This document shows positions 1 through 64,000 of a stretch of 64,000 bases of DNA, in pieces. Origin of the DNA: an uncultured Clostridia bacterium. Its GTDB lineage: Bacteria > Bacillota > Clostridia > Christensenellales > Borkfalkiaceae. The position numbers and the translations under genes were made by a program. The stretch is taken from assembly GCA_949283125.1 (NCBI GenBank), contig CASDRK010000011.1, forward strand, positions 23,363 through 87,362, read 5' to 3'. A model generated the notes under the pieces. It ran no database searches and was not told the DNA's origin. It saw nothing but the letters and a program-made list of their open reading frames with translations. The stretch's first letter is position 1, and every line of letters starts with the position of its first letter.

Positions 1-117
1 GTAGGAAAGAATACTGCAGCAATAAAAGAATACATAGCAAACCAACTAACGCACGACAAAGAAAGCGACCAGTTAAGCGTGTTTGACCCGAACGACCCTT
101 TCAAGGGAAGCAAGTAA
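1..117 (+). CDS. tnpA: IS200/IS605-family Y1 transposase (TnpA), C-terminal fragment truncated by the window edge
   Basis: Frame 1 reads VGKNTAAIKEYIANQLTHDKESDQLSVFDPNDPFKGSK*. From memory this matches the conserved IS200 TnpA C-terminus (VGKNTAKIQDYIKHQLEEDK..QLS...PF.G). It is AT-richer than neighbouring host DNA. Confidence 0.65.
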   Translation, partial: VGKNTAAIKEYIANQLTHDKESDQLSVFDPNDPFKGSK

Positions 118-199
118 TCAATGCATGGCTGGCAGGCCAATTCTCCGGCGCACTTGTGCGCAGCCAGTAGCGATTAGGGCTGTGCCCGAAAATGAAATA

Positions 200-218
200 C
201 CACCCGCTATGCGGGTGG
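200..218. terminator. Hairpin CCACCCGC-tat-GCGGGTGG with T-rich flanks on both strands; likely terminator for spoIIE
   Basis: Perfect 8-bp stem directly after the spoIIE stop (230-232). It is followed by TATTTCATTTT on the minus strand and ATATTTATTT on the plus strand. Confidence 0.5.
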
Positions 219-229
219 ATATTTATTTG

Positions 230-2509
230 TCATTCTGGTGTAAATATGCGCGCGCACAGCACCGTCATGTCGTCGGGACACTTGTCCCCGGCGGCCTTTT
301 TTGCGCGCGCCAGTATGTTGTCGGCAAGGTTCTGCGGATTGAGCGGCTTGAGTTCTTCCAGAAAGGCGTACATGTCGGTGGCGGAAGGGAAGGCCGAAGC
401 AATGCCGTCGCTCATGAAAACCACGATGTCGCCGTCCTCCAGCCGCTCCTCGCACACCGACGGGCGTATGCTTTCGAGTATGCCCAGCGGCAGCGAGTTG
501 CTCTCCATCACCTTTATCCCGTCCCTCTTTATTATGATGCCCGCGGGCGAACCTATCTTTATGAAGCTCGCGCGCAGAGTGTCCAGATCCACCGCCGCTA
601 TGTCCATGCAGGTAAATGTTTCGTCGCGGCTGTAGCTCATCAGTTTGTTTATCGTCTCCAGCACGACGGAGGAGGGCATCTCCGCCCTGAAAAACGCCTC
701 CACGAGCGATATGGTGGTGGAGGAAACGCTCCGCGCCCGCGGCCCGCTGCCCATGCCGTCGCACAGCGCCATCAGAAAGCAGTGCTCGTTTATCTTTATC
801 ACGGAGTGGGTGTCGCCCGAGGCCTGTTCGCCGTCCTTCACGGCAAAGGCCGCGCCGAACGCCGCGTCGTGATCGGGCGGGCGCACGTACAGTCTGCACG
901 TCCTCTGTCCGTCCGGCGAAAATTTGTCCTTCAGCACCAGCCGCTTGCCCAGCGCGGAGCACAGCGCCGCCTTCAGCCTGTCGGGCGCGGCCGCGCTGTC
1001 GGCCGTCACGTAAACCTCGTCGCCGTCGTCGCCCGATATCTTCACCTCGCTGCAGCAGATTCCCGCGTCCGCCAGCGCGCGCGTCGCCAGCTTTTCCCGT
1101 TCGGCGTGTCCGGCGCTCCCGCGCGCTATGTCCACGGCGGCGCTCTTAAGCACCTCGGCGATGCCCCGCGCCTGATTGGCAAGCAGCAACCTGCCGTTGC
1201 GCGCGTTTTCGGCTTCGGCAGAACGTCGCTTCAGCCTGCCCAGCGCGGCGTTGGCTTCGGCCATCACGTCGGCCGGGCGCGCGCAGTTCACCGTTATCTC
1301 CGCCGGCAGGTCCACAAGGCTCACCCTGCCCTTTATGCGGCCGCTGTGCATCAGTCTGGCAAACCCGTCGTACACGTTGCTCTTCGCGCATTTGTCTCTG
1401 CGCTCGCAGCCGCGGCACAGCGCCGCCCGCATCTCGCCCAGCGCGCGGCCGAGCATTGCGTCGTCGCCCGGGGCTTCGTCCAGACTGTCGAACGCGTTCT
1501 CTATTTCGCGGAACACCTGCGCGGTGGCAAACAGTCTGTCGCTCGTCCGCGCGCGCAGCCTGTCCTCGTACATGGCGGGCGCGGCCGGTTCAAGGCGCAG
1601 CGCGCCCAAAAGAGTGCGCATAAACTTTTCCGAAGGCGCCGCCGGCAGTACGCAGCACGCGGCAAGCAGGGCTCCGTTTATCGCCGCCGCTGCCGCCCCG
1701 CCAGAAAACGCGCCGTCAAAGTAAAAGTACAGCGCTCCGCCCGCCAGCGCGGCCGCGCTCGGCGCGTATCTGCCCGCGCCGCAAAACAGCAGGCACGCGC
1801 AGGCCAACAGGCAGAACACCGCCACATATGCCGCCGAGAACGTGGTGCACAGCAGCGGCAGGCCGAGCACGCACGCGACGGCAACGGCCGTCGGGTCGCG
1901 GTACAGCCGCACGGCAGACACCGTCAGTGCGATGCCCGCTGCAAGGCAGGCGTAAAGTCCGCACAGGTTGTAAAATCCTATGCCCGTGACGGTGAACGCG
2001 AGCGCGATGCAGATCAGTTCCTCGCTCCTCAGGCGGCATCTGCACAGTCTGTAAAACAGCGCGTAGACGGCCTTCAGGCAGAACAGCGAAAATATTATCG
2101 CCGCCGCCGCGGCGACGGCCTTTATCACGTATTGATTGTCGGTAAAGTAAATATCGTCCAGCCCGTTCCACGGCGAAAACGCCACAAACGGCGCCAGCGC
2201 CACGGCCATGTACGCTATGTATTCATACTTTATCCGCCTGTGCGCCCGCCGGTAGATCGCCGTCACCGCGCACAGGAACGCGCCCTCGAACAGGGCGAGC
2301 AGCATTATTTTCCAGTCGAGCGAAGGTATGTGCGAGAGCACATATATTGCGGGCGCGGCAAACAGATTGGCGCCGCACGCAAGCATGGCGAAGCACAGCC
2401 CCGCCGAAAGGGGCGCGCCGCCCGCCGAATAATTTATGCACACCGTGCACGCCGCGTACAGCGCGTACACCATAACGCTCTTCAGCTGAATTTTTATCCG
2501 CATGCCCAC
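230..2509 (-). CDS. spoIIE: Stage II sporulation protein E (multi-TM N-terminus plus PP2C-type phosphatase)
   Basis: 759 aa. About 300 aa of hydrophobic helices are followed by a C-terminal PP2C-like region (..LCDGMGSGPRARSVSS.., ..VVFMSDGI..), the SpoIIE architecture. Confidence 0.85.
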   Translation of the reverse strand: MGMRIKIQLKSVMVYALYAACTVCINYSAGGAPLSAGLCFAMLACGANLFAAPAIYVLSHIPSLDWKIMLLALFEGAFLCAVTAIYRRAHRRIKYEYIAYMAVALAPFVAFSPWNGLDDIYFTDNQYVIKAVAAAAAIIFSLFCLKAVYALFYRLCRCRLRSEELICIALAFTVTGIGFYNLCGLYACLAAGIALTVSAVRLYRDPTAVAVACVLGLPLLCTTFSAAYVAVFCLLACACLLFCGAGRYAPSAAALAGGALYFYFDGAFSGGAAAAAINGALLAACCVLPAAPSEKFMRTLLGALRLEPAAPAMYEDRLRARTSDRLFATAQVFREIENAFDSLDEAPGDDAMLGRALGEMRAALCRGCERRDKCAKSNVYDGFARLMHSGRIKGRVSLVDLPAEITVNCARPADVMAEANAALGRLKRRSAEAENARNGRLLLANQARGIAEVLKSAAVDIARGSAGHAEREKLATRALADAGICCSEVKISGDDGDEVYVTADSAAAPDRLKAALCSALGKRLVLKDKFSPDGQRTCRLYVRPPDHDAAFGAAFAVKDGEQASGDTHSVIKINEHCFLMALCDGMGSGPRARSVSSTTISLVEAFFRAEMPSSVVLETINKLMSYSRDETFTCMDIAAVDLDTLRASFIKIGSPAGIIIKRDGIKVMESNSLPLGILESIRPSVCEERLEDGDIVVFMSDGIASAFPSATDMYAFLEELKPLNPQNLADNILARAKKAAGDKCPDDMTVLCARIFTPE

Positions 2510-2806
2510 ATTTTAGCGCGTGCATACTGCCGAATGCGCGCTTGTTTTGTCGCAAAATGGACAAAAGCCGCGCAAATCGGCCCGCGCGTTACGCCCGTCG
2601 CGCGCAAAGACAAATCGCGCGCAAAAAAGCTGGTCGGACCGTGGCGCGCAAAGCGTATCGCGCATGCAAATTGCAAGCAAAAAACATGCGGCCGCGGACA
2701 GCAGAAACTGTCCGCGGCCGCATGTCGCGCGCGTGAATTATAATATCGCGAGAAAAATTCAAATGTGCGCCCGGCCGTTGCCCGCAGTTTGTCCGGCGCA
2801 GCCATT

Positions 2807-4681
2807 TCAGGCGCGGTCGGGGCGGTTGAGGGCCATATATATCATGAGCACGGCTACGTCGGCGGGGTTCACGCCGGGTATTCTGCCGGCCTGCCCCAGC
2901 GAGCGGGGCTTCACCTTTTCCAGTTTTTCCCTCGCTTCCAGCCGCAGCCCCTCTATGGCGGAGTAGTCGATGTCTTCGGGCAGCAGCCTGTCTTCAAGCT
3001 TCTTTGCCTTTTCTATCTGTTCGCGGCCCTTTTTCAGATACCCGGAATACTTTATTTCTATCTCCGCGCTCTCCTTCACGGAGCTGTCCGCCCATTGCAG
3101 CACGTGCGTTGCCGCACATATGCGCGAAAGGTCTGCGCCGCGCTTTATCAGGTCTTCGGGCGAAAGCGGCCTGCCTGCCGGAGCAATGCCGCTGCCGCGC
3201 AGCAGGTCGTCGGCTACGTCGGCGGGCAGGGGGGAGCGCAGCTCCTCAAGCGCTCTTTCAAAGTCCGCCTTGCGCTGAAGATAGCGCGCGTACCGCTCCT
3301 TTGTAACGAGTCCGCAGGCGTGGCCCTTTTCCGTCAGGCGGAAGTCGGCGTTGTCCTGCCGCAGTTCGATGCGGTGCTCCGCCCGGCTGGTCATCATGCG
3401 GTAGGGCTCGTCCGTGCCCTTGGTCACAAGGTCGTCTATCAGCACGCCGATATACGCTTCGTCGCGCCCCAGCACCAGCGGCTCCATTCCGCGCAGCTTC
3501 AGCGAAGCGTTCAGCCCCGCCATCAGCCCCTGCGCGGCCGCCTCCTCGTAGCCCGAAGTTCCGTTTATCTGCCCGGCGGTGTACAGCCCGCGCACCTTTT
3601 TGAACTCCAGCGTGGGGTAAACGTCCAGCGTGTCTATGCAGTCGTACTCTATCGCATAGGCGTAGCGCATGATGTCGCAGTGCTCCAGCCCGGCCACCGA
3701 GCGGTACATTTCGCGCTGAACGTCGTGGGGGAGGGAGGAGGACATGCCCTGAATGTACGCTTCCAGCGTGTCCGCGCCCTCCGGCTCTATGAATATCTGG
3801 TGTCTCTCCTTGTCGGCGAAGCGCACCACTTTTGTCTCTATCGAAGGGCAGTATCTCGGTCCCGTGCCGCTTATCGCGCCGTTATACAGCGGCGAGCGGT
3901 CAAGATTGTCTAAAATTACTCTGTGCGTCGCCGCGTTGGTGTAGGTCAGGTAGCAGTCGGTCTGCCCGGCGGGCACGGCGCTGTGCATGAACGAAAATGG
4001 ATACACGTCCGTCTGTCCCGCCTGCACGGTGCATTTTTCAAGGTCTATGGTGCGGAAATCCACGCGCGCGGGCGTGCCCGTCTTGAAGCGCCGCACGTTA
4101 AAGCCCAGCCCGACGAGGTCTGCCGTCAGCTCGGTGGCGGGCGCAAAGCCGTTGGGGCCGCTGTCCTTTATCACGTCGCCCGTAATGGTCTGCGCGTTCA
4201 GGTAAACGCCGGTGGCGAGTATGGCCGCGCGGCAGCGGAATATGCCGCCGTACGTCGTTTCAACCCCGCGCACGGCGCCGTCCTCCACCAGTATGCGCGC
4301 CGCTTCGCCCTGCACTATGCGCAGGTTATCGGTATGCTCCAGCACGTATTTCATGCGGCGGTGGTAGGCGTTTTTGTCGCTCTGGCATCTGAGCGACTGC
4401 ACGGCCGCGCCCTTGCCTACGTTCAGCATCTTGAACTGCATGGCCGTCTCGTCGGCGTTTATGCCCATCTCGCCGCCCAGCGCGTCTATTTCGCGCACGA
4501 GGTGCCCCTTGGCCGTTCCGCCTATGGACGGATTGCACGCCATAAATGCTATGCTGTCGAGGTTGAGCGTAAGCATGGCGGTCTTCATTCCCGTGCGCGC
4601 CGCGGCCAGCGCGGCTTCGCAGCCGGCGTGCCCCGCGCCTATCACCACTATATCGAATTGTCCTTCGGTGAATGTGTTCAT
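2807..4681 (-). CDS. mnmG: tRNA uridine 5-carboxymethylaminomethyl modification enzyme MnmG (GidA)
   Basis: 624 aa. N-terminal FAD fold DIVVIGAGHAGCEAALAAAR and ..CNPSIGG.AKGHLVREIDALGG.. are typical of MnmG. Confidence 0.95.
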   Translation of the reverse strand: MNTFTEGQFDIVVIGAGHAGCEAALAAARTGMKTAMLTLNLDSIAFMACNPSIGGTAKGHLVREIDALGGEMGINADETAMQFKMLNVGKGAAVQSLRCQSDKNAYHRRMKYVLEHTDNLRIVQGEAARILVEDGAVRGVETTYGGIFRCRAAILATGVYLNAQTITGDVIKDSGPNGFAPATELTADLVGLGFNVRRFKTGTPARVDFRTIDLEKCTVQAGQTDVYPFSFMHSAVPAGQTDCYLTYTNAATHRVILDNLDRSPLYNGAISGTGPRYCPSIETKVVRFADKERHQIFIEPEGADTLEAYIQGMSSSLPHDVQREMYRSVAGLEHCDIMRYAYAIEYDCIDTLDVYPTLEFKKVRGLYTAGQINGTSGYEEAAAQGLMAGLNASLKLRGMEPLVLGRDEAYIGVLIDDLVTKGTDEPYRMMTSRAEHRIELRQDNADFRLTEKGHACGLVTKERYARYLQRKADFERALEELRSPLPADVADDLLRGSGIAPAGRPLSPEDLIKRGADLSRICAATHVLQWADSSVKESAEIEIKYSGYLKKGREQIEKAKKLEDRLLPEDIDYSAIEGLRLEAREKLEKVKPRSLGQAGRIPGVNPADVAVLMIYMALNRPDRA

Positions 4682-4817
4682 GGCTTTATAAATGCGACCC
4701 TGAGAGGGTCGCGTAAATCAGTCGCGCGATATGTCCGCCGCCTCGCGCCGCGCATGGCGCGCTCCGCGCGGAGCCGGGTCGCCCCTGCCCCCGCCGGTCG
4801 GGGGCAGGGGCCGACGG

Positions 4818-6167
4818 TCACTTTTTGAGCACGATATTCTTTATGTCGTCTATGTCCTTGGCTATGCGGTCGTTCACCGCCTTCATCTCCTCCACCTTGT
4901 TGCGCGAATAGAGTATGGTGGTGTGGTTGCGGTTGCCCAGCGCCTTGCCTATGGCCATCAGGGGCAGGGAGAGCAGTTCGCACATCAGATAGCAGCATAT
5001 CTGTCTGGGCTGCACAAGCTCCTTCTTTTTGCACTTGCCCGTAAGATCCGCCGCGGACACGTTGTAGTACGAGCATACGGCGTTTATTATCGAATCGGGC
5101 GTTATCTCCTCGCGGCCGTCCTCCGAGACGGCCTCGTTCAGCGCGCTCGAAGCCAGCGACACGGTGATGGGCACTTCGTGCAGCTTGCTGGCAAATATAA
5201 CTTTGGTCAGCCGCCCCTCCAGAGTCCTCACGTCGTCGCCCGAATCCTGCGCGAGGAAGGTGAGCACTTCGTCGGGCACTATGCAACGCTTTTCAAAGGC
5301 TTTGCGCTTCAATATGGCTATCTTGGTTTCAAAGTTGGGGGGGAGTATGTCGAAAACCAGTCCGCCGGAAAAGCGCGTTTTCAGTCTCTCCTCCAGCGCG
5401 GTCAGCTCCTTGGGCGGCTGATCGGAAGAAATTACTATCTGCTTGCCCTTGGAAACCAGCTCGTTGAATGTGTGGAAGAACTCCTCCTGCACGGACTTTT
5501 TGTTGGCGATGAACTGTATGTCGTCCACTATCAGCACGTCGGTAGAGCGGTAGTGCTGTCTCAGCTTGTTCCCGCGCTCGCGCGCCTCGGGCCCGCGGCT
5601 GGTGAACATCGTGTCGATTATTTCGTTTACAAACTGTTCGCTCGTGACGTATATGACCTTCAGGTTGGGCTTTTCGGCCACTATCTTGTTTGCTATGGCC
5701 TGCATCAGGTGGGTCTTGCCCAAACCCGTTCCGCCGTATATGAACAGCGGATTGTACGTGCCTGCGGGGTCTTCGGCCACGTTGAGCGCGGCGGCGTAAA
5801 CAAATTCGTTGTTCTTTCCCACGACGAAGGAATCGAACGTGTATTTTTTGTCGAGGTTGGCGGGGGGAGCGAAGCTCTCGTCGGCGGGGGGATTGTAGGC
5901 ATAGTCGCCGCTGCCCGCAACCACCAGTCTGAAGTCCGAAACGCCCACGTCGGCCTTTATTATCGCCTCGCGCATCTTTTCCGCAAGGGTGCCGGTTATG
6001 TACTCGGCAAAAATTTCGTTGGGGGTCTCCAGCACGATGAACCGCCCGTCGATGTCCACGGGCTTAAGCTTGTCGATGTAGGTTATGAACAGAAGGTGGC
6101 TTATCGTCTCCCTCATTCTCTCCTTTATGGGCTCGTAAATAAAATCAAAGTTCGCGCTTTCGGCCAT
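4818..6167 (-). CDS. dnaA: Chromosomal replication initiator DnaA
   Basis: 449 aa. AAA+ Walker A GGTGLGKTHLMQAI, Walker B LIVDDIQF, and a C-terminal DNA-binding region (..RNHTTILYS..). Confidence 0.95.
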   Translation of the reverse strand: MAESANFDFIYEPIKERMRETISHLLFITYIDKLKPVDIDGRFIVLETPNEIFAEYITGTLAEKMREAIIKADVGVSDFRLVVAGSGDYAYNPPADESFAPPANLDKKYTFDSFVVGKNNEFVYAAALNVAEDPAGTYNPLFIYGGTGLGKTHLMQAIANKIVAEKPNLKVIYVTSEQFVNEIIDTMFTSRGPEARERGNKLRQHYRSTDVLIVDDIQFIANKKSVQEEFFHTFNELVSKGKQIVISSDQPPKELTALEERLKTRFSGGLVFDILPPNFETKIAILKRKAFEKRCIVPDEVLTFLAQDSGDDVRTLEGRLTKVIFASKLHEVPITVSLASSALNEAVSEDGREEITPDSIINAVCSYYNVSAADLTGKCKKKELVQPRQICCYLMCELLSLPLMAIGKALGNRNHTTILYSRNKVEEMKAVNDRIAKDIDDIKNIVLKK

Positions 6168-6184
6168 AATTGCAATAAATCCCT

Positions 6185-6213
6185 TTGTGTTTTTACAAAA
6201 TTTGTGGTAAAAT
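6185..6213 (+). promoter_or_regulatory. Candidate sigma-A promoter for recF (TTGTGT - 17 nt - TAAAAT with upstream TG)
   Basis: -35 at 6185-6190 and -10 at 6208-6213, with TG at 6205-6206. It lies in the AT-rich 110-bp dnaA/recF spacer. Confidence 0.35.
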
Positions 6214-6277
6214 ATTTGGCGTAAGTTTTAATCATTATATTACAAGTCGGCTTTAAAGTACAGTATTTTGGCGGAAA

Positions 6278-7363
6278 ATGCGCATAAAAAATTTGTTGTT
6301 AAAAAATTTCAGAAATTACGCCGGCGAGTCGTTTGACTTTTCCGAAGGCCTTAACATCCTCACCGGCCGCAACGCGCAGGGCAAAACCAACTGCGCCGAA
6401 GCCGTGTTCTACCTGTGCACCGGCACGTCCCCGCGCGCCCGCAGGGACAAGCAGCTCATACGCTACGGGTGCGACTGCGCCGAGATATCCGCCGATTGCG
6501 AAGGCCGCTTGGGCGGCGTGTCCCTGTCCGCGGTCATACGCGAAAACGGCCGCGAAATACGCGTAAACGGCAACAAGATAGCGCGCAACGCCGAACTTTT
6601 GGGCAATCTCTACGCCGTGTTCTTTTCCCCGCACGAGCTGCGGCTCATTCAGGACGGCCCGGACGAGCGGCGGCGGTTCATGAACATTTCGCTCTCGCAG
6701 CTGTCGCGGCCATATTACACGGCGCTCGCTCGCTACAACCGCATACTCGAACAGCGCAACAATCTTCTCAAAAACAGAGACCTGTCCGTGGTTTACGACA
6801 CCCTGCCCATCTGGGACGAACAGCTTTGCGCCAGCGCGGCCGTCGTGGCGCGCCGCCGCGCGGATTACATCGCGCAGCTGGCTCCTCTCGCCGCACGCGC
6901 GCACGAATATCTTACGGACGGCCGCGAGAGACTGTCGCTTTCGCCCGACAAAAAGTACAAGGGCACGGAGGAGGAGCTCCGAGCCCGTCTGTATGACGAG
7001 CTTGCCTGCAACTACGACCGCGACATCAGGCTGGGCTACACCGCGTCCGGGCCCCACCGCGACGACATAGACATAGAGATAGACGGCGAAGACGCAAAGA
7101 CGTACGCGTCGCAGGGGCAGACGAGAACGGCCGCGCTGGCCATCAAACTCGCCGAGGTGGAGATATTCAGGGAGGCGAGCGGCGAATACCCCGTGCTCAT
7201 ACTGGACGACGTGCTGTCCGAGCTCGACCTTTCGCGCCGCAAAAAGCTCGTCGCCCGCACCGAAGGACTGCAGACCATACTCACCTGCACGCATGCCGAA
7301 AGGGTGCTTGCCGGACGGCAGACTTCGAGGATAAGAATAGAGGGGGGAGCCATAAAGCGATGA
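6278..7363 (+). CDS. recF: DNA replication and repair protein RecF
   Basis: 361 aa. N-terminal LKNFRNY...LNILTGRNAQGKTN (Walker A) and C-terminal ..VLILDDVLSELD.. (Walker B / D-loop). Confidence 0.9.
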   Translation: MRIKNLLLKNFRNYAGESFDFSEGLNILTGRNAQGKTNCAEAVFYLCTGTSPRARRDKQLIRYGCDCAEISADCEGRLGGVSLSAVIRENGREIRVNGNKIARNAELLGNLYAVFFSPHELRLIQDGPDERRRFMNISLSQLSRPYYTALARYNRILEQRNNLLKNRDLSVVYDTLPIWDEQLCASAAVVARRRADYIAQLAPLAARAHEYLTDGRERLSLSPDKKYKGTEEELRARLYDELACNYDRDIRLGYTASGPHRDDIDIEIDGEDAKTYASQGQTRTAALAIKLAEVEIFREASGEYPVLILDDVLSELDLSRRKKLVARTEGLQTILTCTHAERVLAGRQTSRIRIEGGAIKR

Positions 7364-8190
7364 TGCGTGCCGACATGCACATCCACACATATTATTCTGA
7401 CGGCACCCAGTCGCCCGCCGACGCGGTGGCCGCGGCGGTGCGCGCCGGGGTCGGGCTCATCTGCGTCACCGATCACGACACCATGGCCGGCTCCGGGGAG
7501 ACGGCCGCCCTCGCCCGCGCCGCAGGCATACGCGCCGCGGACGGGATAGAAATTTCCGCCTACGGCGAGGTGAAAGTGCACGTGCTCGGCTACGGTCTGG
7601 ACAGGGACTGCCCGCAATTCAGAAGTTACCGCGACGAAGCGGTGCAGGGCTCGTACGACCGATGCGAGGACACTCTTAAAAAATTGTCCTCGCGGGGCAT
7701 AGACGTGCCCGTGTCGGCCGTTCTCGCCGAGCGCGCCGTGCCGGACACGCCCGTGCACTCCATGTTCATCTGCCGCGCCGCGGCAAAGCTTGGCTATGCG
7801 CGCAGCGCCGGGGCGTTCTATCTTGCGTGCATAGCCGACGGCAAGTTCGCGCACTCGCGCGTGGGCAGGCTCTCGCCCGAGCGCGCGGTGGAGGTGATAA
7901 CTGCCTGCGGCGGCTGGGCGTCGCTCGCACACCCCGGGCGCATCGCTCTCGACGCCGCGCAAAAGGAGGAGCTCGTCGCGCGGCTGGTCTCCCGCGGGCT
8001 GCGCGGCATAGAGGCCGTGTATTCCGCGCATACTGAAGGCGAGACGTTATACTACAAGGAGATGGCGCGCAGATATGGTCTGCTGATCACGGGCGGGTCG
8101 GACACGCACTCCGCGGACGCGCCGCGCAGTGTGGGCACGCCCGAATTTTATCCGGACGAAGAACTTCTCCGCGCATTGCAAACAGATTGA
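7360..8190 (+). CDS. PHP-domain metal-dependent phosphoesterase
   Basis: 276 aa. Starts ADMHIHTYYSDG and contains ..ICVTDHDT.. and ..SLAHPGR.. and ..TGGSDTHS.., the PHP His/Asp motifs. Its start overlaps the recF stop (ATGA). Confidence 0.8.
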   Translation: MMRADMHIHTYYSDGTQSPADAVAAAVRAGVGLICVTDHDTMAGSGETAALARAAGIRAADGIEISAYGEVKVHVLGYGLDRDCPQFRSYRDEAVQGSYDRCEDTLKKLSSRGIDVPVSAVLAERAVPDTPVHSMFICRAAAKLGYARSAGAFYLACIADGKFAHSRVGRLSPERAVEVITACGGWASLAHPGRIALDAAQKEELVARLVSRGLRGIEAVYSAHTEGETLYYKEMARRYGLLITGGSDTHSADAPRSVGTPEFYPDEELLRALQTD

Positions 8191-9497
8191 AAAGAAGCAT
8201 CAAAGCGCTTGCGGTACTCGTGCTCGCCGTGGGCGCTTTTTTCATATCGGGAGCATGGCTTTCGGGACTGCCGCGCGGCACTACGGTGGCCGGCGCGGAC
8301 GTGGGCGGAATGTCGCGCGCGGCGGCCGTCGCCGCCGCGCGCGTGCGCATACGCGAGAGACTTAAGGACAAAGAGCTGGTGATATGCGCCGGCGAACACA
8401 CCTATCGCTTCACGTATCCCGAATTTGATTTCACTGACGACCTGCCCGAGCTCGTCGCCTCCATACGCAGGCGCGGGGCATACTCTCCGCGCGTCTGCGT
8501 CAGGCTGAACGGCGCGCGGCGCATTGCCGAAAACATCTGCTCGCGGCTCGACCGCGCGTTGCGCGAACCCTGCGCCCGCTTTTTTAGGCAGGGTCTGCCG
8601 TTTGCGTACGACGAGGGCTGCGACGGGGCGCAAGGCGACCGCGCCGCGCTGCTGGCCGATATCCGCCGCTCGCTCAACGGCGACTTTAGCGCGGTGAAAG
8701 TCCGCGTCCGTCCGCTCGCGCGGAAAAAGTCGATCGGCGACGTAAAACGTGAAACGTCGCTGCTGTGTTCGTTCACCACCTATTTCGATGCGGACAACGC
8801 TCCGCGCGCGGCAAACATAGCGCTGGCCGCGTCAAAGCTGAACGGCAGCGTGCTGGAGCCCGGGCAGACCTTTTCCTTCAACGGCGCGGTCGGGCCGCGC
8901 ACCGAGGAGCGCGGCTTCGTCTCCGCAAAGATAATTTCGGGAGGGCGATTTACGGACGGCGTGGGCGGAGGGGTCTGTCAGGTCTCTACCACGCTCTACA
9001 ACGCCGCCCTGCTGTCGGGGCTGAAGATAGAGGAGTATCACCCCCATTCGCTCAGGGTGGGGTATGTGGCGCCCTCGCGCGACGCGATGGTCAGCGGAAC
9101 GAGCTGCGATCTCAAGTTTGCAAATTGCGGCCGTCTGCCCGTATATATCCGCGCCGAAGTCTGCGGCGGGGCCGTCACGTGCCGCATTTACGGCCTGCCG
9201 GACGGGGTGGAGAGGTCGTTCTTATCGCGCGTTACAGGCTCGCTGCCCCGCCCCGCCGACGTGGTGGAGGAGGGCGAGGAAGCCCTGCTTTCGCCGGGGT
9301 GCGAGGGTACTGTCAGCGAGGGCTATTTAGTGGAGGTCAAAGGCGGGGTGCGGCGCGAAAGGCTGGTGCGCAGGGACAGGTATGCCGGCGTCCCCGCCGT
9401 GCGGCGCGCGCCGCGCGGCGGGGACGCGCCGGCGGAAGACGGACAGTCCGGGCAAAAATCCCCTGGCGCCGCCGCCAAAAGTCAAGTAATTTTATAG
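8187..9497 (+). CDS. VanW-family protein (N-terminal membrane anchor); 3' end remodelled by the element insertion
   Basis: 436 aa. VanW-like core ..FSFNGAVGPRTEERGF...GGGVCQVSTTLYNAALLSGL.IEEYHPHS... TTG start overlaps the upstream stop. The last 7 codons come from the inserted element. Confidence 0.85.
   Translation: MKRSIKALAVLVLAVGAFFISGAWLSGLPRGTTVAGADVGGMSRAAAVAAARVRIRERLKDKELVICAGEHTYRFTYPEFDFTDDLPELVASIRRRGAYSPRVCVRLNGARRIAENICSRLDRALREPCARFFRQGLPFAYDEGCDGAQGDRAALLADIRRSLNGDFSAVKVRVRPLARKKSIGDVKRETSLLCSFTTYFDADNAPRAANIALAASKLNGSVLEPGQTFSFNGAVGPRTEERGFVSAKIISGGRFTDGVGGGVCQVSTTLYNAALLSGLKIEEYHPHSLRVGYVAPSRDAMVSGTSCDLKFANCGRLPVYIRAEVCGGAVTCRIYGLPDGVERSFLSRVTGSLPRPADVVEEGEEALLSPGCEGTVSEGYLVEVKGGVRRERLVRRDRYAGVPAVRRAPRGGDAPAEDGQSGQKSPGAAAKSQVIL
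9460..9477. repeat. Left copy of the 18-bp direct repeat CCCCTGGCGCCGCCGCCA (attL-like)
   Basis: Identical 18-mer at 21770-21787. It sits exactly at the GC-content break. Confidence 0.8.
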
Positions 9498-9578
9498 AAT
9501 TTTTTTAGAAATTCAAAAAAAATTTTTAGCTTGCGTTATAATCGGTATTGTATAAGTCTTTCGGGAAAGACTTATTAA

Positions 9579-9617
9579 CAAAAACGGGTACGACCTTACA
9601 GGGCATACCCGTTTTTA
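9579..9617. terminator. Bidirectional rho-independent terminator (AAAAACGGGTA...TACCCGTTTTT)
   Basis: 7-bp stem ACGGGTA/TACCCGT with an A-run upstream and a T-run downstream. It lies between vanW and the transposase gene. Confidence 0.55.
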
Positions 9618-9626
9618 TTACACGAC

Positions 9627-9648
9627 AAAAAGCCGCGCTTTGGCGGCT
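9627..9648 (-). terminator. Rho-independent terminator downstream of the transposase gene
   Basis: The minus strand reads AGCCGC-caaagc-GCGGCT followed by TTTTTG. Confidence 0.55.
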
Positions 9649-9658
9649 GTAAACATTT

Positions 9659-9676
9659 TTGAAAGTACACTTTCAA
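9659..9676. repeat. 18-bp palindrome TTGAAAGTACACTTTCAA, copy 1 of 3
   Basis: Perfect 8+8 inverted repeat with a 2-nt centre. The same motif recurs at 12809-12826 and 14678-14695. Confidence 0.9.
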
Positions 9677-9686
9677 AAAACTACTA

Positions 9687-10784
9687 TTAAAGAGAAGCAA
9701 CGGCAGTTGCGAACATTTCCGCAGAAGTGCCGAAGCCGAATATTTCACGAGGGTAAGCATTTACCCACCGCGCGACTTCCTGCACGCGCTTTTCGCTTAC
9801 CTTTGAAAAGTCCGTGCCTTTCGGGAGCAACCGCCTAATATCGCGGTTGATACGCTCGTTAGAGCCACGCTCGCACGAAGTGTACGGGTGACAGTAATAA
9901 ACCGCCGTACGTCTGCCGCTGTAAACGGAGCGTTCCAGCCCTGCGAAGTCCGAGAACTCCGAGCCGTTATCAACGGTAATGCTTTTGAACAGCGTACGAA
10001 ACTTTTTACCGTAACGCCGTTCGAGTTTATCAAGGTACTGCACGACCGTTGCCGCCTTTCGGTTCGGCATTTTCATGATAATTTCGTAGCGCGTCGCCCG
10101 CTCGGTCAACACCAAAAGCACGTTGCGGGTGTACTGCCGCCCGACAACGCAGTCCATTTCCCAATGCCCGAAATTACGGCGCAGGAGAATGTCGGCGGGA
10201 CGGCGTTCAATACTCGTACCCTTCGGCGGGCGTTTCGCCTGCGTTTTCTTGTAATGCTTTTTACGCTGTCCCACGGGCAAATGCTCGGAGCGGATATTCA
10301 TAAACAGCCCCTGCGCAATATAGCGGTACATTGTCGTTTTACTCACAACCGTTTTGCAGAGATTATCGCGCTTGATTTCACCCGCGACAGCGGCAGGGGA
10401 AATTTTATCAACGCAGACCCGCTTTTCAACGTAGCGTATAAAATCGTAGTCGTTGCCAACCTTTAAGGGCGCACCGTGTGCCGTTTTATTCAGCTGATAC
10501 TTTTCTTCCGCAACGTTCGAGCTGTAACCTTTTACAAACTTGTAATGCCGTTCGCCCCAATAGTCGGTATAACTGTACCGCTTGTATGTATATTCGCCGC
10601 GCTTCAATTCGTTATACACGGTCGCAAGGCATATGCCAAGCTGTTTTGCTATCTGTCGTTTGCTCAACCCTGCATTGTACAAAGCTTCCAACTGCAAACG
10701 CATATTCCAATCCACATTCTTCGTACCTTTGTTTTTCATTTCCGTTTGTTCCGTCCTTTTTTCCGTAGTGTCCGTAGTTTCCAT
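9687..10784 (-). CDS. IS30-family DDE transposase
   Basis: 365 aa. N-terminal HTH (..GLSKRQIAKQLGICLATVYNELKRG..) and the DDE triad context HWEMDCV ... ITVDNGSEF ... ERGSNERINRDIRR typical of IS30 transposases. Confidence 0.9.
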   Translation of the reverse strand: METTDTTEKRTEQTEMKNKGTKNVDWNMRLQLEALYNAGLSKRQIAKQLGICLATVYNELKRGEYTYKRYSYTDYWGERHYKFVKGYSSNVAEEKYQLNKTAHGAPLKVGNDYDFIRYVEKRVCVDKISPAAVAGEIKRDNLCKTVVSKTTMYRYIAQGLFMNIRSEHLPVGQRKKHYKKTQAKRPPKGTSIERRPADILLRRNFGHWEMDCVVGRQYTRNVLLVLTERATRYEIIMKMPNRKAATVVQYLDKLERRYGKKFRTLFKSITVDNGSEFSDFAGLERSVYSGRRTAVYYCHPYTSCERGSNERINRDIRRLLPKGTDFSKVSEKRVQEVARWVNAYPREIFGFGTSAEMFATAVASL

Positions 10785-10847
10785 AGTGTCCGATATGATA
10801 TTATACGCCGAAAAACGCCGCTAAAAACGCTTAAAATCGGCGTAGAG

Positions 10848-10917
10848 AGCACAACGCGCCACCTTGTTATAGACGAGCGGCGGCTTGCGCCGCCGTAACA
10901 AGGTGGCGCGTTGTGCT
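10848..10917. repeat. Nested perfect hairpin: 22-bp stem enclosing a 7-bp GC stem
   Basis: AGCACAACGCGCCACCTTGTTA (10848-10869) is the exact reverse complement of 10896-10917. The loop contains CGGCGGC-ttgc-GCCGCCG. Confidence 0.9.
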
Positions 10918-11114
10918 TGACCTGTTTTACCTGCCGTACGGGGCGATTTTTCGTGCCAACGGGGGCGCGGACAGGTCTCGCGCCCCCGTTTTATCGTCTT
11001 GCAAATGAACATTGCCGCATAAATGCGGCAAAAAAACACCCTGCGGGACATGCCGAAAAGCGCCGTATGTCAAGCCACAGGCGCAATAAAATGAACGATT
11101 GAGTTTTTACGCAA

Positions 11115-12245
11115 TCACGCAACCGACAAGGGGTTGCAGAGTAAGTCGGTAATCGACATTTGCTTGCTAAATCGGTGTCGCAGAATATCCCGCTCCCAAT
11201 TCACAACGTCGTCAAAGACAACGTATTTAAGCACAAAGTCGTTTGTCATCTCGGTTATAATGTCGTTTGCCGACAACTTCATGCAAATTTCCGTGGGTAT
11301 GCCACGGCTATAAACTATTCGTTCATTTGTCTTGCCTATGTATTTCAATATATAGTCCACGCTGTCGCCCGCTTCAAGTTGCGACTGCGTTATCTCCTCA
11401 AAATCGTTGCGCCCGTACCATTGCGCAAAGAAACTGTTTTCGTTCCTCGTCTGCATTTGCCCCTGCGCCGTGCTGTAATCGGTCTTTTCTTCGCACCTGC
11501 CGAGCATTTCACCCGCAGGGACATATAACAGACCGTGGAAGTGCAAACGCCCTGTTTCGGGCGCACGCTCGAATACCCCCATATACCGCCAGCCACGGCG
11601 GGTGTGGAGGTTTGAAAGGCAACGGCGCAATTTGCGCCTAAATGTTTCCTCGTCGTGCTTTTTATCGTCGTATGTAAAGGTTACGAAAAAATTCCAACGA
11701 TTGAGGTATGCCTTGCGGCGGAAACGCTTTTTGCGGTGGTGCAGATTGTTCAGCTTGCGCTTTACGCGCTCCGCAATATCCACCTTTGCGATCTCCTCTT
11801 CGGTAAACAGAGTGCGCAAGCCGTCATGGATATAGTCCGACATGGGCTTTTCCTTTTTCCTGTCGCGCAAGCCCTTATTATAGCCCTGCGTGAACAAATC
11901 GTCAAAGAGAATGTCAAAGACGGAGCGAGTGCCGCCAAAACCTTTATTCGACGATATATCAATGCGCATAGCGGCGGTGCGCTTGCCGCGCTCGTAGTCC
12001 CTGCGCTTATCGCGCATAAAGCGGTCATAAACGATTTCCTTTTGTTCGTCCGTAAGCTGTTTAGGACGTCTGCGGCGGTTAGATTTGCGGGCAGGCTTTA
12101 CCGCAGGGGCTTGCGCATGGCGGCAGGGCGTGGCTATCAGATGACGACCGTCATTATAGATTTTATAGGTTTTCGGCGTGTCGTCGAAAAAGGGAAATGG
12201 ACAACCCTGTAAGTCGTCCGATTGAATAAGATTTGCAACACCCAT
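11115..12245 (-). CDS. HUH-superfamily rolling-circle replication initiator (Rep)
   Basis: 376 aa. The three RCR motifs appear in order: FFVTFTYD (motif 1), RLHFHGLLYV (HUH, motif 2) and VDYILKYIGK (catalytic Tyr, motif 3). SD GAGGTGG upstream. Confidence 0.75.
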   Translation of the reverse strand: MGVANLIQSDDLQGCPFPFFDDTPKTYKIYNDGRHLIATPCRHAQAPAVKPARKSNRRRRPKQLTDEQKEIVYDRFMRDKRRDYERGKRTAAMRIDISSNKGFGGTRSVFDILFDDLFTQGYNKGLRDRKKEKPMSDYIHDGLRTLFTEEEIAKVDIAERVKRKLNNLHHRKKRFRRKAYLNRWNFFVTFTYDDKKHDEETFRRKLRRCLSNLHTRRGWRYMGVFERAPETGRLHFHGLLYVPAGEMLGRCEEKTDYSTAQGQMQTRNENSFFAQWYGRNDFEEITQSQLEAGDSVDYILKYIGKTNERIVYSRGIPTEICMKLSANDIITEMTNDFVLKYVVFDDVVNWERDILRHRFSKQMSITDLLCNPLSVA

Positions 12246-12327
12246 TTTACCACCTCAAAAATCAAATTTAATAAACACCGCCATGTGGAATAGCACCCCT
12301 GCGGGGAAATGTTATTAAGAAAAATAA

Positions 12328-12594
12328 TTATTTGCCTTGCCGCGCCCTACGTTCTGCCGCACAATCGCGCATAGCGCACATAAAGCCCTTTGCATATTGC
12401 ACACTGTTGCGCGCAGATTTACCCGACTGCGCAAGTCGCTTATTGTCGTCTATATCGCTCATCATCTCACGCTTACGCTTTTTGCTTGCCTTCGGGTACT
12501 CGCGGTACGCCTTAACACCGAAGCGGTAGCCATATGCAAATGGCGTTTTCTGTTCGCTGTTATATTTCAGTTTTTCATCTACCGAACGCTTCAT
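12328..12594 (-). CDS. Small basic hypothetical protein (88 aa)
   Basis: ORF translationally coupled (ATGA) to the upstream ORF. Lys/Arg-rich, with an N-terminal Y-x-S-E-Q-K..F-A-Y-G motif shared with two other element proteins. Confidence 0.5.
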   Translation of the reverse strand: MKRSVDEKLKYNSEQKTPFAYGYRFGVKAYREYPKASKKRKREMMSDIDDNKRLAQSGKSARNSVQYAKGFMCAMRDCAAERRARQGK

Positions 12595-12794
12595 ACCGCC
12601 ATAATCTCCCGTGCAACTTCTACGACCTCATCACCGCGAAGAGTAACACGGTAACGGTAGCCGCGAACCTTTACGCTGTGCGCCGTGTTGCCGTTATCAA
12701 GCGGAACGGAGCGCACAAGTTCTATATAGCGCCGCTGTGTCTGCACAGCACGCGCAAGCGTGCTTAAAAGGTGAAGGTATTGATATTGTGTCAT
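12591..12794 (-). CDS. Small hypothetical protein (67 aa from the internal ATG with SD AAAGGGGG)
   Basis: The ORF track gives 12591..12845. I prefer the ATG at 12794 because the 18-bp palindrome and the SD lie immediately upstream of it. Confidence 0.45.
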   Translation of the reverse strand: MTQYQYLHLLSTLARAVQTQRRYIELVRSVPLDNGNTAHSVKVRGYRYRVTLRGDEVVEVAREIMAV

Positions 12795-12808
12795 ATGTAA
12801 CCCCCTTT

Positions 12809-12826
12809 TTGAAAGTGTACTTTCAA
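12809..12826. repeat. 18-bp palindrome TTGAAAGTGTACTTTCAA, copy 2 of 3
   Basis: On the minus strand it is directly followed by AAAAGGGGGTTACATATG, the SD and start of the 67-aa ORF. Confidence 0.9.
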
Positions 12827-12833
12827 TTTTGAA

Positions 12834-12853
12834 TTGCAAAATCAATTTTGCAA
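12834..12853. promoter_or_regulatory. Second operator-like palindrome TTGCAAAAT-ca-ATTTTGCAA
   Basis: Perfect 9-bp arms. It lies between the 18-bp palindrome and a plus-strand consensus promoter. Confidence 0.6.
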
Positions 12854-12868
12854 ATAACCGAAAAATTG

Positions 12869-12897
12869 TTGACTTTATAGCCGCAAATACATATAAT
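12869..12897 (+). promoter_or_regulatory. Near-consensus sigma-A promoter TTGACT - 17 nt - TATAAT
   Basis: -35 at 12869-12874 and -10 at 12892-12897. It points away from all element ORFs, towards a terminator about 105 nt downstream. Confidence 0.55.
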
Positions 12898-12903
12898 ATC
12901 TAA

Positions 12904-13027
12904 CAGTGGTGAACGCTTCAAAGAACATTGAGGTACACCAAAGCACTGTATAATAAGTGATAGTAACTGCAAAACGGTCTATATGAAAAACAGTGGACAC
13001 AGCGGCAAAAGCCGCTGTTATTTTTTT
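12904..13027 (+). ncRNA. Candidate ~120-nt small RNA (promoter-to-terminator unit, no convincing ORF)
   Basis: Bounded by the consensus promoter and an intrinsic terminator. AACAGTGG occurs at both 12902-12909 and 12989-12996. The 3' end overlaps the stop region of the convergent 156-aa gene. Confidence 0.4.
12999..13027 (+). terminator. Rho-independent terminator ACAGCGGC-aaaa-GCCGCTGT plus TATTTTTTT
   Basis: 8-bp GC-rich stem followed by a T-run on the plus strand. Confidence 0.7.
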
Positions 13028-13488
13028 CTTAAAATATATTTAATTTTTGCCATATCATTATTAGACAAATGGGCAACATTAGTAATATATCTATCTACTT
13101 CATAAATTTCGGAACGGTCAATCCACGTACGCTTATTACTGATTTGCCGTTCATAATCATTATCAAGAATAATAGTCTTTGTAGTCCGCTTTTCAACGGG
13201 TGCAACAAGCACACGACCCTTTTTATCGGTATCAATAACGGCACAAACGCGAGGTTTAGAAATAGCGTTACCAAAATGATTATCATTTGTCATAATTAAA
13301 TCAGGGTCGTTAAATGAACGATTTTTAAGGCTATTTAAATATTCCAACCTACTTTCGGCATACTCTCTTCTACTTGCCGTCAAAACTTTACCGTCAGAAG
13401 TTTTACCCGTTTTAAGTATATTATTATAATGCTTAATCTTTTCATTAACTGAATAATAAACATAATTGGTCTTACCGTGTTTAAACAT
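13018..13488 (-). CDS. AT-rich cargo protein (156 aa); C-terminal ~95 aa resemble the MazF/PemK toxin fold by eye
   Basis: SD TGAGGTGG. ..DLIMTNDNHFGNAISKPRVCAVIDTDKKGRVLVAPV...WIDRSEIYEVDRYITNVAHLSNNDMAKIKYIL parallels EndoA/MazF ..GDVYFADL..GVRPVLVIQND...IVAAIT...ILLEQIRTIDKQRL.DKIGHLDDEMMDKVDEAL (from memory). It has the lowest GC in the element. Confidence 0.55.
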   Translation of the reverse strand: MFKHGKTNYVYYSVNEKIKHYNNILKTGKTSDGKVLTASRREYAESRLEYLNSLKNRSFNDPDLIMTNDNHFGNAISKPRVCAVIDTDKKGRVLVAPVEKRTTKTIILDNDYERQISNKRTWIDRSEIYEVDRYITNVAHLSNNDMAKIKYILRKK

Positions 13489-13605
13489 ATAACCACCTCA
13501 TTATTCTAATTTTAATGCCTGTCGGAGCTTTACCGCCCCGACAGGCTTTTATATATCACCCCTGCGGGGAGTAATACCCGTTCGGGAATGACCGTTAAAG
13601 AAAGA

Positions 13606-13851
13606 CTACTGCCCGTCTTTGGCGTTTTGTTTTGCCTTTAATTTTTCCCTTTTGCGCACCGCCCGTTGATACCGCTTGTCCTCGCGGTCAAGCCTGCGGA
13701 ACTGCCGTTTCATATTCTTGAATATGTACGCCAAAATCTTTTTGTTGTACTTTTCAGGCACAAAATCGGCGGTGTCGAGCGTTTGCGCAAAAGTGGCATA
13801 ATACGTTTCAAGGCAGGTGTTAATCAGCTTGTTTTTGTTGTAATTTATCAT
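13606..13851 (-). CDS. Small hypothetical protein (81 aa) with a basic C-terminus
   Basis: ORF start overlaps the stop of the Zot-like gene (ATGA coupling). Confidence 0.5.
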   Translation of the reverse strand: MINYNKNKLINTCLETYYATFAQTLDTADFVPEKYNKKILAYIFKNMKRQFRRLDREDKRYQRAVRKREKLKAKQNAKDGQ

Positions 13852-14666
13852 GCCGCTTTACCTCGCGTATAAAAGCCGTCGGGTAGTTCGTCGTCCATAG
13901 TCTGCAAATACCTTACATAGCCGTCTATCGTGCAGTCGTTCGGTTCGGCTTGCATATAATCGTAATCGCTGTGCAGATGACCGTCGTAAAACTTCGGCTT
14001 GCAATTTTGGCTGTCGTAACAGGCAAACACGTTGTAATCGGCTTTGACGACCTCTTCCGTGTAGCATTCCTTGTCCTTTTTGCCGCTCTGCATATAGCGG
14101 TCAAAAAGACTACTGTTATCTATGCGGCGTATCAGCCATTTAAGAGCTTTAACGCGCCCGTAGCCGTCGTATTTGAATTGCAGGTTTACAATCTCAATGA
14201 ACTGCGCAAGCTCGCGCACGTTCACGTCTATGAGCATAGGACGTTGAGTATCGAGAAACACGTCTAAATCTAAATGCCCGTGTTGCTCGTACCAACGCGA
14301 TTGCCAATCGGGAAAATAGCGCGACATACGGCTGTTAAGATATTTTTGCGCTTCGGTTATACAGATACACTCGTGCGGCAAATTGAAATGCGTTTTTACA
14401 AAATCGTTTGCATAACCTAAACGGTAGGGATTTATGCGGCGGGAAAGTCGAGGACTATACCCGAATTTGTGCATTACAATATCGTAATTTGCCGATACGC
14501 AATGCATGGGCACGGTCTGTATGCCGTCAAAGCCCTGTTGCATTTTCGCCAATATTTCCCGCCGCATAGCGGTATTCCGTTGTTTGTCAAACGCCGCCAT
14601 GCTTGCTATATGCGTTAAAAAACAGGTCTTGCCCGTTCGCGGCGGGGCAAATATTATCGTTATCAT
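13848..14666 (-). CDS. Zot-like (inovirus pI-type) P-loop NTPase without a transmembrane segment
   Basis: 272 aa. Walker A FAPPRTGKT and Walker B-like ICITEAQKY, then ..EQHGHLDLDVFLDTQRPMLIDVNVRELAQ.., which mirrors the Zot-family HRH.G.D(I/V)..(I/L)TQ...(I/L)D core. Confidence 0.7.
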   Translation of the reverse strand: MITIIFAPPRTGKTCFLTHIASMAAFDKQRNTAMRREILAKMQQGFDGIQTVPMHCVSANYDIVMHKFGYSPRLSRRINPYRLGYANDFVKTHFNLPHECICITEAQKYLNSRMSRYFPDWQSRWYEQHGHLDLDVFLDTQRPMLIDVNVRELAQFIEIVNLQFKYDGYGRVKALKWLIRRIDNSSLFDRYMQSGKKDKECYTEEVVKADYNVFACYDSQNCKPKFYDGHLHSDYDYMQAEPNDCTIDGYVRYLQTMDDELPDGFYTRGKAA

Positions 14667-14677
14667 AAACCGCCTTT

Positions 14678-14695
14678 TTGAAAGTGCACTTTCAA
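14678..14695. repeat. 18-bp palindrome TTGAAAGTGCACTTTCAA, copy 3 of 3
   Basis: On the minus strand it is directly followed by AAAAGGCGGTTTATG, the SD and start of the Zot-like gene. It abuts the stop of the 707-aa gene. Confidence 0.9.
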
Positions 14696-14696
14696 T

Positions 14697-16820
14697 TTAT
14701 CCGCCCGCAATGAGCGAATAGCACCAGCCCGCAAACGTGTTTATAAAGAACACGTCAAGGACTATCGTCAAGGCGAGGAACAAAAGCATTATCCACCAAG
14801 GCAGACCGCAAGCGGTACACAGCACAAGGCGAAGGAGCAACAGCACAACTATTTCCGCAAGCACAACAATCACATACGCCCACCAAGGAATATCGCTATC
14901 AATATCGACGGACGGGGTGATTGCATTGACAATGTCAATGGGCGAAGATACGGCGGGGATAACGTAATATTTGCCGTCGTCATTAAATGTCAGCTGTATC
15001 ACGTCAAAGTCCAAAAATACGCTCTCCCAAGCGCGGTAGGCTTGCCCGCTTATTTTGGTATCTCCGCCTAAAAAGCCTGTGCCAAGTTCCCAAATCTCAA
15101 CGGGAGCAGAATAGTAGTCAGTTGTTGCGAAGTGGAACAGCACGACAACTTTTTCTTCGTCGTCGGGTATGGACGTATCAACGGTAATTGCTTCGTCGTA
15201 ATAATCGCGCAGAGCCTGTACATCACCCGAATTTATCAAGAGCCGTTCGCTCACCTCTGCCGAAGTGCCTTTCAAATCGTCCTCTTCAATTATCTCAATG
15301 GGCGCGACCGTGCGGCTCTCTTCTTCGGGAATATCGCCAAAAATAGTGTCCCAAAGTCCCCAATTCCGCAAATTGTCCCAAAAGTCGGGGGCAGTTTCCT
15401 GCCAGCTCGAAAGGTGTTGCAAGTCTAAATCTGCGTCGAAATCGTAATAGCTGTAACCTTGCTGTATCTTGCCGTATTTGCTGTCAACCTTGCGGTAATC
15501 GTCTATGTCGGCGGCGAACAAATCAGCGCTGATAGTGCCGTCTTTAATAGGGAGCGCACCGCCGTCATAACTTTTATCATAGTTTTTTATGTACTCGTAC
15601 AGTTGATTGCTCTCAACACCGCCAATGCTGACGATATCGGCGTATGGATCGTATTCCGCGATATTATCTACCTGAAAAAGATAATATAAAGCATTTGCGC
15701 GAGGGGAAAGATAAGTATGATAAATATTCCACCCCCATGTTGCACCTTGAATACCAACACCCATACCGCTTGAATAAAAATCTTGAATAAGAGAATATCC
15801 AATATCTTTATTAATTTCAGGAACGCCCAAAGAACTTAATTGAGTATTAGTCTGTTCACCAAGCCAAGACTTTGCCGCAGAAAAAAACTTATCGTTGCTC
15901 GTTACGATTATATCTTTGGTCTTGTATTCGTACCATTCGGCTTTAATGCGTTGCAGTTCGCCGTAGGTATCGAACAGGCGTTTCGGCACAGCAAAATACA
16001 CACTATCAAGCTGATTTTGATAACCTGCGCCCTTGCTCGAAGTTTCGGAGCGGTAAAAGGTATGTCTTACGTCAAGTTCCACGGCTTCGGCTTGTCCCGT
16101 GCTCAAACAGGTAAACGGAAATTTTTCACTGTCGCCGTAGCCCTCGGCATAGCCGCTGAACTGATAATACTTGTTCACAAGGTATTCATGCGCGTTTGTC
16201 GCACTTCCACCTATCTCGAACAACTCAATGCCCGATATGTGGTAATATCTGTTGCCCGTCTTTTGCTCGTGCTCGCGCTCGGCATTGAGTATGATATTTT
16301 CTTCGTCCACAATGCGGAATTTCAAGAAGAGATTTGCATACTCGCCGCCGCTTGAATTGCAAAATTTAAGACTGAATTTTTGGTAGTCCTTGACGTCACC
16401 CACATTGCCTTGTTCGTTATCGTAATAAAAATCAGTGGAAATCTGAATTTTATTTTGTTTCAAAAATACGGCATAATCCAAAAGAGCAGGATTATACACA
16501 TAAACGTACAGCGCATAATTGCCGAAGCCGTTTTCATACTGCGAATAACAATACTCAACAAAAGTTATCATTCGTGTAGTTCCGTGCGCGTTCTTTGGAT
16601 AATCAGCTATATCAAACGGCTCGCCGTCTATGGTGGAGCTTTGCAAATCGTCAAGGGCGTTGGTGTCGTCATACTTCAATTCTTTGCCAGTGTCGGCATA
16701 AACATAGGGGTCGGAAACTTGTCCGCAAATTATACTCGACAATAAACATAAGATGACAATTATATACGGCAAGAACGTTCGCATTTTTGCTTTAAACTTT
16801 TTCATTAAAATTGCACGCAT
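14697..16820 (-). CDS. Large secreted protein with C-terminal multi-helix membrane anchor (candidate adsorption/minor virion protein)
   Basis: 707 aa. N-terminal signal-like segment (..FLPYIIVILCLLSSIICGQ..) and a C-terminal ~65 aa hydrophobic region (..WWAYVIVVLAEIVVLLLL...WWIMLLFLALTIVLDVFFI..). SD AAGGTGAGG. It sits just upstream of the Zot-like gene, as gIII/gVI do in inoviruses. Confidence 0.6.
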   Translation of the reverse strand: MRAILMKKFKAKMRTFLPYIIVILCLLSSIICGQVSDPYVYADTGKELKYDDTNALDDLQSSTIDGEPFDIADYPKNAHGTTRMITFVEYCYSQYENGFGNYALYVYVYNPALLDYAVFLKQNKIQISTDFYYDNEQGNVGDVKDYQKFSLKFCNSSGGEYANLFLKFRIVDEENIILNAEREHEQKTGNRYYHISGIELFEIGGSATNAHEYLVNKYYQFSGYAEGYGDSEKFPFTCLSTGQAEAVELDVRHTFYRSETSSKGAGYQNQLDSVYFAVPKRLFDTYGELQRIKAEWYEYKTKDIIVTSNDKFFSAAKSWLGEQTNTQLSSLGVPEINKDIGYSLIQDFYSSGMGVGIQGATWGWNIYHTYLSPRANALYYLFQVDNIAEYDPYADIVSIGGVESNQLYEYIKNYDKSYDGGALPIKDGTISADLFAADIDDYRKVDSKYGKIQQGYSYYDFDADLDLQHLSSWQETAPDFWDNLRNWGLWDTIFGDIPEEESRTVAPIEIIEEDDLKGTSAEVSERLLINSGDVQALRDYYDEAITVDTSIPDDEEKVVVLFHFATTDYYSAPVEIWELGTGFLGGDTKISGQAYRAWESVFLDFDVIQLTFNDDGKYYVIPAVSSPIDIVNAITPSVDIDSDIPWWAYVIVVLAEIVVLLLLRLVLCTACGLPWWIMLLFLALTIVLDVFFINTFAGWCYSLIAGG

Positions 16821-16839
16821 AACCTCACCTTAATACTAC

Positions 16840-17421
16840 TCAAAAGAAAAGGTTAGAAGGTGTTACTGAAAAATCATAAACCATAAACCAAAGATTTACC
16901 GAGCTCTTATCAGATGTTATGGATATTCCAAAATAGCGATAACTGTCGTTTGAATTATCTACAATCTCAATATCACCGCCATATTTTTGCTCGACGAGAG
17001 TTTCAACCGAAAAATCAAACGGTATATAAAGTTCAAACCCGTCAGCATTACGCTTAATATCAAAATATTGAGTGTAATCATTCAAACTATCAACGTCACC
17101 ATAAAACCAATAAAGTTCGTCATTATATTTAAACGTAAAATCATTGGCGGGATTGGATGTGATGGTAACAGAATAATTTACATCATTCCCGATAAGCGAT
17201 TTAACAGAAAAATTACCTTTCTTACCTCTAACTAATTGAATATTGCCGTCTTCGGTATTCGAATAATAACGCTCTCCGTTATACTCAACATAAAACGTTA
17301 CACCGCTTTCGCGCAGAGCGAAATATGCTATGCCAACGGCAATACCCAAAATAACAAGCGCCACAACCAAATACAACAATATCTTTCCAAAAACACTGGC
17401 TACACCGCTACGATCGCCCAT
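16840..17421 (-). CDS. Membrane-anchored protein (193 aa), beta-rich ectodomain
   Basis: N-terminal TM ..ILLYLVVALVILGIAVGIAYFAL.. and SD GAGGTG. Confidence 0.55.
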   Translation of the reverse strand: MGDRSGVASVFGKILLYLVVALVILGIAVGIAYFALRESGVTFYVEYNGERYYSNTEDGNIQLVRGKKGNFSVKSLIGNDVNYSVTITSNPANDFTFKYNDELYWFYGDVDSLNDYTQYFDIKRNADGFELYIPFDFSVETLVEQKYGGDIEIVDNSNDSYRYFGISITSDKSSVNLWFMVYDFSVTPSNLFF

Positions 17422-17435
17422 AAATTCACCTCAAA

Positions 17436-18674
17436 TCAAAAGATTATAGTATCCTTATTCAAGCTAACGTTTGTAACAGGCACGATAAACGAAGATACAC
17501 CTGATACATCTGTCAGATATATATACTTCGTCTCCGAAAATTTCTCCGAAGTATCTTCATTAGTCACGTTAACGCTTATTTTGAAAAACGCCGTCTCCTC
17601 AAACCCTTCTACAATGCGACTATCTGTAAAAAGTTCGCGGACTTCTTCCAATACTGCTTTTTTCTGCGTAGCGCTAAGCGAAGAAATGCCGCCGACGCAA
17701 TACTTTGATACAAAATCTTCAAACGATGTGTTGAAGGTACAGATGCGGTTATAATAGGTATCATAGGTAGGGTAGGTGTTTTCATTGACAGCGCCGGTGG
17801 AGTCGATATAATTGCCGCCGGAAATCAACCAACCGTGACCATAGCTCAACTCTCTTTCATCATACCCCACGCCGTAATCGTCGCACATACTCGAGAAGTC
17901 TACTTCGTATTGCGTTGATACATTTACTGATATAGCGGGAACAATTGTGCCGGCAGAACGAAAAACCTGATAAGAAATAGAGCTATCCGCCCCCGTATCT
18001 TTAAGGACTATGTCAGAACCGTTAATAACCACATCGGTTATTTTGCAACGATAATCTATGCGGCATGTATCGGTAATGGAAGGATTATTGACGGAAGATA
18101 CCGTAAGAGTGATAGGACAACCGAAAGCCTGACTGCATGATACCGTACAAGATAAGGTATCACTTGAAGGGCTTATCTGTATAAAATCCGCTTCGGTCAC
18201 GCCGATACCTGCAAGCTCGGACGTAGCATAATCGCCGTCACCGTCATTGTACCAAGCTTCTTCCGTATAATACGGATTGCCGTCTTCATTCTCGGCGGTC
18301 TCATTCCACGAAACAGACCATACCAAATCCTTAATGGTCGCTTCTTCGGGATTGACCGTTGCCGTGACGACTTGCGCATTCTCCGCCATAGGCGATATAC
18401 CGTATTCGGCATATTTCTCCACAGGAATATTCATGCTCGTAAGCGCAATCGCGCCGCCCGGCTGACTTTCGCCTATCACCATGCTGCCCTCGTCAACAGG
18501 CTGTTTGCCTTCTGCGGACTGTTCAATCTGTTCGCCTTTGCCCCAACTGTTAAACCATGTGGCAATATCGCTGTTCGTGAACCAGCTCGAACCTACGCCA
18601 CACGCAATCACAATAGCGAGCGCAAGCACGATTGCAATAACCGCAACTATGGCGTTCTTTGTTGATTTTCTCAT
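17436..18674 (-). CDS. Membrane-anchored protein (412 aa), large ectodomain
   Basis: N-terminal TM ..AIVAVIAIVLALAIVIACGV.. and SD AAGGAG. No recognisable family. Confidence 0.6.
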   Translation of the reverse strand: MRKSTKNAIVAVIAIVLALAIVIACGVGSSWFTNSDIATWFNSWGKGEQIEQSAEGKQPVDEGSMVIGESQPGGAIALTSMNIPVEKYAEYGISPMAENAQVVTATVNPEEATIKDLVWSVSWNETAENEDGNPYYTEEAWYNDGDGDYATSELAGIGVTEADFIQISPSSDTLSCTVSCSQAFGCPITLTVSSVNNPSITDTCRIDYRCKITDVVINGSDIVLKDTGADSSISYQVFRSAGTIVPAISVNVSTQYEVDFSSMCDDYGVGYDERELSYGHGWLISGGNYIDSTGAVNENTYPTYDTYYNRICTFNTSFEDFVSKYCVGGISSLSATQKKAVLEEVRELFTDSRIVEGFEETAFFKISVNVTNEDTSEKFSETKYIYLTDVSGVSSFIVPVTNVSLNKDTIIF

Positions 18675-18696
18675 TATTGTTTATCTCCTTGAAAAT

Positions 18697-18894
18697 TTAA
18701 TATTTTTTAGCTTTTTTACAGAGTAAAGCATACTCATAATCGTGGTGTTCTTTCATTGCACGTTCAACGGCTTTTAAATCACCGCGCCGTGCCGCCGTGT
18801 CTAACTTCTGTTCACTACGCTCGTACATACCCTGCAACTTCGCCGCAGAGGTAGTACGGGCAAGCTTCTTTTGTTTTCGCGTGAACCAAATCAT
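18697..18894 (-). CDS. Small hypothetical protein (65 aa)
   Basis: ORF in the co-oriented array; charged and helical-looking. Confidence 0.4.
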   Translation of the reverse strand: MIWFTRKQKKLARTTSAAKLQGMYERSEQKLDTAARRGDLKAVERAMKEHHDYEYALLCKKAKKY

Positions 18895-18896
18895 AG

Positions 18897-19217
18897 TTAA
18901 AACTTCACCGACTTGCTACGCATAGAACGGCGAACGCCTTTATTTTCATACGAACGAATTGTATTACGAACATAGCCGCGCGCTTCGTTCTTATATAAAT
19001 CGGCAAGCGTATCGCGCGCGGACTGATAACCGTATGTAACATCAACACACCCCGAACCCATACCGCGATAACCCTTACCGTCCTTACGGCGTTTACCTGT
19101 CAACTGTACCTGATACCCACCGTATGCGCCCGAAACCCGTAATTCATTGCCCGTGCGTAAGCAATATTTTTCGTTCAGCCTATCGACTTCGGCTTGTAAA
19201 TCTCTTTTTGTAATCAT
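18897..19217 (-). CDS. Small hypothetical protein (106 aa)
   Basis: SD GAGGTG 6 nt upstream of the ATG. Confidence 0.5.
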   Translation of the reverse strand: MITKRDLQAEVDRLNEKYCLRTGNELRVSGAYGGYQVQLTGKRRKDGKGYRGMGSGCVDVTYGYQSARDTLADLYKNEARGYVRNTIRSYENKGVRRSMRSKSVKF

Positions 19218-19226
19218 AACAACACC

Positions 19227-19469
19227 TCAACATTTCAGTTTGCCGACCACAACGCCGTTCCCGTCCACGACAAGGCACATATCGCCTTTGCCGCTTGTCT
19301 TTTTCTTCCTACCTGTCGCCTTGCCGCAGACGGAGTTCACGCCGTTGCGGAAAGACTGTTTGCTTTTGCTATCGGGACAATTTACGCGCTTGCCCGCTTT
19401 TGCCGCGGCATACGCACGCCCCATATGGTACGCTTTGCGCTCTTTGGCTGAATAACTTCTCTTTGCCAT
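19227..19469 (-). CDS. Small basic hypothetical protein (80 aa from MAKRSYSAKERKAY..)
   Basis: The ORF track gives 19227..19487. The ATG at 19469 avoids overlap with the upstream ORF. It carries the Y-S-x-K-E-R-K-A-Y-x-x-G motif. Confidence 0.45.
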   Translation of the reverse strand: MAKRSYSAKERKAYHMGRAYAAAKAGKRVNCPDSKSKQSFRNGVNSVCGKATGRKKKTSGKGDMCLVVDGNGVVVGKLKC

Positions 19470-19474
19470 ATGAA

Positions 19475-19684
19475 TTAAACCTCGCAATTTTTTATTTTTT
19501 GTTTTACTTCGTCATAGCTTTCGGCTGCAAATATGCCCGTGCCTTTGCCCTTTTCGTCAAGCCCCGTTTCCACAAATGTTCCGTCTTTGTCCTCAATCAC
19601 GCCCGTTACAATTCGTACAGGTACCATACACCGTTCACGCGCCTTGTTGTTACTCCACATTGTAAGTTCCAAAAACCCTTTCAT
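19475..19684 (-). CDS. Small hypothetical protein (69 aa)
   Basis: SD GAGGTG upstream. Confidence 0.45.
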   Translation of the reverse strand: MKGFLELTMWSNNKARERCMVPVRIVTGVIEDKDGTFVETGLDEKGKGTGIFAAESYDEVKQKIKNCEV

Positions 19685-19717
19685 TTTTTACACCTCGTTT
19701 CCTTATTGTCCTTATTT

Positions 19718-19750
19718 AACACCCTTGCAGAGAGCAACACCCTTACAGGG
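19718..19750. repeat. Two 13-bp direct repeats AACACCCTT(G/A)CAG with 18-bp period
   Basis: Copies at 19718-19730 and 19736-19748, in the spacer upstream of the 69-aa ORF. Confidence 0.8.
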
Positions 19751-19830
19751 AATTTTACTGTTAAGAAATGATATATAGCCGTCTGCCCGCCTGCGGAGTT
19801 TTCCACAGACGGGTTGACGGTATCTATCTT

Positions 19831-20298
19831 TTATGCCGCCGTTTCGGGGTCTGCCTCAACGGTACGTATCTGTTTATTGACCATATTCATAAGCATAGTG
19901 AGCAGGTCGACGTCGCTTTTGCCCGTCGGCTTGACTTCGGCGTGCCATACAACGCCGTTTTCGTCTACGGTGTTGACTGTGTAAACGGTGGTATGCTGTT
20001 TCTTGCCGTTGAACTCCGTTACCTTGTCGATAATATCGAGTTCGGCGGCGGGGCTTACGTCAAAGACCAAATCGAGAGGGACATAACCGCCCTTATCCTT
20101 CGGCGAGAAATCAACAGCAATACGACGACCGCGCAATGTGCCGCAGAGCTTATACTTAAAGTAAAGTCTGCCGTCATTCGTCACGTACTGATTGCCGCGC
20201 TTATCGAGCACGGGTTCACGGCGTATTACAAAATTGCCGTTCCTCATTTCCGCTACCTGTTCCATAGTTCCGTTCGTTGCCTTCTTTTCAGTTGCCAT
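19831..20298 (-). CDS. Hypothetical protein (155 aa), beta-rich; possible ssDNA-binding role is speculative
   Basis: SD AAAGGAG. No motif recognised. Confidence 0.5.
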   Translation of the reverse strand: MATEKKATNGTMEQVAEMRNGNFVIRREPVLDKRGNQYVTNDGRLYFKYKLCGTLRGRRIAVDFSPKDKGGYVPLDLVFDVSPAAELDIIDKVTEFNGKKQHTTVYTVNTVDENGVVWHAEVKPTGKSDVDLLTMLMNMVNKQIRTVEADPETAA

Positions 20299-20501
20299 AA
20301 TTTTAATAATCTCCTTTGGCAGTCGGTTGCCAGCCGTCCGATTTTTGCCCCCTTACGGGGAGTGGTGGGGACTGCAAGACGCCACCCTTGCACGAACGCT
20401 TGCCGCGCTCCTTTGGGCTATGTCCCCATAATGGCGGGGTGCAGAGGTCACCCCGCTTTACAGGAGGAATGCCCGATTGCTCGGGCTATGGAAAGCCGTC
20501 T
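20299..20501 (-). other. 200-nt GC-rich, highly structured non-coding spacer
   Basis: Several stems, for example GCGGGGTG-cagagg-TCACCCCGC (about 20433-20456), GCCCGA-ttgc-TCGGGC (20471-20486) and CCCCCTTACGGGG (20348-20360). No plausible ORF. Confidence 0.6.
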
Positions 20502-20741
20502 TTATTCTGTCGCCGCTTCAAGATTTTCAATAGCTTCACTAAGGCTATCAAGGGCATAGTCCATATTATTTATGTTATCGCCCGCAATTTCGCCGCGTTC
20601 GCTTTCCTGTATGCCCGCGGGCATATTATCGTAATATTCCTGTTCTTCGTCGCGCAACTGCTCAATGGCAGTTTGTATATCTTGTAACTGTTCAATCAGT
20701 TTGTAAAGTTCATTACGCCGTGTTTTATTCATTTTCGCCAC
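20502..20741 (-). CDS. Small acidic coiled-coil protein (79 aa)
   Basis: SD AAAGGACGGTGG. Heptad-like ..ELYKLIEQLQDIQTAIEQLRDEEQEYYD... Confidence 0.5.
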   Translation of the reverse strand: MAKMNKTRRNELYKLIEQLQDIQTAIEQLRDEEQEYYDNMPAGIQESERGEIAGDNINNMDYALDSLSEAIENLEAATE

Positions 20742-20747
20742 CGTCCT

Positions 20748-21371
20748 TTATTCTTCCTCAACCATAGGAGCATTGCAGTCCATACACATAATGTTTACGC
20801 GCTTTGTCGCCCTGACCGATTGCCCGCATATGGGGCAAATATACTTGCGCGTGCTCGTGTTCTTCGTTATCTGACATTTCATAACGGGTAAGCGATAAAT
20901 GACCGTAGGCGGGTTTGCCGCCGCAAATTCGGCTATCATTGCCGCCGTTTCGTCCGTCAATGTCGTATGCGACCAGCCGATTTTTGCCACGCACTCAACC
21001 TTTAAGCCATGTTCTTCGGCTATCTTCTTGAATAGCTTGTTGTGGTAGTTACCCGACCGCGACGTGTCTTTCATTTCGTGAACCGTCGCAAACTGATGGC
21101 ACATTTCGTGTATCAGTGTTGCCGATATCTCACCAATAGGGCGGTGAAGCTGCTGTGCCGTCATATTCAGTTCGTGTTCGCCGTCGTCGTCGGTGTTTTC
21201 ACGCCAAACTTTGCCCTGCGACCACCAGCCATTTGTTTTATTGCGCTCGTCCGTCTGCACAGTGATTACAGGCTTTACAAGCTCCCCGCCGAACAGTTCG
21301 GCGTTTATATGGTCGTATAACTTGCCGAGATATGCGACCGTCTCAATGTACTTGTCCGTTCCGTTTAACAT
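20748..21371 (-). CDS. SprT-like zinc metalloprotease with C-terminal zinc ribbon
   Basis: 207 aa. HEMCH (HExxH) is embedded in ..ISATLIHEMCHQF.. and the C-terminus has CPICG...CMDCN. Confidence 0.7.
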   Translation of the reverse strand: MLNGTDKYIETVAYLGKLYDHINAELFGGELVKPVITVQTDERNKTNGWWSQGKVWRENTDDDGEHELNMTAQQLHRPIGEISATLIHEMCHQFATVHEMKDTSRSGNYHNKLFKKIAEEHGLKVECVAKIGWSHTTLTDETAAMIAEFAAANPPTVIYRLPVMKCQITKNTSTRKYICPICGQSVRATKRVNIMCMDCNAPMVEEE

Positions 21372-21437
21372 TGTTTCGATACCTCACTTTTGTTTATTTG
21401 CCCGTATAGCCGTTAGCACAGCTTTTAATTAAATTGC

Positions 21438-21668
21438 TTAACGACAAACTACTCTCAAATACTCTTTCGCGTCGTCAATACTCTCATGCTCGACAATGTC
21501 ATAATCAGGGGCTTGAATAGTGATAACATTATTCTCAAACCCAGATTGAACCTCAAGCAATAAATTTGCTTTAAGTAAATCTGCCGCAACTCCGAAGAAT
21601 GCAAGAATTTTACCGTTGTCGTCCACAGCTACACGCACATTTGTGTTCCTGTTAATTTTAAATTTCAT
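21438..21668 (-). CDS. Small hypothetical protein (76 aa), first ORF at the right end of the element
   Basis: SD AAAGGAG upstream. Confidence 0.45.
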   Translation of the reverse strand: MKFKINRNTNVRVAVDDNGKILAFFGVAADLLKANLLLEVQSGFENNVITIQAPDYDIVEHESIDDAKEYLRVVCR

Positions 21669-21713
21669 TTCCGTTTCTCCTTTGCGTAATGCCGCCGCCC
21701 GTATTAGAACAAT

Positions 21714-21753
21714 AAAAAAACGGTATAGAGCAGTTCCTTTACTGTTCTATACC
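21714..21753 (-). terminator. Hairpin plus T7 run on the minus strand at the right end of the element
   Basis: The minus strand reads GGTATAGAACAGT-aaagga-ACTGCTCTATACC followed by GTTTTTTT (one mismatch in a 13-bp stem). Confidence 0.5.
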
Positions 21754-21769
21754 ATTGTAAAACTATACC

Positions 21770-21787
21770 CCCCTGGCGCCGCCGCCA
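21770..21787. repeat. Right copy of the 18-bp direct repeat CCCCTGGCGCCGCCGCCA (attR-like)
   Basis: Identical to 9460-9477. Confidence 0.8.
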
Positions 21788-21806
21788 TATTGGGCGGCCA
21801 AAACAA

Positions 21807-21835
21807 TTGTCTTTTGGCGTGTTATATGATATAAT
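21807..21835 (+). promoter_or_regulatory. Candidate sigma-A promoter for plsX (TTGTCT - 17 nt - TATAAT)
   Basis: -35 at 21807-21812 and -10 at 21830-21835, about 85 nt upstream of plsX. Confidence 0.5.
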
Positions 21836-21919
21836 CATATAAGCGGACGGTGGCTGTCCGCCCGCGGCGCGGGCGGGCCGGCCGGCGCAGACAATAATCC
21901 TGACCGGGGGTTTTTACTC

Positions 21920-22954
21920 ATGGACAAAATAATAGTGGACGGAATGGGCGGCGACAACGCCCCCGCCAGCACATGCGCGGGCGTGGCCCGCGCCCTCAAC
22001 GAGGACGACAAACTGTACATCATCCTTACGGGCAGAAAGTCCGAACTCGAAGCCTGCTTAAAGGACTGCGTCTATCCCGCGGACAGACTGGAGATAGTGG
22101 ACTGTCCCGACGTGATAGGCATGAACGACATCCCTACCGAGGCCGTAAAGAGAAAGGATTCCTCGCTCATGCGGGCGTTCTGGATGCTCAAAAAACAGGA
22201 CGACGTCGCCGGGCTCGTCACTGCCGGCTCCACCGGCGCTACCATAGTGGGCGGTCAGCTGATACTGGGCAGGATACGCGGCATAAAGCGCCCCGCGCTC
22301 ACGCCGGCCGTGCCCAACGTAAACGGCAAAATGGTGGTGCTGTGCGACTGCGGCGCCAACGCCGAATGCAAGCCTTCCATGCTCTGCCAGTTCGCCCTGC
22401 TGGGCAGCGCCTACGCCGCCGTCGGCCTCGGCGTTAAGGAGCCCAAAGTCGGGCTTCTGAACAACGGCGCGGAGGAGCACAAGGGCGATCCCGTCCATCA
22501 GACGGCTTATAAGTACTTAAAGAGGATGAAAGGCATAAATTTCATCGGAAACATCGAAGGCAGGGACATAAACACCGCCGACGTCGACGTGGTCGTTTCG
22601 GACGGTTTTTCGGGCAATATAGCCCTTAAGACCATGGAAGGCACGGCCAAAATGATACTCAAGACCATGAAAAAGCAGCTCATGGCGGATACCCGCTCCA
22701 AGATAGGCGCGCTGCTCTGCAAAAAGGCCATAGCGCGCATGCGCGCGGATCTCGACTTCGAGGCCGCCGGCGGCGCGATGCTTCTGGGCGTGAAAAAAGT
22801 GGTGGTGAAAAATCACGGCTCTTCGTCGGCCGTGTCCATATGCAACGCCGTGCACAAGGCGGCGGAGCTGTATCGCTCGGGGCTGATCGGCAAGGTGGAA
22901 AGCCTGCTGGCGGAAGCCGATCTGTCCTCGATTATTCCGCAGGAAGATGAATGA
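21920..22954 (+). CDS. plsX: Phosphate acyltransferase PlsX
   Basis: 344 aa. The N-terminus IIVDGMGGDNAP and ..VVSDGFSGNIALKT.. are PlsX signatures. Confidence 0.95.
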   Translation: MDKIIVDGMGGDNAPASTCAGVARALNEDDKLYIILTGRKSELEACLKDCVYPADRLEIVDCPDVIGMNDIPTEAVKRKDSSLMRAFWMLKKQDDVAGLVTAGSTGATIVGGQLILGRIRGIKRPALTPAVPNVNGKMVVLCDCGANAECKPSMLCQFALLGSAYAAVGLGVKEPKVGLLNNGAEEHKGDPVHQTAYKYLKRMKGINFIGNIEGRDINTADVDVVVSDGFSGNIALKTMEGTAKMILKTMKKQLMADTRSKIGALLCKKAIARMRADLDFEAAGGAMLLGVKKVVVKNHGSSSAVSICNAVHKAAELYRSGLIGKVESLLAEADLSSIIPQEDE

Positions 22955-23567
22955 CGTCGAGCGCGCCCTCGGCTATGAGTTTGCCGACGGCGAACTGCTG
23001 CGCCGCGCACTCACCTTAAAGGGCGCGGACGAACATTTCAACAACGAAAGTCTGGAGTGCCTCGGCGATTCGCTCATAGGCTTCGTGGTCGCGGAAAAAT
23101 TTTATCTGCAGGGGCTGGACGAGGGCGGCATCACCGCCCGGAAAAAGTCCGTGGTCAACGACCGGGCTTTGGCCGAAGTTTCGCGCGCGCTCGGGCTGGA
23201 CGCGGCAATAATCAGACCCAAGGGCGTGTTTGCCAACAAAAAGGCCGTGCCTTCCGCGTACGAAGCCGTGGCCGCCGCGATATATCTCGACGGCGGGATG
23301 CGCGCGGCAAAGGACTTCATACTGCGCACGCTCGATTTCGACAGGCGCGAAAAGGACTATATCGCCATGCTGCAGGAGGCCCTGCAGGGCAGGGGGCTGC
23401 CGCTGCCCGTCTACAGCCACGGGCTGGACGAGGGCAGGGACGGCGAACACGACTTCGTTGTGACGGTCAGGGCTTGGGACATGAGCTTTTACGGCCGAGG
23501 GCCCAACACCGCCGCCGCCCGCCGCGCCGCGGCCAAAGCGGCGTGCGAAACTCTGTTCGGGGAATAG
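22947..23567 (+). CDS. rnc: Ribonuclease III (divergent)
   Basis: 206 aa. The RNase III signature-like ESLECLGDS stands in for ERLEFLGDA. There is a C-terminal dsRBD-like segment, and the plsX-rnc-smc-ftsY order is conserved. Confidence 0.75.
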   Translation: MNDVERALGYEFADGELLRRALTLKGADEHFNNESLECLGDSLIGFVVAEKFYLQGLDEGGITARKKSVVNDRALAEVSRALGLDAAIIRPKGVFANKKAVPSAYEAVAAAIYLDGGMRAAKDFILRTLDFDRREKDYIAMLQEALQGRGLPLPVYSHGLDEGRDGEHDFVVTVRAWDMSFYGRGPNTAAARRAAAKAACETLFGE

Positions 23568-23639
23568 CGCGCGGGCCGTCGGTCCGCGTTCGGGCCGCGC
23601 CCGGCACAGGGCGCGCGCACCGCGTCAAAGAGGAAACAT

Positions 23640-26600
23640 ATGATTCAATTCAAATCCATAAAACTCGTCGGATTCAAATCCTTTGCCGACCCCACCGAAA
23701 TCAACCTTTCGGACGGCGTCACCTGCATTGTCGGGCCCAACGGCTGCGGCAAGAGCAACGTTGCCGACGCCATACGCTGGGTGCTGGGCGAACAATCCGC
23801 CAAGCAGATGCGCGGCACGCAGATGATGGACGTCATCTTCAACGGCACCGAAAAGCGCAAAAAGATGTCCTTTTGCGAGGTCACGCTCACCTTCGACAAC
23901 ACCAACCGCATTTTCGACATCGACTGCGACGAGGTGGAGATGACCCGCCGGCTCTACCGCGACGGCGAAAGCGAATACATTCTAAACCGCCAGCCTTCCA
24001 GAATGAAGGTGCTGACGGCTCTTCTGCACGGCGCCGGCGCGGCCAAGGAGGGCTACTCCATAATAGGTCAGGGCCGTATCGCGCAGATAATGAATTCCCG
24101 CCCGGAGGAGCGCCGCTCGATATTCGAGGAGGCGACGGGCATAATAGTTTTCAAGGACAGAAAGGCCGAAGCGGAGCGTCGTCTCGCCGCCGCGCGCGAC
24201 AATCTGTTCGTGTTCGTGCAGAGGATGCAGGAGGTGGAGCGCCAGCTCAACCCCCTGGCCAAGGCCGCCGAAAACGCCCTCAAATACCGCGAGCTGTATT
24301 CGCAGCTCCGCCATCATGAGGTCAACACATACATATACCGCCACGACACCGCCGAGGGCGAGCGCGGCAGGATAAAGAGCAGGATGACCGCGTTTTCGGC
24401 CGAGATAGACAGGCTTGCGCAGCTGTCGTCCGACCTGCTCAAGGAGCACGACGAGTGCCGCAGCCTGATTTCTTCGGCCGACGAGCGGCTCAAGGCGCTG
24501 AACGACAAGCGCGTAAGCTACTCCGTCGGCATAGCCGAAACTTCGGGCGAGAGCAAGGTTTTCAAGGAAAAGGCCAACGCCGTCAAGGCAAAGCTGCAGC
24601 AGGCGCAGGAGGAGGTAGCATACTCCTCCAAGCGCATAGGCGAAATAGACAGGGAGATAAAGCGCGCCGAGGACTATGCGGGCAAGAACGGCGCCCGCGC
24701 CGACGGGCTTTCGGAAGCGTGCGAAAAGCTGCGAGCCGAGATAGCCGGCCTTTCGGAGAGCATATCGAGCTACGAATACATGACGGGCGAACACCGCAAG
24801 AAGGTAATGGATACCTTCAAGGACCTGTCCGCAATCAAGGAGAGCATGGGCTCGCTGTCCGCACAGAAGGATCTCATCCGCGACAGGATAGACGAGGTCG
24901 AGCAGATAATGTCCCGCATAAAGGACGAGCACGCGGCGCTCAAGGCGCAGTACGACGAGGCCGTGGCCGAACAGAACAGGCTCAACGAGCTGCTCGGCAG
25001 CGAAAACACCCTCGTCGCCGATGCCGACGCAAAGGTCAGGGAGACCGAGGAAAAGCTTCAAAGGCTGATATCCGAGGTGTATTCCGTGCGCGCGGCTATA
25101 AATTCGCTGGGCGAAACGCTCAAGACCCATCAGGCCCTGCGCGACCGCTTTGAAGGCTACATATATTCGGTCAAACGCCTGATGAGCGATGCGCGCGACA
25201 ATCCCGCGCTCGGCCAAAAGATAATGGGGCTCATAGCCGACGTGGTAACCACGCAGCGCGAATACGAGGTGGCCATCGAAACGGCCTTCGGCGGCGCGAT
25301 GCAAAACGTGATCACCGCCACGCGCGAGGACGCGCAGGCGCTCATACTCTACCTTAAAAACAACCGCGCGGGGCAGGTTACCTTCATGCCCGTGGACGCT
25401 CTGCGTCCCCGCTACGAAAACGAGCAGATAAAGTCCGCCCGGCGCGAGCCCGGCGCGGTCGGTTTTGCCATCGACCTCGTTTCATACGATAAAAAGTACG
25501 AAAACGTAATACACAATCTCTTGGGCAACACGCTCATATGCGACGATATCCGCTCGGCCACGGCCATCGCCCGCAAATATCCCCGCGCGTTCAAAATAGT
25601 CACTCTCGACGGCGACGTCATCTCTACTACAGGTTCCATGACGGGCGGTTCGCGCAGGGAAAATTCGGCCAACCTTCTGGCCAACGAGCGCAATTTGAAG
25701 GAGATCGAGGAGCAGATAGAGAGCAAGCGCTCGGCCCTCGCCCGCGCGGAGAGCCGCAAGGCGGCCGCGCTGGAGGACAGGGACAGGGCCGCGGAGGAGC
25801 GCGAACAGCTGCGCGAGCGGCTGCAAAACGCCGGCAACGAACTGGCCGCCTGCACGCAGAAGGCTTCGGGTCTGTTGGTGAACGTCACCGACAAGGAGAG
25901 CGAGTACGCGGCATATTCCCAGTCCAAACGCGCCTTTGAACAGAAACTGGCCGAGCTGGACGATAAATATTCGTCCACTTCCGCCGGCGCCAGCACGCTG
26001 ACGAAGCAGTCGGACGAAGTCTCTTCGGAGATGGACGACATGTCGGTCAAGTACGACAAGCTCATTGCCGAGCGCAACGAAAAGGTGGAAAAGCTCAACG
26101 GCTATCAGATAGATCTCGCTTCGCTCCGGTCGGCGGTAAAAAACAGCGGCGAAAGCGTTGCCCGTCTCTCGGCGGAGAGGGCCGACCTCATCGCCAAGGT
26201 GGCCTCGCTCGAAGCGCTGCTGCCCGGCATGCAGTCTGAATTTGAAGATTTCTCCGCAAAGGCGGCCCGCGCCGCTCTCTCCACCGAGGACAGGGAGGAG
26301 CTGGACAGGATACTTAAGGACATCGGCGAACTGGAGGAGACGAAGCGCTCGCTCAACGCGCGCACTGAACAGATAGACGCCGCCCGCCTGCAGACTTACG
26401 ACGACAGCGAAAAGTGCAAGGAAAAACTTCACTCCGCCGAACTGCAGCTGCAGAAGATAGATTCCGACCTCGAAAATCTTCAGAGCCGCATAGCCGAAGA
26501 ATACAACCTCGACTACGAAAGCTGTCTGGAATACAGGGAGGAAGGCTACGACATCTCGCAGTCGGCTTCTGCCATAGCCAACTACAAGCGTCAGCTCACC

Positions 26601-27239
26601 ATGCTCGGTCCCGTCAACCACAACGCCGTGGAGGAATACGAGGAAGTTTCCGCGCGCTACAACAGGATGTGTCAGGACAAGACCGACCTCGAAAAGGGCA
26701 TAGAGGACCTCACCGTCGCGCTGAACGAGATACGCGACGAAATGCTGAAGATATTCAACGAGGGCTTCAACACGATAAACGAAAATTTCCAGCGCACCTT
26801 CAAGGAGCTTTTCGGCGGCGGACGGGCGGAGCTTCAGCTCGATTACACCGACTGCGACGATCCTTTGAACGCCGGCGTGGAGATAATCGCTTCGCCTCCC
26901 GGCAAAAAGCTTTCAAAAATTTCGCTGCTTTCGGGCGGCGAACAGGCGCTCACGGCCATTGCCATACTGTTCGCCATCATAGCGATGCGCCCCATGCCCT
27001 TCTGCGTGCTCGACGAAATCGAAGCCGCACTGGACGAAGCCAACGTTGGCAGGTACGCCCGCTATTTGAAACGATTTGCCGAAAAGACCCAGTTCATAGT
27101 CATCACCCACCGCAAGCCCACCATGGAAAACGCCGACGTGCTGTTCGGCGTCACCATGGAGGAGAAGGGCGTATCCAAGATAGTCTCCGTCAAGATCTCC
27201 GAAGTCGAATCGCGTCTCGGCGGCGACACGGTGGCCTGA
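23640..27239 (+). CDS. smc: Chromosome segregation protein SMC
   Basis: 1199 aa. N-terminal FKSFAD...IVGPNGCGKSN, long coiled coils, a hinge, and C-terminal LSGGE...VLDEIEAALD. Confidence 0.95.
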   Translation: MIQFKSIKLVGFKSFADPTEINLSDGVTCIVGPNGCGKSNVADAIRWVLGEQSAKQMRGTQMMDVIFNGTEKRKKMSFCEVTLTFDNTNRIFDIDCDEVEMTRRLYRDGESEYILNRQPSRMKVLTALLHGAGAAKEGYSIIGQGRIAQIMNSRPEERRSIFEEATGIIVFKDRKAEAERRLAAARDNLFVFVQRMQEVERQLNPLAKAAENALKYRELYSQLRHHEVNTYIYRHDTAEGERGRIKSRMTAFSAEIDRLAQLSSDLLKEHDECRSLISSADERLKALNDKRVSYSVGIAETSGESKVFKEKANAVKAKLQQAQEEVAYSSKRIGEIDREIKRAEDYAGKNGARADGLSEACEKLRAEIAGLSESISSYEYMTGEHRKKVMDTFKDLSAIKESMGSLSAQKDLIRDRIDEVEQIMSRIKDEHAALKAQYDEAVAEQNRLNELLGSENTLVADADAKVRETEEKLQRLISEVYSVRAAINSLGETLKTHQALRDRFEGYIYSVKRLMSDARDNPALGQKIMGLIADVVTTQREYEVAIETAFGGAMQNVITATREDAQALILYLKNNRAGQVTFMPVDALRPRYENEQIKSARREPGAVGFAIDLVSYDKKYENVIHNLLGNTLICDDIRSATAIARKYPRAFKIVTLDGDVISTTGSMTGGSRRENSANLLANERNLKEIEEQIESKRSALARAESRKAAALEDRDRAAEEREQLRERLQNAGNELAACTQKASGLLVNVTDKESEYAAYSQSKRAFEQKLAELDDKYSSTSAGASTLTKQSDEVSSEMDDMSVKYDKLIAERNEKVEKLNGYQIDLASLRSAVKNSGESVARLSAERADLIAKVASLEALLPGMQSEFEDFSAKAARAALSTEDREELDRILKDIGELEETKRSLNARTEQIDAARLQTYDDSEKCKEKLHSAELQLQKIDSDLENLQSRIAEEYNLDYESCLEYREEGYDISQSASAIANYKRQLTMLGPVNHNAVEEYEEVSARYNRMCQDKTDLEKGIEDLTVALNEIRDEMLKIFNEGFNTINENFQRTFKELFGGGRAELQLDYTDCDDPLNAGVEIIASPPGKKLSKISLLSGGEQALTAIAILFAIIAMRPMPFCVLDEIEAALDEANVGRYARYLKRFAEKTQFIVITHRKPTMENADVLFGVTMEEKGVSKIVSVKISEVESRLGGDTVA

Positions 27240-27342
27240 CGGCAGGCGATCGAGCGCAAATGCGCAATGCGGAGCCGGCGTTTTGGCGGCGCAAAATGCG
27301 ATGTCGGCCGCGCACAGACAATGTAAACGCTACCAAGCTTTT

Positions 27343-27505
27343 CAACGGAGCGTTGCCGGCCGCGAGAGGATGACGGGAATGAGATAACGCCCGTTCGCGG
27401 GATATGGTACAGCGGAACGCTGTTTCGCTGCATGTGATGCAACGGAACACTGCCGGCCGCGAGAGGATAACGGGAATGAAAAAACGCCCGTTCGCGGAAT
27501 CTGAT
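27343..27505 (+). repeat. Two ~65-bp copies of a structured repeat (CAACGGA.C..TGCCGGCCGCGAGAGGAT.ACGGGAATGA.A.AACGCCCGTTCGCGG)
   Basis: Copies start at 27343 and 27440, with partial CA(A/G)CGGAACG(T/C)TG copies at 27410 and 27507. Each copy folds as CCGCGA..ACGGG / CCCGT TCGCGG. Confidence 0.85.
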
Positions 27506-27518
27506 GCAACGGAACGTT

Positions 27519-27588
27519 GCCGTAGAGGGCGGAGCCCTCAGATAACTGCGCATCGGTGCATGGCCTCTAATGCACGATGCGCGTTAAA
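27519..27588 (+). repeat. 70-bp structured repeat, copy 1
   Basis: 69 of 70 positions are identical to 27707-27776. It contains GAGGGC-gga-GCCCTC and a 13-bp stem GCGCATCG(G)TGCAT/ATGCACGATGCGC. Confidence 0.9.
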
Positions 27589-27706
27589 TAAATCACGTGC
27601 GCAAGGCGGATTCATTCCGCCGGCAAGCGCGCCACAATTTGCGCATACCTGCGCCTCGGCGGGTGAATACGGCGCAATTATAAAAATGCAGGGCGCTGAA
27701 GATTGC

Positions 27707-27776
27707 GCCGTAGAGGGCAGAGCCCTCAGATAACTGCGCATCGGTGCATGGCCTCTAATGCACGATGCGCGTTAAA
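27707..27776 (+). repeat. 70-bp structured repeat, copy 2, ending at the ftsY Shine-Dalgarno
   Basis: Same sequence as copy 1 (G to A at the position equivalent to 27532). It is followed by AAGGAGcatatatatATG of ftsY. Confidence 0.9.
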
Positions 27777-27789
27777 GGAGCATATATAT

Positions 27790-28686
27790 ATGGGCATATT
27801 TTCCAAAATAGCCGGCGCTCTCAAAAAGACGAGGGAAGCGCTGGGCGGCGCGCTCGGCGCGCTGTTTGCAAAAAACAAGATAGGCGACGAGTTCTATGAA
27901 GAGCTTGAGGAGATACTCATCTCTTCCGACATTTCGCTCAACACCGCCGAAGAGGTAGTGGACGAGATCCGCGCTGAGGTCAGGCAGGAAAAGCTTCGCG
28001 ACAAGGACTATATCGTCGACCTGTTAAAGGACGTGCTTGAAGAAAAGCTGACCGAAGCCGAGGTGCCGCAACTCGGTTATCCCGCCGTGATAATGCTCGT
28101 GGGGGTAAACGGCGTCGGCAAGACCACCACGGTCGGCAAGCTGGCCAATTACTTTTTAAAACAGCATAAGTCCGTCACCGTGGCCGCGGCCGACACGTTC
28201 CGCGCGGCGGCAAGCGATCAGCTCGCCATATGGGCGGAGCGCGCCAAGGTGCGCATAGTCAAGCACGAGGAGGGCTCCGATCCCTCCGCCGTGGTGTTCG
28301 ACGCCCTGTCCTCCGCCAAGGCGCGGGGGACCGACGTGGTGATAATAGACACCGCCGGGCGTCTGCACGTAAAGGCTAACCTAATGGAAGAGCTTAAAAA
28401 GATGGACAGGGTGGTGAAGCGCGAATGGCCTTCGGCCAATTTTTACAAACTGCTCGTGCTGGACGCGACCACCGGACACAACGCCGTCAATCAGGCCAGA
28501 GTGTTCGACGAAGCCGTGGAACTCGACGGCATAGTTTTAACCAAGCTGGACGGCACGGCAAAGGGCGGGTTTGTGATTTCGCTCTGTTCCGAGCTGGGCA
28601 TACCCGTAATGTTTGCGGGCGTGGGCGAAAAGCTGGAAGATATCGAGCTGTTCGACCCCGGCGAATTTATAGACAACATCTTCTGA
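27790..28686 (+). CDS. ftsY: Signal recognition particle receptor FtsY
   Basis: 298 aa from MGIFSKIAG... SRP GTPase motifs LVGVNGVGKTTT, DTAGR and TKLDGTAKGG. Confidence 0.95.
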   Translation: MGIFSKIAGALKKTREALGGALGALFAKNKIGDEFYEELEEILISSDISLNTAEEVVDEIRAEVRQEKLRDKDYIVDLLKDVLEEKLTEAEVPQLGYPAVIMLVGVNGVGKTTTVGKLANYFLKQHKSVTVAAADTFRAAASDQLAIWAERAKVRIVKHEEGSDPSAVVFDALSSAKARGTDVVIIDTAGRLHVKANLMEELKKMDRVVKREWPSANFYKLLVLDATTGHNAVNQARVFDEAVELDGIVLTKLDGTAKGGFVISLCSELGIPVMFAGVGEKLEDIELFDPGEFIDNIF

Positions 28687-28745
28687 CCCGCAAATGCCTG
28701 CCCGCGAGCCGGGCAAAATAAATATATTGTGAGAGGTGTTTTATC

Positions 28746-29141
28746 ATGAAAATAGCGGTAACATATGAAAACGGTCTGGTCTTTCAGCACTTCGGCCACA
28801 CCGAACAGTTCAAAATTTACGAAGTCTCCGACGGCAAGGTGCAGTCGTCCGAAGTCGTCGGCACCGACGGCAGCGGCCACGGCGCGCTTGCCGGATTTTT
28901 AAAGGCGCGCGGCGTGGAAGCGCTCATCTGCGGCGGCATAGGCGGCGGAGCGCAGGCCGCTCTCGCGCAGGCGGGCATCAGGCTCTACGGCGGTGTCTCT
29001 GGCGGCGCGGACGAGGCCGTTGCGGCATATCTTGCGGGCAACCTCGGCTACGACCCCGACGTGCGCTGCGATCATCACGACCATGAAGAGGGGCACGACT
29101 GTCACAGTCACGGCGACTGCGGCGGACATTGCGGCAACTGA
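28746..29141 (+). CDS. NifB/NifX-family (Nitro_FeMo-Co type) domain protein with a His/Cys-rich tail
   Basis: 131 aa. MKIAVTYENG.VFQHFGHTEQFKIYEV...ALICGGIGGGA, then the tail CDHHDHEEGHDCHSHGDCGGHCGN. Confidence 0.75.
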   Translation: MKIAVTYENGLVFQHFGHTEQFKIYEVSDGKVQSSEVVGTDGSGHGALAGFLKARGVEALICGGIGGGAQAALAQAGIRLYGGVSGGADEAVAAYLAGNLGYDPDVRCDHHDHEEGHDCHSHGDCGGHCGN

Positions 29142-29334
29142 CGGTTGCGACCGGGTTGCAAAAATCCGGCAGCGGCGCGCTCTGTCGCGCCGCGCTTTTA
29201 TGACCGGCATGCGCGGCGGCGCTCCGCGTCGTCTTTCTTACAGGATTGCCGCGGCAAACTTGTGCGGGGCGGCCGTCTGACGCCGGATGTGCGGTTTCCG
29301 GCAAGCGCGCAGGTCAGGCCGCCGGGAGGGGAGC

Positions 29335-29913
29335 ATGAAGAAAGTTTTTGTCTTGTTTGCGTGTGCCGCGTGCCTTGCGTGCGCGGCCGCTGGCATGGCG
29401 GCGTATATTGTAGAAACAGACCGTTCGGCGGCTGCGGGAGCGCGCGGCGAAGGCGTGCGCCGCGCCGCCGACATACTCTCTTCCTGCGTGACGCCGCCCG
29501 CCGGCAACGCATACGGCATATCGCCCCTCCAAGCGGACTACGCCGTGGACGGAGCCGCGCTCGCGGCGGCGGGCATAACGGGCGAAGCCTGCCTTTCCGT
29601 TACCGTATCCTATGCCCGCGTGGATATCGCCGAAAATTTTGCCGCGGCGGACACCGCTCTGCGCGAAGCCGTTGTGTCGGTTTCCGCATCTGCGCAGGGA
29701 CAACCTCTCGCCTGCAATTTTTCATCCTCGTGCGCGGGCGACGGCGGGCAGACGACCCTGCTCGTCCGCGTGGTCTTTTCCGTCCCTGAAGACGGGAGCG
29801 ATTGCACTGTCGGCATCTGCGCTCGATTTGCGGCGGATGCCGGCGCGGCGGAGCTGTTCGCCGCCTGCGGCGACGAGCTGTTTGCCGTTTCCGCGGACAT
29901 ATCCGGCGTCTGA
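29335..29913 (+). CDS. Hypothetical secreted or lipoprotein-like protein (192 aa)
   Basis: ATG preceded by GGGAGGGGAGC. The N-terminus MKKVFVLFACAACLACAAAG is signal-like, and the rest is Ala/Gly-rich with no motif. In this GC-rich stretch many ORFs are spurious. Confidence 0.4.
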   Translation: MKKVFVLFACAACLACAAAGMAAYIVETDRSAAAGARGEGVRRAADILSSCVTPPAGNAYGISPLQADYAVDGAALAAAGITGEACLSVTVSYARVDIAENFAAADTALREAVVSVSASAQGQPLACNFSSSCAGDGGQTTLLVRVVFSVPEDGSDCTVGICARFAADAGAAELFAACGDELFAVSADISGV

Positions 29914-30388
29914 CTGCCGCCGCACCGCCGGGGCTGCTCCGCTCGCCCGCGTCGACGGCGAGTTTCGTCATGCGGCGTCCGCTTGCCGCGCCGTTCCGTG
30001 CTTGAACGGTGCGTTTCGGCCGCATATTGCCGCCCGGATTGTATTTGCATAAATTATTTTGTGCATCGCATATCTTATATCGTATATAATTAATGTTCGC
30101 GCGCCCGCGCGGAGCCTGCCGCTCCGCGCGGGCGCGCTCTTTGCTCTTTGACAAAAGGGGGAAGGAGCGTGCAGCCCGGGCTTTTTTTGTGCGCCGTCCT
30201 GCATTCGCCGGCGCATATGCGCTGTGCATTGCCCCGCCGCGCCGGCGGAAATTTACCATATCTTTACCCGCCTGCTGTTTACACGGCGCAAAAATTGTGA
30301 TATCATAACATTATAAACATGAGCGATGCATGCAGGCGCGGCCTGGGCCCGCCTTCCGCCCTGCGGCATGGCCCGAAAGGGGGTAGGT

Positions 30389-30922
30389 ATGAATATATGG
30401 CATGATATATCCGAAGAGCGGATAAAAGTTGCGGAATTCGAAGCGCTCATCGAAATTCCGCGCGGCTGCAAAGTCAAGTACGAGCTGGACAAGGTGACGG
30501 GTCTGCTGCGCATGGACCGCATACTGTACACGTCCACGGTCTATCCTTCCAACTACGGCTTCATTCCGCGCACTCTGGCGGACGACGGCGATCCTCTGGA
30601 CGTTCTGGTGCTGTGCAACGAATCCATATATCCCATGACGCTGGTCACGTGCGTGCCCATAGGCGTGATAAAGATGACGGACAGCGGCGAACTGGACGAA
30701 AAGATAATAGCCGTGCCCAAGGGCGACCCCACTTACAGGGAGTACGACGACATACGCGAGCTTCCCCGACACATCTTCGAGGAGATGATGCACTTTTTCG
30801 AAGTGTACAAGATGCTCGAACACAAGGTCACCACCGTGCAGGAGATCTGCCATCGCGGCGCGGCCATGGACATAATACAAAAGTGTATCGACAGATACCG
30901 CTCCGCATTTTCAAAGCAATAA
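30389..30922 (+). CDS. ppa: Inorganic pyrophosphatase (family I)
   Basis: 177 aa from MNIWHDI... It contains ..IEIPRG...KYE.D......DR........YP.NYGFIP.T...DGDPLDVLVL.. The ORF-track start at 30326 was rejected in favour of the ATG with SD AAAGGGGGTAGGT. Confidence 0.9.
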   Translation: MNIWHDISEERIKVAEFEALIEIPRGCKVKYELDKVTGLLRMDRILYTSTVYPSNYGFIPRTLADDGDPLDVLVLCNESIYPMTLVTCVPIGVIKMTDSGELDEKIIAVPKGDPTYREYDDIRELPRHIFEEMMHFFEVYKMLEHKVTTVQEICHRGAAMDIIQKCIDRYRSAFSKQ

Positions 30923-30947
30923 ATCGCGACGCCGACCGCGCGTTGCG

Positions 30948-30985
30948 GCCGCCGCAGGCCAACCGCCTGCGGCGGCTTTTTTTTT
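30948..30985 (+). terminator. Rho-independent terminator after ppa
   Basis: GCCGCCGCAGGC-caacc-GCCTGCGGCGGC followed by T9. Confidence 0.85.
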
Positions 30986-31195
30986 GCCGTTTTGCGGGCG
31001 GCGTCCGCCCCCGTCCGCCCCATGCTGCGGCAGTGCTTTCCGTGCGCGTCCCCGCGGCGGCTTATTAGTTATAAAAATCACATAAATGGTAGCTGTTAAC
31101 ATTTATTGTCGGCCAATAAAACATTAATTGTAAAAGATGATGAAACTTTACATTTCATGCCTTTAAACTTTACAAACATTTTACAGACGCGCCTA

Positions 31196-31223
31196 TTGAA
31201 AACGGCTCTGCAGACGGTATAAA
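31196..31223 (+). promoter_or_regulatory. Candidate promoter of the glutamate-fermentation operon (TTGAAA - 16 nt - TATAAA)
   Basis: It lies in a 230-bp AT-rich spacer and is preceded by two AAACTTTACA direct repeats (31143-31152 and 31165-31174). Confidence 0.4.
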
Positions 31224-31304
31224 ATTAATCTGCAAGGCGGATAGTGCGCCGTTTTCCGGAGAACGGGCCGCCTGTCCGAACGGGCAAAAACAGCTGAAAA
31301 AATT

Positions 31305-31721
31305 ATGGAGAAGAGCATGAAAACCATCGTGATCGGGGTGATCGGTGCAGACGTTCACGCAGTCGGCAACAAGATCATCGAGTACGTGCTGAAGAGCCAC
31401 GGTTACAACGTGGTCAACATCGGCGTGCTCTCGTCGCAGGAGGACTTCATAAACGCCGCGATAGAGACCAACGCCGACCTGATCTTAGTGTCTTCGCTCT
31501 ACGGTCAGGGAGAGATCGACTGCCGCGGCATGCGCGACAAGTGCATAGAGGCGGGTCTCAAGGACATTCCCCTGTTCGTCGGCGGAAACATAGTAGTCGG
31601 AAAGCAGGATTTCGAAGAAGTTAAAAAGCGTTTCTACGCAATGGGCTTCAACAGGGTATATCCGCCCGGAACGCCCATAGAACAGACCCTTCCGGATATA
31701 GTGGAAGTTTTGGGAGAGTAA
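31305..31721 (+). CDS. glmS: Glutamate mutase (methylaspartate mutase) small subunit S, B12-binding
   Basis: 138 aa. Near-colinear with clostridial GlmS/MutS from memory (..TIV.GVIG.D.HAVGNKI...[34 protein letters not shown]...KC.EAGL......[10 protein letters not shown]..). The DxHxxG B12 motif is present (ADVHAVG). Confidence 0.95.
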
Positions 31722-31724
31722 AAT

Positions 31725-33176
31725 ATGAGCCGCTACCTGATGATCGATTTTGGTTCGACGTTCACCAAACTTACGGCGATTGATACCGAAGCCGAGGATA
31801 TCATCGCAACGGCGAGTCATTTTACCACCGTGGCCACGGATATCACCGTCGGCTACGAAAACGCGTTGAAGATAATACACGAAAAGCTGGGCGGCGAGGT
31901 GAAGTTCGACAAGATAATCGGATGCTCCTCGGCTGCCGGCGGACTTAAGATGGCGGCCATAGGCCTCATCGACGAACTTACGCTGGAGGCGGCAAAGCGC
32001 GTCTGTCTCGGCGCGGGCGCCAAGGTGGACCTTGCGTTTTCGCACCACCTGACAAACGAGGATATCCAGAAGATAAAGGATAAAAAGATAGACATCATCC
32101 TCCTGTCCGGCGGCACCGACGGCGGCAATTCGGAGTGCGTGCTTTACAACGAGCGCAAGCTGGCCGAAAACGGCATACGCATACCCATAATCTACGCAGG
32201 CAACAAAAACTGCCGCGACGAGATAATGGAGATGGCTAAAAAGTACAGTCTCGACGAGTACATGTGCGCAAACGTCATGCCCCGCCTGAACGTTCTGAAC
32301 ATCCCCGACGCAAGGGAAAAGATAAGGGAGATATTCCTTAAAAAGATAATAGAGGCCAAGGGCATCAAAAAGATAGAGAGGGAGATAGACAAAGTTATAC
32401 TTCCCACTCCCGAGGCGGTGCTTCAGGCGTCGGAGCTTCTTTCCAGAGGATACATGCACGAACCCGGTCTGGGCGAAATAGTGCTCGCCGACATAGGCGG
32501 CGCCACCACGGACATGTATTCCATGAGCTCGCCTTCGGCCAAGCGGAGCGACGTGGTTTTAAAGGGGCTTGAAGAGCCCTATGCAAAGCGCACGGTGGAA
32601 GGCGACCTCGGCATGCGCTACTCGGCGCTCGGCGTGCTTTCCTCGCTCACCGCCGAGGAGATACGCCTGTACAACGCCGACGAGGGCGTGGACCTCAACA
32701 AGGAACTGACCTACCGCCACGAACACGTCGACAATATCCCCGTAAACCAACACGAGGAAAAGATAGACCGCATAATAGGCCAGATCTGCATAGACAAAGC
32801 CATGAGCCGCCACGTCGGCAGAATGGAAGAAATGTACACCCCCATGGGCATGATATACAATCAGTACGGCAAGGATCTCAGTCAGATACGCTACGTGATA
32901 GGCACGGGCGGCGTGCTCGTGCGCAACAACGACCCGTACTCCATCCTCAAAAAGGTGGAATACACCATGTCCAAACCGCTGGAGCTTCGCCCCATGCACC
33001 CGCAGTATCTTCTGGACGCCGACTATATTCTGGCCGCAATGGGCCTTCTGAGCGAGATAGATCCTCTGCTTGCGCTCAGGATAATGAAAAAGCATTTAAA
33101 GCCCATCGGGCCGGTCGCGGAGGAGACGGGCGAAAGTCCGGCCGCGCAGTTTGCCGCGGCGGGCGCGTGCGTATAG
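31725..33176 (+). CDS. glmL: Glutamate mutase accessory/reactivating protein GlmL (MutL)
   Basis: 483 aa. ASKHA-like N-terminus LMIDFGSTFTKLTAID and ..DIGGATTD... It sits between the S and E subunits, as in clostridial mut/glm operons. Confidence 0.85.
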   Translation: MSRYLMIDFGSTFTKLTAIDTEAEDIIATASHFTTVATDITVGYENALKIIHEKLGGEVKFDKIIGCSSAAGGLKMAAIGLIDELTLEAAKRVCLGAGAKVDLAFSHHLTNEDIQKIKDKKIDIILLSGGTDGGNSECVLYNERKLAENGIRIPIIYAGNKNCRDEIMEMAKKYSLDEYMCANVMPRLNVLNIPDAREKIREIFLKKIIEAKGIKKIEREIDKVILPTPEAVLQASELLSRGYMHEPGLGEIVLADIGGATTDMYSMSSPSAKRSDVVLKGLEEPYAKRTVEGDLGMRYSALGVLSSLTAEEIRLYNADEGVDLNKELTYRHEHVDNIPVNQHEEKIDRIIGQICIDKAMSRHVGRMEEMYTPMGMIYNQYGKDLSQIRYVIGTGGVLVRNNDPYSILKKVEYTMSKPLELRPMHPQYLLDADYILAAMGLLSEIDPLLALRIMKKHLKPIGPVAEETGESPAAQFAAAGACV

Positions 33177-33221
33177 CCGTGCGATCATCAAATTATTAAA
33201 ATCAACTATAAGGTGACAGAT

Positions 33222-34685
33222 ATGGTAAAAAACAAGAAACTGACCGAAAAGGAATTTCTCGCAGAGAGAAAGGCGGTGCTTGCAAGCTGGAAGACGGGCA
33301 GCGACCCCCAGCTCAACCTCGATAAGGCGGTGGAATTTTTAAAGAGCGTTCCCGACGAAAAGAACTTTGCAAAAAAGCTTGAAAAGGCCAAAAGGGAGGG
33401 CTCGCGCACGCTGGTACAGCCCCGCGCGGGCGTGCCCGTTATAGAAAAGCACATCGAGCTCATGCAGTACCTCGAAAAGAGCGGCGCCGACTTTTTGCCC
33501 TCCACCATAGACAGCTATACCCGTCAGAACAGGTATGCCGAAGCGGAAAAGGGCATAGAGGAGAGCGCCGGCATAGGCAGGGCGCTGCTCAACGGCTTCC
33601 CCGCCGTCAACCACGGCGTTACGGGCTGCAAAAGGGTGTACGACGCGGTAAACGTCCCCCTTCAGGCCCGCCACGGCACGCCCGACGCCAGACTGCTGGC
33701 CGAAGTGGTGCATGCCGCCGGCTGGACTTCCAACGAGGGCGGAGCCATCTCCTATAACGTGCCCTATGCCAAGAGCGTGTCCATAGAGGATACCATAAAA
33801 TACTGGCAGTACTGCGACAGGCTCGTCGGCTACTATGAAGAACACGGCGTCACCATCAACCGCGAACCCTTCGGGCCGCTCACGGGCACGCTCGTTCCCC
33901 CCTCGATATCCAATGCGATAGGCATCATCGAAGCGCTGCTCGCCGCCGAACAGGGCGTAAAGAACATAACCGTCGGCTACGGCATGGGCGGCAACGTCAT
34001 ACAGGATATCGCCGCCATACGCACGCTGCAGAAGCAGACGGACGAATATCTGAACAAATACGGCTATCACGACGTGGTGGTCACCACTGTGTTCCACCAG
34101 TGGATGGGCGGCTTCCCGCAGGACGAAGCGGAGGCGATGGGACTCATATCCATGAGCTCGGTCGTTGGCGCGCTGTCCGGAGCCACGAAGATGATAACCA
34201 AATCCCCTCACGAATCCATAGGCATCCCCACAAAGGAAGCCAACGGCTCGGGCATAAAGGCCTCCAAGATAGTCACCAGACTGCTGTGCGATCAGAAGTT
34301 CCCCGACTGTCAGGCTCTCCGCGACGAGATGGACCAGATAGAGCGCGAAGTCAACTGTCTTATGGACGCGGTCTACCGCGTGGGCGACGGCGACCTTGCG
34401 CAGGGCGTGGTTAAGGCCTTTGAGCTCGGCATGATAGACGTGCCCTTCGCGCCCAGCAAATACAATGCGGGTCTCATTCTTCCCGCGCGCGACAACGACG
34501 GCTGCATCCGCATACTCGAATTCGGCAAGCTTGCCTTCTCGGACGACATAAAGGAGTTCCATAAAAAGAAGATAGCCGAGCGCGCCGCGTCCGAAGGACG
34601 CCCCGTCACATTCCAGCTGACCGTGGACGACGTGTACGCCGTCAGCGAAGGTCACCTCATCGGCAGGCCCAAATACAACGACTGA
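33222..34685 (+). CDS. glmE: Glutamate mutase (methylaspartate mutase) large subunit E
   Basis: 487 aa from the ATG with SD AAGGTGA (the ORF track starts at a GTG at 33213). Long identities to GlmE from memory: [97 protein letters not shown]. Confidence 0.95.
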
Positions 34686-34836
34686 CGACAGGCGGCGCCT
34701 TTCACCCGGCGGACGGGATAAGATGCCGTCCGCATGGGCAACATAACAAATAAACGGAGGGCGCCCTCCGTCTTTCGCCCCGGCGAAAGACGAAAAACAT
34801 TTAAAAGCCAATAAATATTTTCAGGAGCACAAAGAG

Positions 34837-36093
34837 ATGAAAATTGTTGATGTCATTCTTACCAAATCATACACCGGCTTTTATTTCGACGACCAGAAGG
34901 CCATCAAGGCCGGTGCGCAGCACGACGGGTTCATGTACGTCGGACAGCCGCTCACCGAAGGTTTCCGCTCCATACGTCAGACGGGCGAAGCCATCTCCAT
35001 CCAGCTCGTCCTTGAGGACGGCACCATAGGATACGGCGACTGCGCGGCCGTGCAGTATTCTGGCGCGGGCGGCCGCGACCCGCTCTTTCTGGCAAGCGAC
35101 TTCATTCCCTTCATGGAAAAGAACATCGTTCCGCAGCTCATAGGCGAGGACGTGGCAAAATTCCGTCCTCTGGCCGAAAAGTATGACAGAATGCATATCG
35201 ACGGCAAGCGCCTGCACACGGCCATACGCTACGGCATAACGCAGGCACTTCTCAACGCCACCGCCAACAGCCGCCGCATAACCATGGCGGAGGTGATACG
35301 CGAAGAGTATAACATCAAAAAGGACGAATACCGTCCAATACCCGTATTCACGCAGTCGGGCGACGACAGATACGACAACGCCGACAAGATGATAATCAAG
35401 CAGGCCGACGTTCTGCCCCACGCGCTCATCAATCACGTGGGCACCAAGCTGGGCGAACACGGCGAAATACTTTTGCAGTACATAGGCTGGCTGCGCGACA
35501 GGATCCTGCGCTACCGCGCCGACGAGCATTACGACCCCGTGCTGCACATCGACGTGTACGGCACGATAGGCATAGCCTTCAACTACGACGTGGACAAGAT
35601 GTTTGAATATCTTTTGGAGTGCGAAAAGAAGGCGGCGCCCTTCCGCATCCGCATCGAGGGCCCCATCGACACGGGCGACCGCGAGGGCACGATGCAGTAC
35701 GAAAAGACGCTCACCGAAAAGCTGCTTGCGGCAGGCTCGAAGCTGGAGATAGTGGCCGACGAGTGGTGCAACACTCTTGAAGACATCAAGTACTTTGCCG
35801 ACAATCACGCGGGCCACGTGCTGCAGATAAAGACGCCTGACCTCGGCGGCGTAAACAACGTTGCGGAAGCAATTCTCTATTGCAATCAGAAGGGTGTCGG
35901 CAGCTACTGCGGCGGCACCTGCAACGAGACCGACGTGTCCGCAAAGACCACCACCAACATAGCCATAGCCTGCAGCGCCATACAGTGCCTTGCAAAACCC
36001 GGCATGGGCATGGACGAAGGCTTCATGATAGTCAAAAACGAAATGAACCGCGTGATCGCCGCCGCCAACAAGAGACTTGCGGCAGGCAAATAA
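34837..36093 (+). CDS. mal: Methylaspartate ammonia-lyase
   Basis: 418 aa. Enolase-superfamily member with the typical N-terminus MKIVDV......GF.FDDQ.AIK.GA..DGF.Y. It directly follows glmE. Confidence 0.9.
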   Translation: MKIVDVILTKSYTGFYFDDQKAIKAGAQHDGFMYVGQPLTEGFRSIRQTGEAISIQLVLEDGTIGYGDCAAVQYSGAGGRDPLFLASDFIPFMEKNIVPQLIGEDVAKFRPLAEKYDRMHIDGKRLHTAIRYGITQALLNATANSRRITMAEVIREEYNIKKDEYRPIPVFTQSGDDRYDNADKMIIKQADVLPHALINHVGTKLGEHGEILLQYIGWLRDRILRYRADEHYDPVLHIDVYGTIGIAFNYDVDKMFEYLLECEKKAAPFRIRIEGPIDTGDREGTMQYEKTLTEKLLAAGSKLEIVADEWCNTLEDIKYFADNHAGHVLQIKTPDLGGVNNVAEAILYCNQKGVGSYCGGTCNETDVSAKTTTNIAIACSAIQCLAKPGMGMDEGFMIVKNEMNRVIAAANKRLAAGK

Positions 36094-36114
36094 CTCAACT
36101 AACGGGGACTTGCC

Positions 36115-36372
36115 ATGAAGAGAGGAATTGCCGGCTCGCTCGAATCCAACGACGCGCTTATAACGGTAAAGGAGAGCAACTCCCTGAAGATAACCGTAAA
36201 GAGCATCGTCTACGATTATTTTCACGAGCAGATAGAAAAAGTAATAAAAGATACGCTCGCAGAGCTCGGAAAGGACAACGTCGAAGTGGTCTGCGAGGAC
36301 AAGGGCGCGCTGGACTACACCCTGCGCGCAAGGCTGATAACGGCCGTGGAGCGGATGGAGGCGCAGAGATGA
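36115..36372 (+). CDS. citD: Citrate/citramalate lyase acyl-carrier (gamma) subunit
   Basis: 85 aa. ..AGSLESNDALI.. matches the CitD prosthetic-group serine context (AGTLESSD). Confidence 0.85.
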   Translation: MKRGIAGSLESNDALITVKESNSLKITVKSIVYDYFHEQIEKVIKDTLAELGKDNVEVVCEDKGALDYTLRARLITAVERMEAQR

Positions 36373-37229
36373 GAAGAAGCCTTTTGTTCATTCCCGGCAA
36401 CAATCCGGCTATGCTGCAGAACAGCGACGTGTTCGACGCCGACGCGGTCATATTCGACCTCGAAGACGCGGTGAGCATGACCGAAAAGGACGCCGCGCGC
36501 ACGCTCATTTCGCAGTATCTTTCTTCACTTAAGAATATTTCTCCTATGGAGATCTCCGTCCGCGTCAACGGCACCGATACGGCGTATTTCGAGGACGACA
36601 TTCAGGCAGTCGTCTGCAACGCCGTGGACACCGTCGTGTTGCCCAAGGCGCGGACGGAAGACCTCCGCCGACTGGATAAAATACTTACCGAAACCGAAAA
36701 GAAAAAGGGCGTAAAACACAAGACGGCGGTGATACCCATCGTCGAGCTCGCCGTCTCCGTTCTGGAGATGGACGAGATAGCCGCCTGCCCCAGAGTAAAC
36801 GGCATACTGTTGGGCGCCGAAGATCTTTCCGGCGACATGGACGTGGTCAGAACAAAGCAGGGCAACGAAATTTTATATGCACGCATGCGCATGGCAACAG
36901 CCTGCGCCGCCCGCAAGATAGACGCCATAGACACGCCCTTCACCGACACGAACGACATGGAGGGATTGAGGGCGGACTGCAACTTTGTCGCCAACCTCGG
37001 TTTTTGCGCAAAGGCGGCCATTCATCCCAATCAGATACCCGTCATAAACGACGTGTTCGTGCCCACCGCGGCGCAGATACGCTGGGCGCTGCGCGTAGAG
37101 GGCGCGGCGGCCAAGGCGGCGGAAAAGGGACTCGGGGTGTTCGGGCTGGACGGCAAGATGGTCGATAAGCCCGTCATAATGCGGGCGCAGAAGATACTCG
37201 CCAAAGCGCGCAAATACGATCTGATTTAG
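36369..37229 (+). CDS. citE: Citryl/citramalyl-CoA lyase (beta) subunit
   Basis: 286 aa from MRRSLLFIPGNNP..., with ..VIFDLEDAV.. (HpcH/CitE family). The start overlaps the citD stop. Confidence 0.9.
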   Translation: MRRSLLFIPGNNPAMLQNSDVFDADAVIFDLEDAVSMTEKDAARTLISQYLSSLKNISPMEISVRVNGTDTAYFEDDIQAVVCNAVDTVVLPKARTEDLRRLDKILTETEKKKGVKHKTAVIPIVELAVSVLEMDEIAACPRVNGILLGAEDLSGDMDVVRTKQGNEILYARMRMATACAARKIDAIDTPFTDTNDMEGLRADCNFVANLGFCAKAAIHPNQIPVINDVFVPTAAQIRWALRVEGAAAKAAEKGLGVFGLDGKMVDKPVIMRAQKILAKARKYDLI

Positions 37230-37238
37230 GAGGCGCAG

Positions 37239-38747
37239 ATGAACAACGGTTTAGGACGTGCCGTGCCTTACGGCTACGAACCCTTCTGCGGGAGCAACGC
37301 GTATCGTTCCCGCAAGCGCGTTCTCATAGATGAAAAACCCACGTCGGACGGCTTCGTCATGCTGCACAGCGTGTCGGAAATGTTCGATAAACTCGGCATA
37401 CGCGACGGAATGACGCTCTCCTTCCATCACCACCTGCGCAACGGCGATTTCGTGCTCAACATGGTGGCGGAGGAGATAAAGCGGAGGGGGCTGAAAAACA
37501 TGAAGCTCGCCCCCAGCTCCATATTCCCCGGCAACGCGGTGCTCGTAGACCTGATCGAAAGCGGCGCCGTGACGGACATATACACCGACTACGTCAACGG
37601 CCCCGTGGCGGAAGCCATCAGCCGCGGCAAGCTTTCGGGCATGTGCGTCATGCACACGCACGGCGGCCGTCCCGCCGCCATAGAGTCGGGCGCGCTCCAC
37701 ATCGACGTGGCCATTCTGGCCGCGCCCGCCGTCGACGCCGAAGGCAACGGCACTGGCACCGAGGGCAAGAGCGCCTGCGGCAGTCTCGGATACGCCGTCA
37801 GCGATCTCATGTATGCCGACAAGGTGGTGCTTGTGACCGACACCCTGATAGAGAGCGCGAAACAGCCCCAGCTTGCCGGCAAATATGTGGACTTCGTGCT
37901 CAAGGTGGACGCAATAGGCGACCCCGCGGGCATAGTGTCCGGCACCACAAGGATAACCAAGGATCCCGTCGGGCTCAAGATAGCGCGCAATACCGCCAGA
38001 CTTTTAGACGAGCTCGGGCTCATCAGACAGGGCCTGTCCATGCAGACGGGCGCGGGCGGCACCAGTCTGGCTGTGGCTCACTACGTGCGCGGACTGATGC
38101 TCGAACGCGGAATACGCGGCAGCTTTGCCTCCGGCGGCATCACGGGCTATTTCACCCGCATGCTCGAGGAGGGACTTTTAGACGAGCTGTACGACGTGCA
38201 GTGCTTCGATCTGGACGCCGTGCGCTCCATAGCCGCAAATCCAGCCCATCACGCCATAAGCGGATCGCGCTACGCCAATCCCTTCGACGACAACGTCGCG
38301 GACAAGCTGGACTTCGTTATCCTCGGCGCCACAGAGATAGACACCGACTTCAACGTCAACGTCACCACCGATTCGCACGGGATGCTCATGGGCGGCTCGG
38401 GCGGACACAGCGACACCGCCCACGGCGCAAAGGTCACGGTGATCACCACCAATCTGGTCAAGTCGCGTCTGCCCATAATACGCGAGCGGGTAACTACCGT
38501 CACCACCCCGGGCGAGGACGTGGACGTGCTCGTCACCGAAAGGGGCATAGCGATAAATCCGCTGCGCACCGACCTTCTGGAAAAGCTCAATGGCAGCAAG
38601 CTGCCCATATATACGATAGAAGAACTGCTTAAAAAGGCTCACGAAATAACGGGAGTCCCCAGGCACGAGACAAAATCCGGCCGCCCCGTCGGCGTTGTGG
38701 TCTACAGGGACGGAACGGTGATAGATACAATAAGACAGGCGGAGTGA
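37239..38747 (+). CDS. citF: Citrate/citramalate lyase alpha subunit (CoA-transferase)
   Basis: 502 aa. Length, position after citE and CitF-like blocks (..SFHHHLRNGD.V.N.V.., ..QTGAGG.SLA..) support the call. Confidence 0.85.
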   Translation: MNNGLGRAVPYGYEPFCGSNAYRSRKRVLIDEKPTSDGFVMLHSVSEMFDKLGIRDGMTLSFHHHLRNGDFVLNMVAEEIKRRGLKNMKLAPSSIFPGNAVLVDLIESGAVTDIYTDYVNGPVAEAISRGKLSGMCVMHTHGGRPAAIESGALHIDVAILAAPAVDAEGNGTGTEGKSACGSLGYAVSDLMYADKVVLVTDTLIESAKQPQLAGKYVDFVLKVDAIGDPAGIVSGTTRITKDPVGLKIARNTARLLDELGLIRQGLSMQTGAGGTSLAVAHYVRGLMLERGIRGSFASGGITGYFTRMLEEGLLDELYDVQCFDLDAVRSIAANPAHHAISGSRYANPFDDNVADKLDFVILGATEIDTDFNVNVTTDSHGMLMGGSGGHSDTAHGAKVTVITTNLVKSRLPIIRERVTTVTTPGEDVDVLVTERGIAINPLRTDLLEKLNGSKLPIYTIEELLKKAHEITGVPRHETKSGRPVGVVVYRDGTVIDTIRQAE

Positions 38748-38756
38748 TATTTGCGC

Positions 38757-39755
38757 ATGGTAAAAGAGGTGATATTGCCCGAAGAGCGGCAGCGCATAGT
38801 TGAGTTCCTCGCTAAGTTCGGACTCAGGTACGAAGACAATATAGATCAGACCCTTTACATGGAGGACGGGGAGGAGATTTACGCCACCCTGTCCGCCAGC
38901 AAGGGGATTTTGAAATGTCTTGCCGTCAGCCCCGAACACAGGAGCGAAAACTGCGTGGCCACGCTGGTAGTGGAGATGATAAACCGTCTCAACGCCGCGG
39001 GCATATACCACTATCAGGTGTTCACAAAGACCGTCTACCGCGATGTGTTTTTAAATCTGGGCTTCAGCCTGCTCATCGAAACGGGCAAGGTGGCCGTGCT
39101 CGAAGGCGGCGACGGCGACATCCGCTCTGTGATCGAAAAGATGCGCGTTCAGCTCAAGTTCGGTCTGGGGCTGGACGGCGGCAAAAACGACGTGGCCTGC
39201 ATAGTGGTGAACGGCAACCCCTTCACCAACGGCCATCTGCGGCTGGTGGAGTACGCGGCCGAACGGCACAAGTACGTGCTCGTGCTCGTCGTCGAGGAGG
39301 AGGGTTCTGATTTCACCTTCAGGGAGAGATACGCCATGGCATATCTCGCGCTCAAGCCCTGCTACAACGTGCTTGTGCTTCCCTCGTCGCAGTACATCGT
39401 CTCCCGCGCGACGTTCCCCGGCTACTTTCTGAAGACGGCGGACGAAACCACCCGCGAATATGCCGAATACGACGCGATGATATTCCGCAATTACTTCATG
39501 CCCGGTCTGGGCATACGCAAGCGCTACGTGGGCACGGAGACGCAGCCCTACATGCGCATATACAACGACACTCTCCGCCGCATACTCATGAACAAGCTCG
39601 AAGTGGTCCCCCGCTTCGAGGAGGACGGCGAAGTGATATCCGCCTCAAAGGTGCGCGCCCTCATCGCCGAGGGCAGGCTGGAGGAGGCGATGAAATTCAT
39701 CCCCCGCAACAACTATTCGATATTCAGGGGCATGGTGCTGTCGCGCAATGAGTAG
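38757..39755 (+). CDS. citC: [Citrate (pro-3S)-lyase] ligase-type acetate:SH-ACP ligase
   Basis: 332 aa from the ATG (the ORF track starts at TTG 38751). The nucleotidyltransferase motif VVNGNPFTNGHLRLVEYAA matches CitC N.NPFT.GH.YL. Confidence 0.85.
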   Translation: MVKEVILPEERQRIVEFLAKFGLRYEDNIDQTLYMEDGEEIYATLSASKGILKCLAVSPEHRSENCVATLVVEMINRLNAAGIYHYQVFTKTVYRDVFLNLGFSLLIETGKVAVLEGGDGDIRSVIEKMRVQLKFGLGLDGGKNDVACIVVNGNPFTNGHLRLVEYAAERHKYVLVLVVEEEGSDFTFRERYAMAYLALKPCYNVLVLPSSQYIVSRATFPGYFLKTADETTREYAEYDAMIFRNYFMPGLGIRKRYVGTETQPYMRIYNDTLRRILMNKLEVVPRFEEDGEVISASKVRALIAEGRLEEAMKFIPRNNYSIFRGMVLSRNE

Positions 39756-40995
39756 CGCGGACGACATCCTGCGCGCGCGCGAAGAGCGCGCCGCGCGCGC
39801 CGCCGCTCTGGCGCGCACGGACGGGGCGGTCACGGTCAAGGCCAACATACCCGGCCCGGACAAGCGCCTCGGCGAAGGGTTTCTGCTCGTCAACATGTTT
39901 GCGGCGCTCGTCTGCCGCGACACGGGCGGAGACGCCGTCGCGGACGACGGCGCGGACGGATTTGCGGCGCTCATGCCGGCCCTCGAGGGCTTTTCAAAGG
40001 CCCGGGCCGTCGCTTTGGAGGAGGGCGAAGAGGGCGGCAGGTTCATAGACATAGACTACTTTCCGCCGGGCGGCGCTTCCAGCGTTTCGCGCGGAAGCCC
40101 GCGGACCTGCTATCTGTGCGGCCGGCCGGCCGCGGTGTGCGCGCGGGAGCGCGCGCACGACCCGCGCGAGCTGCTGTCCGCATTTGTGAACGGCGCGCGG
40201 CGCTGCATAACCTCAAGGCTTGCCGCGGCGGTATCGGACGCGATAGACGCGGAGCTGAAGCTTGAAGATAAATTCGGGCTGGTATCGCCCGCCTCGCGCG
40301 GGTCGCATGCCGATATGGATTACCGGACAATGCTCCTCGCGCGCGACGCCGTGGCGCCGCGCATAGCCGAGATGTTCTGGACGGGATTCGACGGCGGTTC
40401 GTTTACGCAGCTGCGCGCGCTCGGCCGCGAGGCCGAAAGCGCCATGTATGCGGCCGACGGCGGGGTGAACGCCTATAAAGGGCTTATATTCGTCGCCGGA
40501 CTGCTGGTTGCGGCGGCGGGAAGGGTGCTTGCCGCGCGCGGCCGTGCGGACGACATGTACGGCGTTGCCGCGGACATATGCGCGGGCGTATGCGACGAGC
40601 TTGGCGCGCCGGGCGGCGAGGACACCTTCGGCAAAAGGGCCTTTCGCCTGTACGGCGTGCGCGGGGCGAGGGGACAGGCCGCCGACGGCTTCCCGGCCGT
40701 GCGCAGGGCCGAAAAACTTATCGGCGGCGACCTGTCGCCGCGCAGCCTTCGGGCGGCGCTGTGCGACATAGCGGGCAATGCCGAAGATACCGTGCTGCTC
40801 AAGCGCAGCGGCTCTTACGACAGGTATCTGTATTTCAAAAAGCGTATTTCTTCGGTCGATCCCGGTGATGAGACCGAGCTCGGAAAAATCAACGCCGAGT
40901 GCGTGGCAAACGGCATAAGTATCGGCGGCAGCGCAGATCTGCTCGTTGCCGCGGTGCTTGCCGGCAAGCTGCGCGCGATGTGGAAATTTTTCTGA
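39748..40995 (+). CDS. citXG: Fused CitX (holo-ACP synthase) - CitG (triphosphoribosyl-dephospho-CoA synthase)
   Basis: 415 aa. The N-terminal ~130 aa are CitX-like (..ILRAREERA......VTVKANIPGP.K..). The remainder is CitG-like (..FGLVSPASRGSHADMDY..., ..VNAYKGLIF.AGLL..). Confidence 0.7.
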   Translation: MSSADDILRAREERAARAAALARTDGAVTVKANIPGPDKRLGEGFLLVNMFAALVCRDTGGDAVADDGADGFAALMPALEGFSKARAVALEEGEEGGRFIDIDYFPPGGASSVSRGSPRTCYLCGRPAAVCARERAHDPRELLSAFVNGARRCITSRLAAAVSDAIDAELKLEDKFGLVSPASRGSHADMDYRTMLLARDAVAPRIAEMFWTGFDGGSFTQLRALGREAESAMYAADGGVNAYKGLIFVAGLLVAAAGRVLAARGRADDMYGVAADICAGVCDELGAPGGEDTFGKRAFRLYGVRGARGQAADGFPAVRRAEKLIGGDLSPRSLRAALCDIAGNAEDTVLLKRSGSYDRYLYFKKRISSVDPGDETELGKINAECVANGISIGGSADLLVAAVLAGKLRAMWKFF

Positions 40996-41023
40996 AGATA
41001 CGAATAAACCCAAGGAGGAATAT

Positions 41024-43060
41024 ATGAGCAAACTTACCCTTAAGCGCTTAGCGCTGTGGCTTCTCGCGCCGGCAATGATATTTGCTTGCGCGTGCAACAC
41101 GACCGGTTCGGATTCCGGCGACGCCGGCGATGACGACGATCAGCATCAGACGCCCGGCGGCGATGACACCCCCGGCGGCGATGACACCCCCGGCGGCGGC
41201 GATGACACCCCCGGCGGCGGCGACGACGATGATCCCTGGGCCGACGAGGATGTCTACACAGACCTCAGCGTGCGCGACGCTACCGGCACGCACGGCGCGG
41301 TGGCTTCGGCCAACGCGTATGCCAGCAAGGCGGGCTACGACATACTGCGCGCGGGCGGCAACGCTTTCGACGCGGCCGTGGCCGTCGGCTTTGCGATCGG
41401 CGTCACCGAACCTTATGCTTCCGGTGTGGGCGGAGGCGGCGTAATGACCGCGTACAACGCGACTACCGGCGAATATGTGTTCTATAACTTCAGGGAATTC
41501 ATTCCCGCGCTGGGCACCTACGAAAATTATTACAACGCGGTGGGCACCGACGTGCCCACGACGGGCATCTACTCCACGGGCGTTCCCACCGAGGTCGCCG
41601 GCCTGTGCGCCATAAACGAAGACTTCGGCAACCTCACCCTTGCGGAGTGCATGGAACCCGCCATCAAGCTGGCCGAAGAGGGCTTCACCATCGAGGCGAC
41701 TCTGGCCGACAACATCAACATAGGCACATTCCTCGACTACGGTCTGGACGAGACGGTGGAGACCTTCTCCTATAACGGCGAGGGCATCGAACCTCTGGGC
41801 GTGGGCGATACGCTCGTGCAGGAGGACTACGCCAAGGTTCTTCGCGAAATAGCCGAAAACGGCGCTGCCGGCTTCTACACCGGCTGGGTGGCTCAGGCCA
41901 TAGTGGCCGCTTCCGAGGCCAACGACGGCTTCATCACGCAGGCCGACCTTTCGTATGCGATGAACAACTACCCCAAGAAGGGCAAGCCCATCTACACCTC
42001 GTACAACGGCTACGACATCTACACGGCCAACACCCCTTCTTCGGGCGGCATAATTCTGGCCGAATCGCTCAACATGATCTCGCACTACTGCGAAAAGAAC
42101 AACACCACGCTGGCCGAAATAGGCCTCAACACCGACGAATACATTCACATCGTCGGCACGGCCCTTCAGCTCAGCTATGCGGACAAGCGTCACTACATAG
42201 CCGACAACTCCGTAAATCCCGCAACCGGGCAGCCCTTCGTGGACGTCCCCATCGACGGCCTTGCAAACAAGGAATACGCGGCGCAGCGTTTCGACACGTT
42301 CTATGATCCCGACGACACCATACGTCTCACCTCGTCCTACGACTGGGGCGGCGCTTCGGGCGACAAGTCTCCCTTCGAGTATCAGGACGCGGCCGCGACT
42401 GCCGAATACGGCATAGACGTGCACGAGGACGACAACGGCACCACGACCTTCTCCATAGCGGACAGCGAGGGCAACATCGTCTCCATCACGCAGACTCTCA
42501 ACCACTTCTGGGGCGACTACATCGTGCCCGAAGGCTGCGGCTTCTTCCTCAACGACCAGCTCACCAGCTTCTCCGTAAAGGAAAACGCCGAACAGAGCGT
42601 GCACTACATCGCTCCCTACAAGCAGCCCGTGTCGCACATAATGCCCACCATAATCCTTAAGGACGGCAAGCCCTTCGCAACGCTCGGTTCCCCGGGCAGC
42701 ATGAGGATATGCTCCGCCGTGCTCGAAACGGTGCTCAACCTCATCGATTTCAACATGGACATTCAGGACGCCATCGAAACGCCCAGGTTCTACAACTACT
42801 GCGTATCCACGGCCGACAGCAACTCCATGTCCGGCGGCGCCACCTACAAGACGCACAAGCTCATCCACACCGAAACGGCTGCGCAGGATGTGCGTGACGC
42901 CCTGTCCGGAAGGAACTACTACGTCTATAACTACAGCTCGCTCAACAACTTCTTCGGCGGCGTTCAGGGCATAACCTTCCAGTACGACCAGTCGGGCAAC
43001 TTCCAGAATCTCAGGGCGGGCGCCGATCCTCGCCGCGACGGCAAGGCGCTGGCTTACTGA
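41024..43060 (+). CDS. ggt: Gamma-glutamyltranspeptidase family lipoprotein, paralog 1
   Basis: 678 aa from MSKLTLK.. (SD AAGGAGG). It has a lipobox ..IFACAC, an acidic repeat linker, a GGT core (..GGNAFDAAVAVGFAIGV.EP..SG.GGGG..) and the autoprocessing site DNGTTTFS. Confidence 0.9.
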   Translation: MSKLTLKRLALWLLAPAMIFACACNTTGSDSGDAGDDDDQHQTPGGDDTPGGDDTPGGGDDTPGGGDDDDPWADEDVYTDLSVRDATGTHGAVASANAYASKAGYDILRAGGNAFDAAVAVGFAIGVTEPYASGVGGGGVMTAYNATTGEYVFYNFREFIPALGTYENYYNAVGTDVPTTGIYSTGVPTEVAGLCAINEDFGNLTLAECMEPAIKLAEEGFTIEATLADNINIGTFLDYGLDETVETFSYNGEGIEPLGVGDTLVQEDYAKVLREIAENGAAGFYTGWVAQAIVAASEANDGFITQADLSYAMNNYPKKGKPIYTSYNGYDIYTANTPSSGGIILAESLNMISHYCEKNNTTLAEIGLNTDEYIHIVGTALQLSYADKRHYIADNSVNPATGQPFVDVPIDGLANKEYAAQRFDTFYDPDDTIRLTSSYDWGGASGDKSPFEYQDAAATAEYGIDVHEDDNGTTTFSIADSEGNIVSITQTLNHFWGDYIVPEGCGFFLNDQLTSFSVKENAEQSVHYIAPYKQPVSHIMPTIILKDGKPFATLGSPGSMRICSAVLETVLNLIDFNMDIQDAIETPRFYNYCVSTADSNSMSGGATYKTHKLIHTETAAQDVRDALSGRNYYVYNYSSLNNFFGGVQGITFQYDQSGNFQNLRAGADPRRDGKALAY

Positions 43061-43061
43061 C

Positions 43062-44894
43062 ATGCGGGGACGCACATCTAAATTTGCGGCTTTGCTCCTT
43101 TCCGCCGCCCTTGCGGCAGGCGCCCTCGGCGCCTGCGCGCCGCAGGGCGGCGACGGGAGCGGCGGCGACCTGCCCGACACCGGGCAGAGCGGCGACTTCA
43201 CCGACCTTTCCGTCCGCGACTACATAGGCGAAAACGGCATAGTCACCGCCGCCAGCCCCTATGCGGCAAAGGCGGGGCTGGACGTTTTAAAGGACGGCGG
43301 CAACGCCTTCGACGCGGCCGTGGCCATATCGTTTGCCATAGGCGTGGCCGAAGCCGACGCGTGCGGACTGGGCGGCGGCGGGCTGATGATAGCCTACAAC
43401 GTCAATTCCGGACAGTCGCTTTACTACAACTTCCGCGAGTTTGCCCCCGCGGGCGCGTCGACCGATTATTCCGAGTACGAGAAGATAACGGCCGACAACG
43501 CCTGCATAGAGACGGCCGTGCCCACGCAGGTGGCGGGACTTCTGACCATTTTAGAGGAGCAAGGCTCGGGCAGGCTTACAAAGCAGCGGATAATGCAGCC
43601 CGCCATAGACATGGCGCGGGATGGCATAGAGGTCACTCCCGAGCTTTCGCAGAACATTAAGGACTCCGTGGCCAAGATACTTTACAACGGCGACGACGTG
43701 TGGAACGTGTTTTCGGACGGCATAGAGGGGCTGTACGAGGGAGACATACTCGTTCAGAGCGATCTGGCCGACACGCTGGAATACGTTGCCACCCACACCA
43801 AGGAGGAGTTCTACACCGGCGAGATCGCGCAGAAGATAGTGGCGGCTTCGCAGGCGCACGGCGGCTCCATAACCATGGACGACATGCGCTACGCCGCGGA
43901 AAATTACCCCAAAAAGTCGCAGGCCCTCACGGGCACGTACAAGGGGTACGAGATCCTCACCTGCGCAGGGCCGTCCACGGGCGGCACCATGCTCATCGAA
44001 ATGCTGAACATGCTCGAGTGCTACGACGGCTCCGTCGCCGCCCTCGGACACAACAGCGAGGAATACGTAAACCTCATCGCAACCGTAATGCAGCTTGCCT
44101 ACGGCGACAAGGAAAAGTACATGGCCGATTCTTCCGCCGTGCAGGTGCCCGTGGAAGGGCTGACCAGCAAGCAATACGCCGCGGAGCGGTTTGAAAATTA
44201 CCGCGCCGGGCACGCCTACCTCGGCACCGGTCAGGGCGATCTGCCCTACGGCGACCCTTCGCCGTACAACGGCGGACAGGTGCAGACGTATGCGGACGGA
44301 ACGTCGGGCGATCATCAGAGCACGACTACCTTTTCCGTCATCGACGAGGCGGGCAACATAGTAACTTTTACGCAGACGATAAACAACTTTTTCGGCTGCG
44401 GCATAGTCCCCGAAGGCTGCGGGTTCTTTCTCAACAACGAGATGCGCGACTTCTCGTATGAGCAAGGCAGCATAAACGAGGTCGCACCCTATAAACAGCC
44501 GGCAAGCTACATGATGCCCACCGTCATTCTCAAGGACGGGCGTCCGTACGCCACGCTCGGCTCGCCGGGCGGCTCGCGCATACCCGCGGCGGTGCTTCAG
44601 GTAACGCTCAACATGACGGAGTTCGGCATGGACATGCAGGAGGCCATCGAAGCCCCCCGCGTCTACTGCTTCACCACGAGCGACGAGCCCGAAGGGACAG
44701 CAAAGACCATCGAAGTGGAGGCGGCGCTCAAAAATCTTCTGCCCGGGCTTGCCGCCATGGGATACGACGCCGCGGTATATTCCGACCGGCAGCTCGACCC
44801 CTATTTCGGCGGCGTTCAGGGCATAAAGGTAGAAGAAGAGGGCTATCACGGCGGCGCAGACCCTCGCCGCGACGGCAAAGCCCTGGGTTATTAG
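43062..44894 (+). CDS. ggt: Gamma-glutamyltranspeptidase family lipoprotein, paralog 2
   Basis: 610 aa. Lipobox ..ALGAC, GGT core ..GGNAFDAAVAISFAIGV.., autoprocessing site QSTTTFS, and C-terminal GADPRRDGKALGY as in paralog 1. Confidence 0.9.
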   Translation: MRGRTSKFAALLLSAALAAGALGACAPQGGDGSGGDLPDTGQSGDFTDLSVRDYIGENGIVTAASPYAAKAGLDVLKDGGNAFDAAVAISFAIGVAEADACGLGGGGLMIAYNVNSGQSLYYNFREFAPAGASTDYSEYEKITADNACIETAVPTQVAGLLTILEEQGSGRLTKQRIMQPAIDMARDGIEVTPELSQNIKDSVAKILYNGDDVWNVFSDGIEGLYEGDILVQSDLADTLEYVATHTKEEFYTGEIAQKIVAASQAHGGSITMDDMRYAAENYPKKSQALTGTYKGYEILTCAGPSTGGTMLIEMLNMLECYDGSVAALGHNSEEYVNLIATVMQLAYGDKEKYMADSSAVQVPVEGLTSKQYAAERFENYRAGHAYLGTGQGDLPYGDPSPYNGGQVQTYADGTSGDHQSTTTFSVIDEAGNIVTFTQTINNFFGCGIVPEGCGFFLNNEMRDFSYEQGSINEVAPYKQPASYMMPTVILKDGRPYATLGSPGGSRIPAAVLQVTLNMTEFGMDMQEAIEAPRVYCFTTSDEPEGTAKTIEVEAALKNLLPGLAAMGYDAAVYSDRQLDPYFGGVQGIKVEEEGYHGGADPRRDGKALGY

Positions 44895-44907
44895 GAGGAA
44901 AAATAAT

Positions 44908-46611
44908 TTGGGAAATCTGTTCTGGAACATTGAACTGCTGTACTTTGCAGTGATGCTTGCAGTGTTCATTGTGTTACTGTTGGCGGCCAAGCTTCCCACG
45001 GGACTCAGTCTTATGTGCTCCGCGGTGGTCGGTCTGGCCGTGGCGGCGATAGCCGATCCGGAGCTCACGTTCGACATCCGGTACCTCGTGGAGGGAATGT
45101 TCGGCTATCTGGATACCATTCTTACCATCACAACGGCGATGGTGTTCATGGGTGCTCTGCAGGCAAGCGGCGCGCTGGAATACATAAGCACGGTGCTGGT
45201 AAAAGCGCTCGGACGGTACCCGTCCCTGCTGCTCGTGGCGCTGATGATAATCATCATGTTCCCCGCAATGGTCACGGGCTCGTCGCTCGCGTCGGCCATA
45301 TCGGTAGGCGCTCTGGTCGCGCCCATCATGATCAAGTGGGGCATACCTAAATCCAAAACGGCCGCCATCATAGCCATGGGCTCCATTCTCGGCATGGTGG
45401 CTCCCCCCGTCAACGTGCCCGCAATGGTCATCTGCGACGTGGTGGACATACCCTACACCGGCTTCACCGCGCCGCTCATTCTCCTCACCGTGCCGCTTGC
45501 GCTCGTAAGCGTCATACTGCTGGGAAGAAAGTACGTCAAGCCCATCCCCAAGGCGTACGTGGAAAAGGTGGTCGACACCTCCGTGCTCAAGGAGCTCAAC
45601 TGGACGGTATGCATACCGCTGTTCGTGCTCATCGCATTCATAGTTGCCGAAATGATATGGCCCATGATCTTCGGCGCGCTGGCCATGCCCGCAATGTTCG
45701 CAATCTCCACGGTGATAGCGTTCTGCGTCGGCAGAAGGCGTCCCTTCTGGAAAAAGCCTGCCGAAGGCCTGTTCACACCCCAGCCCGCCGGCGCGGAAAA
45801 CGCCGTGCCCGACTGCGTTGTGGGCGTGCTCCGTCAGGGCGTTTCCAAATCCCTGTCGGCCATGGGTCTTCTCATGGGCGTGGGCATGTTCATGGAAGTG
45901 CTCGCCGTAACGGGCGCGCGCGGACTGATAGTTTACACGGCAATATCCCTGCCCGACGTGTGGATGTACGTTGGCATGGCGGTATCTTTGCCCCTGTTCG
46001 GCGGCATATCGGCGTTCGGTTCGGCGTCCATGCTGGGCGGGCCCTTCGTCATGGCTCTCAACGGCGTGTGCAACAGCATAATGGTTACGAGCGGACTTTC
46101 CATGCTCGCCGCCATAGGCGAGTTCTCGCCCCCCACGGCGATGTCGTCTACCATAGCCACCAACATAACGGGCGAAAAGAAGTGGACAAAAACTTCGCTG
46201 GCGGCGCTGCCCGCCCTCGCGGTGGCGTTCGCGTATTCGCTCATATACGTGCTGCTTCTCGCCAGAATAGTGCAGAAAATACCTGCCGACAGTCAGGATA
46301 TGTACATATGGATAATGTTCGCCGTAGCCATCGCCATAGCCATAGCGTTCGTGGTGGTTTGGGAGATCCTCTGCCGCAAGGTGTACATACTCAGGCGCCG
46401 CGCGTATGACGTAACGCAGTCCGACGAGACCGCAGAGCAGCCCGAAGAGCAGGCCGCGGACGACGGACAGACGGCCGAAGCTTCCGCTTGCGCGGAACAG
46501 GCGGAGCCTGCCGCCGCCGAAGGCGACGCCGCGGAGACCGCGGAGGAGCCGGCGGCCGGGTCGGAAGATTCCGGCAATGACAATAACGACAATGAGGAGG
46601 GTGAAAGATGA
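44908..46611 (+). CDS. Polytopic permease (ion-transporter-superfamily/DctM-like by eye) with an acidic C-terminal tail
   Basis: 567 aa with at least 10 hydrophobic helices. TTG start 9 nt after AGGAGG. The last ~75 aa are Glu/Asp/Ala-rich. The family assignment is tentative. Confidence 0.55.
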   Translation: MGNLFWNIELLYFAVMLAVFIVLLLAAKLPTGLSLMCSAVVGLAVAAIADPELTFDIRYLVEGMFGYLDTILTITTAMVFMGALQASGALEYISTVLVKALGRYPSLLLVALMIIIMFPAMVTGSSLASAISVGALVAPIMIKWGIPKSKTAAIIAMGSILGMVAPPVNVPAMVICDVVDIPYTGFTAPLILLTVPLALVSVILLGRKYVKPIPKAYVEKVVDTSVLKELNWTVCIPLFVLIAFIVAEMIWPMIFGALAMPAMFAISTVIAFCVGRRRPFWKKPAEGLFTPQPAGAENAVPDCVVGVLRQGVSKSLSAMGLLMGVGMFMEVLAVTGARGLIVYTAISLPDVWMYVGMAVSLPLFGGISAFGSASMLGGPFVMALNGVCNSIMVTSGLSMLAAIGEFSPPTAMSSTIATNITGEKKWTKTSLAALPALAVAFAYSLIYVLLLARIVQKIPADSQDMYIWIMFAVAIAIAIAFVVVWEILCRKVYILRRRAYDVTQSDETAEQPEEQAADDGQTAEASACAEQAEPAAAEGDAAETAEEPAAGSEDSGNDNNDNEEGER

Positions 46612-46772
46612 ATATCTATCTGACGATTCTGTGGGTCCTCTACATCATTATCGCGGTCGTTGTAGCCGTATTCGTTGTATGGAGCGTATTCAAGAGCAAC
46701 AAACTGACCGACAAGATAACCGGCGCGGTCATGCTCATAATGCTGCTGTTAAGGATATTTATGATCAAGTGA
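46608..46772 (+). CDS. Small two-helix membrane protein (54 aa), not in the ORF track
   Basis: MNIYLTILWVLYIIIAVVVAVFVVWSVFKSNKLTDKITGAVMLIMLLLRIFMIK. The ATG overlaps the permease stop (ATGA) and SD GGAGGGTGA lies upstream. Confidence 0.45.
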   Translation: MNIYLTILWVLYIIIAVVVAVFVVWSVFKSNKLTDKITGAVMLIMLLLRIFMIK

Positions 46773-46785
46773 AGGAGGCGGGCAG

Positions 46786-48339
46786 ATGAAATTTAAAGAA
46801 ATGATGCAAAAATGCTCTGAAATCAAGGGCAAGTGCGGCTCTGTTGCCGCCAGAATAAAGCCCGACCTTACAAACAAAAAACACAACTACATAGCCGCGG
46901 CCGTCTGTCTCGTGCTGGCGCTCGCCGTGCTGATAGTTTCGGCATGCCAGTTCTCGTCCTTCCGCAATTACCAGACCGAGTTCGTGCTGCGCGAAGGAGT
47001 GGTGGACGACGTTCTGAAGTTCCACGAGTATTCAAGATATCTCGAAGGCACTTCGGGCGATTCCGACATATACGTGATAAACGGCACGGAGAACACCGTG
47101 GCCCTCGTAAAGGAGGGCGAGGCCGGCAACTATGCGAACGGCGTGCCCGAAGGCGCAAAGCTGTGCGCCGTCGAAGGCAGCGACGCCCAGATAGACGCGG
47201 CGACCGCCACGCTCGGCCTTGCCGAAGGCGACATCGCCCTGCTCGGCTCTGCCGAAGACGCCGCACAGGCGGTAAAGGACGGCACTTACGACGCGGCCGT
47301 GCTCCGTCACGGCGACGCCAAAAAGCTTACGGGCGACGGCCTTGCGATAGCCGAAGCCGAACTGGAAAAGGTGCCCAGCCTGCTGGTCATCGGCGGCACG
47401 CACCCCAACGAGCCCGCCGGCCAGCTCACCGCAACGCTCTTCCTCGAAAACGCGGTGATGGAGCGCGGCATACTCTATGTGGTCACCGAACTCAACAAGA
47501 GCGCCTATTCGCACTCCCAGCCGCAGGAAGGTTCGCCCTGGTACTATGAATTCGAGGTGGACGGCACCACCCGCACGTTCAAGTACGGCGCGCGCGCTTC
47601 CAACCCCGTGGACCAGTGGCCCACGCCCGACGTCTACACGCATTCGTCCGGCCAGCAGCTGTCCTCCAGCGAGGTGCGCAACATCAACCGCGCATACCCC
47701 GGTTCGGAGACGGGCACCTTCACCGAGCAGATAGCCTGGGCAATAACCAACTTCGTCAACACCGAGCAGGTTACCATGGTCATCGACCTTCACGAAGCTT
47801 CGCCCGAATACGAGGTCATCAACGCCTGCGTGTACCATCAGGATTCCGCCGCGATAGCCAGCAACGCCAGTCTGTTCGGCTTCATGAACATCGGCGAGGA
47901 CATCAAGATGGAAGTGTCCGCCCTCAACCTGCACGGTCTCACCCACCGCGAGCTGGGCGACTACACCTCCGCATACGTGTTCCTGTTTGAAACTTCCAAC
48001 GCTTCGCAGGGCAAAATACACGGCAAGTTCACCTCCGACCTCATACTTTACGACGGCTATCAGGACAAGTACTACGAGGCCTCGCTCGAAAAGGGCCTGC
48101 TGTACGCGCCCGCGGTCTCCATCAACGTGCGCGTCGCGCGCCACACGGAGTCCGTGTCGTCCATAATCGAAGGCTTCAACCTCTCGGACTGCTATTCGCG
48201 CTCGTCTTACGAGTATTCCTACCTCGAAAACCCGCCCGAAAGCCAATATCTCGGCGACTTCCTCATCTCCGGCATCCCCGACTATACGGAAGTGACCGAA
48301 AACGGAGTGGCAAATTATCTGTTGCCTTCCGAAAAGTAA
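46786..48339 (+). CDS. Membrane-anchored AstE/AspA (succinylglutamate desuccinylase/aspartoacylase, M14-like) family zinc hydrolase
   Basis: 517 aa. N-terminal TM ..IAAAVCLVLALAVLIV.. and zinc-site pattern GGTHPNEPAG ... NINRAYPG ... IDLHEA. Confidence 0.7.
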   Translation: MKFKEMMQKCSEIKGKCGSVAARIKPDLTNKKHNYIAAAVCLVLALAVLIVSACQFSSFRNYQTEFVLREGVVDDVLKFHEYSRYLEGTSGDSDIYVINGTENTVALVKEGEAGNYANGVPEGAKLCAVEGSDAQIDAATATLGLAEGDIALLGSAEDAAQAVKDGTYDAAVLRHGDAKKLTGDGLAIAEAELEKVPSLLVIGGTHPNEPAGQLTATLFLENAVMERGILYVVTELNKSAYSHSQPQEGSPWYYEFEVDGTTRTFKYGARASNPVDQWPTPDVYTHSSGQQLSSSEVRNINRAYPGSETGTFTEQIAWAITNFVNTEQVTMVIDLHEASPEYEVINACVYHQDSAAIASNASLFGFMNIGEDIKMEVSALNLHGLTHRELGDYTSAYVFLFETSNASQGKIHGKFTSDLILYDGYQDKYYEASLEKGLLYAPAVSINVRVARHTESVSSIIEGFNLSDCYSRSSYEYSYLENPPESQYLGDFLISGIPDYTEVTENGVANYLLPSEK

Positions 48340-48477
48340 TTTTTATCAAAGCAAAAACTTCCTTAAAACGGAGGCGGCGCCGCAGTACCGCGGCGGCCGC
48401 GGCCGCGCCGGGGGAGGGGGTACCCTTCCCCCGGCAGGGAGCGTAAAATCAAAAAAATTTTTTTGGAGGACTTTTGT

Positions 48478-49185
48478 ATGAAAAAGCTTTTAACACTTCT
48501 CGTATCGTTGCTGCTCGTAGGCGCCACCGCGGCGTTCGCCGCGTGCACCGAAAACGGTGACGGCGGCAACGGCGGCAACGGCGGCAACGATCAGGATCAG
48601 GGTCAGACCGGCGATGACCAGAACGATGACGACGACAACACCGGCGACGAGACGCAGGAGAACGCGACCATCGCCGACGAGGCGCTCAAGGTCAACCTCG
48701 ACGGTCACGACCTGTACGTTACGTCCATAGGTCAGGCGGCCGACTACGACACCCTCGTAACTCTGCTCACCAACTCGAAGACCGTCGGTCTCACCGAGGG
48801 CGAGGACTTCACCGCAAACTCCACTCTGAGCTCCAGCGCCGTGGCCGCGGGCGACACCGTTATAATAGTTGCGGGCGCTTCCACCAAGGGTATGGGCGGC
48901 GCCGGCGTTGACGCCGCAAGCGAGATCCAGCGCGCGCAGGACTTCGCCGCAAGGGACGACATCAACATCATCGTTGCCCAGCTTGGCGGCAGCGCTCGCC
49001 GTGGCGAAACTTCCGACGCGATATTTGCCGCTCTCTGCCCCGCAGCTTCGGTGACGCTCATCGTTTCCAGCGCGGACAACGACGGCATGTTCTCCAACAC
49101 ATGGTGCGCAAGCACGCCGCTCTACAAGTATTCCAGAGCCACCAACATGGCCGATTCGTGGAAGTTCCTTCTCGGCGTGGAGTGA
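48478..49185 (+). CDS. Lipoprotein of unknown family (paralog A; related to 56065-56742)
   Basis: 235 aa from MKKLLTLL... with lipobox AFAAC and an acidic Gly/Asn/Asp linker. The core LYVTSIGQAADYDTL ... IIVAGAS ... IIVAQLGGSARRGETSDAIFAAL aligns by eye with the protein upstream of pgsB. Confidence 0.6.
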   Translation: MKKLLTLLVSLLLVGATAAFAACTENGDGGNGGNGGNDQDQGQTGDDQNDDDDNTGDETQENATIADEALKVNLDGHDLYVTSIGQAADYDTLVTLLTNSKTVGLTEGEDFTANSTLSSSAVAAGDTVIIVAGASTKGMGGAGVDAASEIQRAQDFAARDDINIIVAQLGGSARRGETSDAIFAALCPAASVTLIVSSADNDGMFSNTWCASTPLYKYSRATNMADSWKFLLGVE

Positions 49186-49204
49186 TAACGTCCTATAAAA
49201 AATC

Positions 49205-50152
49205 ATGAAAAAGACAGGTATAACTTGGCTGTGCCTTGCCATGCTTGTCGGTGCAATGTGCTTTACGGCTGCCTGCGACAGCACGCAGCCGGATAAGCCG
49301 GGCGCGGACGACGGACAGCAGCAGGTCGGCACGGACGACGATCAGACGCAGGAAAGCGTCACCGTGACCCGTACGGAGGAAACGCTGCTCGAGGGCACGC
49401 CGTGGGAAACCCCCGCATATACCTACGTCACCGACAGGGAGGGGCCCAGAATAGCCATAGTGGGCGGCATCCACGGCGACGAGGTGGCGGGCTGGTCCGC
49501 CGCTCTCGACCTCGCCGAGGAGCTGGACGAAAACTTCCCCGGCATCTGCGGGGAGATCCTCCTCATTCCGCAGGCAAACATTCTGGCTGACACGCTTCAG
49601 GACCGCTATCCCGGCAGAAGGGGCGCGGTATCCGGCATAGGCACGGTGGACGGAGTTAAGTACAGCGATCTCAACCGCTCCTTCCCCGACGGCAGGGCGA
49701 GCAACGCCACGCAATCCACCATTCAGATATCCGAGGCGGTGCGCATCGCCGTGGAAAACTTCGACGCCGACTATATCATAGATATGCACGAATCGCTGCA
49801 CAGCTGGACGGAACAGGACACCACGTCCACCAGTCTGGGCGATACGCTCATATTCAAAAACGAGGCGCTGTTCATGGACGACCTCATCTATTACTACAAC
49901 GAGGTCTACCGCGAAGCGGGCGAAACGGAGTTTACAAGCAACCCCGCAAGCACCAAGGGCAGCTTCAACTACTATTTTTCCAATCGCTATCCCGAAAAGG
50001 CTGTATTTACGATAGAAACCAACCGCGGCTACGTTTCCGGCAACAACACAGTGGCGTTGTCCGTCCGCAAGCGTCAGCAGCTCGGCATACTCGACGCTCT
50101 GTTCGATATCGTCTGGGAAAGGACGGATACTTCGGACGTGCTGGGTTATTGA
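49205..50152 (+). CDS. AstE/AspA (M14-like) family zinc hydrolase lipoprotein
   Basis: 315 aa. Lipobox FTAAC and motifs GGIHGDEVAG ... DLNRSFP ... IDMHES. Confidence 0.75.
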   Translation: MKKTGITWLCLAMLVGAMCFTAACDSTQPDKPGADDGQQQVGTDDDQTQESVTVTRTEETLLEGTPWETPAYTYVTDREGPRIAIVGGIHGDEVAGWSAALDLAEELDENFPGICGEILLIPQANILADTLQDRYPGRRGAVSGIGTVDGVKYSDLNRSFPDGRASNATQSTIQISEAVRIAVENFDADYIIDMHESLHSWTEQDTTSTSLGDTLIFKNEALFMDDLIYYYNEVYREAGETEFTSNPASTKGSFNYYFSNRYPEKAVFTIETNRGYVSGNNTVALSVRKRQQLGILDALFDIVWERTDTSDVLGY

Positions 50153-50225
50153 TTTCGTGATTCATGCCGTTTTCAAGGTGCGGGATATTTCCGCAGCATA
50201 AATCTAATCAGGGGGATATTACCAC

Positions 50226-53200
50226 ATGAAGAAAAAGCACATTCTGGCCATACTTCTCGCGCTCGGCTGCTCGGCGGCCGCCGCGGGCGCAATGGCCTGT
50301 CAGACTACGGGCGACGACGGCGGCAAAGATCAGAATCAGGGTCAGACCGACGACGATCAGAACCCCGACGATCAGGATCCGGACGATCAGAATCCGGACG
50401 AACCCGATGAAAACTCCATAGCGGGCATCGCCAAAAACGGTAAAAAGGGAACGCAGTACACCGTTGAAGGCGTGGTTTACGGCGAGCTTTCGGACGGCTA
50501 CTTCATCTCCGACGGAACGGGCGGCATATTTGTCGCCGACGACGAGGAAGTGTCCGTCGGCGACAAGCTGTCGGTCACGGCCACGCTCTCCGTCACGCGC
50601 AACGTGCCCTCGCTCACCTCGGCCACGGCCGTAACGGTCACGGCTCAGGGTCAGACGGCTCTCGCGCCGGAGGCAAGCTCGCTGTCCTATCTCAACTCGC
50701 TCACGGCGGGCAGGGCAAACTACTACAAATATCTCACCGTGGCGGGCACGCTCTCCGTTGAGGACGGTCAGTACATCCTCACCGAGGGCAGCGACGTGAT
50801 GGCGTTCGACGAGCGCTCCAACACCCAACATCTCGAAGCGTGGGTGGGCCGCAAAATAGACGTCAGCGTCATAACCACCGGCTTCGGTACCTACTGGGAG
50901 GGCGCCTTCATAGGCGACGCCGACGACGTCAAGGAGCACGAAGTCAACCTCGAAGCGGTCAAGGACGACATATTCAAGAGCTTCTCCGTGCCCGGCAGCG
51001 TGTACGTCAGTCTCGAACTTCCCACCGAATACACCCTTGAACCCAACGTTGAGTTCACGTGGTCCGTGGTAAGCGGTCAGGAAGTGGTTTCCATCAACGA
51101 CAACGTCGCCGAAGTCACTCCCGGCTCCGCCGACACCAACGCGGTGCTCAGGCTCACGCTCACCGCGGGCGAACAGACGGCCACCAAGGACTACACCGTG
51201 ATAGTGCATCCCGCGACGGCCGTGAATATAGCCGACATAGACGACCATGTGAACGAAACCGTCATGGTCAGCGGCACTGTGCTTGCCAAGGGTCACGCCC
51301 AGACGCAGTACAGGTGCGGCCTGCTCATCACCGACGGCAACGGCAACAACCTTGCGGTGGACATCGACCGCACCGACCTTGCCGATTACTCCGTAGGCGA
51401 CACTGTAAAGGCCGTCGGCAGCTATACTCCCGCAGAGGGCGGCATCTTCGCGGCGCACTTCACGGCTATCGACCACGTATGCTCCGAAAAGGCCCCCGAG
51501 GGCTATTCCACGGACTATTCCGCGCTCGAAGCCGTTGAGCTCAGCTCGCTCGAGGACTATCAGGCGGTCATCACCGACCCCGCGGGCAACGCCAACAAGC
51601 TCTACAAGATAGTGATGCCCTACATGATACTCAGCGGCAACACGTCTTACAACTTCATGCGCTTTGGCGCAACCGAGGACACGGCCGGCAGCGGTCTGGC
51701 CAGCTCGCCCGAAGGTTTCACCGGCTCTTCCAACTGGTACTTCTGCTTTGCCATCAACTCGCTCGACCTCACCGTTCCCGAGTTCTACGACTTTGTCAAT
51801 CCTCCCTTCCTGCAGGACGGCGCCGCGCACTATGAATACCTCACCATATATGCGTACGCCATGTACGACGGCGGCTCCACCGGTTCTTCCACGTGGCAGT
51901 TTGTCATACCCGAAGAGAGCGCCATAGTCGTCGATTATCAGGCATACATATCGTCCAAGGTGACGGAGGCCATAGGCGAAACCGCCGTGGTGGCGACCGA
52001 AGCCGGCACGATGAACATTCCCAAGGAGATATCCTTCACCGACATCGACGGCACCGTGCAGAACATAGCCCTTGCATGGCAGTCCTCCGACGCCGCCGCG
52101 CTCAATCCCGAAACGGGCGCGTATGCGGCCGTGGCTGCAAACAAGACCGTCACCCTCACGGCCTCCTATAAGTTCGGCGGCGAAAGCCTGCAGAGCGTGA
52201 TAGAGATAGACCTTCTGGCTCGCGATCTCGAAGTTCTCACCGTCACCCAGTGGCTGACGGCGGAGGAAGGGGAAGTGCCCGAACGCTTCTATCTCGAAGC
52301 GGTGGTCGCTTCCATCGGCTCCACCTCGGGCAACTCCGACGAACAGCGCAACGGCGTCATCCTCACGGACGGCATCAACACGCTGTGGTACAAGACGGAC
52401 GAATACACCTACGGCGCCGATCAGACCCACCTTGCCAAGGGCGACAAGCTGCGCATAACCGGCGCACAGCTCACCAAGACGGGCGGAGTGCAGGAGCTTT
52501 CGGGCGGCACGTATGCCGTTGTCTCCTCGGGCAACGACATAGACTATTCGGGCATCAACCTGTACGGTTCGGTCAGCAGCGATGAAGAGCTCGCCGCTCT
52601 CGCCGCGGGCATGAGCGAACCCATAGGCGGCGTGGCCGTAAAGTTCTCCGGCGTGTTCTCCTTCGTCGGCACGGGTTCGTCCAACTGCCGTTATCAGCTC
52701 AACTATAAGGACGCTTCAAGCTCCGCCGACGCGCGCTATCGCTTCGGCGACAGCACCGACGATATAGGCACATGGAGAACCTTCTCGTTCAGCGTCGCGG
52801 GCAACAACTACGCCTTCCCCGGCTGGTACGAAACCTGCGGCATGCCCGAAGGCAAGTCGTCCACCTGTTACCCCGTTGAAGGCACCATAATCGCCGTTTC
52901 GTGCAGCTCCGGCAAGACCATGTACGCATGGAGCATAATTGCCATCGACTGCGAGCCCTACGTTCCCTCGGGCGACATAAGCAACATACTCACCGTATCC
53001 GAAGCTCTCGATGACGAAAGCGGCGAAGCCGTCTACGTTCAGGGCATAGTGGGCGCGTTCGGCGCGCAGACGGCCTCCGGCCAGGGCGACGGCTTCCAGA
53101 AGGGGCTCATCCTCACCGACGGCACCAACGTGCTGCTTACCGAAGACCTCGGCGACGCGTACAGGGCGGAAGAGGACGGTGCATATACTATTGACGGGCA

Positions 53201-60506: not shown

Positions 60507-62315
60507 ATGTACAAGCAGCTGGTACGGCAAAATCTGATAATCATCGCGGCGGGCCTGTTGGTGTTCTTTTTTCTGTCCGTAGCCGTGACTAATTTTGTCA
60601 ACCGCCGCAATCTGCAGAGCGAGCTGGTGTATCTTTCGGACATTCTCGCCAACCACATCATGGCCACCGACACCGACGACGAGCTGCGCAGCGCGGTGAA
60701 CGAATTCACCGAAGGCCAGAAGTGGTTCGCCGTGGTGATAGCCACGAGCCTGGGCGACATAGTGGTTGACAGCGGGGTGGACGCGGTAGGCGACGGCGTG
60801 CTGCGCCGGCTGGAAGATTTTGAAATGGAAAAGGTGGGGCTGCCCGGCAACGCGGGCACCGTGTACGTGAACGGCAGCAGGATATACTATATCTGCGCGC
60901 TTACCGAGGACATGATCCTCCGCACGTCCATCACCCTTGCCGACAACACCAACTTCATTCTGCTGGGAATGTTCATCCTCGTGGCCGTGCTCATAGTTCT
61001 TCTTGTGGTCAGCATAACGCTGACGGGCAAGGCCAGCGCGCGCATAACGCAGGCCTTCGACAACATCGGCAGCCATCTGCGGCTGACGGCCAAGGGCAGG
61101 TACGAGGAGATAGAGGAGGACCACCGCTACGAGGAAGTGGCGCAGGCATATCATGCCATCAACGCCGTCAACAACAGCATATATCAGTATATAACGCAGA
61201 TAAGCGCCGAGCGCGACAAGCTCAATTATATAATAGAAAACATCAACGAAGGCCTGATACTTTCGGGCGTAAGCGGCAGGATATACGCCGTCAACGACCG
61301 CGCCTGTGAAATATTCGGCGCCCGCCGCCCCGAGGGGGAAGCGCATCTTCGCGACATCATTTCCGACGGCGAATTTTTGCGCAGACTGCAGGAGGAGACG
61401 GACACGCGCGCGGAGATGAGGTTCGACTATCACAGCGCCGCGCAGGACAAGATATACCTTGTAACGCTCAACTGCTTCAGCCGCAGTCCGGACGACGGCG
61501 AGGAGGACATGGTGTCCGTGGTGCTGTACGACATCACCGCGCTGCGCAAGGAAGAGCGCATAAAGGCCGACTTCATCGCCAACGCCTCGCACGAGCTCAA
61601 AACGCCCATAACTTCCATAAGCGGGTTTTCGGAGCTGTTGCTTTCGGGGCTCGTGACAAAGCCCGAGGACGTCAAAAAATATGTGACCAACATCTGCGAG
61701 GAAGCCGCCGTAATGCGGCACACGGTGGAAGAACTTTTATATCTTTCCAAGCTCGACTACTCCGACGAACTCACCGAAAAGGAGGAGGTCGACCTGTACG
61801 CTCTCGCTTCGGTGTGCATAGGCAATCACGCCGCCGCGGCCGAGCGGGCGGGCGTCGTCATGGAACAGCGCGGCAAAAAAGCGGCGATAAGCGGCAGTGA
61901 AGCTCTGCTCGAGCACATGCTCGGCAATCTTATAGACAACGCAATAAAGTACAACAAGCCGGGCGGCAGAGTGACGGTGGAGACGGGCACGGCAAAGGGC
62001 AAAAAATTCGTCAGGGTGCGCGACACGGGTCTGGGCATAAAGCCCCAGCACCTCGACAAACTGTTCGAGCGCTTTTACCGCGTGGAAAACAGCCGCAGCC
62101 GCGATACGGGCGGCACGGGTCTGGGCCTGACCATCGTCAACAAGATCTGCGCCCTGCATCACGCGCAGATAGAGGTAAAGAGCCGTTACGGCCGCGGCAC
62201 GTCGTTCACCGTGACGTTCGCGCCGCCGGCTTCCGCCGCGGGCGTGCCCGCCGGCAATAAAAATCAGACAAAACAGGAGGCTGAGGCAGCAAAATGCTCA
62301 AAGAACAACCCTTGA
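60507..62315 (+). CDS. Sensor histidine kinase (two TM, ~130-aa extracytoplasmic loop, PAS, HisKA, HATPase_c)
   Basis: 602 aa. H-box ASHELKTPITSISGFSELL, N-box NLIDNAIKYN and G-boxes DTGLGI and GGTGLGLTIV. Confidence 0.9.
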   Translation: MYKQLVRQNLIIIAAGLLVFFFLSVAVTNFVNRRNLQSELVYLSDILANHIMATDTDDELRSAVNEFTEGQKWFAVVIATSLGDIVVDSGVDAVGDGVLRRLEDFEMEKVGLPGNAGTVYVNGSRIYYICALTEDMILRTSITLADNTNFILLGMFILVAVLIVLLVVSITLTGKASARITQAFDNIGSHLRLTAKGRYEEIEEDHRYEEVAQAYHAINAVNNSIYQYITQISAERDKLNYIIENINEGLILSGVSGRIYAVNDRACEIFGARRPEGEAHLRDIISDGEFLRRLQEETDTRAEMRFDYHSAAQDKIYLVTLNCFSRSPDDGEEDMVSVVLYDITALRKEERIKADFIANASHELKTPITSISGFSELLLSGLVTKPEDVKKYVTNICEEAAVMRHTVEELLYLSKLDYSDELTEKEEVDLYALASVCIGNHAAAAERAGVVMEQRGKKAAISGSEALLEHMLGNLIDNAIKYNKPGGRVTVETGTAKGKKFVRVRDTGLGIKPQHLDKLFERFYRVENSRSRDTGGTGLGLTIVNKICALHHAQIEVKSRYGRGTSFTVTFAPPASAAGVPAGNKNQTKQEAEAAKCSKNNP

Positions 62316-62770
62316 CAACCGATCTCATCGGGGACAAAACGTCCAAAACGGACGAACGCATAGCCTTTTTCGGGGCGGTGGACGAGCTGTCCGCAAACAT
62401 CATGATGCTCACCCATCACGTAGACGACATCAGCATAGAGATGGATCTGAGGAAGATAGTCAGCCTGCTTTCGGCCATGATGGCCGAAGTGGCCGGCGGC
62501 TACGGGCACATAGGGCAAAAGCACCTCGACGAACTGCTCGAAGTAGTCAAAAAGTACGAAAACGTTGCCGGGCCGTTCAAAACGTTCGTGTTGCCCGGCA
62601 CCACGCTGATGGGCGCGCGCGTGCACATAGTGCGCACCGTGGCCCGCCGCGCCGAGCTCGCCTATGCGCGCGTGTACGAAAAGCACGGCGGCAGCGGATA
62701 CATATTCGAATATCTGAACAAGCTTTCAACGCTCCTGTATGCGCTTGCGCGCATATACGACGAAAAGTAA
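62294..62770 (+). CDS. PduO-type ATP:cob(I)alamin adenosyltransferase
   Basis: 158 aa. ..GDKT.....ERI.FFG.VDEL.. and ..FVLPGT...GARVHIVRTVARRAE.. match the PduO/MMAB family. Confidence 0.8.
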   Translation: MLKEQPLTTDLIGDKTSKTDERIAFFGAVDELSANIMMLTHHVDDISIEMDLRKIVSLLSAMMAEVAGGYGHIGQKHLDELLEVVKKYENVAGPFKTFVLPGTTLMGARVHIVRTVARRAELAYARVYEKHGGSGYIFEYLNKLSTLLYALARIYDEK

Positions 62771-62849
62771 TTGAATGCGGGCATGCCCCGCCCGCGCGGT
62801 AAAGCCGCGCGCACAACTCAATCTTCAACGGGATCTGCCGCGCGCGTCA

Positions 62850-63013
62850 TGGCGCGGCAAAGAGCAGGGGAAGCGCGGTGGAAGTCCGTCGCAACTGTCA
62901 TTACGGTAAAAGTCCGGTAACCTGCCCCGCTGAACAGCCGCGGAGTTATTCTTGGGCAGTGGACGGCCGCGGCGCATAAATTTTATTGCCCCTTGCAAGG
63001 GGCATATTTTTTT
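62850..63013 (+). promoter_or_regulatory. Cobalamin riboswitch with terminator expression platform
   Basis: AGGGGAAGCGCGGTGGAAGTCCGTCGCAACTGT fits the conserved GGGAA..GGTG.AA..CC core. AAGTCCGGTAACCTGCC fits the B12 box. The terminator is TGCCCCTTG/CAAGGGGCA plus TATTTTTTT at 62987-63013. Confidence 0.75.
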
Positions 63014-63029
63014 AGGAGGAACAAAAAAC

Positions 63030-63437
63030 ATGAAAAAACTTGCAGCCGCTCTCTTCGCCCTCGTCGCCGCCCTTGCGTGCATGGCCTTCGCCGCATGCAC
63101 CGACAGCAACGTCGGCGGGGACGAAAACACCGTGGTCATCACCGTGGCCGAAGATTACGACGTAGAGGGCAAGACGCTCAAAGACTACATGGACTATCTT
63201 GTCGCCGAGGACGAGCTCGCCTATGAGATCTCGGACGGCATGATAGTTTCGCTCAACGGCAAGGCCAACACCACAAACAGCTACTGGATGCTCTACACGT
63301 CGGACGAGGCCAACGCCAACACCGCCTGGGGCACGATAGAGTACGACGGCCATACATACGGCTCGGCTACTCTCGGGGCGCCCTCGCTGCCGCTGGCCGA
63401 AGGCGCGGTCTACGTCTGGTCATATCAGACGTTCTGA
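63030..63437 (+). CDS. Lipoprotein, DUF4430/transcobalamin-like (candidate B12-binding protein)
   Basis: 135 aa from MKKLAAALF... with lipobox AFAAC. ..YWMLYT....N.......IEYDG..YGSAT.G.....L.EG..Y.W.YQ.. resembles DUF4430. It lies immediately downstream of the B12 riboswitch. Confidence 0.55.
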   Translation: MKKLAAALFALVAALACMAFAACTDSNVGGDENTVVITVAEDYDVEGKTLKDYMDYLVAEDELAYEISDGMIVSLNGKANTTNSYWMLYTSDEANANTAWGTIEYDGHTYGSATLGAPSLPLAEGAVYVWSYQTF

Positions 63438-63438
63438 T

Positions 63439-64000
63439 ATGAGTCCCGCAAAGGAGCTGGCGCTGATCGGCGTTTTTACTGCCCTGCTGATCGGCGGCCA
63501 GCTGGCTCTCAGCCAGATTTCGGGCGTCGAAATAGTTACCGTGCTCTTGCTGAGCTTTGCTTACTGTTTCGGCATGCGCGTCGGCCTGTCCGTGGCCAAC
63601 GCGTTCTCCGTGCTGCGCTGTTTTCTTTTCGGGTTTTTCCCCTCGGTGATAATACTTTATCTCGTCTACTATAACCTGTTCGTGGTCGTGTTCGCGTTGC
63701 TCGGCAAAAAATTCGGCGGCAGACTGACTGTGGGCGTGCATGCGCTGCTCGTCATATGCGCATGCGTGCTCACAGTGTTCTTCACCGCGCTCGACGACGT
63801 CATCACGCCGCTGTACTACGGCTTTACGGCCGGCGCGGCCAAGGCCTACGCCCTCATGTCGCTCACGGCCGTGATACCGCAGACGATATGCGCCGCCGTC
63901 ACCGTGCTGTTTATTCTGCCCGTGCTGGTCAGGATATATTCCGCCACAAAGCTGGGCGGCCGCAAATTGCTCGGCGGCCCGGGCGGCGCGGACGCGCCGG
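63439..64000 (+). CDS. ECF-transporter S-component-like membrane protein (CbrT-like?), 3' end beyond the window or Ala/Gly-rich tail
   Basis: My own translation: MSPAKELALIGVFTALLIGGQLALSQISGVEIVTVLLLSFAYCFG..., with 5-6 hydrophobic helices. It is not in the ORF track because there is no stop within the window. Confidence 0.5.
   Translation, partial: MSPAKELALIGVFTALLIGGQLALSQISGVEIVTVLLLSFAYCFGMRVGLSVANAFSVLRCFLFGFFPSVIILYLVYYNLFVVVFALLGKKFGGRLTVGVHALLVICACVLTVFFTALDDVITPLYYGFTAGAAKAYALMSLTAVIPQTICAAVTVLFILPVLVRIYSATKLGGRKLLGGPGGADAP

Follow-up and report, generated by a model that had tools for sequence, protein, structure and literature searches.

A probable inovirus-like prophage of Candidatus Coproplasma and its IS30-family transposase

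Elements of the IS30 family typically duplicate 2-3 bp of target DNA. Longer duplications have a precedent in IS1630, where they measure 19-26 bp (PMC2853133), and a precedent for circles of IS30-family elements is cited in PMC3942029. Some phages use enzymes of this type. An IS30-type integrase is described for Faecalibacterium phage FP_Lagaffe, with a prophage flanked by direct repeats (PMC5883640). In the Plectroviridae, Vespertiliovirus (Spiroplasma SpV1-type) comprises small filamentous-class phages with IS3- or IS30-family transposases (PMC6668415, PMC13595969).

Insertion can also be directed to promoters. TnGBS and the ISLre2/ISKra4 elements insert in one orientation, at a fixed distance upstream of a sigma-A -35 box, and form a circular intermediate; a proposed guide is contact with RNA polymerase (PMC3942029). 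An 'unknown MGE' of Pumilibacteraceae MGBC157735, about 15 kb long, has a gene of IS30 type at its edge and encodes a protein of the inovirus gp2 type (bioRxiv 10.64898/2026.07.08.737213). It is flanked by 15-bp repeats, lies in the 3' end of a gene and is enriched in virus-like particles; its authors sought IS-sized repeats and left the mobilisation mechanism unassigned (bioRxiv 10.64898/2026.07.08.737213). There is precedent for phage integrases of IS30 type, for long duplications of IS30 type and, in TnGBS, for the targeting of promoters; a report that combines the three was not found.

The locus described here lies in a window of 64 kb, the whole stretch of DNA that was analysed. Its host DnaA clusters with Candidatus Coproplasma (Christensenellales). 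The element is probably an integrated inovirus-like phage of this host, inserted by its own IS30-family transposase and not by site-specific recombination. The term 'filamentous phage' is applied indirectly, because a coat protein was not found among its ORFs, the Zot profile matches are weak and the structure model is unusable.

Host site and boundaries of the element

The boundaries are defined by these features:
8187-9497, plus strand: host vanW, truncated, 436 aa (Pfam VanW 2.9e-47; empty-site comparison)
9460-9474, no strand: left copy of the putative target-site duplication, CCCCTGGCGCCGCCG (single copy in empty sites L002-L007)
9475-9499, minus strand: transposase-side terminal inverted repeat, ...TTCTATAAAATTACTTGACTTTTGG-3' (terminus conserved in >25 relatives)
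21745-21769, minus strand: gene-start-side terminal inverted repeat, 5'-GGTATAGTTTTACAATGGTATAGAA (comparison of element ends)
21770-21784, no strand: right copy of the putative target-site duplication (repeat search, empty-site comparison)
21920-22954, plus strand: host plsX, intact (Pfam FA_synthesis 6.9e-98)

The 18-mer CCCCTGGCGCCGCCGCCA occurs in two exact copies, at 9460-9477 and 21770-21787, and a third was not found in the 64-kb window with up to 3 mismatches allowed. GC content is 0.40-0.50 between the copies and 0.56-0.66 outside them. A preliminary description had reported both the repeat and an abrupt change of composition at it, and both hold. It had also counted more than 20 minus-strand ORFs, nearly all with strong Shine-Dalgarno sites. 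The uniform strand stands, and the numbers are lower: 18-19 credible ORFs lie between the copies, and a recognisable GGAG/GAGGT/AAGGA site is found in 13 of 18.

The same description placed a mobile element, bounded by the repeats, in the 3' end of vanW and predicted the junction of the empty site. Six independent metagenome contigs from the same species (L002-L007) contain this junction, ...AAAAATCCCC[T/G]GGCGCCGCCGCCATATTGGGCGGCC..., and support the proposal. All six agree with the occupied site base for base and have the 15-bp duplicated stretch in one copy; by this comparison the insertion is confirmed as real and precise. VanW of the empty sites has 445 aa and ends in ...PGAAAILGGQNNCLLACYMI* (also written ...AAAILGGQNNCLLACYMI*), which bears out exactly the predicted longer tail reaching into the plsX promoter region. 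The left repeat copy does fall in the last vanW codons, where the 15 last native codons are swapped for 6 phage-derived ones (KSQVIL*).

Only 15 of the 18 repeat bases (9460-9474 and 21770-21784) are duplicated host DNA. The CCA at 9475-9477 is the terminal trinucleotide of the phage, and it matches a host CCA at 21785-21787. Read in this way, the 18-bp repeat consists of a 15-bp target-site duplication and 3 bp at which host and phage end match by chance. The element proper is 9475-21769, or 12,295 bp.

Gene content

From the transposase gene to the gene-start end, the element carries the following:
9631-9648, minus strand: terminator-like hairpin 3' of the transposase gene (sequence scan)
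9687-10784, minus strand: IS30-family DDE transposase, last gene of the element (NCBIfam NF033563, PHROG 4646, Pfam)
10785-11114, minus strand: Rep-transposase intergenic region, highly structured (repeat search, ssDNA fold)
11115-12245, minus strand: rolling-circle replication initiator, G2P-type HUH Rep (Pfam PF23343, PHROG 3419)
12328-13851, minus strand: small ORFs of 88, 84, 156 and 81 aa, without assigned function (ORF calls, profile searches)
13848-14666, minus strand: putative Zot-like (pI-type) P-loop morphogenesis ATPase (PHROG 197, tblastn)
14697-18674, minus strand: three membrane-anchored proteins of 707, 193 and 412 aa (signal/TM segments, KD >= 3.0)
18697-21668, minus strand: early/accessory genes (ORF calls, profile searches)

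Rep matches PF23343 REP_ORF2-G2P at 4.3e-11 (43.4 bits, cut-off 27.8), with HFH as its HUH motif and YILKYIGK as its Y motif. The intergenic region beside it folds as ssDNA at -93 kcal/mol (z = -8.25) and contains a perfect 22-bp compound hairpin at 10848-10917. In 12 relatives this hairpin is kept, with compensatory changes. The region is a candidate for the origin or for the packaging signal of a single-stranded genome. Among the small ORFs there is an AT-rich gap at 12846-13017, and the 156-aa protein has a PemK/MazF match below threshold (E = 0.0015).

The Zot-like ATPase matches PHROG 197 (Zot-like) at 1.1e-8 over residues 1-219, and its Pfam Zot score of 16.5 bits is below the cut-off of 20.3. 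It is 29.5% identical (tblastn, E = 8e-20) to the annotated Zot of a genome classified in the Inoviridae, and more than 800 homologues occur in gut Clostridia. Its AlphaFold model has a pLDDT of 40. The three membrane-anchored proteins vary among relatives and have no family match in the Pfam and PHROG profile searches; they are presumed to be virion or adsorption proteins. The early/accessory set includes small basic proteins of 65, 106, 86 and 69 aa, a 155-aa protein, a 79-aa protein (PHROG 4068), a SprT-like zinc metalloprotease (20748-21371, minus strand) and, as first gene, a 76-aa protein.

A rolling-circle element with a Zot-like ATPase and no virion of its own, whether a non-viral transposon, an integrative plasmid or a phage satellite, is an unlikely alternative to a phage. 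It would fit a coat-protein search in which no minus-strand ORF of 28-110 aa had both a hydrophobic 19-mer and a ribosome-binding site. It would also fit the lack of a family assignment for most genes and the absence of this Zot family from the IMG/VR copy searched, and satellite status has been proposed for another Zot-bearing element in a preprint (bioRxiv 10.64898/2026.07.08.737213). Against it, the element follows the inovirus plan in its size (12.3 kb, in a class of 5-15 kb), its one-strand genes and their order, its G2P-type Rep, its structured intergenic region and its Zot-like ATPase beside large membrane proteins. Circular genomes of 9-10 kb with the same Zot-Rep-transposase order have been deposited as Inoviridae, and a related element is enriched in virus-like-particle DNA (bioRxiv 10.64898/2026.07.08.737213).

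Transposase, termini and flanking duplications

The transposase ORF has 365 aa; the start chosen by gene callers, M16, gives 350 aa (9687-10739). The protein scores 228 bits against NCBIfam NF033563 (cut-off 80) and matches PHROG 4646 at 1e-108, as well as Pfam rve and HTH_38. The terminal inverted repeats of the element are imperfect and about 25 bp long, with 17-24 of 40 terminal positions matching. Two conserved blocks pair between the ends and co-vary across clades, the inner one reading TATAGAA, ATAGCAAA or TATCGAA at both ends.

An ordinary IS30-type insertion sequence could instead have landed at the border of a prophage, or of an integrative plasmid, whose own integration took another route. 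Sequence alone does not separate selfish from domesticated transposases (Roux et al., PMC6813254), and ISEScan called a 'partial IS30' in a related mouse element (bioRxiv 10.64898/2026.07.08.737213). This reading is nevertheless improbable, since both the inverted repeats and the duplication bound the 12.3-kb element as a whole and not the transposase gene. In addition, over 25 diverged elements (48-93% identity) have the gene at the same terminal position, in synteny behind Rep, a second transposase copy was not found within the window, and an alternative integrase was not found in the element. Its position, its single copy and the co-varying inverted repeats at the element ends support the view that the transposase is part of the phage.

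In 17 independent full insertions the flanking repeats are unrelated in sequence. These are the insertion in the window, those in L030, L031, L034, L035, L051, L052, L055, L065, L069, L070, L072, L118, L135, L192 and L199, and that of a related element for which a 15-bp repeat has been described (bioRxiv 10.64898/2026.07.08.737213). In the 16 sequenced insertions the maximal identity is 15-19 bp, or 15 +/- 1 bp without the conserved terminal nucleotides. In the junction pairs L059, L063 and L119 a flanking repeat was not found.

Head-to-tail junctions are seen in contigs L021/L022, from relatives with 92% Zot identity, and in L121. They read CTTGACTTTT-N5-GTAAAG, and more fully ...TTTT(GG/CA)-NN-(G/C)GTAAAG, which places the termini 2 bp apart. 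The repeat core was not found in these contigs, and 5 nt stand in its place. All of them come from relatives, and they may hold tandem copies instead of circles. The flanking repeat is accordingly read, from these comparisons, as a probable target-site duplication and not as an att core.

A junction spacer of 2 bp beside a duplication of 15 bp is at odds with the standard copy-out-paste-in scheme.

XerCD-type integration is known from CTXphi. Conservative integration of this kind, by host XerCD or by a tyrosine or serine recombinase acting on the 18-mer as attP/attB core, is scarcely credible here: the perfect 18-bp direct repeat does sit exactly at the compositional boundaries, some relatives by Zot family (L038) do have a tyrosine integrase and a LexA-like repressor, and the 15-bp repeats of a related element were ascribed to site-specific recombination (bioRxiv 10.64898/2026.07.08.737213), but profile searches found no tyrosine or serine recombinase gene in the element, the 18-mer is unlike a dif site, and the att-core reading is contradicted both by repeats that differ wholly among 17 insertions of close relatives with near-identical termini and by the core-free junctions of 92%-related contigs.

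For insertion by the phage's own transposase, the following course is proposed. The enzyme would act on the two terminal inverted repeats. In a circular or tandem dsDNA form, the ends would lie head to head, 2 bp apart, as in an IS30 minicircle junction. They would then be joined to a target cleaved with a stagger of 15 bp, whose repair would leave the flanking duplication.

The transposase-side end carries an outward-facing TTGACT -35 hexamer (9480-9485), and the gene-start-side end a TACAAT -10 hexamer (21755-21760). Joined ends read TTGACT-N17-TAnAAT, a predicted promoter that would head the single-direction phage operon. Because integration splits this promoter, the prophage could be silenced without a dedicated repressor. 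After circle formation, rolling-circle replication and extrusion would be the work of Rep, the hairpin-rich intergenic region and the Zot-like ATPase.

Promoter targeting and comparison with known systems

One further feature lies beyond the right end of the element:
21807-21835, plus strand: targeted plsX promoter, predicted, TTGTCT-N17-(TG)a-TATAAT (promoter scan 10/12, extended -10)

The start of its -35 box and the phage end are 37 nt apart. At 14 of 17 scored junctions the best match to TTGACA-N17-TATAAT (8-12 of 12) lies 37-38 nt from that end, and L034 and L192, read by eye, raise this geometry to 16 of 19 independent junctions. At two further sites the promoter is one helical turn closer. 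The matched promoters are of canonical sigma-A type and point away from the phage end. At this offset, a match of 9/12 or better has a background rate of 0.0024, which gives a binomial P of ~2e-31 for a pattern that was spotted post hoc and tested on the same data, with all promoters predicted from sequence.

As a statistical regularity, then, the insertion target appears to be a position and not a sequence core. The insertion point is 21-22 bp upstream of the -35 hexamer, beyond the 15-bp duplication. A phage that lands at a set distance upstream of host promoters is unusual. Since the gene-start end always faces the host promoter, the phage genes run divergently from the host genes, and the host promoter is left intact. 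This divergent insertion also accounts for the head-on orientation of the element's genes to replication, an earlier claim that agrees with dnaA at 4818-6167 and the plus-strand host genes. The promoter could be read by a sigma-region-4-like HTH of the transposase on TTGAC, or through contact with promoter-bound RNA polymerase.

A wider proposal is tentative. There may be a phage lineage whose IS30-type integrase reads active sigma-A promoters, measures a fixed distance and cuts with a 15-bp stagger, and whose head promoter exists only when the ends are joined. If so, integration would be at once a choice of safe harbour and a lysogeny switch. It would also be the first description of a phage that integrates by promoter-guided transposition, and promoter targeting would have arisen a third time, independently, among bacterial DDE transposases.

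The element shares its transposase family with IS30 and with IS1630 of Mycoplasma fermentans, along with inverted repeats of roughly 25 bp and, judging by the junctions of relatives, the 2-bp gap between abutted ends. In contrast to those elements, it has phage genes, about 11 kb of them. Its duplication is fixed at 15 bp, where theirs is 2-3 bp or variable, and its target is a position upstream of promoters, where theirs is a palindromic hot spot or an inverted repeat.

The transposase is 45.6% identical to that of FP_Lagaffe, in which the gene is likewise followed by CTTGACTTTT...TAATAT, with a -10-like hexamer. Unlike the small inovirus-like element, FP_Lagaffe is a 48-kb tailed temperate dsDNA phage. 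Vespertiliovirus is said to lack Rep and to replicate by transposition in Mollicutes, whereas the element has a G2P-type HUH Rep and a host in the Clostridia. The MGE of MGBC157735 likewise resides in a gut host of Christensenellales type; kinship with it is suggested by its description, because its exact sequence was not among the L-numbered loci compared.

TnGBS and the ISLre2/ISKra4 elements have a Mutator-like (p-MULT) DDE transposase, of a superfamily unrelated to the IS30-family enzyme of the element. They are conjugative elements or insertion sequences, whereas the element is phage-like. TnGBS-type insertions lie 15-17 bp from the -35 box with a duplication of 8-9 bp, compared with 37 nt here (21-22 bp plus the 15-bp duplication). 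Promoter-directed insertion is common to TnGBS/ISLre2 and to this element (16/19 junctions), at differing distances.

Insertion at the 3' end of vanW, upstream of plsX

The element is a prophage of the inovirus-like type whose mode of integration is that of a transposon. It is bounded by an 18-mer, CCCCTGGCGCCGCCGCCA, with copies at 9460-9477 and 21770-21787; the 64-kb window has no other, even with up to three mismatches allowed. GC content is 0.56-0.66 outside the two copies and 0.40-0.50 between them. The host genes around the insertion are as follows.

8187-9497, VanW-domain gene vanW; the left 18-mer copy lies within its last codons
start at 21920, plsX, to the right of the element
4818-6167, minus strand, dnaA, about 3.5 kb left of the insertion

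Searching for the identical PlsX protein gave one contig with the site occupied and six from the same species where vanW is joined directly to the plsX upstream region. The aligned empty site reads ...GGGCAAAAATCCCC[T/G]GGCGCCGCCGCCATATTGGGCGGCC..., and the VanW encoded there has 445 aa, with the C-terminus ...PGAAAILGGQNNCLLACYMI*. Because these six contigs show the predicted junction and the 445-aa VanW, the insertion is real and precise. The preliminary description had proposed both the insertion and this empty junction, and was right as far as it went. It had also counted more than 20 uniformly minus-strand open reading frames (ORFs), nearly all with strong Shine-Dalgarno sites. The credible ORFs do lie on the minus strand without exception, but they number 18-19, and a clear Shine-Dalgarno site is found in 13 of 18.

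Clustered at 90%, the host DnaA groups with Candidatus Coproplasma avicola. Besides dnaA, the origin-proximal genes just left of the insertion are a PHP-domain gene and a RecF-like SMC_N gene. This puts the likely replication origin at a distance of about 3.5 kb, so that the prophage sits in a region of high copy number.

Read along the minus strand from 21769 to 9475, the element contains, in order:

76-aa protein
SprT-like zinc metalloprotease
several small basic proteins
155-aa protein
three membrane-anchored proteins of 412, 193 and 707 aa
Zot-like P-loop ATPase (PHROG 197, 1.1e-8; Pfam Zot under its cut-off)
four small ORFs
G2P-type HUH rolling-circle initiator, Rep (PF23343, over its cut-off)
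330-bp structured spacer
IS30-family DDE transposase, the last gene (NF033563, 228 bits, cut-off 80; PHROG 4646, 1e-108); a 365-aa ORF, of which gene callers take M16 as the start

From this gene plan we infer a 'filamentous phage', including its type of virion. The annotated Zot of a circular genome of 9.8 kb, catalogued as Inoviridae, shares 29.5% identity (E = 8e-20) with the Zot-like protein, and bajarodino virus 13, a sister record of that genome, has the identical Zot-Rep-transposase order. No small transmembrane coat protein was found among the element's ORFs. An AlphaFold model of the Zot-like ATPase, built on a 16-sequence alignment, was too poor for use (pLDDT 39.9). As single-stranded DNA the spacer folds much better than shuffled sequence (z = -8.25), and its 22-bp compound hairpin is preserved in 12 relatives through compensatory changes. 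This pattern is what a single-stranded genome would be expected to show at its origin or packaging signal.

Several smaller features can be seen within the element. An 18-bp perfect palindrome, TTGAAAGT(G/A)(T/C)ACTTTCAA, occurs after the transposase gene (9659-9676), near an 84-aa ORF (12809-12826) and just upstream of the Zot-like gene (14678-14695). In three loci carrying relatives (L031, L043 and L072), the same palindrome follows the transposase gene and the 155-aa gene. It has no T-run downstream in the phage's sense, and it may be an operator for some regulator. On the plus strand, an AT-rich gene-free gap holds an 11/12 promoter match, TTGACT-N17-TATAAT, at 12869-12897, followed by a terminator-like hairpin and T-run at 12999-13018. 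A transcript running between these predicted signals would be about 120 nt long and antisense to the phage operon. A 156-aa protein (13018-13488, minus strand) has a sub-threshold match to PemK/MazF-like toxins (E = 0.0015); no obvious antitoxin partner was identified for it.

Target-site duplication and joined ends

For each IS30-bearing element whose two ends share a contig, the flanks were compared for repeats. Direct repeats border sixteen independent insertions, and the sequence is different each time (for example CCACATTAAACGCCCGCG; others are GCGAAAAAGCCTGCA, CTTAATCTATTAAAT, CCGCTATGCAGTTTG and TTAACAGTATGGCTC). Beside the repeats the phage has conserved termini, namely (N)GTAAAGTTTTA... 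at the gene-start end, which faces plsX in the window, and ...CTTGACTTTT(CA/CG/GG) at the transposase end. When the conserved terminal nucleotides are counted as phage, the duplicated host DNA is mostly 15 bp long, with a range of 14-16. In the window it is CCCCTGGCGCCGCCG, and the extra CCA of the 18-mer is the phage terminus (...TTTTGG, minus strand) coinciding with a host CCA opposite. Two loci with elements of the same clade, L192 and L199, have exactly 15 bp duplicated and the same termini. This comparison of sites identifies the flanking repeat as a target-site duplication.

The head-to-tail junction is spanned by three contigs: L021 (762-bp terminal overlap, 11,835-bp unit), L022, which comes from a different sample, and L121 (43-bp terminal overlap). 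They read CTTGACTTTT-GGGCG-GTAAAG and CTTGACTTTT-CAAAC-GTAAAG, so that the termini stand 2 bp apart. A 15- or 18-bp core is absent, and an att core is therefore excluded. IS30 itself has 2 bp between its abutted ends. Under a transposition model, the joined ends of the window element would read CTTGACTTTTGG-NN-GGTATAGTTTTACAATGG, without the 15- or 18-mer, and we infer a circle as an obligatory intermediate.

A loop of the hairpin between the Rep and transposase genes (GCTTGCGCCGCCG, 10884-10902) resembles the repeat and was considered as an attP mimic. This reading was dropped, since the repeat is host DNA and differs at every site. Three loci (L059, L063 and L119) have recognisable termini at both ends, and no flanking direct repeat was found there; recombination between copies, tandem arrays, or mis-assembly or mis-joins of metagenome-assembled genomes (MAGs) are possible explanations. 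In L043 a run of N falls exactly at a duplicated phage terminus. One insertion site exists in two versions, ...TTTTGT in L114 and ...TTTTGG in L199, L200 and L201, from three other samples; the element is therefore polymorphic at its second terminal nucleotide.

Domesticated and selfish transposases of inoviruses are inseparable by sequence alone (Roux et al., PMC6813254). Here they can be distinguished by the anatomy of the element. Imperfect inverted repeats bound the element as a whole and have two blocks in common, one at the very tip, TG(T/A)AAAGT, and another about 18 nt inward. The second block changes together at both ends across clades (TATAGAA, ATAGCAAA, TATCGAA). The 15-bp duplication encloses the entire 12.3 kb, no second copy of the transposase gene is found in the 64-kb window, and no other integrase is present in the element. 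This anatomy marks the transposase as the phage's own. For this lineage, the choice between passenger and own integrase raised by the inovirus survey (PMC6813254) falls on own integrase.

Predicted promoters at the target and at the joined ends

In reconstructed empty sites, the host flank beside the gene-start end is similar in most cases. In the direction leading away from the phage, this flank reads as a predicted canonical sigma-A promoter. The best TTGACA-N17-TATAAT match within 110 nt scores 8-12/12 and begins 37 or 38 nt from the terminus in 14 of 17 scored junctions. In these 14 the spacer is always 17 nt, a TG-extended -10 is frequent, and the promoter fires away from the phage. Two further junctions judged by eye (L034 and L192) agree, giving 16 of 19; in two others the promoter is 10-11 nt nearer, or one helical turn, and one is ambiguous. 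Across the host sequence at these loci, 0.24% of positions have a match of 9/12 or better at that offset. The binomial P is near 2e-31 for a pattern found post hoc in the same data, and no reasonable correction alters the conclusion.

Targeting of terminators or hairpins, as for IS1630, was an alternative, and hairpins do occur in some targets (the window, L031). It was ruled out because the position of the hairpin relative to the cut is inconsistent, whereas the distance to the promoter is constant. In the window, the targeted promoter is that of plsX:

21807-21812, predicted -35 box
21830-21835, predicted -10 box

Between the -35 box and the nearer cut upstream of it are 21-22 bp, and the farther cut is another 15 bp away; the two fall at about -57 and -72 relative to the predicted start site. 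On these predicted coordinates, the cuts fall at the upstream edge of the promoter-polymerase complex. The head-on orientation of the element arises because the phage always diverges from the targeted promoter and most host genes are co-directional with replication. Insertion, target-site duplication, phage termini and the regular distance to promoters are firmly established; how the promoter is recognised is a more tentative matter.

The phage ends themselves carry the parts of a promoter. At the transposase-side terminus, TTGACT is followed by 5 nt to the end; at the gene-start terminus, TACAAT, TATAAT or TAGAAT begins 10 nt inward. A junction with a 2-bp spacer is thus TTGACT-N17-TAnAAT. 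In the integrated window element, the -35 position for TACAAT is GCGGCG, which lies inside the duplication and matches at 2/6 positions, so the predicted head promoter of the one-directional operon would exist only in the joined form. Circles of insertion sequences such as IS911 are known to have promoters of this kind at the junction. Such a split promoter could serve as a switch, with integration turning the phage operon down and circle formation turning it on.

Relatives and known systems

More than 800 homologues of the Zot-like protein were found. From one-genome-per-species contigs and metagenomes, 160 loci were gathered, mostly from Christensenellales and other Clostridia MAGs. A subset has the IS30-type gene, always last, after Rep. 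In other loci a tyrosine integrase and a LexA-like repressor replace it; the integration module is therefore exchangeable. Tyrosine-integrase relatives of the kind found in L038 (Pumilibacteraceae MGBC157735) have 75% Zot identity, which places the swap of modules inside one phage family. In L038, the tyrosine integrase and LexA/S24-type repressor (2121-4376) occupy the end opposite to the IS30-type position. In locus L028 (3058-3525 and 15498-15899), a relative at 88% Zot identity, the transposase is of another rve type (HTH_32/rve_3) and stands between two IS200/IS605-type Y1 transposase genes.

Scans of an IMG/VR copy with Rep, the Zot alignment and the junction pattern gave no matches, and the transposase alone found seven small viral contigs without other shared genes. 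Four IMG/VR contigs of 5.7-10.3 kb (L014, L015, L018 and L020) have only the IS30-type transposase in common with the window element, at 43-48% identity, and a TTGACA-N17/18-TA...T match at most 100 nt after its gene. A transposase-plus-promoter arrangement may be widespread among small phages. Although abundant in gut metagenomes, the family is missing from the IMG/VR copy that was searched, which reveals a gap in virus prediction.

A July 2026 preprint (bioRxiv 10.64898/2026.07.08.737213) describes an element of about 15 kb in mouse Pumilibacteraceae that has an IS30-type gene at its edge, encodes an inovirus gp2-type protein, is flanked by 15-bp repeats and is enriched in virus-like particles. 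Its authors could not determine how it is mobilised, and a mechanism is now offered. That element is probably a relative of the one in the window. Its repeat, GCGTATATGTGGACA, is in none of the fetched loci, and L038, the GTDB genome of the preprint's host, carries the tyrosine-integrase relative instead.

In the open-access literature, no report was found that unites these features or that describes the promoter rule for any phage or IS30-type enzyme. A compact enzyme that places about 12 kb beside promoters without destroying them could become a tool for hard-to-engineer gut Clostridia.

One paper describes promoter targeting as atypical of prokaryotic transposable elements and proposes that the polymerase initiation complex is contacted (PMC3942029). 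TnGBS/ISLre2-type elements insert 15-17 bp from the -35 box with 8-9-bp repeats (PMC3942029), using Mutator-like transposases unrelated to the IS30-family enzyme of the window. The latter thus represents a second, unrelated family that targets a fixed distance upstream of sigma-A promoters, and recognition of DNA versus RNA polymerase can therefore be tested by comparison with TnGBS.

IS30-family elements move via circles or tandem dimers with abutted ends, according to Kiss and Olasz as cited in PMC3942029, and the 2-bp-spaced termini in contigs of relatives match this form. Long duplications, of 19-26 bp, are made by another IS30-type enzyme, that of IS1630 (PMC2853133). IS30-type transposases are on record in plectroviruses (PMC6668415, PMC13595969) and in the tailed Faecalibacterium phage Lagaffe, whose authors were surprised by its terminal direct repeats (PMC5883640). 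The Lagaffe transposase is 45.6% identical to that of the window element, and its gene is likewise followed by the CTTGACTTTT terminus and a -10-like hexamer (CTTGACTTTTCC...TAATAT, at 2240-2275 of L197, directly after the IS30-type integrase gene). Lagaffe, itself tailed, thus has the terminus and junction-promoter layout of the filamentous-type family.

Follow-up and report, generated by a model that had tools for sequence, protein, structure and literature searches.

The insertion sequence IS30 of E. coli forms minicircles or (IS30)2 dimers in which the inverted repeats are abutted through 2 bp and a promoter is assembled at the junction (PMC9333248). Filamentous phages of Spiroplasma integrate or transpose by means of an IS30-family transposase, according to the passage of PMC6668415 that cites Krupovic and Forterre 2015, and the SpV1-type Spiroplasma phages (genus Vespertiliovirus), which carry IS3 or IS30 transposases, are described as having no Rep and replicating by transposition (PMC6668415). 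The Faecalibacterium phage Lagaffe encodes an IS30-family "integrase", and its prophage is flanked by direct repeats, which surprised its authors (PMC5883640). A 2026 preprint describes a 15-kb element of Pumilibacteraceae MGBC157735 that is packaged into virus-like particles; its authors did not identify the mechanism of mobilisation and ascribed the repeats to site-specific recombination (bioRxiv 10.64898/2026.07.08.737213). Roux et al. 2019 left inovirus transposases in an ambiguous "integration or selfish element" class.

The window analysed here, the whole 64-kb stretch of DNA, carries a 12,295-bp element that is very probably a filamentous (inovirus-like) prophage behaving as a giant IS30-type transposon. 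An earlier note on this DNA had presented integration of a phage-sized cargo by an IS30 enzyme as unusual, a view that does not hold given the precedents in Spiroplasma filamentous phages and phage Lagaffe (PMC6668415, PMC5883640). IS30 enzymes in filamentous phages and in Lagaffe are already published, and the kind of system is known. What is new is the Rep-bearing Clostridia lineage, the 15-bp duplication, the mapped ends, the junction spacer and the predicted junction promoter. The observation made in the earlier note is thus partly confirmed, and its interpretation is partly supported.

The prophage, its insertion site and its transposase

The element spans positions 9475 to 21769 and is delimited by its G+C content, by an empty site and by synteny. 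The G+C fraction falls from ~0.60 to ~0.46 across ~9.5–21.8 kb, and all 18 of the ORFs of at least 50 aa lie on the minus strand. A G2P-type rolling-circle replication initiator (Rep; 11115–12245, minus strand) is recognized by PF23343, with 43.4 bits against a cut-off of 27.8, and by phrog_3419. A putative Zot-like (pI-type) morphogenesis ATPase (13848–14666, minus strand) matches phrog_197 with an E value of 1.1e-8; its Pfam Zot match, at 16.5 bits, is below the threshold of 20.3, and the assignment rests on PHROGs and synteny. The 804 homologues of the Zot-like protein always occur in the same synteny, and its best genome match, at 92%, is in Candidatus Coproplasma excrementavium. A SprT-like metalloprotease gene (20748–21371, minus strand), assigned by a domain match and synteny, is a conserved marker of the far end. 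Three large membrane-type proteins have no family match, and among the element genes we found no capsid and no terminase and identified no major coat protein. Judged by its gene content, the element is an inovirus-like prophage. In its size and its possession of Rep and a Zot-like ATPase it is unlike the transposase-only insertion sequences of 1–1.7 kb.

The prophage lies in the last codons of a host VanW-like gene (8187–9497, plus strand), upstream of plsX. Contigs of two other runs (X2 and X3) represent the empty site, joining 9459 to 21770 with a single copy of the flanking repeat. Reading across this joint shows that the last 15 codons of the VanW-like gene have been replaced by 6 codons encoded by the element. 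No tRNA gene and no Rfam feature was found at the insertion site. In run X1 the sequencing depth of the prophage equals that of its flanks (~125), which permits no claim of activity for the window copy, and the contigs of that run include no circle or junction of the window prophage. RNA runs yielded contigs only from relatives of 90–95% identity; in metatranscriptome contigs of relatives the depth is greater over the structural and SprT genes than over the Rep and transposase genes.

The transposase gene is an intact ORF at 9687–10784 on the minus strand, whose longest reading is 365 aa. Its product belongs to the IS30 family (NF033563, 228 bits against a cut-off of 80, with 266 of 267 model positions covered), contains an N-terminal helix-turn-helix domain (HTH_38) and an RNase H-fold domain (rve), each above its own cut-off, and matches the phage transposase family phrog_4646 with an E value of 1e-108. 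Because nearly all of its 6,620 homologues are 350 aa long, the true start is probably Met16, at 10739, which would give a product of 350 aa. In 11 homologues of 43–80% identity, residues D196, D257 and E295 (350-aa numbering) are invariant and form a candidate catalytic D,D,E triad; R302, seven residues past E295, is invariant as well. A search for solved structures related to the transposase found none. A scan of viral contigs with the transposase returned relatives of 43–48% identity only, with no further gene in common with the element, and Spiroplasma records are among the phage matches.

Much of what the earlier note had said of this gene was borne out. The ORF is an intact DDE transposase of the IS30 type; it occupies the leftmost position and runs in the same direction as the other ORFs of the element; and its G+C of ~0.50 is closer to that of the element than to the ~0.60 of the host. 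It is also the sole recombinase of the element, since a search of all the element ORFs matched no other to a recombinase family. The gene is present once in the 64-kb window, where nothing else resembles either the gene or the element ends. As the note had stated, no inverted repeat brackets the gene, and the sole long inverted repeat nearby is a self-contained hairpin (10848–10917). The 10785–10917 interval, which comprises the upstream leader and this hairpin, is noncoding. On the 3' side of the gene there is a terminator-like hairpin with a T-run (9631–9648, minus strand) and a further hairpin at 9576–9620.

Element ends, target duplications and joined forms

The prophage is flanked by an 18-bp direct repeat, CCCCTGGCGCCGCCGCCA, at 9460–9477 and 21770–21787. 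Comparison with relatives fixes the tips of the element within this repeat. At the transposase side, the end, which is the same or almost the same in all relatives, reads ...AAATTCTATAAAATT(A/G)CTTGACTTTT followed by two bases, beyond which the sequence becomes unrelated host DNA. Most relatives have CA as these final bases, and the sub-lineage of the window has GG; since GG (9475–9476 in the window) is constant at three insertion sites, those of the window, L009 and L038, it must be part of the element. The far end is conserved as (T/C/G)G-TA(A/T)AGTTTTA(C/T)AATGGTATAGAACAGTAA. Most relatives end in 5'-TG...CA-3', and the window element in GG...GG.

The two ends form imperfect terminal inverted repeats, conserved among relatives. 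The minus strand starts at the far end (21744–21769) with 5'-GGTATAGTTTTACAATGGTATAGAAC, which includes TACAAT at 21754–21759, and finishes on the transposase side (9475–9500) with ...TTCTATAAAATTACTTGACTTTTGG-3', which includes TTGACT at 9480–9485. The earlier note had found no convincing inverted repeats at the termini, and this can be traced to an error of register: pairing 9478 with 21769 gives 5 matches in 26, whereas starting at 9475 gives 14 in 26 (P ~0.002–0.007). The inverted repeat of the window element is itself weak at this level; the family consensus ends, TGTAAAGTTTTACAATGGTATAGAAC and TGAAAAGTCAAGTAATTTTATAGAAT, match at 17 of 26 positions (P ~3.5e-5).

With the tips fixed in this way, the duplicated target of the window element is the 15-bp sequence CCCCTGGCGCCGCCG, present at 9460–9474, where the 18-bp identity continues to 9477, and again at 21770–21784. 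Among seven complete integrated elements, six have duplications of 15 bp and one has a duplication of 16 bp, all different in sequence. An eighth element, rebuilt from loose contig ends of run X3, has a duplication of exactly 15 bp, GAAAAAATTATCGAA. Since the flanking repeats differ in sequence and agree in length, they are target duplications rather than an att core. The 18-bp duplication described in the earlier note is real as a repeat, and single at the empty site, but the duplication made by insertion is 15 bp long. Read against the fixed tips, the last 3 bp of the repeat are an incidental match of the host to the element tip (CCA). Over the whole set, identity between the tips and the adjacent target exceeds chance (15 nt against ~4.7 expected, P 0.001–0.03), and the exact tip positions could be off by 1–3 nt. 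The 15-bp length departs from the 2–3 bp that is typical of IS30 elements. We observe here, then, conserved ends and variable sites with a duplication of fixed length in a phage whose transposase has the IS30 family signature and a conserved triad, and we infer that this IS30-type enzyme catalyses integration.

It is conceivable that the element resembles IS1630, and that it targets and duplicates inverted repeats, hairpins or terminators among them, with long duplications of variable length. Copies of IS1630 are described as flanked by duplications of 16–26 bp (PMC3317919). The window repeat has mutually inverted ends (TGGCG...CGCCA), and some targets are palindromic, namely TTTTCGgtCGAAAA in relative L077 and GCGCTcAGCGC in relative L041. 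This explanation, which the earlier note had raised, is nevertheless improbable. Seven of the eight elements have a 15-bp duplication and the remaining one has 16 bp, which is not a variable length. The 45-nt target windows of seven relatives fold no more stably than the host background (mean z −0.19), so that the inverted ends seen in the window are not a feature of the family. Relatives occupy 19 distinct host sites, among which no shared core or consensus was found. A preference for palindromic or hairpin targets is supported neither by the target folds nor by the 19-site comparison.

The joined form can be seen in relatives. L021 and L022 represent the same phage as the integrated L019, with the ends abutted as CTTGACTTTT-CA-TA-TG-TAAAGTTTTATAAT. 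A pattern search of metagenomes yielded four more such junctions, with TT, AA, TA and GT as spacers, and the joined form is CA-NN-(T/C)G, where NN is TA, TT, AA, TA or GT. In a MAG from NCBI, the two copies of a tandem prophage dimer are linked through AT. Abutted ends with a variable 2-nt spacer are in this way observed in circular or tandem relatives of the window copy (L021/L022, L163, L167, L169, L176 and the tandem L197). The two ends of the 11,821-bp contig L167 overlap by 43 nt, and L167 shares synteny with the element of the window (transposase 81%, Zot-like protein 83%); some of the contigs with a junction may represent tandem copies and not circles. The dinucleotide that adjoins the end of the integrated L019 is TA, as is the spacer in L021, which fits a spacer copied from flanking DNA. 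In a sub-lineage that has lost one T from its T-run, the tip has moved by one base (TTTCAG). This shift suggests that cleavage occurs at a fixed distance from the binding site and not at a fixed dinucleotide.

These junctions also bear on a second explanation, in which the 18-bp repeat is the core that phage and host share in a site-specific recombination, with either the transposase, working as a site-specific recombinase, or a host enzyme such as XerCD as the catalyst. The repeat is a perfect direct repeat; a core-like sequence, CTTGCGCCGCCG, lies inside the 70-nt hairpin upstream of the transposase gene (repeat family D6); and an IS30 transposase is described as able to mediate site-specific recombination of an engineered (chimeric) prophage, in the words of PMC5883640 on Kiss et al. 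2003. We nevertheless judge such a mechanism very improbable. The repeats that flank eight elements all differ while keeping their length, and the circular and tandem junctions hold just 2 nt between the ends; on these two grounds an 18-bp att core was rejected. There is no tRNA gene at the site, and by inspection the repeat is unlike a dif site. Only G+C-rich bases contribute to the similarity with the hairpin, and relatives that have other targets do not show it.

The joined ends of relatives read TTGACT-17-TATAAT, an 11/12 match to the promoter consensus, with the −35-like hexamer contributed by the transposase-side end and the −10-like hexamer by the far end. In the window the −10 hexamer is TACAAT, and the spacing would likewise be 17 nt if the junction spacer were 2 nt. 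The resemblance to a promoter was recognized because the metagenome search for abutted ends returned mostly unrelated ordinary promoters and few true junctions. The predicted junction promoter is directed into the phage operon, and integration separates its two hexamers; by eye, the host sequence now at the −35 position does not resemble TTGACA. Immediately within the far terminus, a terminator-like hairpin with a U-run (21712–21756, minus strand; RNA fold −18.5 kcal/mol, z −4.6) overlaps the inner part of the inverted repeat, and it is kept in relatives with changed sequence. A transcript from the junction promoter would be expected to start within the 5' arm of this hairpin. The roles proposed for promoter and terminator are read from sequence alone.

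Association of the transposase with the phage

Synteny was established from look-ups of five proteins, three transposases (that of the window and two that are 84% and 80% identical) and two Zot-like proteins. All the related elements retrieved have the order SprT-like ... Zot-like ... rolling-circle Rep, with the transposase gene last. The related elements occur in MAGs of Christensenellales-type Clostridia. The exact transposase protein of the window is found only in the VanW context. One transposase protein, P0026, recurs unchanged behind the same phage genes beside at least seven different sets of host genes, and on one occasion in a pair of tandem prophages. Identical transposases are always behind phage genes, with Rep everywhere except in one deletion derivative (L196). 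The transposase gene, the 209 bp 3' of it and the element end are conserved as a block in all relatives.

Related phages with other integration genes provide a useful contrast. Sister inoviruses that have no IS30 gene, and whose Zot-like proteins are 72–88% identical, encode some other integrase. In L016 the slot of the IS30 gene is taken by a different rve transposase, and L025–L037 have a large serine recombinase at the opposite end together with a Rep of a homologous family and no IS30 transposase. Because the sister inoviruses that do not have the IS30 enzyme carry other integrases, the integration module is, by this comparison of gene content, exchangeable, and in this lineage it is an IS30 enzyme.

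The arrangement makes it highly improbable that the transposase gene is an ordinary IS30-family insertion sequence that landed in a prophage and has no part in its integration. Two points can be cited for such a passenger: selfish-element and domesticated viral transposases are inseparable by sequence alone (Roux et al. 2019), and a "partial IS30" was annotated by ISEscan within a related element. Against it, the gene has around it neither inverted repeats nor a 2–3 bp duplication; it is single in the window, with its exact protein restricted to the VanW context; it is conserved as one block with the adjoining 209 bp and the element end; identical proteins recur behind phage genes at many host sites; and elements without it have another integrase. 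Neither solo copies of an insertion sequence nor relatives with an empty site between Rep and the element end were seen among the loci examined. The earlier note had reasoned that a discrete insertion sequence of ~1.2 kb, with its own inverted repeats, a 2–3 bp duplication and extra copies, would point to a secondary insertion, and none was found in the window or among the relatives retrieved. Its proposal that the transposase is the integrase of the element is instead supported by the constant position of the gene in every relative and by the seven or more host neighbourhoods of P0026.

The hairpin between Rep and the transposase gene is a second conserved feature of this region. It is 70 nt long (10848–10917); its 22-nt arms pair perfectly and enclose a GC hairpin, and its CTCGTCTA bulge is conserved; as DNA it is predicted to fold with −39.8 kcal/mol (z −11.2), and 7 of its 27 pairs show compensatory changes. 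Across the family it lies 74–108 nt upstream of the transposase start. Of 24 loci that encode a close transposase, 21 have the hairpin, and it is missing from all 88 Zot-bearing loci that encode none. We favor the view that it is a candidate replication origin or packaging signal.

The hairpin was also considered as the fossil IR–IR junction of a small insertion sequence. This reading was ruled out: the arms have no third copy in the 64-kb window, the hairpin is away from the integration points, and in the relatives from X2 and X3 it adjoins different element sequences.

It is hardly credible that Rep, an HUH endonuclease, integrates the phage in place of the transposase, although its gene is always adjacent to that of the transposase and the conserved hairpin, a possible Rep origin, is close by, for the integration points lie 1.4 kb and 10.9 kb from the hairpin, the relatives with a homologous Rep family and no transposase carry a large serine recombinase, and HUH-mediated joining is not known to give fixed-length duplications flanking inverted-repeat ends.

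A proposed IS30-type cycle and its relation to known systems

The reading that we prefer, a prophage that behaves as an IS30-type transposon, can be set out as a cycle. The IS30-family DDE transposase encoded by the phage would bind both imperfect terminal inverted repeats. In the circular replicative form these repeats would be abutted with 2 nt between them, and for the window prophage the joined form is expected to read CTTGACTTTTGG-NN-GGTATAGTTTTACAAT. The transposase would then cut at a constant distance from the sites that it binds and join the ends to a target opened by cuts staggered by 15 bp; repair of the stagger would leave the 15-bp duplication. Target choice would be loose. The junction promoter (TTGACT-17-TATAAT) would drive the co-oriented phage genes in the circular state only, being split on integration, and the terminator at the far end would block read-through from the host.

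A broader reading, which we advance tentatively and which may well prove wrong, is that the phage family is a self-replicating, infectious version of the IS30 "minicircle", in which the replicative form is the transposition intermediate, and in which a strong promoter, present solely in the joined state, is split by integration, silencing the operon. If so, lysogeny would be switched without any repressor. RNAs initiated at the junction promoter would have their first nucleotides in the 5' arm of the terminator and escape termination, and read-through from the host would be stopped. The fixed stagger of 15 bp would imply a transposase–DNA complex shaped unlike those of other IS30 enzymes.

The anatomy described here (ends, duplication, spacer and promoter) can be tested in a gut lineage that is widespread in Christensenellales and other uncultured Clostridia, and it makes possible the precise calling of prophage boundaries. 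It explains direct repeats that earlier authors had found puzzling. Two questions can further be studied here in a natural setting: how a DDE transposase sets the length of the target stagger, and how the junction promoter of an insertion sequence could be reused for phage control.

The closest parallel in mechanism is with IS30 of E. coli. The two share a transposase family and imperfect terminal inverted repeats of ~26 bp; in circular or tandem relatives of the element the ends abut with 2 bp between them, as in the copy-out-paste-in pathway of IS30; and a promoter is assembled over the joined ends, in the phage relatives as a prediction from sequence. The systems differ in the duplication, which is 15 bp in the element and 2 bp in IS30, and in the cargo, here an entire 12-kb phage that brings its own Rep, so that this "minicircle" can replicate. 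The junction promoter of the element faces the phage operon, with the transposase gene last and not first, and no hot-spot consensus was found for the element among its sites. IS1630 of Mycoplasma fermentans is an IS30-family relative that also makes a long duplication, of 16–26 bp; these duplications are variable in length and reported as inverted repeats, whereas those of the element are fixed at 15 bp and have no enrichment of dyads.

Among phages, the element is like the Spiroplasma phages in combining an IS30-family transposase with a filamentous single-stranded DNA phage type, predicted in the present case from gene content. Unlike them it keeps a G2P-type Rep, its hosts are Christensenellales-like Clostridia, and the transposases are only distantly related. 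Lagaffe can be compared at the level of the transposase, where its protein is 45.6% identical to that of the element and falls in the same PHROG; Lagaffe differs in being a 48-kb tailed phage. The element of MGBC157735, compared by its published description, is similar in having an IS30 gene at its edge and an "inovirus gp2 family protein", and again in its 15-bp direct repeats and its insertion in the 3' end of a gene. The reference genome of the MGBC157735 species (L044) contains a related inovirus, but neither such a transposase nor the published 15-bp repeat was found in it.

A conserved hairpin upstream of the transposase

Upstream of the IS30-family transposase gene lies a conserved 70-nt hairpin (10848–10917), found across the family 74–108 nt from the transposase start. 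Its 22-nt arms are perfect, and it also has an inner hairpin of GC pairs and a CTCGT bulge that does not vary. Its folding energy as DNA is −39.8 kcal/mol (z −11.2), and covariation is seen in 7 of its 27 pairs. The hairpin is present in 21 of the 24 loci with a close transposase, and in none of the 88 Zot-bearing loci that lack one. It could serve as an origin for Rep, as a packaging signal, or as a regulator of the transposase.

Contigs of relatives from two sequencing runs, X2 and X3, link position 14695 to the hairpin (here 10846–10919) through 19 nt, ATAGGACACAT(G/A)TGTCATA, and in X3 the hairpin is additionally connected to 19715. These joints may represent a deleted mini-element from which Rep and the transposase have been lost while the hairpin was retained.

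The palindrome TTTTTGAAAGT(G/A)CACTTTCAA occurs three times within the element (9656–9679, 12806–12826, and 14675–14695). One copy, 8 nt past the transposase stop codon, is kept in all relatives, and another sits between the gene for a 707-residue protein and the Zot-like gene. The palindrome may act as an operator, or else as a weak terminator working in both directions. A 156-residue open reading frame (13018–13488) gives a PemK/MazF-like toxin match that is weak and below the cut-off (E = 0.0015), and is a possible toxin–antitoxin gene within the prophage.

Integration genes of related inoviruses

Some related inoviruses carry other integration genes. In one of them (L016; ERZ16268140, scaffold_1803), whose Zot-like protein is 88% identical, the slot following Rep is filled by a different rve transposase of 315 residues with HTH_32, rve, and rve_3 domains (14330–15277 of that locus), flanked on either side by IS200-type Y1 transposase genes. 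In the inoviruses of loci L025–L037 (Zot-like proteins 72–73% identical), a large serine recombinase is found at the opposite end; the neighboring cargo varies, comprising methylases with Vsr, an aminoglycoside-resistance-like gene, and a tet(M)-like EF-G. Also adjacent are genes for PcfJ/PcfK, which are characteristic of conjugative elements.

Element ends and tandem copies

Read depth in run X2 reaches 115–139 at the two ends of the element (about 55 nt at 9476–9531 and about 38 nt at 21731–21768), compared with 5–7 elsewhere in it. The sample contains a much more abundant element that is otherwise different and has only these terminal sequences in common. When the bases directly outside the 15-bp duplication are compared with the opposite element tip in seven elements, 15 nt are identical where about 4.7 are expected, so that such identity is commoner than chance; because of these matches the repeats appear to be 16–19 bp long. 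Just outside the insertion, at 21807–21835, lies what looks like a promoter of plsX (TTGTCT-17-TATAAT, with a TG upstream); the insertion leaves it undisrupted.

One phage is present as two tandem copies (L197/L198; GCA_019422805.1, JAHZCQ010000038.1), their ends linked by a 2-nt spacer. The pair may be a misassembly of circular and integrated forms. The arrangement formally resembles the (IS30)2 dimer, the tandem IS30 intermediate in which the inverted repeats are abutted via 2 bp.

Follow-up and report, generated by a model that had tools for sequence, protein, structure and literature searches.

A probable inovirus-like element with a Zot-like ATPase, a phage-type Rep and an IS30-family transposase integrated in a gut Clostridia bacterium

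Extent, termini and early genes of the element

The analyzed stretch of DNA (64 kb, referred to as the window) originates from a Christensenellales-like gut Clostridia bacterium, in whose genome an element of about 12.3 kb is integrated (9478..21769, minus strand). The GC content of the element is 40-50% compared to approximately 60% for the host, and it is colinear with the circular contig L002, one of the related loci (numbered with the prefix L) used for comparison. All 18 of its 18 genes are located on the minus strand, to which all gene coordinates given below refer. The first-pass annotation had placed the element at 11115-18674. The features listed there are all present, but they represent only the middle of the unit, and the IS30-family transposase as well as the target duplication had been missed.

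An exact direct repeat of 18 bp, CCCCTGGCGCCGCCGCCA, borders the element on both sides. The left copy (9460..9477) is host target DNA in the 3' end of a VanW-like host ORF (8187-9497), and after the right copy (21770..21787) come the promoter of plsX and plsX itself (PF02504, 7e-98). The repeat is considered a duplication of the target site rather than an att core because its sequence is missing from the circle junctions of relatives described below. Judged against the relatives, the true duplication at this locus is probably 15-16 bp long. The complete integrated relatives L012, L044 and L085 were found at other sites with differing, often palindromic duplications of 16 bp.

The transposase-side terminus, ...ATAAAATTACTTGACTTTT (9478..9520, minus strand), is kept in 17 related loci plus the window and carries an outward-facing -35 hexamer TTGACT at 9480-9485. 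The other terminus, GGTATAGTTTTACAATGGTATAGAACAG (21730..21769, minus strand), bears, upstream of the first gene, a -10 hexamer TACAAT at 21754-21759. The inverted-repeat similarity of the two ends is weak (20 of 37 positions). The integrated copy at this locus is intact, a unit with a single coding strand between two conserved termini. The gene order is a 76-aa protein, a SprT-like protease, a 155-aa beta-barrel protein and small soluble proteins, followed by three membrane-anchored envelope proteins, a Zot-like ATPase without a transmembrane (TM) segment, an HUH Rep and the transposase. An 18-nt palindrome, TTGAAAGTRCACTTTCAA, was identified at three sites compared to 0 expected, namely at 9659..9676 and immediately 5' of the ribosome binding sites of a 68-aa gene (12809..12826) and of the ATPase gene (14678..14695).

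The 76-aa protein (21438..21668) is encoded by the first gene after the junction promoter described below. The second gene of the operon encodes the SprT-like zinc metalloprotease (20748..21371) with the motif HEMCH at residues 88-92 and a C-terminal zinc ribbon (PF10263, 4.7e-7; phrog_6361, 1e-30). It is followed by a 79-aa coiled-coil accessory protein (20502..20741; phrog_4068, 3e-20), which is missing from L002. These two proteins had been read as a hint at a conjugative element. Instead, both match phage protein families, and profile searches across all ORFs of the element detected neither a relaxase nor a coupling protein nor a VirB4 domain.

The 155-aa beta-barrel protein (19831..20298) is conserved in 40 loci and was modelled with a pLDDT of 84. 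Its gene lies at the position where inoviruses encode their ssDNA-binding protein, and the best matches in the structure search were nsp9, an RstB-like protein and the SSB of phage OH3, all with E > 0.01. A function as ssDNA-binding protein is only hinted at. Next to it lie the genes of four small soluble, TM-less proteins (65, 106, 86 and 69 aa; 18697..19684), of which the 86-aa one is very basic.

Envelope proteins, ATPase and the missing small hydrophobic protein

Three large proteins precede the ATPase, as described before, and membrane anchors were predicted in all of them. The 412-aa protein (17436..18674) is anchored at its N-terminus and has a conserved SWFTN...WGKG motif after the anchor, with hypervariable sequence otherwise; it is a candidate adsorption protein. 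The 193-aa protein (16840..17421) has an N-terminal TM anchor and is likewise hypervariable. The 707-aa protein (14697..16820) combines a signal-like N-terminus and a beta-rich ectodomain with a C-terminal two-helix TM hairpin, placed by AlphaFold2 at residues 646-671 and 675-704 with moderate confidence (pLDDT 65). Its family comprises 1255 clusters and has no Pfam entry, and the model matched none of the solved folds. Searched by tblastn in 50,697 phage records, the 707- and 412-aa proteins gave no matches. Between the window and L002, the identity is 86-94% outside 14893-18509, with no DNA similarity within this region. The hypervariable ectodomains point to a putative role in receptor recognition.

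The stand-alone Zot/pI-like morphogenesis ATPase (272 aa, 13848..14666) is the most conserved gene product of the element. The reported motifs could be located, with Walker A APPRTGKT at residues 7-14, Walker B CICITEAQ at 100-107 and HGHLDLDVFLDTQ at 129-141. Profile searches support the Zot-like assignment (PHROG 197, E 1.1e-8; PDB 2r2a, 6.9e-10), and the Pfam Zot model stays under its threshold with 16.5 compared to 20.3 bits. In the phage collection (50,697 records for the 707- and 412-aa searches), the sole record matched by the ATPase was bajarodino virus 12, through its annotated Zot (tblastn 8e-20, 29.5% identity).

A TM segment is indeed lacking, since no hydrophobic 19-mer occurs in the window protein. 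This had been regarded as an oddity of the locus but is a trait of the whole family of TM-less proteins of about 270 aa, as such a 19-mer is missing in 110 of 112 full-length relatives. Gut inoviruses targeted by Firmicutes have previously been reported with a stand-alone Zot domain (PMC8530359), whereas an N-terminal TM domain in pI, which the element does not have, is typical for monoderm-host inoviruses (Roux supplement, PMC6813254). The ATPase family comprises more than 800 clusters at 90% identity and was found in 99 species genomes, mostly of Christensenellales; cultured carriers include Pumilibacter muris CLA-AA-M08 and P. intestinalis CLA-AA-M10. Related proteins are annotated merely as hypothetical in all sources.

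Downstream follows a soluble basic protein of 81 aa (13606..13851), the start of which overlaps the ATPase stop codon; the two proteins are conserved together in 82 of 88 loci. A variable slot follows, occupied here by a 156-aa accessory protein (13018..13488) with a weak PemK/MazF-like resemblance (E 0.0015, below threshold). The start of the 68-aa gene (12591..12797) is likely the ATG at 12797, directly past the palindrome and a ribosome binding site; in L002, a 67-aa gene was called. The 88-aa protein (12328..12594) is kept by close relatives.

Among the structural features that define inoviruses is a small single-TM coat protein. The element has no recognisable major coat protein, which counts against an inovirus. 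In agreement with the first inspection by eye, the coding strand was found to lack any free-standing small hydrophobic ORF in a stop-to-stop scan of all six frames. The lone hydrophobic small ORF (63 aa, 13095-13286) lies out of frame within the 156-aa gene; it is present in L009, where this gene is identical, and absent from L002, L004 and L005. In the sibling lineage L004/L005/L006, an ORF with a length of 57-67 aa, varying with the start codon chosen, encodes a TM segment and an RRERKRRK tail. The segment bearing it is absent in the window, since positions 12827-12830 are contiguous.

Other relatives encode a conserved 52-aa membrane protein with two helices. A six-frame HMM search for this family found nothing across the 64-kb window. 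Among 72 loci, 34 have only the 52-aa protein and 32, including the window, only the hairpin protein; both occur together in none and neither in 6 (Fisher's exact test for exclusivity, p = 1e-14). When the loci are clustered by their ATPases, the two forms are intermingled. Homology between hairpin and 52-aa protein could not be detected (hmmsearch E 0.59, same as the reversed control; hhalign probability 24%), and the case for a substitution therefore comes entirely from distribution and topology. On this basis, the place of the small hydrophobic protein is probably taken by the C-terminus of the 707-aa protein, which is proposed to be both the membrane partner of the ATPase and the stand-in for the small protein. 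The 52-aa protein, which is without a basic C-terminus, may itself be an ATPase anchor and not a coat protein.

Rep, transposase and circular forms

The HUH rolling-circle Rep (376 aa, 11115..12245) contains the three motifs described previously, FFVTFTY (186-192), HFHGLLY (235-241) and YILKYIGK (298-305). By its match to PF23343 REP_ORF2-G2P (E 4.3e-11, 43.4 bits, cutoff 27.8) it is of the phage ORF2/G2P type; it also matches phrog_3419. Its position downstream of the morphogenesis module, noted earlier as unusual, is real, but the order Zot, Rep, transposase is common to deposited inoviruses such as bajarodino virus 74. The intergenic region between Rep and transposase (10785..11114, minus strand) is rich in hairpins, with a perfect 22-bp stem at 10848-10917. 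Folded as ssDNA, it reaches -93 kcal/mol (z = -8.25), and 0 of 100 shuffles were equally stable. The hairpin is kept in L002, L003, L005 and L006, and the region may serve as an origin or as a packaging signal.

The last gene of the unit encodes an IS30-family DDE transposase (365 aa, 9687..10784) identified by NCBIfam NF033563 (1.7e-67, 228 bits, cutoff 80) and the Pfam domains rve and HTH_38. It is the probable integrase of the element. It adjoins Rep in L002, L003, L005, L006, L009, L011-13, L044, L084-85, L088 and L091-93, and is 64-92% identical across many of the lineages with this synteny. Transposases of the IS30 type have been found in Spiroplasma plectroviruses, bajarodino viruses 13 and 74 and 157 inovirus sequences (Roux 2019).

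The circular form that the first-pass annotation had proposed to look for was found for close relatives as closed circles in metagenome contigs. Three distinct closed junctions occur in four contigs, with the same two ends 5 nt apart and the spacers GGGCG, GGATT and GGATG. Contig L002 has an exact terminal overlap of 762 bp, giving a unit of 11,835 bp, and its circle connects the equivalents of window positions 9475 and 21773. For L091, the terminal overlap is 55 bp at 60x coverage and the same protein was found on 7 contigs; the contig of L093 ends exactly at the junction.

The L002 junction is spanned by TTGACT-17-TAGAAT, which matches 10 of 12 consensus positions, and the -10 boxes are TATAAT and TACAAT at the junctions of L091 and L093. 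By consensus match, each junction thus creates a putative TTGACT-17-TAnAAT promoter facing the whole operon, as in IS30 minicircles. In the latter, the -35 and -10 boxes likewise lie at opposite ends, forming the strong promoter Pjunc, and excision is not precise (PMC9333248). The element further shares with IS30 and IS1630 the transposase family NF033563 and a circle whose ends abut across a short spacer, and with the IS30-family element IS1630 the long duplications (16-26 bp) of palindromic, inverted-repeat targets (PMC3317919). Unlike these elements, it carries an 11-kb virus-like operon as cargo and its terminal inverted repeats are weak. The junction promoter meets the phage genes first and the transposase gene last, 11 kb away and past terminator-like hairpins. 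The circles could also be merely double-stranded transposition intermediates.

Affiliation and proposed life cycle

Taken together, the locus is probably an inovirus- or plectrovirus-like element (Tubulavirales-type), integrated in a gut Clostridia host that is Christensenellales-like. A divergent Gram-positive inovirus with a non-canonical layout had been suggested before. The Rep type, the Zot/pI ATPase, bajarodino virus 12 and the circles of relatives agree with this suggestion; the extent and the conjugative hint had to be given up.

The element resembles gut Firmicutes inoviruses ('Clade-1', Sugimoto et al., 2021, PMC8530359; monoderm-host families, Roux et al., 2019, PMC6813254) in its gut Clostridia host, short Zot-only ATPase, HUH Rep and compact organization on one coding strand, and in being unseen by standard virus callers and databases. 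Those genomes have 5.6-9.4 kb and were chosen for encoding an inovirus major coat protein, whereas the element has 12.3 kb, no small TM protein, three large anchored proteins and IS30-type integration.

A distant relative is bajarodino virus 12 (PQ006185.1; Inoviridae, circular, 9,828 nt, rodent faeces), for which no publication was found. It also encodes an N-anchored protein of about 350 aa, a hairpin protein with signal peptide and, after these, a Zot of about 270 aa lacking a TM segment, and has no small TM ORF. The N-terminal motif YSDVLDDLRKDEAF of its hairpin protein matches the 707-aa protein of the window; the C-terminal-tail motif LWWLVSLPF matches relatives of 470-490 aa, but not the window. 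In contrast to the element, it has a tyrosine integrase with a repressor module and no IS30 transposase. A Rep is not annotated, and the remaining proteins are without detectable similarity.

Spiroplasma phages of the genus Vespertiliovirus (Plectroviridae, e.g., SpV1-R8A2B) are Tubulavirales that also have an IS30-family transposase, and their hosts come from a Firmicutes-derived lineage; the Rep family PF23343 takes its name from a Spiroplasma phage ORF2. Their encapsidated genome was described as a circular transposition intermediate (PMC8295915). They carry the transposase in place of Rep, whereas the element has both, and they differ in wall-less hosts, genomes of 4.5-8.3 kb, very low GC content and an assigned small major coat protein (CoaB). 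By description, IME1 of Dehalococcoides is also integrated and episomal, and was judged to represent probable non-lytic viruses mainly from a pI-like ATPase (bioRxiv 10.64898/2026.09.15.751708). It differs in its size of 21-28 kb, its probable dsDNA nature, its restriction to Chloroflexota and its small TM proteins.

One unlikely alternative is a non-filamentous virus, with the circle enclosed in a pleomorphic, membrane-bounded particle resembling plasmaviruses or pleolipoviruses. The particle would be studded with the 412-, 193- and 707-aa proteins, the DNA condensed by basic soluble proteins, and the soluble ATPase used in budding or packaging. A small coat protein is missing, the membrane proteins are all large and anchored with a spike-like topology, the envelope genes of many loci are preceded by one for a very basic protein (about 80 aa), and budding archaeal viruses also have pI-like ATPases (bioRxiv 10.64898/2026.09.15.751708). 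However, the tblastn searches gave no homology to plasmaviruses or pleolipoviruses, half of the family pairs the same ATPase backbone with small hydrophobic proteins typical of filamentous phages, the set of Rep, ATPase and transposase matches plectro- and inoviruses, and budding is harder from a walled host. It is very unlikely that the element is an ordinary inovirus prophage with an overlooked short or overlapping coat gene, even though small hydrophobic ORFs occupy the canonical position in about half of the relatives, the sibling lineage has the RRERKRRK-tailed ORF, and the window has the nested 63-aa ORF. The latter lies in AT-rich DNA and recurs only in L009, and neither the all-frame scan nor the 52-aa HMM revealed a free-standing candidate; the segment with the sibling ORF is absent, and the same lack is seen in 32 loci and in bajarodino virus 12.

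A large IS30-type transposon or integrative element with rolling-circle plasmid replication, whose surface proteins serve the host or a virion-free transfer, is quite unlikely. It would account for transposon-style ends, target duplication and circles, the lack of a recognisable capsid, proteins named only hypothetical in all sources and the near absence from IMG/VR (2 relatives in 2.9 million contigs), but virus callers are known to miss gut Firmicutes inoviruses (PMC8530359). Moreover, the ATPase encoded by the most conserved gene is of the Zot/pI type, the hallmark of morphogenesis in filamentous phages, and the Rep belongs to the phage type. Relaxase, coupling protein, VirB4 and partition gene are all absent, ectodomain hypervariability suggests receptor recognition, and the distant relative is a complete circular genome deposited as Inoviridae. 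An IS30-family gene beside phage-like genes without a coat gene could finally indicate a decayed prophage next to an unrelated insertion. This is highly improbable, given the conserved Rep-transposase synteny, termini and duplication that bracket all 12.3 kb and not the transposase gene alone, circles that contain the whole element, and ORFs that are all intact and colinear with the circular forms.

For an inovirus- or plectrovirus-like element, the following life cycle is proposed. By IS30-like copy-out-paste-in, the transposase would generate a circular copy whose ends abut, and the junction would build a sigma-70 promoter (TTGACT, 17 bp, TAnAAT) reading into the whole operon. Since the promoter is assembled only there, circularisation would switch the element on, and insertion would split the promoter and silence it. 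Rep would replicate the circle by the rolling-circle mechanism, probably from the hairpin region, with the single strand possibly covered by the 155-aa protein. The soluble ATPase would dock on the TM hairpin of the 707-aa protein at the cytoplasmic side and drive DNA extrusion across the membrane. Adsorption would involve the hypervariable ectodomains of the 412-, 193- and 707-aa proteins, and in the new cell the circle would be pasted into a palindromic target, yielding a duplication of about 16 bp. In the sub-lineage of the window, the C-terminal hairpin of the large protein would assume the role of the small hydrophobic structural protein. The family to which the element belongs is very common and hardly represented in virus catalogues.

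Extent, insertion and circular forms of the element

The element was found to coincide with an island of low GC content at about 9.5-21.8 kb of the window (40-50%, compared to about 60% outside), in which every gene is located on the minus strand. A repeat search revealed an exact 18-mer on both sides of it, at 9460-9477 and 21770-21787. The left copy lies inside a VanW-like host gene, at its 3′ end, and the right copy precedes plsX, smc and ftsY. The last gene of the unit (9687-10784, minus strand) encodes an IS30-family transposase (NF033563, 228 bits vs. a cutoff of 80). The first-pass annotation had assigned the region 11115-18674 to the element; the features described there were recovered, whereas the extent has to be corrected, as this region is only the middle of a larger unit. 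The insertion replaced the C-terminus of the VanW-like host protein (8187-9497), the last six residues and stop of which (KSQVIL*) are derived from the element. According to 8187-9497 and 21770-21834, the uninterrupted gene would end with ...PGAAAILGGQNNCLLACYMI*.

Circular assemblies of relatives were identified in metagenomes. The contig L002, whose ATPase is about 91-92% identical to that of the window, has an exact terminal overlap of 762 bp, resulting in a unit of 11,835 bp in which the transposase end is joined directly to the opposite end. The same junction was found in a second sample (L003). A further contig (L091, 60x coverage) has a 55-bp overlap typical of circular assembly, and another one (L093) is cut exactly at the junction. 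In total, the four contigs contain three distinct junctions with the same two conserved termini, ...CTTGACTTTT and GTAAAGTTTTACAATGGTATAGAACAG, facing each other across 5 nt (GGGCG, GGATT or GGATG). The 18-mer is absent from every circle junction.

Complete integrated relatives were found at other sites in L012, L044 and L085, each with its own 16-bp duplication, which is often palindromic. The complete integrated copies (n = 4) occupy four sites, with duplications of 15-18 bp. Since the duplications vary with the site and the circle junctions lack the 18-mer, the latter represents a target-site duplication resulting from transposition. A site-specific att core was ruled out for the same reasons, as the relatives duplicate different sequences elsewhere, and tRNA-targeted integration is contradicted by the lack of tRNA genes in the 64-kb window. 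An independent IS30 insertion beside phage genes was also ruled out, because the entire element lies between the conserved ends. The duplication length differs from the 2-3 bp typical for the IS30 family and is similar to that of its member IS1630, for which long duplications of inverted repeats were described (PMC3317919). Compared as possible terminal inverted repeats, the two ends match in 20 of 37 positions in the best register and share TATAGAA 17-19 nt from each tip.

In relatives lacking the IS30 transposase, other candidate integration genes are located beside the same core. A tyrosine integrase is annotated in bajarodino virus 12 (PQ006185.1, a circular sequence of 9,828 nt from faeces deposited as Inoviridae). 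The loci concerned are 3532-4665 in L001 and, on the opposite strand in L016, ORFs of 401 aa (2142-3347) and 186 aa (12531-13091). The integration module of the family appears to be exchangeable.

The terminus sequences contain the hexamer TTGACT as −35 element at the transposase-side tip (9480-9485, minus strand) and TACAAT as −10 element at the other tip (21754-21759, minus strand). In each circle the 5-nt spacer places the two hexamers 17 bp apart (TTGACT-17-TAGAAT, TATAAT or TACAAT). This candidate junction promoter is directed at the first gene and, through it, at the entire operon, and it is split in the integrated copy. A comparable arrangement, termed Pjunc, is known for the minicircles of IS30, which are formed by a copy-out-paste-in mechanism without precise excision (PMC9333248); the layout is common to IS30 minicircles and the circles described here. 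Circularization would therefore rejoin the predicted promoter and switch the element on, and insertion would split it and switch the element off. If true, a circle made by the transposase would act as a latency switch that does not need a repressor.

Rep, Zot-like ATPase and accessory genes

The Rep protein (11115-12245, minus strand) matches the Pfam family PF23343 (Replication-associated protein ORF2/G2P) above threshold with an E-value of 4.3e-11 as well as PHROG 3419 (rolling-circle initiation). All three HUH motifs could be located (residues 186-192, 235-241 and 298-305), so that its earlier identification as an HUH Rep holds.

The 272-aa ATPase (13848-14666, minus strand), in which the Walker A motif stands right at the N-terminal start, matches PHROG 197 (Zot-like toxin) with an E-value of 1.1e-8 and, by tblastn, the protein annotated as Zot in bajarodino virus 12 with an E-value of 8e-20. 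Its family profile matches the PDB entry 2r2a with 6.9e-10, compared to a weak match to HerA (0.85). The entry is labeled only ‘Uncharacterized protein’ in the PDB search, and we take it to be the N-terminal domain of the Zot protein from Neisseria meningitidis. The match to Pfam Zot (PF05707) remained below the cutoff (16.5 vs. 20.3 bits). Altogether, the three other matches support the Zot-like assignment made from the sequence. The scan of the stop-to-stop frames likewise agrees that the ATPase has no transmembrane (TM) segment, as no 19-mer reached a Kyte-Doolittle mean of ≥1.6. The same applies to 110 of 112 full-length relatives, with a hydrophobic stretch of any kind being present in only 2 of the 112. 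For inoviruses of monoderm hosts, an N-terminal TM segment was described in pI (Roux 2019 supplement).

The 330-nt region between the Rep and transposase genes contains three strong hairpins, one of them with a perfect 22-bp stem. Folded as ssDNA, this spacer reaches −93 kcal/mol (z = −8.25), which would fit the origin or packaging region of an ssDNA replicon. No Rfam family was matched. A 155-aa protein, kept in 40 loci, is encoded where inoviruses encode their ssDNA-binding protein. Pfam and PDB profile searches were both negative for it, and the AlphaFold2 model (pLDDT 84) had no significant Foldseek match in PDB and BFVD, the best ones being coronavirus nsp9, an RstB-like protein and the SSB of phage OH3 (all E > 0.01). 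A role in ssDNA binding is no more than hinted at.

The 18-nt palindrome TTGAAAGTRCACTTTCAA was found in three perfect or near-perfect copies (9659-9676, 12809-12826 and 14678-14695), all inside the element, with none expected by chance. Two copies are located directly 5′ of the RBS of the 68-aa gene and of the ATPase gene, respectively, and the third one comes after the stop codon of the transposase gene. L002, L004, L005 and L006 have kept the palindrome, which may act as an operator or as a hairpin in the mRNA.

The segment containing the gene for a 79-aa coiled-coil protein (phrog_4068; 20458-20747) is missing from the otherwise colinear circle L002 and is therefore an accessory insert. 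The 156-aa protein (13018-13488) has a sub-threshold match to PemK/MazF-like proteins. Its slot, downstream of the ATPase gene and an 81-aa gene, contains different genes in different relatives, with a clear MazF-like gene in L073, and looks like an accessory or toxin slot.

Envelope proteins and a small membrane protein of relatives

A hydrophobicity scan of every stop-to-stop frame revealed no free-standing small hydrophobic ORF on the coding strand. The only membrane proteins of the element are the anchored proteins of 412 aa (17436-18674), 193 aa (16840-17421) and 707 aa (14697-16820). These three and the lack of a small coat-type ORF had been noted before; for the latter, a six-frame HMM search of the window with the 52-aa protein of relatives (see below) was empty as well. 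A nested 63-aa ORF was rejected as coat protein, since it is kept only in L009, whose 156-aa gene is identical. A VIAC lipobox is present in the 412-aa protein; as its cysteine is not shared by homologues, the segment was regarded as an N-terminal anchor. The fold of the 707-aa protein had no counterpart in PDB at E < 0.001, and tblastn of the envelope proteins against phage records gave no match.

Many relatives encode a hydrophobic two-helix protein of 52 aa after the 155-aa-type gene, which is the canonical position of a coat gene. The six-frame HMM search identified it in 34 loci. For 72 loci with enough upstream context, the architecture was counted: 34 have the 52-aa protein only, 32 (including the window) have only a large protein with a C-terminal TM hairpin, none has both and 6 have neither. 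The two forms are mutually exclusive (Fisher p = 1e-14). They are interleaved along the ATPase clustering, which indicates that the cassette was exchanged repeatedly. At the sequence level, homology of the hairpin to the 52-aa protein could not be detected. We infer that the hairpin functionally substitutes for the 52-aa protein, and the shared role could be that of a coat or of a membrane anchor for the ATPase. The strict alternation represents a natural experiment on the minimal membrane need of a Zot-type ATPase.

Outside 14893-18509, the window and L002 share 86-94% identity on either flank, whereas no DNA similarity is detectable inside this segment (2055-5531 in L002). It encodes the ectodomain of the 707-aa protein as well as the 193- and 412-aa proteins, which are 32-42% identical between the two. 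The L009 counterparts have 90% identity for the 707-aa protein and only 31% for the 193-aa protein, so that the envelope genes were swapped independently. Judged from these sequences, the hypervariability is the pattern that would be expected for receptor-binding proteins.

Two further types of membrane protein were observed in relatives. A sibling lineage (L004 10935-11147, L005 2582-2791; also L006) has a short ORF missed by gene calling, which encodes 57-67 aa according to the start codon chosen, including a single TM helix and the strongly basic tail RRERKRRK. The roughly 300 nt around it have no counterpart in the window, where 12827-12830 is contiguous. The ORF could encode a coat-like protein or a small membrane toxin. 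In lineages with the 52-aa protein (L017-L022, L026-L037, L048-L049, L059, L063, L070, L074, L078-L079), the ATPase gene is preceded by the gene of an N-anchored protein of 500-1100 aa, often containing repeats of the WTDGENIYYS type; these could fold into a beta-propeller domain for receptor binding.

Assignment and distribution of the family

With respect to the features of the Tubulavirales, the element has a Zot-type ATPase and a rolling-circle Rep (plus the transposase) and lacks both a short single-TM coat protein (30-90 aa) and the TM segment of pI. For the latter two reasons, it was not filed as a canonical inovirus. The pI/Zot-type morphogenesis ATPase is the sole marker conserved across inoviruses (Roux 2019), and IS30-type transposases were found in 157 inovirus sequences (Roux 2019 supplement). 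Bajarodino virus 12 shares the hairpin layout of the element and also lacks a small TM ORF. The genome of bajarodino virus 74 has a canonical make-up (TM proteins of 53, 69 and 96 aa), and its Zot, Rep and transposase genes are ordered as in the element. IS30-type transposases are also known from Spiroplasma plectroviruses, whose packaged genome was described as a circular transposition intermediate (PMC8295915). The Plectroviridae (Vespertiliovirus) have the transposase instead of a Rep and a wall-less host, whereas here both enzymes are present and the hosts of the relatives are Clostridia.

Of the properties of an IS30-family element, the DDE transposase, duplication of variable sites and circles of abutted ends with a predicted junction promoter were found. 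A conjugative element, as hinted at in the first-pass annotation, is not supported by the gene content: no relaxase, coupling protein or VirB4-type ATPase was found in the 18 ORFs (Pfam, PHROGs) or in 9 element ORFs (NCBIfam), and the flanking genes are recF-like, PHP, VanW-like, plsX, smc and ftsY. The topology is compatible with the Pleolipoviridae and Plasmaviridae, but neither the tblastn search of the envelope proteins against phage records nor the fold search gave a match. Overall, the element, known here from its sequence, is probably a functional prophage that transposes, resembles inoviruses and plectroviruses and belongs to a new sub-lineage. The combination of Rep and transposase in one unit, the predicted junction promoter facing a whole virus-like operon, the size of 12.3 kb and the replacement of the small hydrophobic protein by a hairpin on a large hypervariable protein appear to be new.

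A pleomorphic or otherwise non-canonical particle is considered unlikely. It is similarly doubtful that the sub-lineage of the window (32 loci and bajarodino virus 12) builds no pVIII-type filament, the circle exiting in a particle with the large anchored proteins as its only membrane-derived parts and with the hairpin and the soluble Zot-like ATPase as export machine. If so, the element would be the equivalent in bacteria of the budding viruses with pleomorphic particles, or else a filament coated in a novel way, and a transposon junction promoter would turn on its entire expression programme.

The ATPase family comprises over 800 clusters at 90% and about 200 clusters at 50% identity, and is very common in Clostridia of the animal and human gut; the sources give the relatives at the 90% level no name but ‘hypothetical protein’. 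Among 1.84 billion 50%-identity representatives, 199 matches with E ≤ 1e-10 were found, the full-length ones having 236-313 aa. The ATPase gene and the overlapping 81-aa gene form the conserved core of the family, in contrast to the hypervariable envelope proteins. Relatives occur in 99 species-representative genomes, mostly of Christensenellales or other gut Clostridia and among them the cultured Pumilibacter and Anaerocaecibacter. The elements of Pumilibacter muris CLA-AA-M08 (L016) and P. intestinalis CLA-AA-M10 (L023) are both of the hairpin form and lack the IS30 transposase, and the copy in Anaerocaecibacter muris CLA-AA-M11 (L061) looks degraded. A scan of IMG/VR for close relatives was negative, and a profile scan revealed 2 relatives. 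Gut inoviruses with a stand-alone Zot domain that are targeted by Firmicutes are missing from virus databases, too (PMC8530359). A literature search yielded no publication dealing with ‘bajarodino’ viruses or with inoviruses from Christensenellales. The GenBank entry MT835493.1 (‘Bacteriophage sp.’, 57 kb, human faeces) contains relatives of Rep (32%) and of the 155-aa protein (37%) at 30790-38769, and no ATPase match in it reached E ≤ 1e-3. The entry could represent a contig of bacterial origin with a divergent family member.

Since current inovirus detection depends on finding a small single-TM protein, the half of the family that has none would be rejected, which suggests that catalogues of gut viromes and prophages are systematically incomplete. 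The cultured carriers Pumilibacter muris, P. intestinalis and Anaerocaecibacter muris make the predictions directly testable. The family is abundant, overlooked and experimentally accessible.

Follow-up and report, generated by a model that had tools for sequence, protein, structure and literature searches.

A predicted small-RNA gene and its convergent 156-aa protein gene as a candidate exchangeable cassette of inovirus-like prophages from gut Clostridia

The predicted small-RNA gene described here lies on the plus strand of a 12.4-kb element in a 64-kb stretch of DNA, the whole of which is referred to as the window. Its promoter (12869..12897, plus strand) is of the sigma-A/sigma-70 type and reads TTGACT-17-TATAAT, as had been recognized in the initial annotation of this DNA; it matches 11 of 12 consensus positions. 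Transcription is predicted to start near 12903-12905 (+), and the predicted RNA, about 121 nt long (12903..13027, plus strand), has from 5' to 3' a first hairpin module, a 'unit' hairpin with an A-rich linker, and the terminator, with about 100 nt of the plus strand between promoter and terminator. The 5' hairpin (12908..12939, +), GGUG..CACC around CUUCAA/UUGAGG, is present in both the minimum-free-energy and the centroid structures and is preceded by a GAACGC motif, which a comparison of 5' modules found to be shared with the 'delta-type' relatives. The unit hairpin, GUGAUAG-UAACU..GGU-CUAU, is conserved and occupies, together with its A-rich linker GAAAAACAGUG, positions 12952..12990 (+). 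An intrinsic terminator had been placed at 12999..13027 (+), and analysis of its parts confirmed a clean stem at 12999-13018 (ACAGCGGC-AAAA-GCCGCTGT), behind which come TA and T7, the last T at 13027. Copies of AACAGTGG, previously pointed out near the 5' end and before the terminator, were located at 12902 and 12989; only one further copy exists in the whole 64 kb, and the sequence belongs to a recurring CAGUG boundary motif of the hairpin units of the RNA. The predicted RNA as a whole folds with an energy of -36.5 kcal/mol (z = -4.3).

On the opposite strand and convergent with the small RNA lies the gene for a 156-aa protein, p156 (13018..13488, minus strand), with a GC content of 31%. The p156 stop codon shares its third base with the terminator stem, of which it is the final base, in agreement with the annotated overlap between the 3' end of the candidate RNA and the stop region of a convergent AT-rich gene. 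The statement that the small-RNA promoter is the only strong plus-strand signal of the element has to be corrected, as a promoter with a 12/12 match was detected on the plus strand at 17785. Within the 12.4 kb of the element, 3 promoters match at least 11 of 12 positions, where 0.32 would be expected. Searches of the interval on both strands in the related loci revealed neither a conserved ORF nor a conserved ribosome-binding site, which led us to reject a small protein as the product of the interval; the conserved coding frame that, according to the initial annotation, would have refuted the small RNA is thus absent from the relatives. Chicken-gut runs labelled 'RNA-Seq' or of unknown kind (Logan contigs, low-depth and unstranded) showed no enrichment over the region, and they do not give the strand. 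Prediction of trans-targets with RNAduplex against translation start regions yielded noisy and inconsistent output and was dropped.

Two palindromes are situated upstream of the small-RNA promoter. Both had been described as perfect; their arms are perfect indeed, but neither is a strict palindrome because the 2-nt centres are non-palindromic. Palindrome 1 (12809..12826; 18 bp, TTGAAAGTnnACTTTCAA, that is TTGAAAGT-GT-ACTTTCAA) falls outside the small-RNA cassette and directly upstream of the ribosome-binding site of a 67-aa gene (ATG at 12794, minus strand). The window contains 3 copies of it where 0.1 would be expected, and 48 were counted across the element and related loci, where it is found before many ribosome-binding sites and after a transposase gene, and at one related locus (L004) it stands ahead of Rep, 4 kb away from the small RNA. 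Palindrome 1 is a separate, general motif of the phage clade and is not specific to this region. Palindrome 2 (12834..12853; TTGCAAAAT-CA-ATTTTGCAA) is present in one copy in the window. It is perfect in the lineage of the window only, relatives retaining its right arm and an AAATCA core, and its centre coincides with a mosaic or recombination junction (12843/12844).

A total of 24 distinct related loci, in which the identity of the adjacent protein ranges from 27 to 100%, were used for comparison. All of them (24/24) have kept a promoter antisense to the protein gene, followed by a structured interval of 57-160 nt, and in each the terminator abuts the p156 stop codon, at a position between -16 and +8 nt relative to it. 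Identity between loci was 92% for the promoter hexamers and 40% for the spacers; TTGACT was found in 19 loci, TTGACA in 3 and TATAAT in 18. Behind the stem, the strand of the small RNA carried a mean of 7.3 T in 9 positions and the p156 strand 2.3 U in 9, and the U-tract was kept even in loci where it is non-coding. The candidate small RNA of about 120 nt put forward in the initial annotation is thus borne out by its relatives, since promoter, length class, structure and terminator recur in every relative bearing p156, and this conservation in 24 distinct loci is decisive evidence that the feature exceeds chance. A small-RNA gene of about 120 nt that is genuine and has not been described before is very probably carried by these filamentous prophages of gut Clostridia.

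Conservation of the fold, which had been proposed as a check, was found across the homologues, with stems maintained through compensatory changes. The sequence of the terminator stem varies by locus (ACAGCGGC, AACGGCGG, AACGACGAC, ACAGCAGT and CACGAC) with complementary 3' arms; several terminator pairs were altered on both sides in the delta set, and compensatory changes affected 13 of the 31 pairs of the delta-type set. The unit hairpin showed a UA to CG change (GAUAG/CUAUC versus GACAG/CUGUC), 90% of its pair cells being paired. Rfam (release 15) gave no match on the small-RNA interval at E <= 1-5, for the element of the window and eight related loci. Our own covariance model, R1, recovered the unit hairpin of the window with 42.6 bits (E = 1.3e-8), and its 20 matches in 242 kb were all confined to small-RNA loci and all antisense to the protein gene. 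Over 23 variants the mean fold z was -4.3; the fold energy was lower on the small-RNA strand in 14 of the 23 (p = 0.21), which does not pick out the functional strand, and in the delta types the gene-sense strand gave the better fold.

Many of the RNAs are built from one or two copies and a partial third of a unit of about 45-60 nt, each followed by an A-rich linker. Five variants, namely the window and four loci of the two-unit type, have two imperfect units that share about 27-32 identical positions among 49-60 aligned columns, and unit repeats were missing from the delta-type RNAs and from L033, the locus with the most divergent p156 homologue (27% identity). Elements kept at the sequence level include GUGAUAGUAACU, GGUCUAU, the A-rich linkers and UUCCU loops. 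The type of RNA did not track the protein phylogeny, and when the N- and C-terminal halves of p156 were considered separately, identity within RNA types exceeded identity between types by 0.08 for both halves, the protein itself being mosaic.

Comparisons between loci indicated that the RNA and the protein gene travel together. Metagenome contigs part ways at 12843/12844, at 12898 and at 13555-13571, and the approximate extent of the exchangeable cassette is therefore put at 12844..13571, including the small-RNA promoter, the small RNA, p156 and the upstream leader of p156. At locus L025 the flanking genes are 88-98% identical, whereas p156 has just 55% identity and its RNA belongs to a different type: p156 and its RNA were swapped together between otherwise near-identical phages. 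The small-RNA gene is placed between p156 and the Rep module in most loci; at L004, p156 and the small RNA are found 4 kb from Rep, ahead of the structural genes, and at L033 the p156 homologue still possesses the convergent promoter and terminator in another genomic context. Conversely, the intergenic regions upstream of Rep at L004 and L006 contain the palindrome and no small RNA, and L006 has no p156 homologue within the 13 kb covered. Coexisting phage variants in chicken-gut samples carry alternative cassette alleles in otherwise conserved phages. The sequence comparisons show the small RNA to be tied to the convergent 156-aa gene and not to the Rep operon, and the two to be inherited, exchanged and relocated as a pair; they are best read as a portable accessory cassette of two genes in inovirus-like prophages from gut Clostridia. 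The AT-rich 156-aa gene had also been considered as a recent one-off insertion, and this was rejected in view of clade-wide homologues of normal composition with the same partner RNA.

Members of the p156 family are lysine/arginine-rich proteins of 148-164 aa, for which a globular structure of helices and a beta-barrel is predicted, and 1.8 billion representative proteins contain just 58 clusters of the family. Residues H4, K17, R47, S77-K78-P79-R80 and D88 are invariant. In an AlphaFold2 model of p156 (pLDDT 91.5) a helical hairpin at the N-terminus is followed by a small beta-barrel and, at the C-terminus, by a helix. Pfam and Foldseek searches weakly support a MazF/PemK/ToxN-like fold for this model. 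The Pfam family PemK_toxin (PF02452) matched p156 with 19.1 bits, under the cut-off of 23.1 bits, and among family members 5 of 25 and 3 of 19 gave sub-threshold matches to it (best family E-value 6e-4). Among viral structures (BFVD) the top matches were a 'PemK-like' protein and an 'Endoribonuclease' (probability 0.98-0.99, E about 0.02-0.03), and ToxN structures took ranks 4, 6 and 8 among 350,000 PDB chains (E 0.5-0.7, TM 0.26-0.29). For the C-terminal domain the best PDB match was MazF-mt3 (probability 0.89, TM 0.54, E 0.18), generic SH3-like domains scoring similarly. Foldseek E-values for the MazF/PemK link thus ranged from 0.02 to 0.7. A profile search of PDB sequences with the p156 family returned nothing relevant, hhalign of p156 against MazF of E. 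coli and B. subtilis (approximate sequences) gave no signal (probabilities 0.1-1.4%), and NCBIfam and PADLOC contained no match for the family. The ToxN, AbiQ, CptN and TenpN families (Pfam/PADLOC, E <= 0.1-1) matched none of 24-25 close and 18 distant members, and IMG/VR, scanned with p156 and with Rep, yielded no relatives.

Compared with the MazF/PemK/Kid type II family (PF02452), p156 shares a predicted small beta-barrel and C-terminal helix, and its G-x-x-x-S-K-P-R-hydrophobic-strand resembles the G-S-E-x-x-x-R-P-hydrophobic-strand of MazF. Unlike that family, it scores below the Pfam threshold, has an extra N-terminal helical hairpin (residues 14-55) and lacks a dedicated adjacent protein antitoxin. 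The 81-aa gene upstream was tried as a protein antitoxin of p156 and rejected, because it stays coupled to zot at L004 and L006, loci in which p156 has another position or is missing.

To account for these observations, the best explanation in our opinion is that the small RNA controls p156 by antisense pairing within an exchangeable phage cassette, a proposal which we hold tentatively and with slightly less than even confidence. Its MazF/PemK-like predicted fold makes p156 a possible endoribonuclease-type toxin. Because the p156 strand has no U-tract after the stem, the p156 mRNA would have no terminator of its own and would run on through the small-RNA gene, and a transcript of this kind would be complementary to the entire small RNA. 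A small RNA of high abundance could then pair antisense with the 3' part of the read-through transcript, and duplex cleavage and transcriptional collision would follow, the RNA acting to restrain p156 as an RNA antitoxin or regulator. The benefit for the phage would likely be maintenance (addiction) or the exclusion of competitors. Antisense pairing is preferred to protein binding because the RNA types ignore the protein phylogeny and the sequence evolves fast while the stems are kept, a pattern which fits a cis-antisense RNA, for which complementarity to the target is automatic. Purely cis-antisense action would not need the motifs conserved at the sequence level, for which recognition by a protein is a better fit. 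It also counts against antisense control of a toxin that the MazF/PemK link fell below significance in every search and that fold energy gave the small-RNA strand no overall preference.

Convergent loci of type I toxin-antitoxin (TA) systems include par of pAD1 (Fst/RNA II), txpA/RatA and bsrG/SR4 (B. subtilis prophages). The cassette may be likened to them in having a separately promoted, structured small RNA with a promoter indicative of strong expression that is transcribed toward the putative toxin gene, in its predicted overlap of 3' ends or common terminator, and in its residence on mobile elements of Firmicutes. The type I toxins known to us are small hydrophobic membrane peptides. The 156-aa protein is of another kind, which counts against the likeness: it would be a soluble protein of about 150 aa with a MazF-like predicted fold, in contrast to a hydrophobic peptide of less than 60 aa. 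The cassette differs further in that its overlap is deduced from sequence and in that its RNA motifs are conserved across very divergent loci.

The main rival to antisense pairing is a ribonucleoprotein resembling those of type III systems, in which the small RNA would bind a MazF/ToxN-like protein through its unit hairpins and A-rich linkers, block the active site and perhaps be processed. Type III systems (ToxIN, CptIN, TenpIN and AbiQ; PMC5086642, PMC3401426) have toxins of the MazF/Kid fold and are laid out as one operon on one strand, with promoter, repeats, Rho-independent terminator and toxin ORF (PMC5086642). In such systems the toxin itself cuts the precursor of the RNA and is held inactive within a closed RNA-protein complex. 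Like them, the cassette combines a non-coding RNA with a protein predicted to be of the MazF/Kid/ToxN fold class, is found in gut Firmicutes and on mobile elements, and has its RNA gene and protein gene set apart by a Rho-independent terminator. Protein binding is also favoured by the places of ToxN in the PDB ranking (4, 6 and 8) and of PemK-like endoribonucleases at the head of the BFVD list, by the repeated units of about 45-60 nt with kept sequence and A-rich linkers in many of the RNAs, by an RNA sequence conservation spanning proteins 42-100% identical, and by a strong promoter, which implies an excess of RNA. However, the two genes are convergent in 24 of 24 loci and have separate promoters, which contradicts the defining single operon, and the units are imperfect repeats, missing in delta-type RNAs and in L033, as opposed to tandem, near-identical short direct repeats. 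Moreover, no member of the family matches the ToxN or AbiQ models (Pfam, PADLOC), p156 has no sequence match to CptN or TenpN either, and neither half of the protein shows clean co-variation with the RNA type. We consider this explanation unlikely. A type I/type III hybrid, in which a convergent structured small RNA would serve as both antisense RNA and protein-binding decoy for a MazF-fold toxin in an exchangeable addiction or heteroimmunity allele cassette of Gram-positive filamentous phages, would be an undescribed TA architecture; it is conceivable, though somewhat unlikely.

An improbable explanation is that the small RNA is a counter-transcript acting on read-through or leader RNA of the 67-aa/88-aa/Rep operon, the palindromes serving as operators, in a regulatory or immunity switch of the phage replication module. 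Such short constitutive antisense RNAs are represented by OOP of lambda, RNA II of pMV158 and RNA I of pT181, whose pairing with mRNA leads to cleavage or attenuation; OOP targets cII, and the counter-transcripts of rolling-circle plasmids target rep leaders. The cassette RNA resembles them as a short antisense RNA of a mobile element with a convergent or overlapping mRNA, it lies between p156 and the Rep module in most loci, and the Rep-module genes may rely on read-through transcripts that it could pair with, because the intergenic region has no visible gene-sense promoter. The cassette is, besides, the variable, allele-like portion of otherwise conserved phages, as the heteroimmunity region is in CTXphi. 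Against this, the RNA is linked to p156 and not to Rep, which is most evident at L004 and L033, where it abuts the p156 homologue away from Rep, and the regions upstream of Rep at L004 and L006 have kept a palindrome and not the small RNA. Palindrome 1 occurs in 48 copies in many contexts and palindrome 2 is not kept as a palindrome, which speaks poorly for operators, and a divergent regulator gene is absent. The divergent lysogeny or immunity switch suggested at first is not supported, given that 15 of 16 intergenic regions have no gene-sense promoter matching at least 10 of 12 positions and that the RNA follows p156; the alternative label of an antisense-RNA control unit remains viable with p156, and not the replication operon, as the target. 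The constant pairing of the RNA with a MazF-like gene would rather suggest an RNA-controlled toxin module arranged in a new way.

Least probable, and very unlikely, is that the region is an element of single-stranded phage DNA, namely a complementary-strand origin similar to ssoA or the Ff minus-strand origin, a packaging signal or a set of Rep-binding iterons, the promoter and terminator signals serving primer synthesis or being incidental. The presumed viral strand would template the transcript, strong hairpins form on both strands with the delta types folding better in the gene sense, a CS-6-like TAGCGT occurs in some units, and the Ff intergenic region likewise begins directly after the last gene. 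In single-strand origins of this kind a hairpin of the single-stranded viral DNA makes up the promoter, a conserved CS-6 (TAGCGT) occupies a terminal loop, and the origin is bound to its replicon. Nevertheless, the promoter is a linear consensus of the double-strand type, with conserved hexamers and free spacers, and is unpaired in the centroid fold of the single-stranded DNA; TAGCGT is not found in the RNA of the window and lies in stems and not in a terminal loop elsewhere; the feature, as seen at L004 and L033, accompanies p156 and neither Rep nor the main intergenic region; and the U-tract is kept even where it is non-coding. A single-stranded-DNA promoter mimic was rejected as well, the promoter not being held in a hairpin in that fold.

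Gram-positive gut inoviruses are, as far as we know, almost unstudied, and our search of the literature found no precedent in them for a small RNA or an RNA-based TA-like module; if the interpretation is true, the cassette would supply the first of each. To be picked up in surveys for RNA antitoxins, a locus needs a tiny hydrophobic toxin (type I) or a ToxN-like gene preceded by tandem repeats (type III; PMC5086642); a MazF-like protein whose small RNA is convergent would escape both screens. The RNA family, with 24 variants and clear modular hairpins, and the p156 family, with its 58 clusters, are small and well-defined targets for experiments. Being exchangeable and allele-like in coexisting phages, the cassette is a candidate determinant of phage maintenance or competition, and it would, if the interpretation is true, widen the range of ways in which RNA controls toxins.

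A plus-strand transcript of 125 nt (12903-13027) was predicted within an inovirus-like prophage (~9476-21900; 40-50% GC against ~60% in the flanks), which is bordered by a VanW-like gene on one side and plsX on the other. The genes of this element lie on the minus strand and include those for a replication protein of the REP_ORF2-G2P family (Rep, 11115-12245, Pfam E = 4e-11), a Zot-like morphogenesis ATPase (zot, 13848-14666), a 707-aa adsorption-like protein and p156, a 156-aa protein gene (13018-13488, 31% GC) convergent with the small RNA. All of the features listed in the initial annotation, which had proposed a switch-like region with a candidate sRNA of ~120 nt at 12795-13027, were located, including the promoter TTGACT-17-TATAAT (12869-12897), the repeat AACAGTGG (12902 and 12989) and a terminator (stem 12999-13018, then TA and T7) whose final stem base belongs to the stop codon of p156. 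The predicted RNA folds at -36.5 kcal/mol (z = -4.3). The interval had been described as lacking an ORF with a ribosome-binding site, and neither an ORF nor a ribosome-binding site was conserved on either strand across the related loci. The two palindromes (12809-12826 and 12834-12853), described as perfect, have perfect arms of 8 and 9 nt but a non-palindromic 2-nt centre, and the first is not peculiar to this region. Nor is the promoter the only strong one on the plus strand: a 12/12 match was found at 17785-17812, antisense within a 412-aa gene and with no terminator nearby. An 11/12 match on the minus strand (11905-11877) is gene-sense within Rep, and three near-consensus promoters were observed in the element versus 0.32 expected.

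Related loci were collected from GTDB genomes with Rep as query (L001-L008), from contigs looked up from 27 p156 homologues (L009-L021) and from JGI/ENA metagenomes (L022-L032). Only 58 clusters of the p156 family emerged when 1.8 billion representative proteins were scanned in full with HMMER, and a distant member (27% identical) led to L033. At every locus with a p156 homologue the layout antisense to the genes was constant, consisting of a promoter, 57-160 nt, and a hairpin with U-tract, the terminator stem ending -16 to +8 nt from the p156 stop codon. Of 24 distinct variants, 19 had TTGACT and 3 had TTGACA at -35, and 18 had TATAAT at -10; pairwise identity was 92% for the hexamers versus only 40% for the 17-nt spacers. 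Of nine bases after the stem, 7.3 were T on the small-RNA strand versus 2.3 U on the p156 strand; the hairpin is therefore predicted to end the small RNA and not the p156 mRNA. No family in Rfam 15 matched the small RNA. Judged from these comparisons, the small RNA is very probably real.

The small RNAs were found to be modular across loci. A 'unit' hairpin, GUGAUAG-(U/C/G)AACU...GGU-CUAUC, is present once or twice in many of them, with an A-rich linker and CAGUG after each copy; the window RNA has a single unit (12952-12990), and its AACAGTGG repeat is part of the CAGUG boundary motif. When the units were aligned, 90% of pair cells were paired, a share that dropped to 25-40% on sliding the partner columns. 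The stem GAUAG/CUAUC is replaced by GACAG/CUGUC in L010 and L023, and the inner stems are made of unrelated sequences, such as GUUAUGUUG/CAACAUAAU in L027. A covariance model of the unit gave 20 matches in 242 kb, all within small-RNA loci and antisense to p156, including one in L004, which had been left out of training. In a second architecture, 'delta' (L016, L017, L025, L026, L028, L030 and L031), four helices are preserved, and 13 of their 31 pairs have changed on both sides. All variants were strongly structured (mean z = -4.3); the small-RNA strand was the more stable in 14 of 23 (p = 0.21), so that fold energy singles out neither strand and strand assignment rests on promoter and terminator. 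In a comparison of these loci and L012, the delta-type RNAs keep the hairpin CACCGC-UUCCUUA-GCGGUG, whose loop exposes UUCCU, and the gamma type carries a single-stranded GCCCCCGC run. UUCCU resembles an anti-Shine-Dalgarno sequence and has, in addition, been reported as the motif cleaved by MazF-mt3/mt6.

Comparison of gene neighbourhoods indicates that the small RNA belongs with p156, not with Rep. L025 is 91% identical to the window in zot, 90% in an 81-aa gene, 98.5% in a 67-aa gene, 97.7% in an 88-aa gene and 88% in Rep, but only 55% in p156, and the two differ in small-RNA type; the small RNA and p156 (together, the cassette) were thus exchanged as a block. Metagenome contigs part from the window at 12843/12844 (the centre of palindrome 2), 12898 and 13555-13571, and in one sample the window-type cassette had a depth of ~9 versus ~40 for its flanks. 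The p156 homologue of L004 is separated from Rep by 4 kb and precedes a 73-aa and a 687-aa gene; its cassette still comprises the promoter TTGACT-17-TACTAT, a unit hairpin, and a terminator placed on the homologue's stop codon. The distant homologue of L033 has a different operon opposite it and also faces TTGATT-17-TATAAT, ~60 nt and a terminator. In L004 and L006, the intergenic region upstream of Rep had palindrome 1, and no antisense promoter was found there; no p156 homologue was found in the 13 kb of L006 examined. In L012, a 246-aa cysteine-rich gene without a Pfam match (3527-4267, minus strand) sits between the Rep module and the cassette, on the antisense strand upstream of the small-RNA promoter. 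The p156 homologues of L031 (2212-2661) and L032 (1633-2081) are broken, by a premature stop in one and a frameshift in the other, beside an intact small-RNA locus, which might reflect decay of the toxin or an assembly error at low coverage.

The evidence for the fold of p156 is consistent but weak. In an AlphaFold2 model from the family alignment (pLDDT 91.5), a helical hairpin at the N-terminus is followed by a small beta-barrel and a C-terminal helix. Pfam PemK_toxin gave sub-threshold hits (19.1 bits, cut-off 23.1 bits) for 5 of 25 close family members and for 3 of 19 distant ones; the best matches among viral structures (BFVD) were 'PemK-like protein' and 'Endoribonuclease' (probability 0.98-0.99, E ~0.02-0.03). 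The full model had no significant match among PDB structures, with ToxN chains at ranks 4, 6 and 8, and MazF-mt3 ranked first for the C-terminal domain, below significance (probability 0.89, TM 0.54). Profile searches of PDB sequences found nothing, and hhalign against the MazF sequences of E. coli and B. subtilis gave no signal. A MazF/PemK/ToxN-like fold is likely, and p156 is a putative nuclease or toxin.

Palindrome 1, an 18-bp motif (TTGAAAGTnnACTTTCAA) of two 8-bp inverted arms and a 2-bp spacer, occurs at 9659-9676, 12809-12826 and 14678-14695, with 48 copies over the element and L001-L032, and is a motif in its own right of this phage clade. Copies stand 0-6 nt ahead of the Shine-Dalgarno sequences of module-leading genes, among them zot and the 67-aa and 88-aa genes, and one always directly follows the transposase stop codon, ahead of a terminator; mosaic junctions are located at the edge of the motif. 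The motif resembles an abutted IS30 inverted-repeat junction, and may be an IS30-like transposase or recombination site, or a 5' hairpin stabilising mRNA. Palindrome 2 marks the cassette boundary and has its perfect form in the window's lineage alone. A hairpin motif CACCCCTGCGGGGA (gene-sense TCCCCGCAGGGGTG) stands in two intergenic regions, at 12296-12309 and at 13559-13572, where it coincides with the recombination junctions 13555-13571 and adjoins a long hairpin (13517-13546); it may be an origin/nick site or packaging signal. The IS30-family DDE transposase (9687-10784, minus strand), a conserved, outward-facing terminal gene of these prophages, lies downstream of Rep in L001, L002, L003, L005, L008, L016, L018, L019, L026 and L033 and probably acts as their integrase. 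A parallel is provided by the 'IScream phages' of gut Clostridia (PMC12823448), which are tailed, whereas the carriers here are filamentous. Close to the prophage's right end is a SprT-like metalloprotease-domain gene (20748-21371, minus strand, Pfam E = 5e-7); in the short contig L003 its homologue comes after the transposase, an arrangement compatible with circularity of the phage genome. Sequences matching the element were present in chicken-gut metagenomes, and the nearest GTDB genome, with Rep as query, was a 'Candidatus Coproplasma excrementavium' MAG.

In the locus comparisons the strong promoter was conserved, the RNA structured and the terminator on the p156 stop codon one-way, and the small RNA was strictly co-inherited with p156. 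Control of p156 by cis-antisense is the reading that we tentatively favour, at slightly less than even confidence, because the genes are laid out as in convergent type I loci, the RNA sequence changes fast with its stems kept, and the distribution of RNA types departs from the p156 protein tree. The p156 mRNA would run through the hairpin and so carry the complement of the entire small RNA; the gene-sense terminator that comes next in L033 is located past the small-RNA promoter. Small RNA and mRNA would form a duplex subject to RNase III-type cleavage, and polymerase collision may add to the control. The main rival, direct binding of the small RNA to the p156 protein as in type III systems, would suit the class of fold predicted for p156, the A-rich linkers that follow the repeated units, and the motifs conserved in the RNA sequence. 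It is rather unlikely. Type III is defined by a ToxN-family toxin, near-identical tandem repeats and a same-strand operon (PMC5086642); the putative toxin here gave no match to ToxN-family models in Pfam or PADLOC, the repeats are not near-identical in tandem, and RNA and gene lie on opposite strands. The position of the small-RNA gene between p156 and the Rep module in most loci might suggest a counter-transcript for the Rep module, an improbable reading in view of L004 and L033. An origin or packaging role of the interval as DNA is weakened by the same two loci and by the single-stranded DNA fold, and is the most improbable.

In a literature search, no small RNA or RNA-antitoxin module was found described in filamentous phages, the inovirus TA systems found there being type II (PfiAT of Pf4). 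The small RNA, new to Rfam, appears functionally tied to a MazF-like gene, in a cassette whose layout falls outside the definitions of both type I and type III TA systems.
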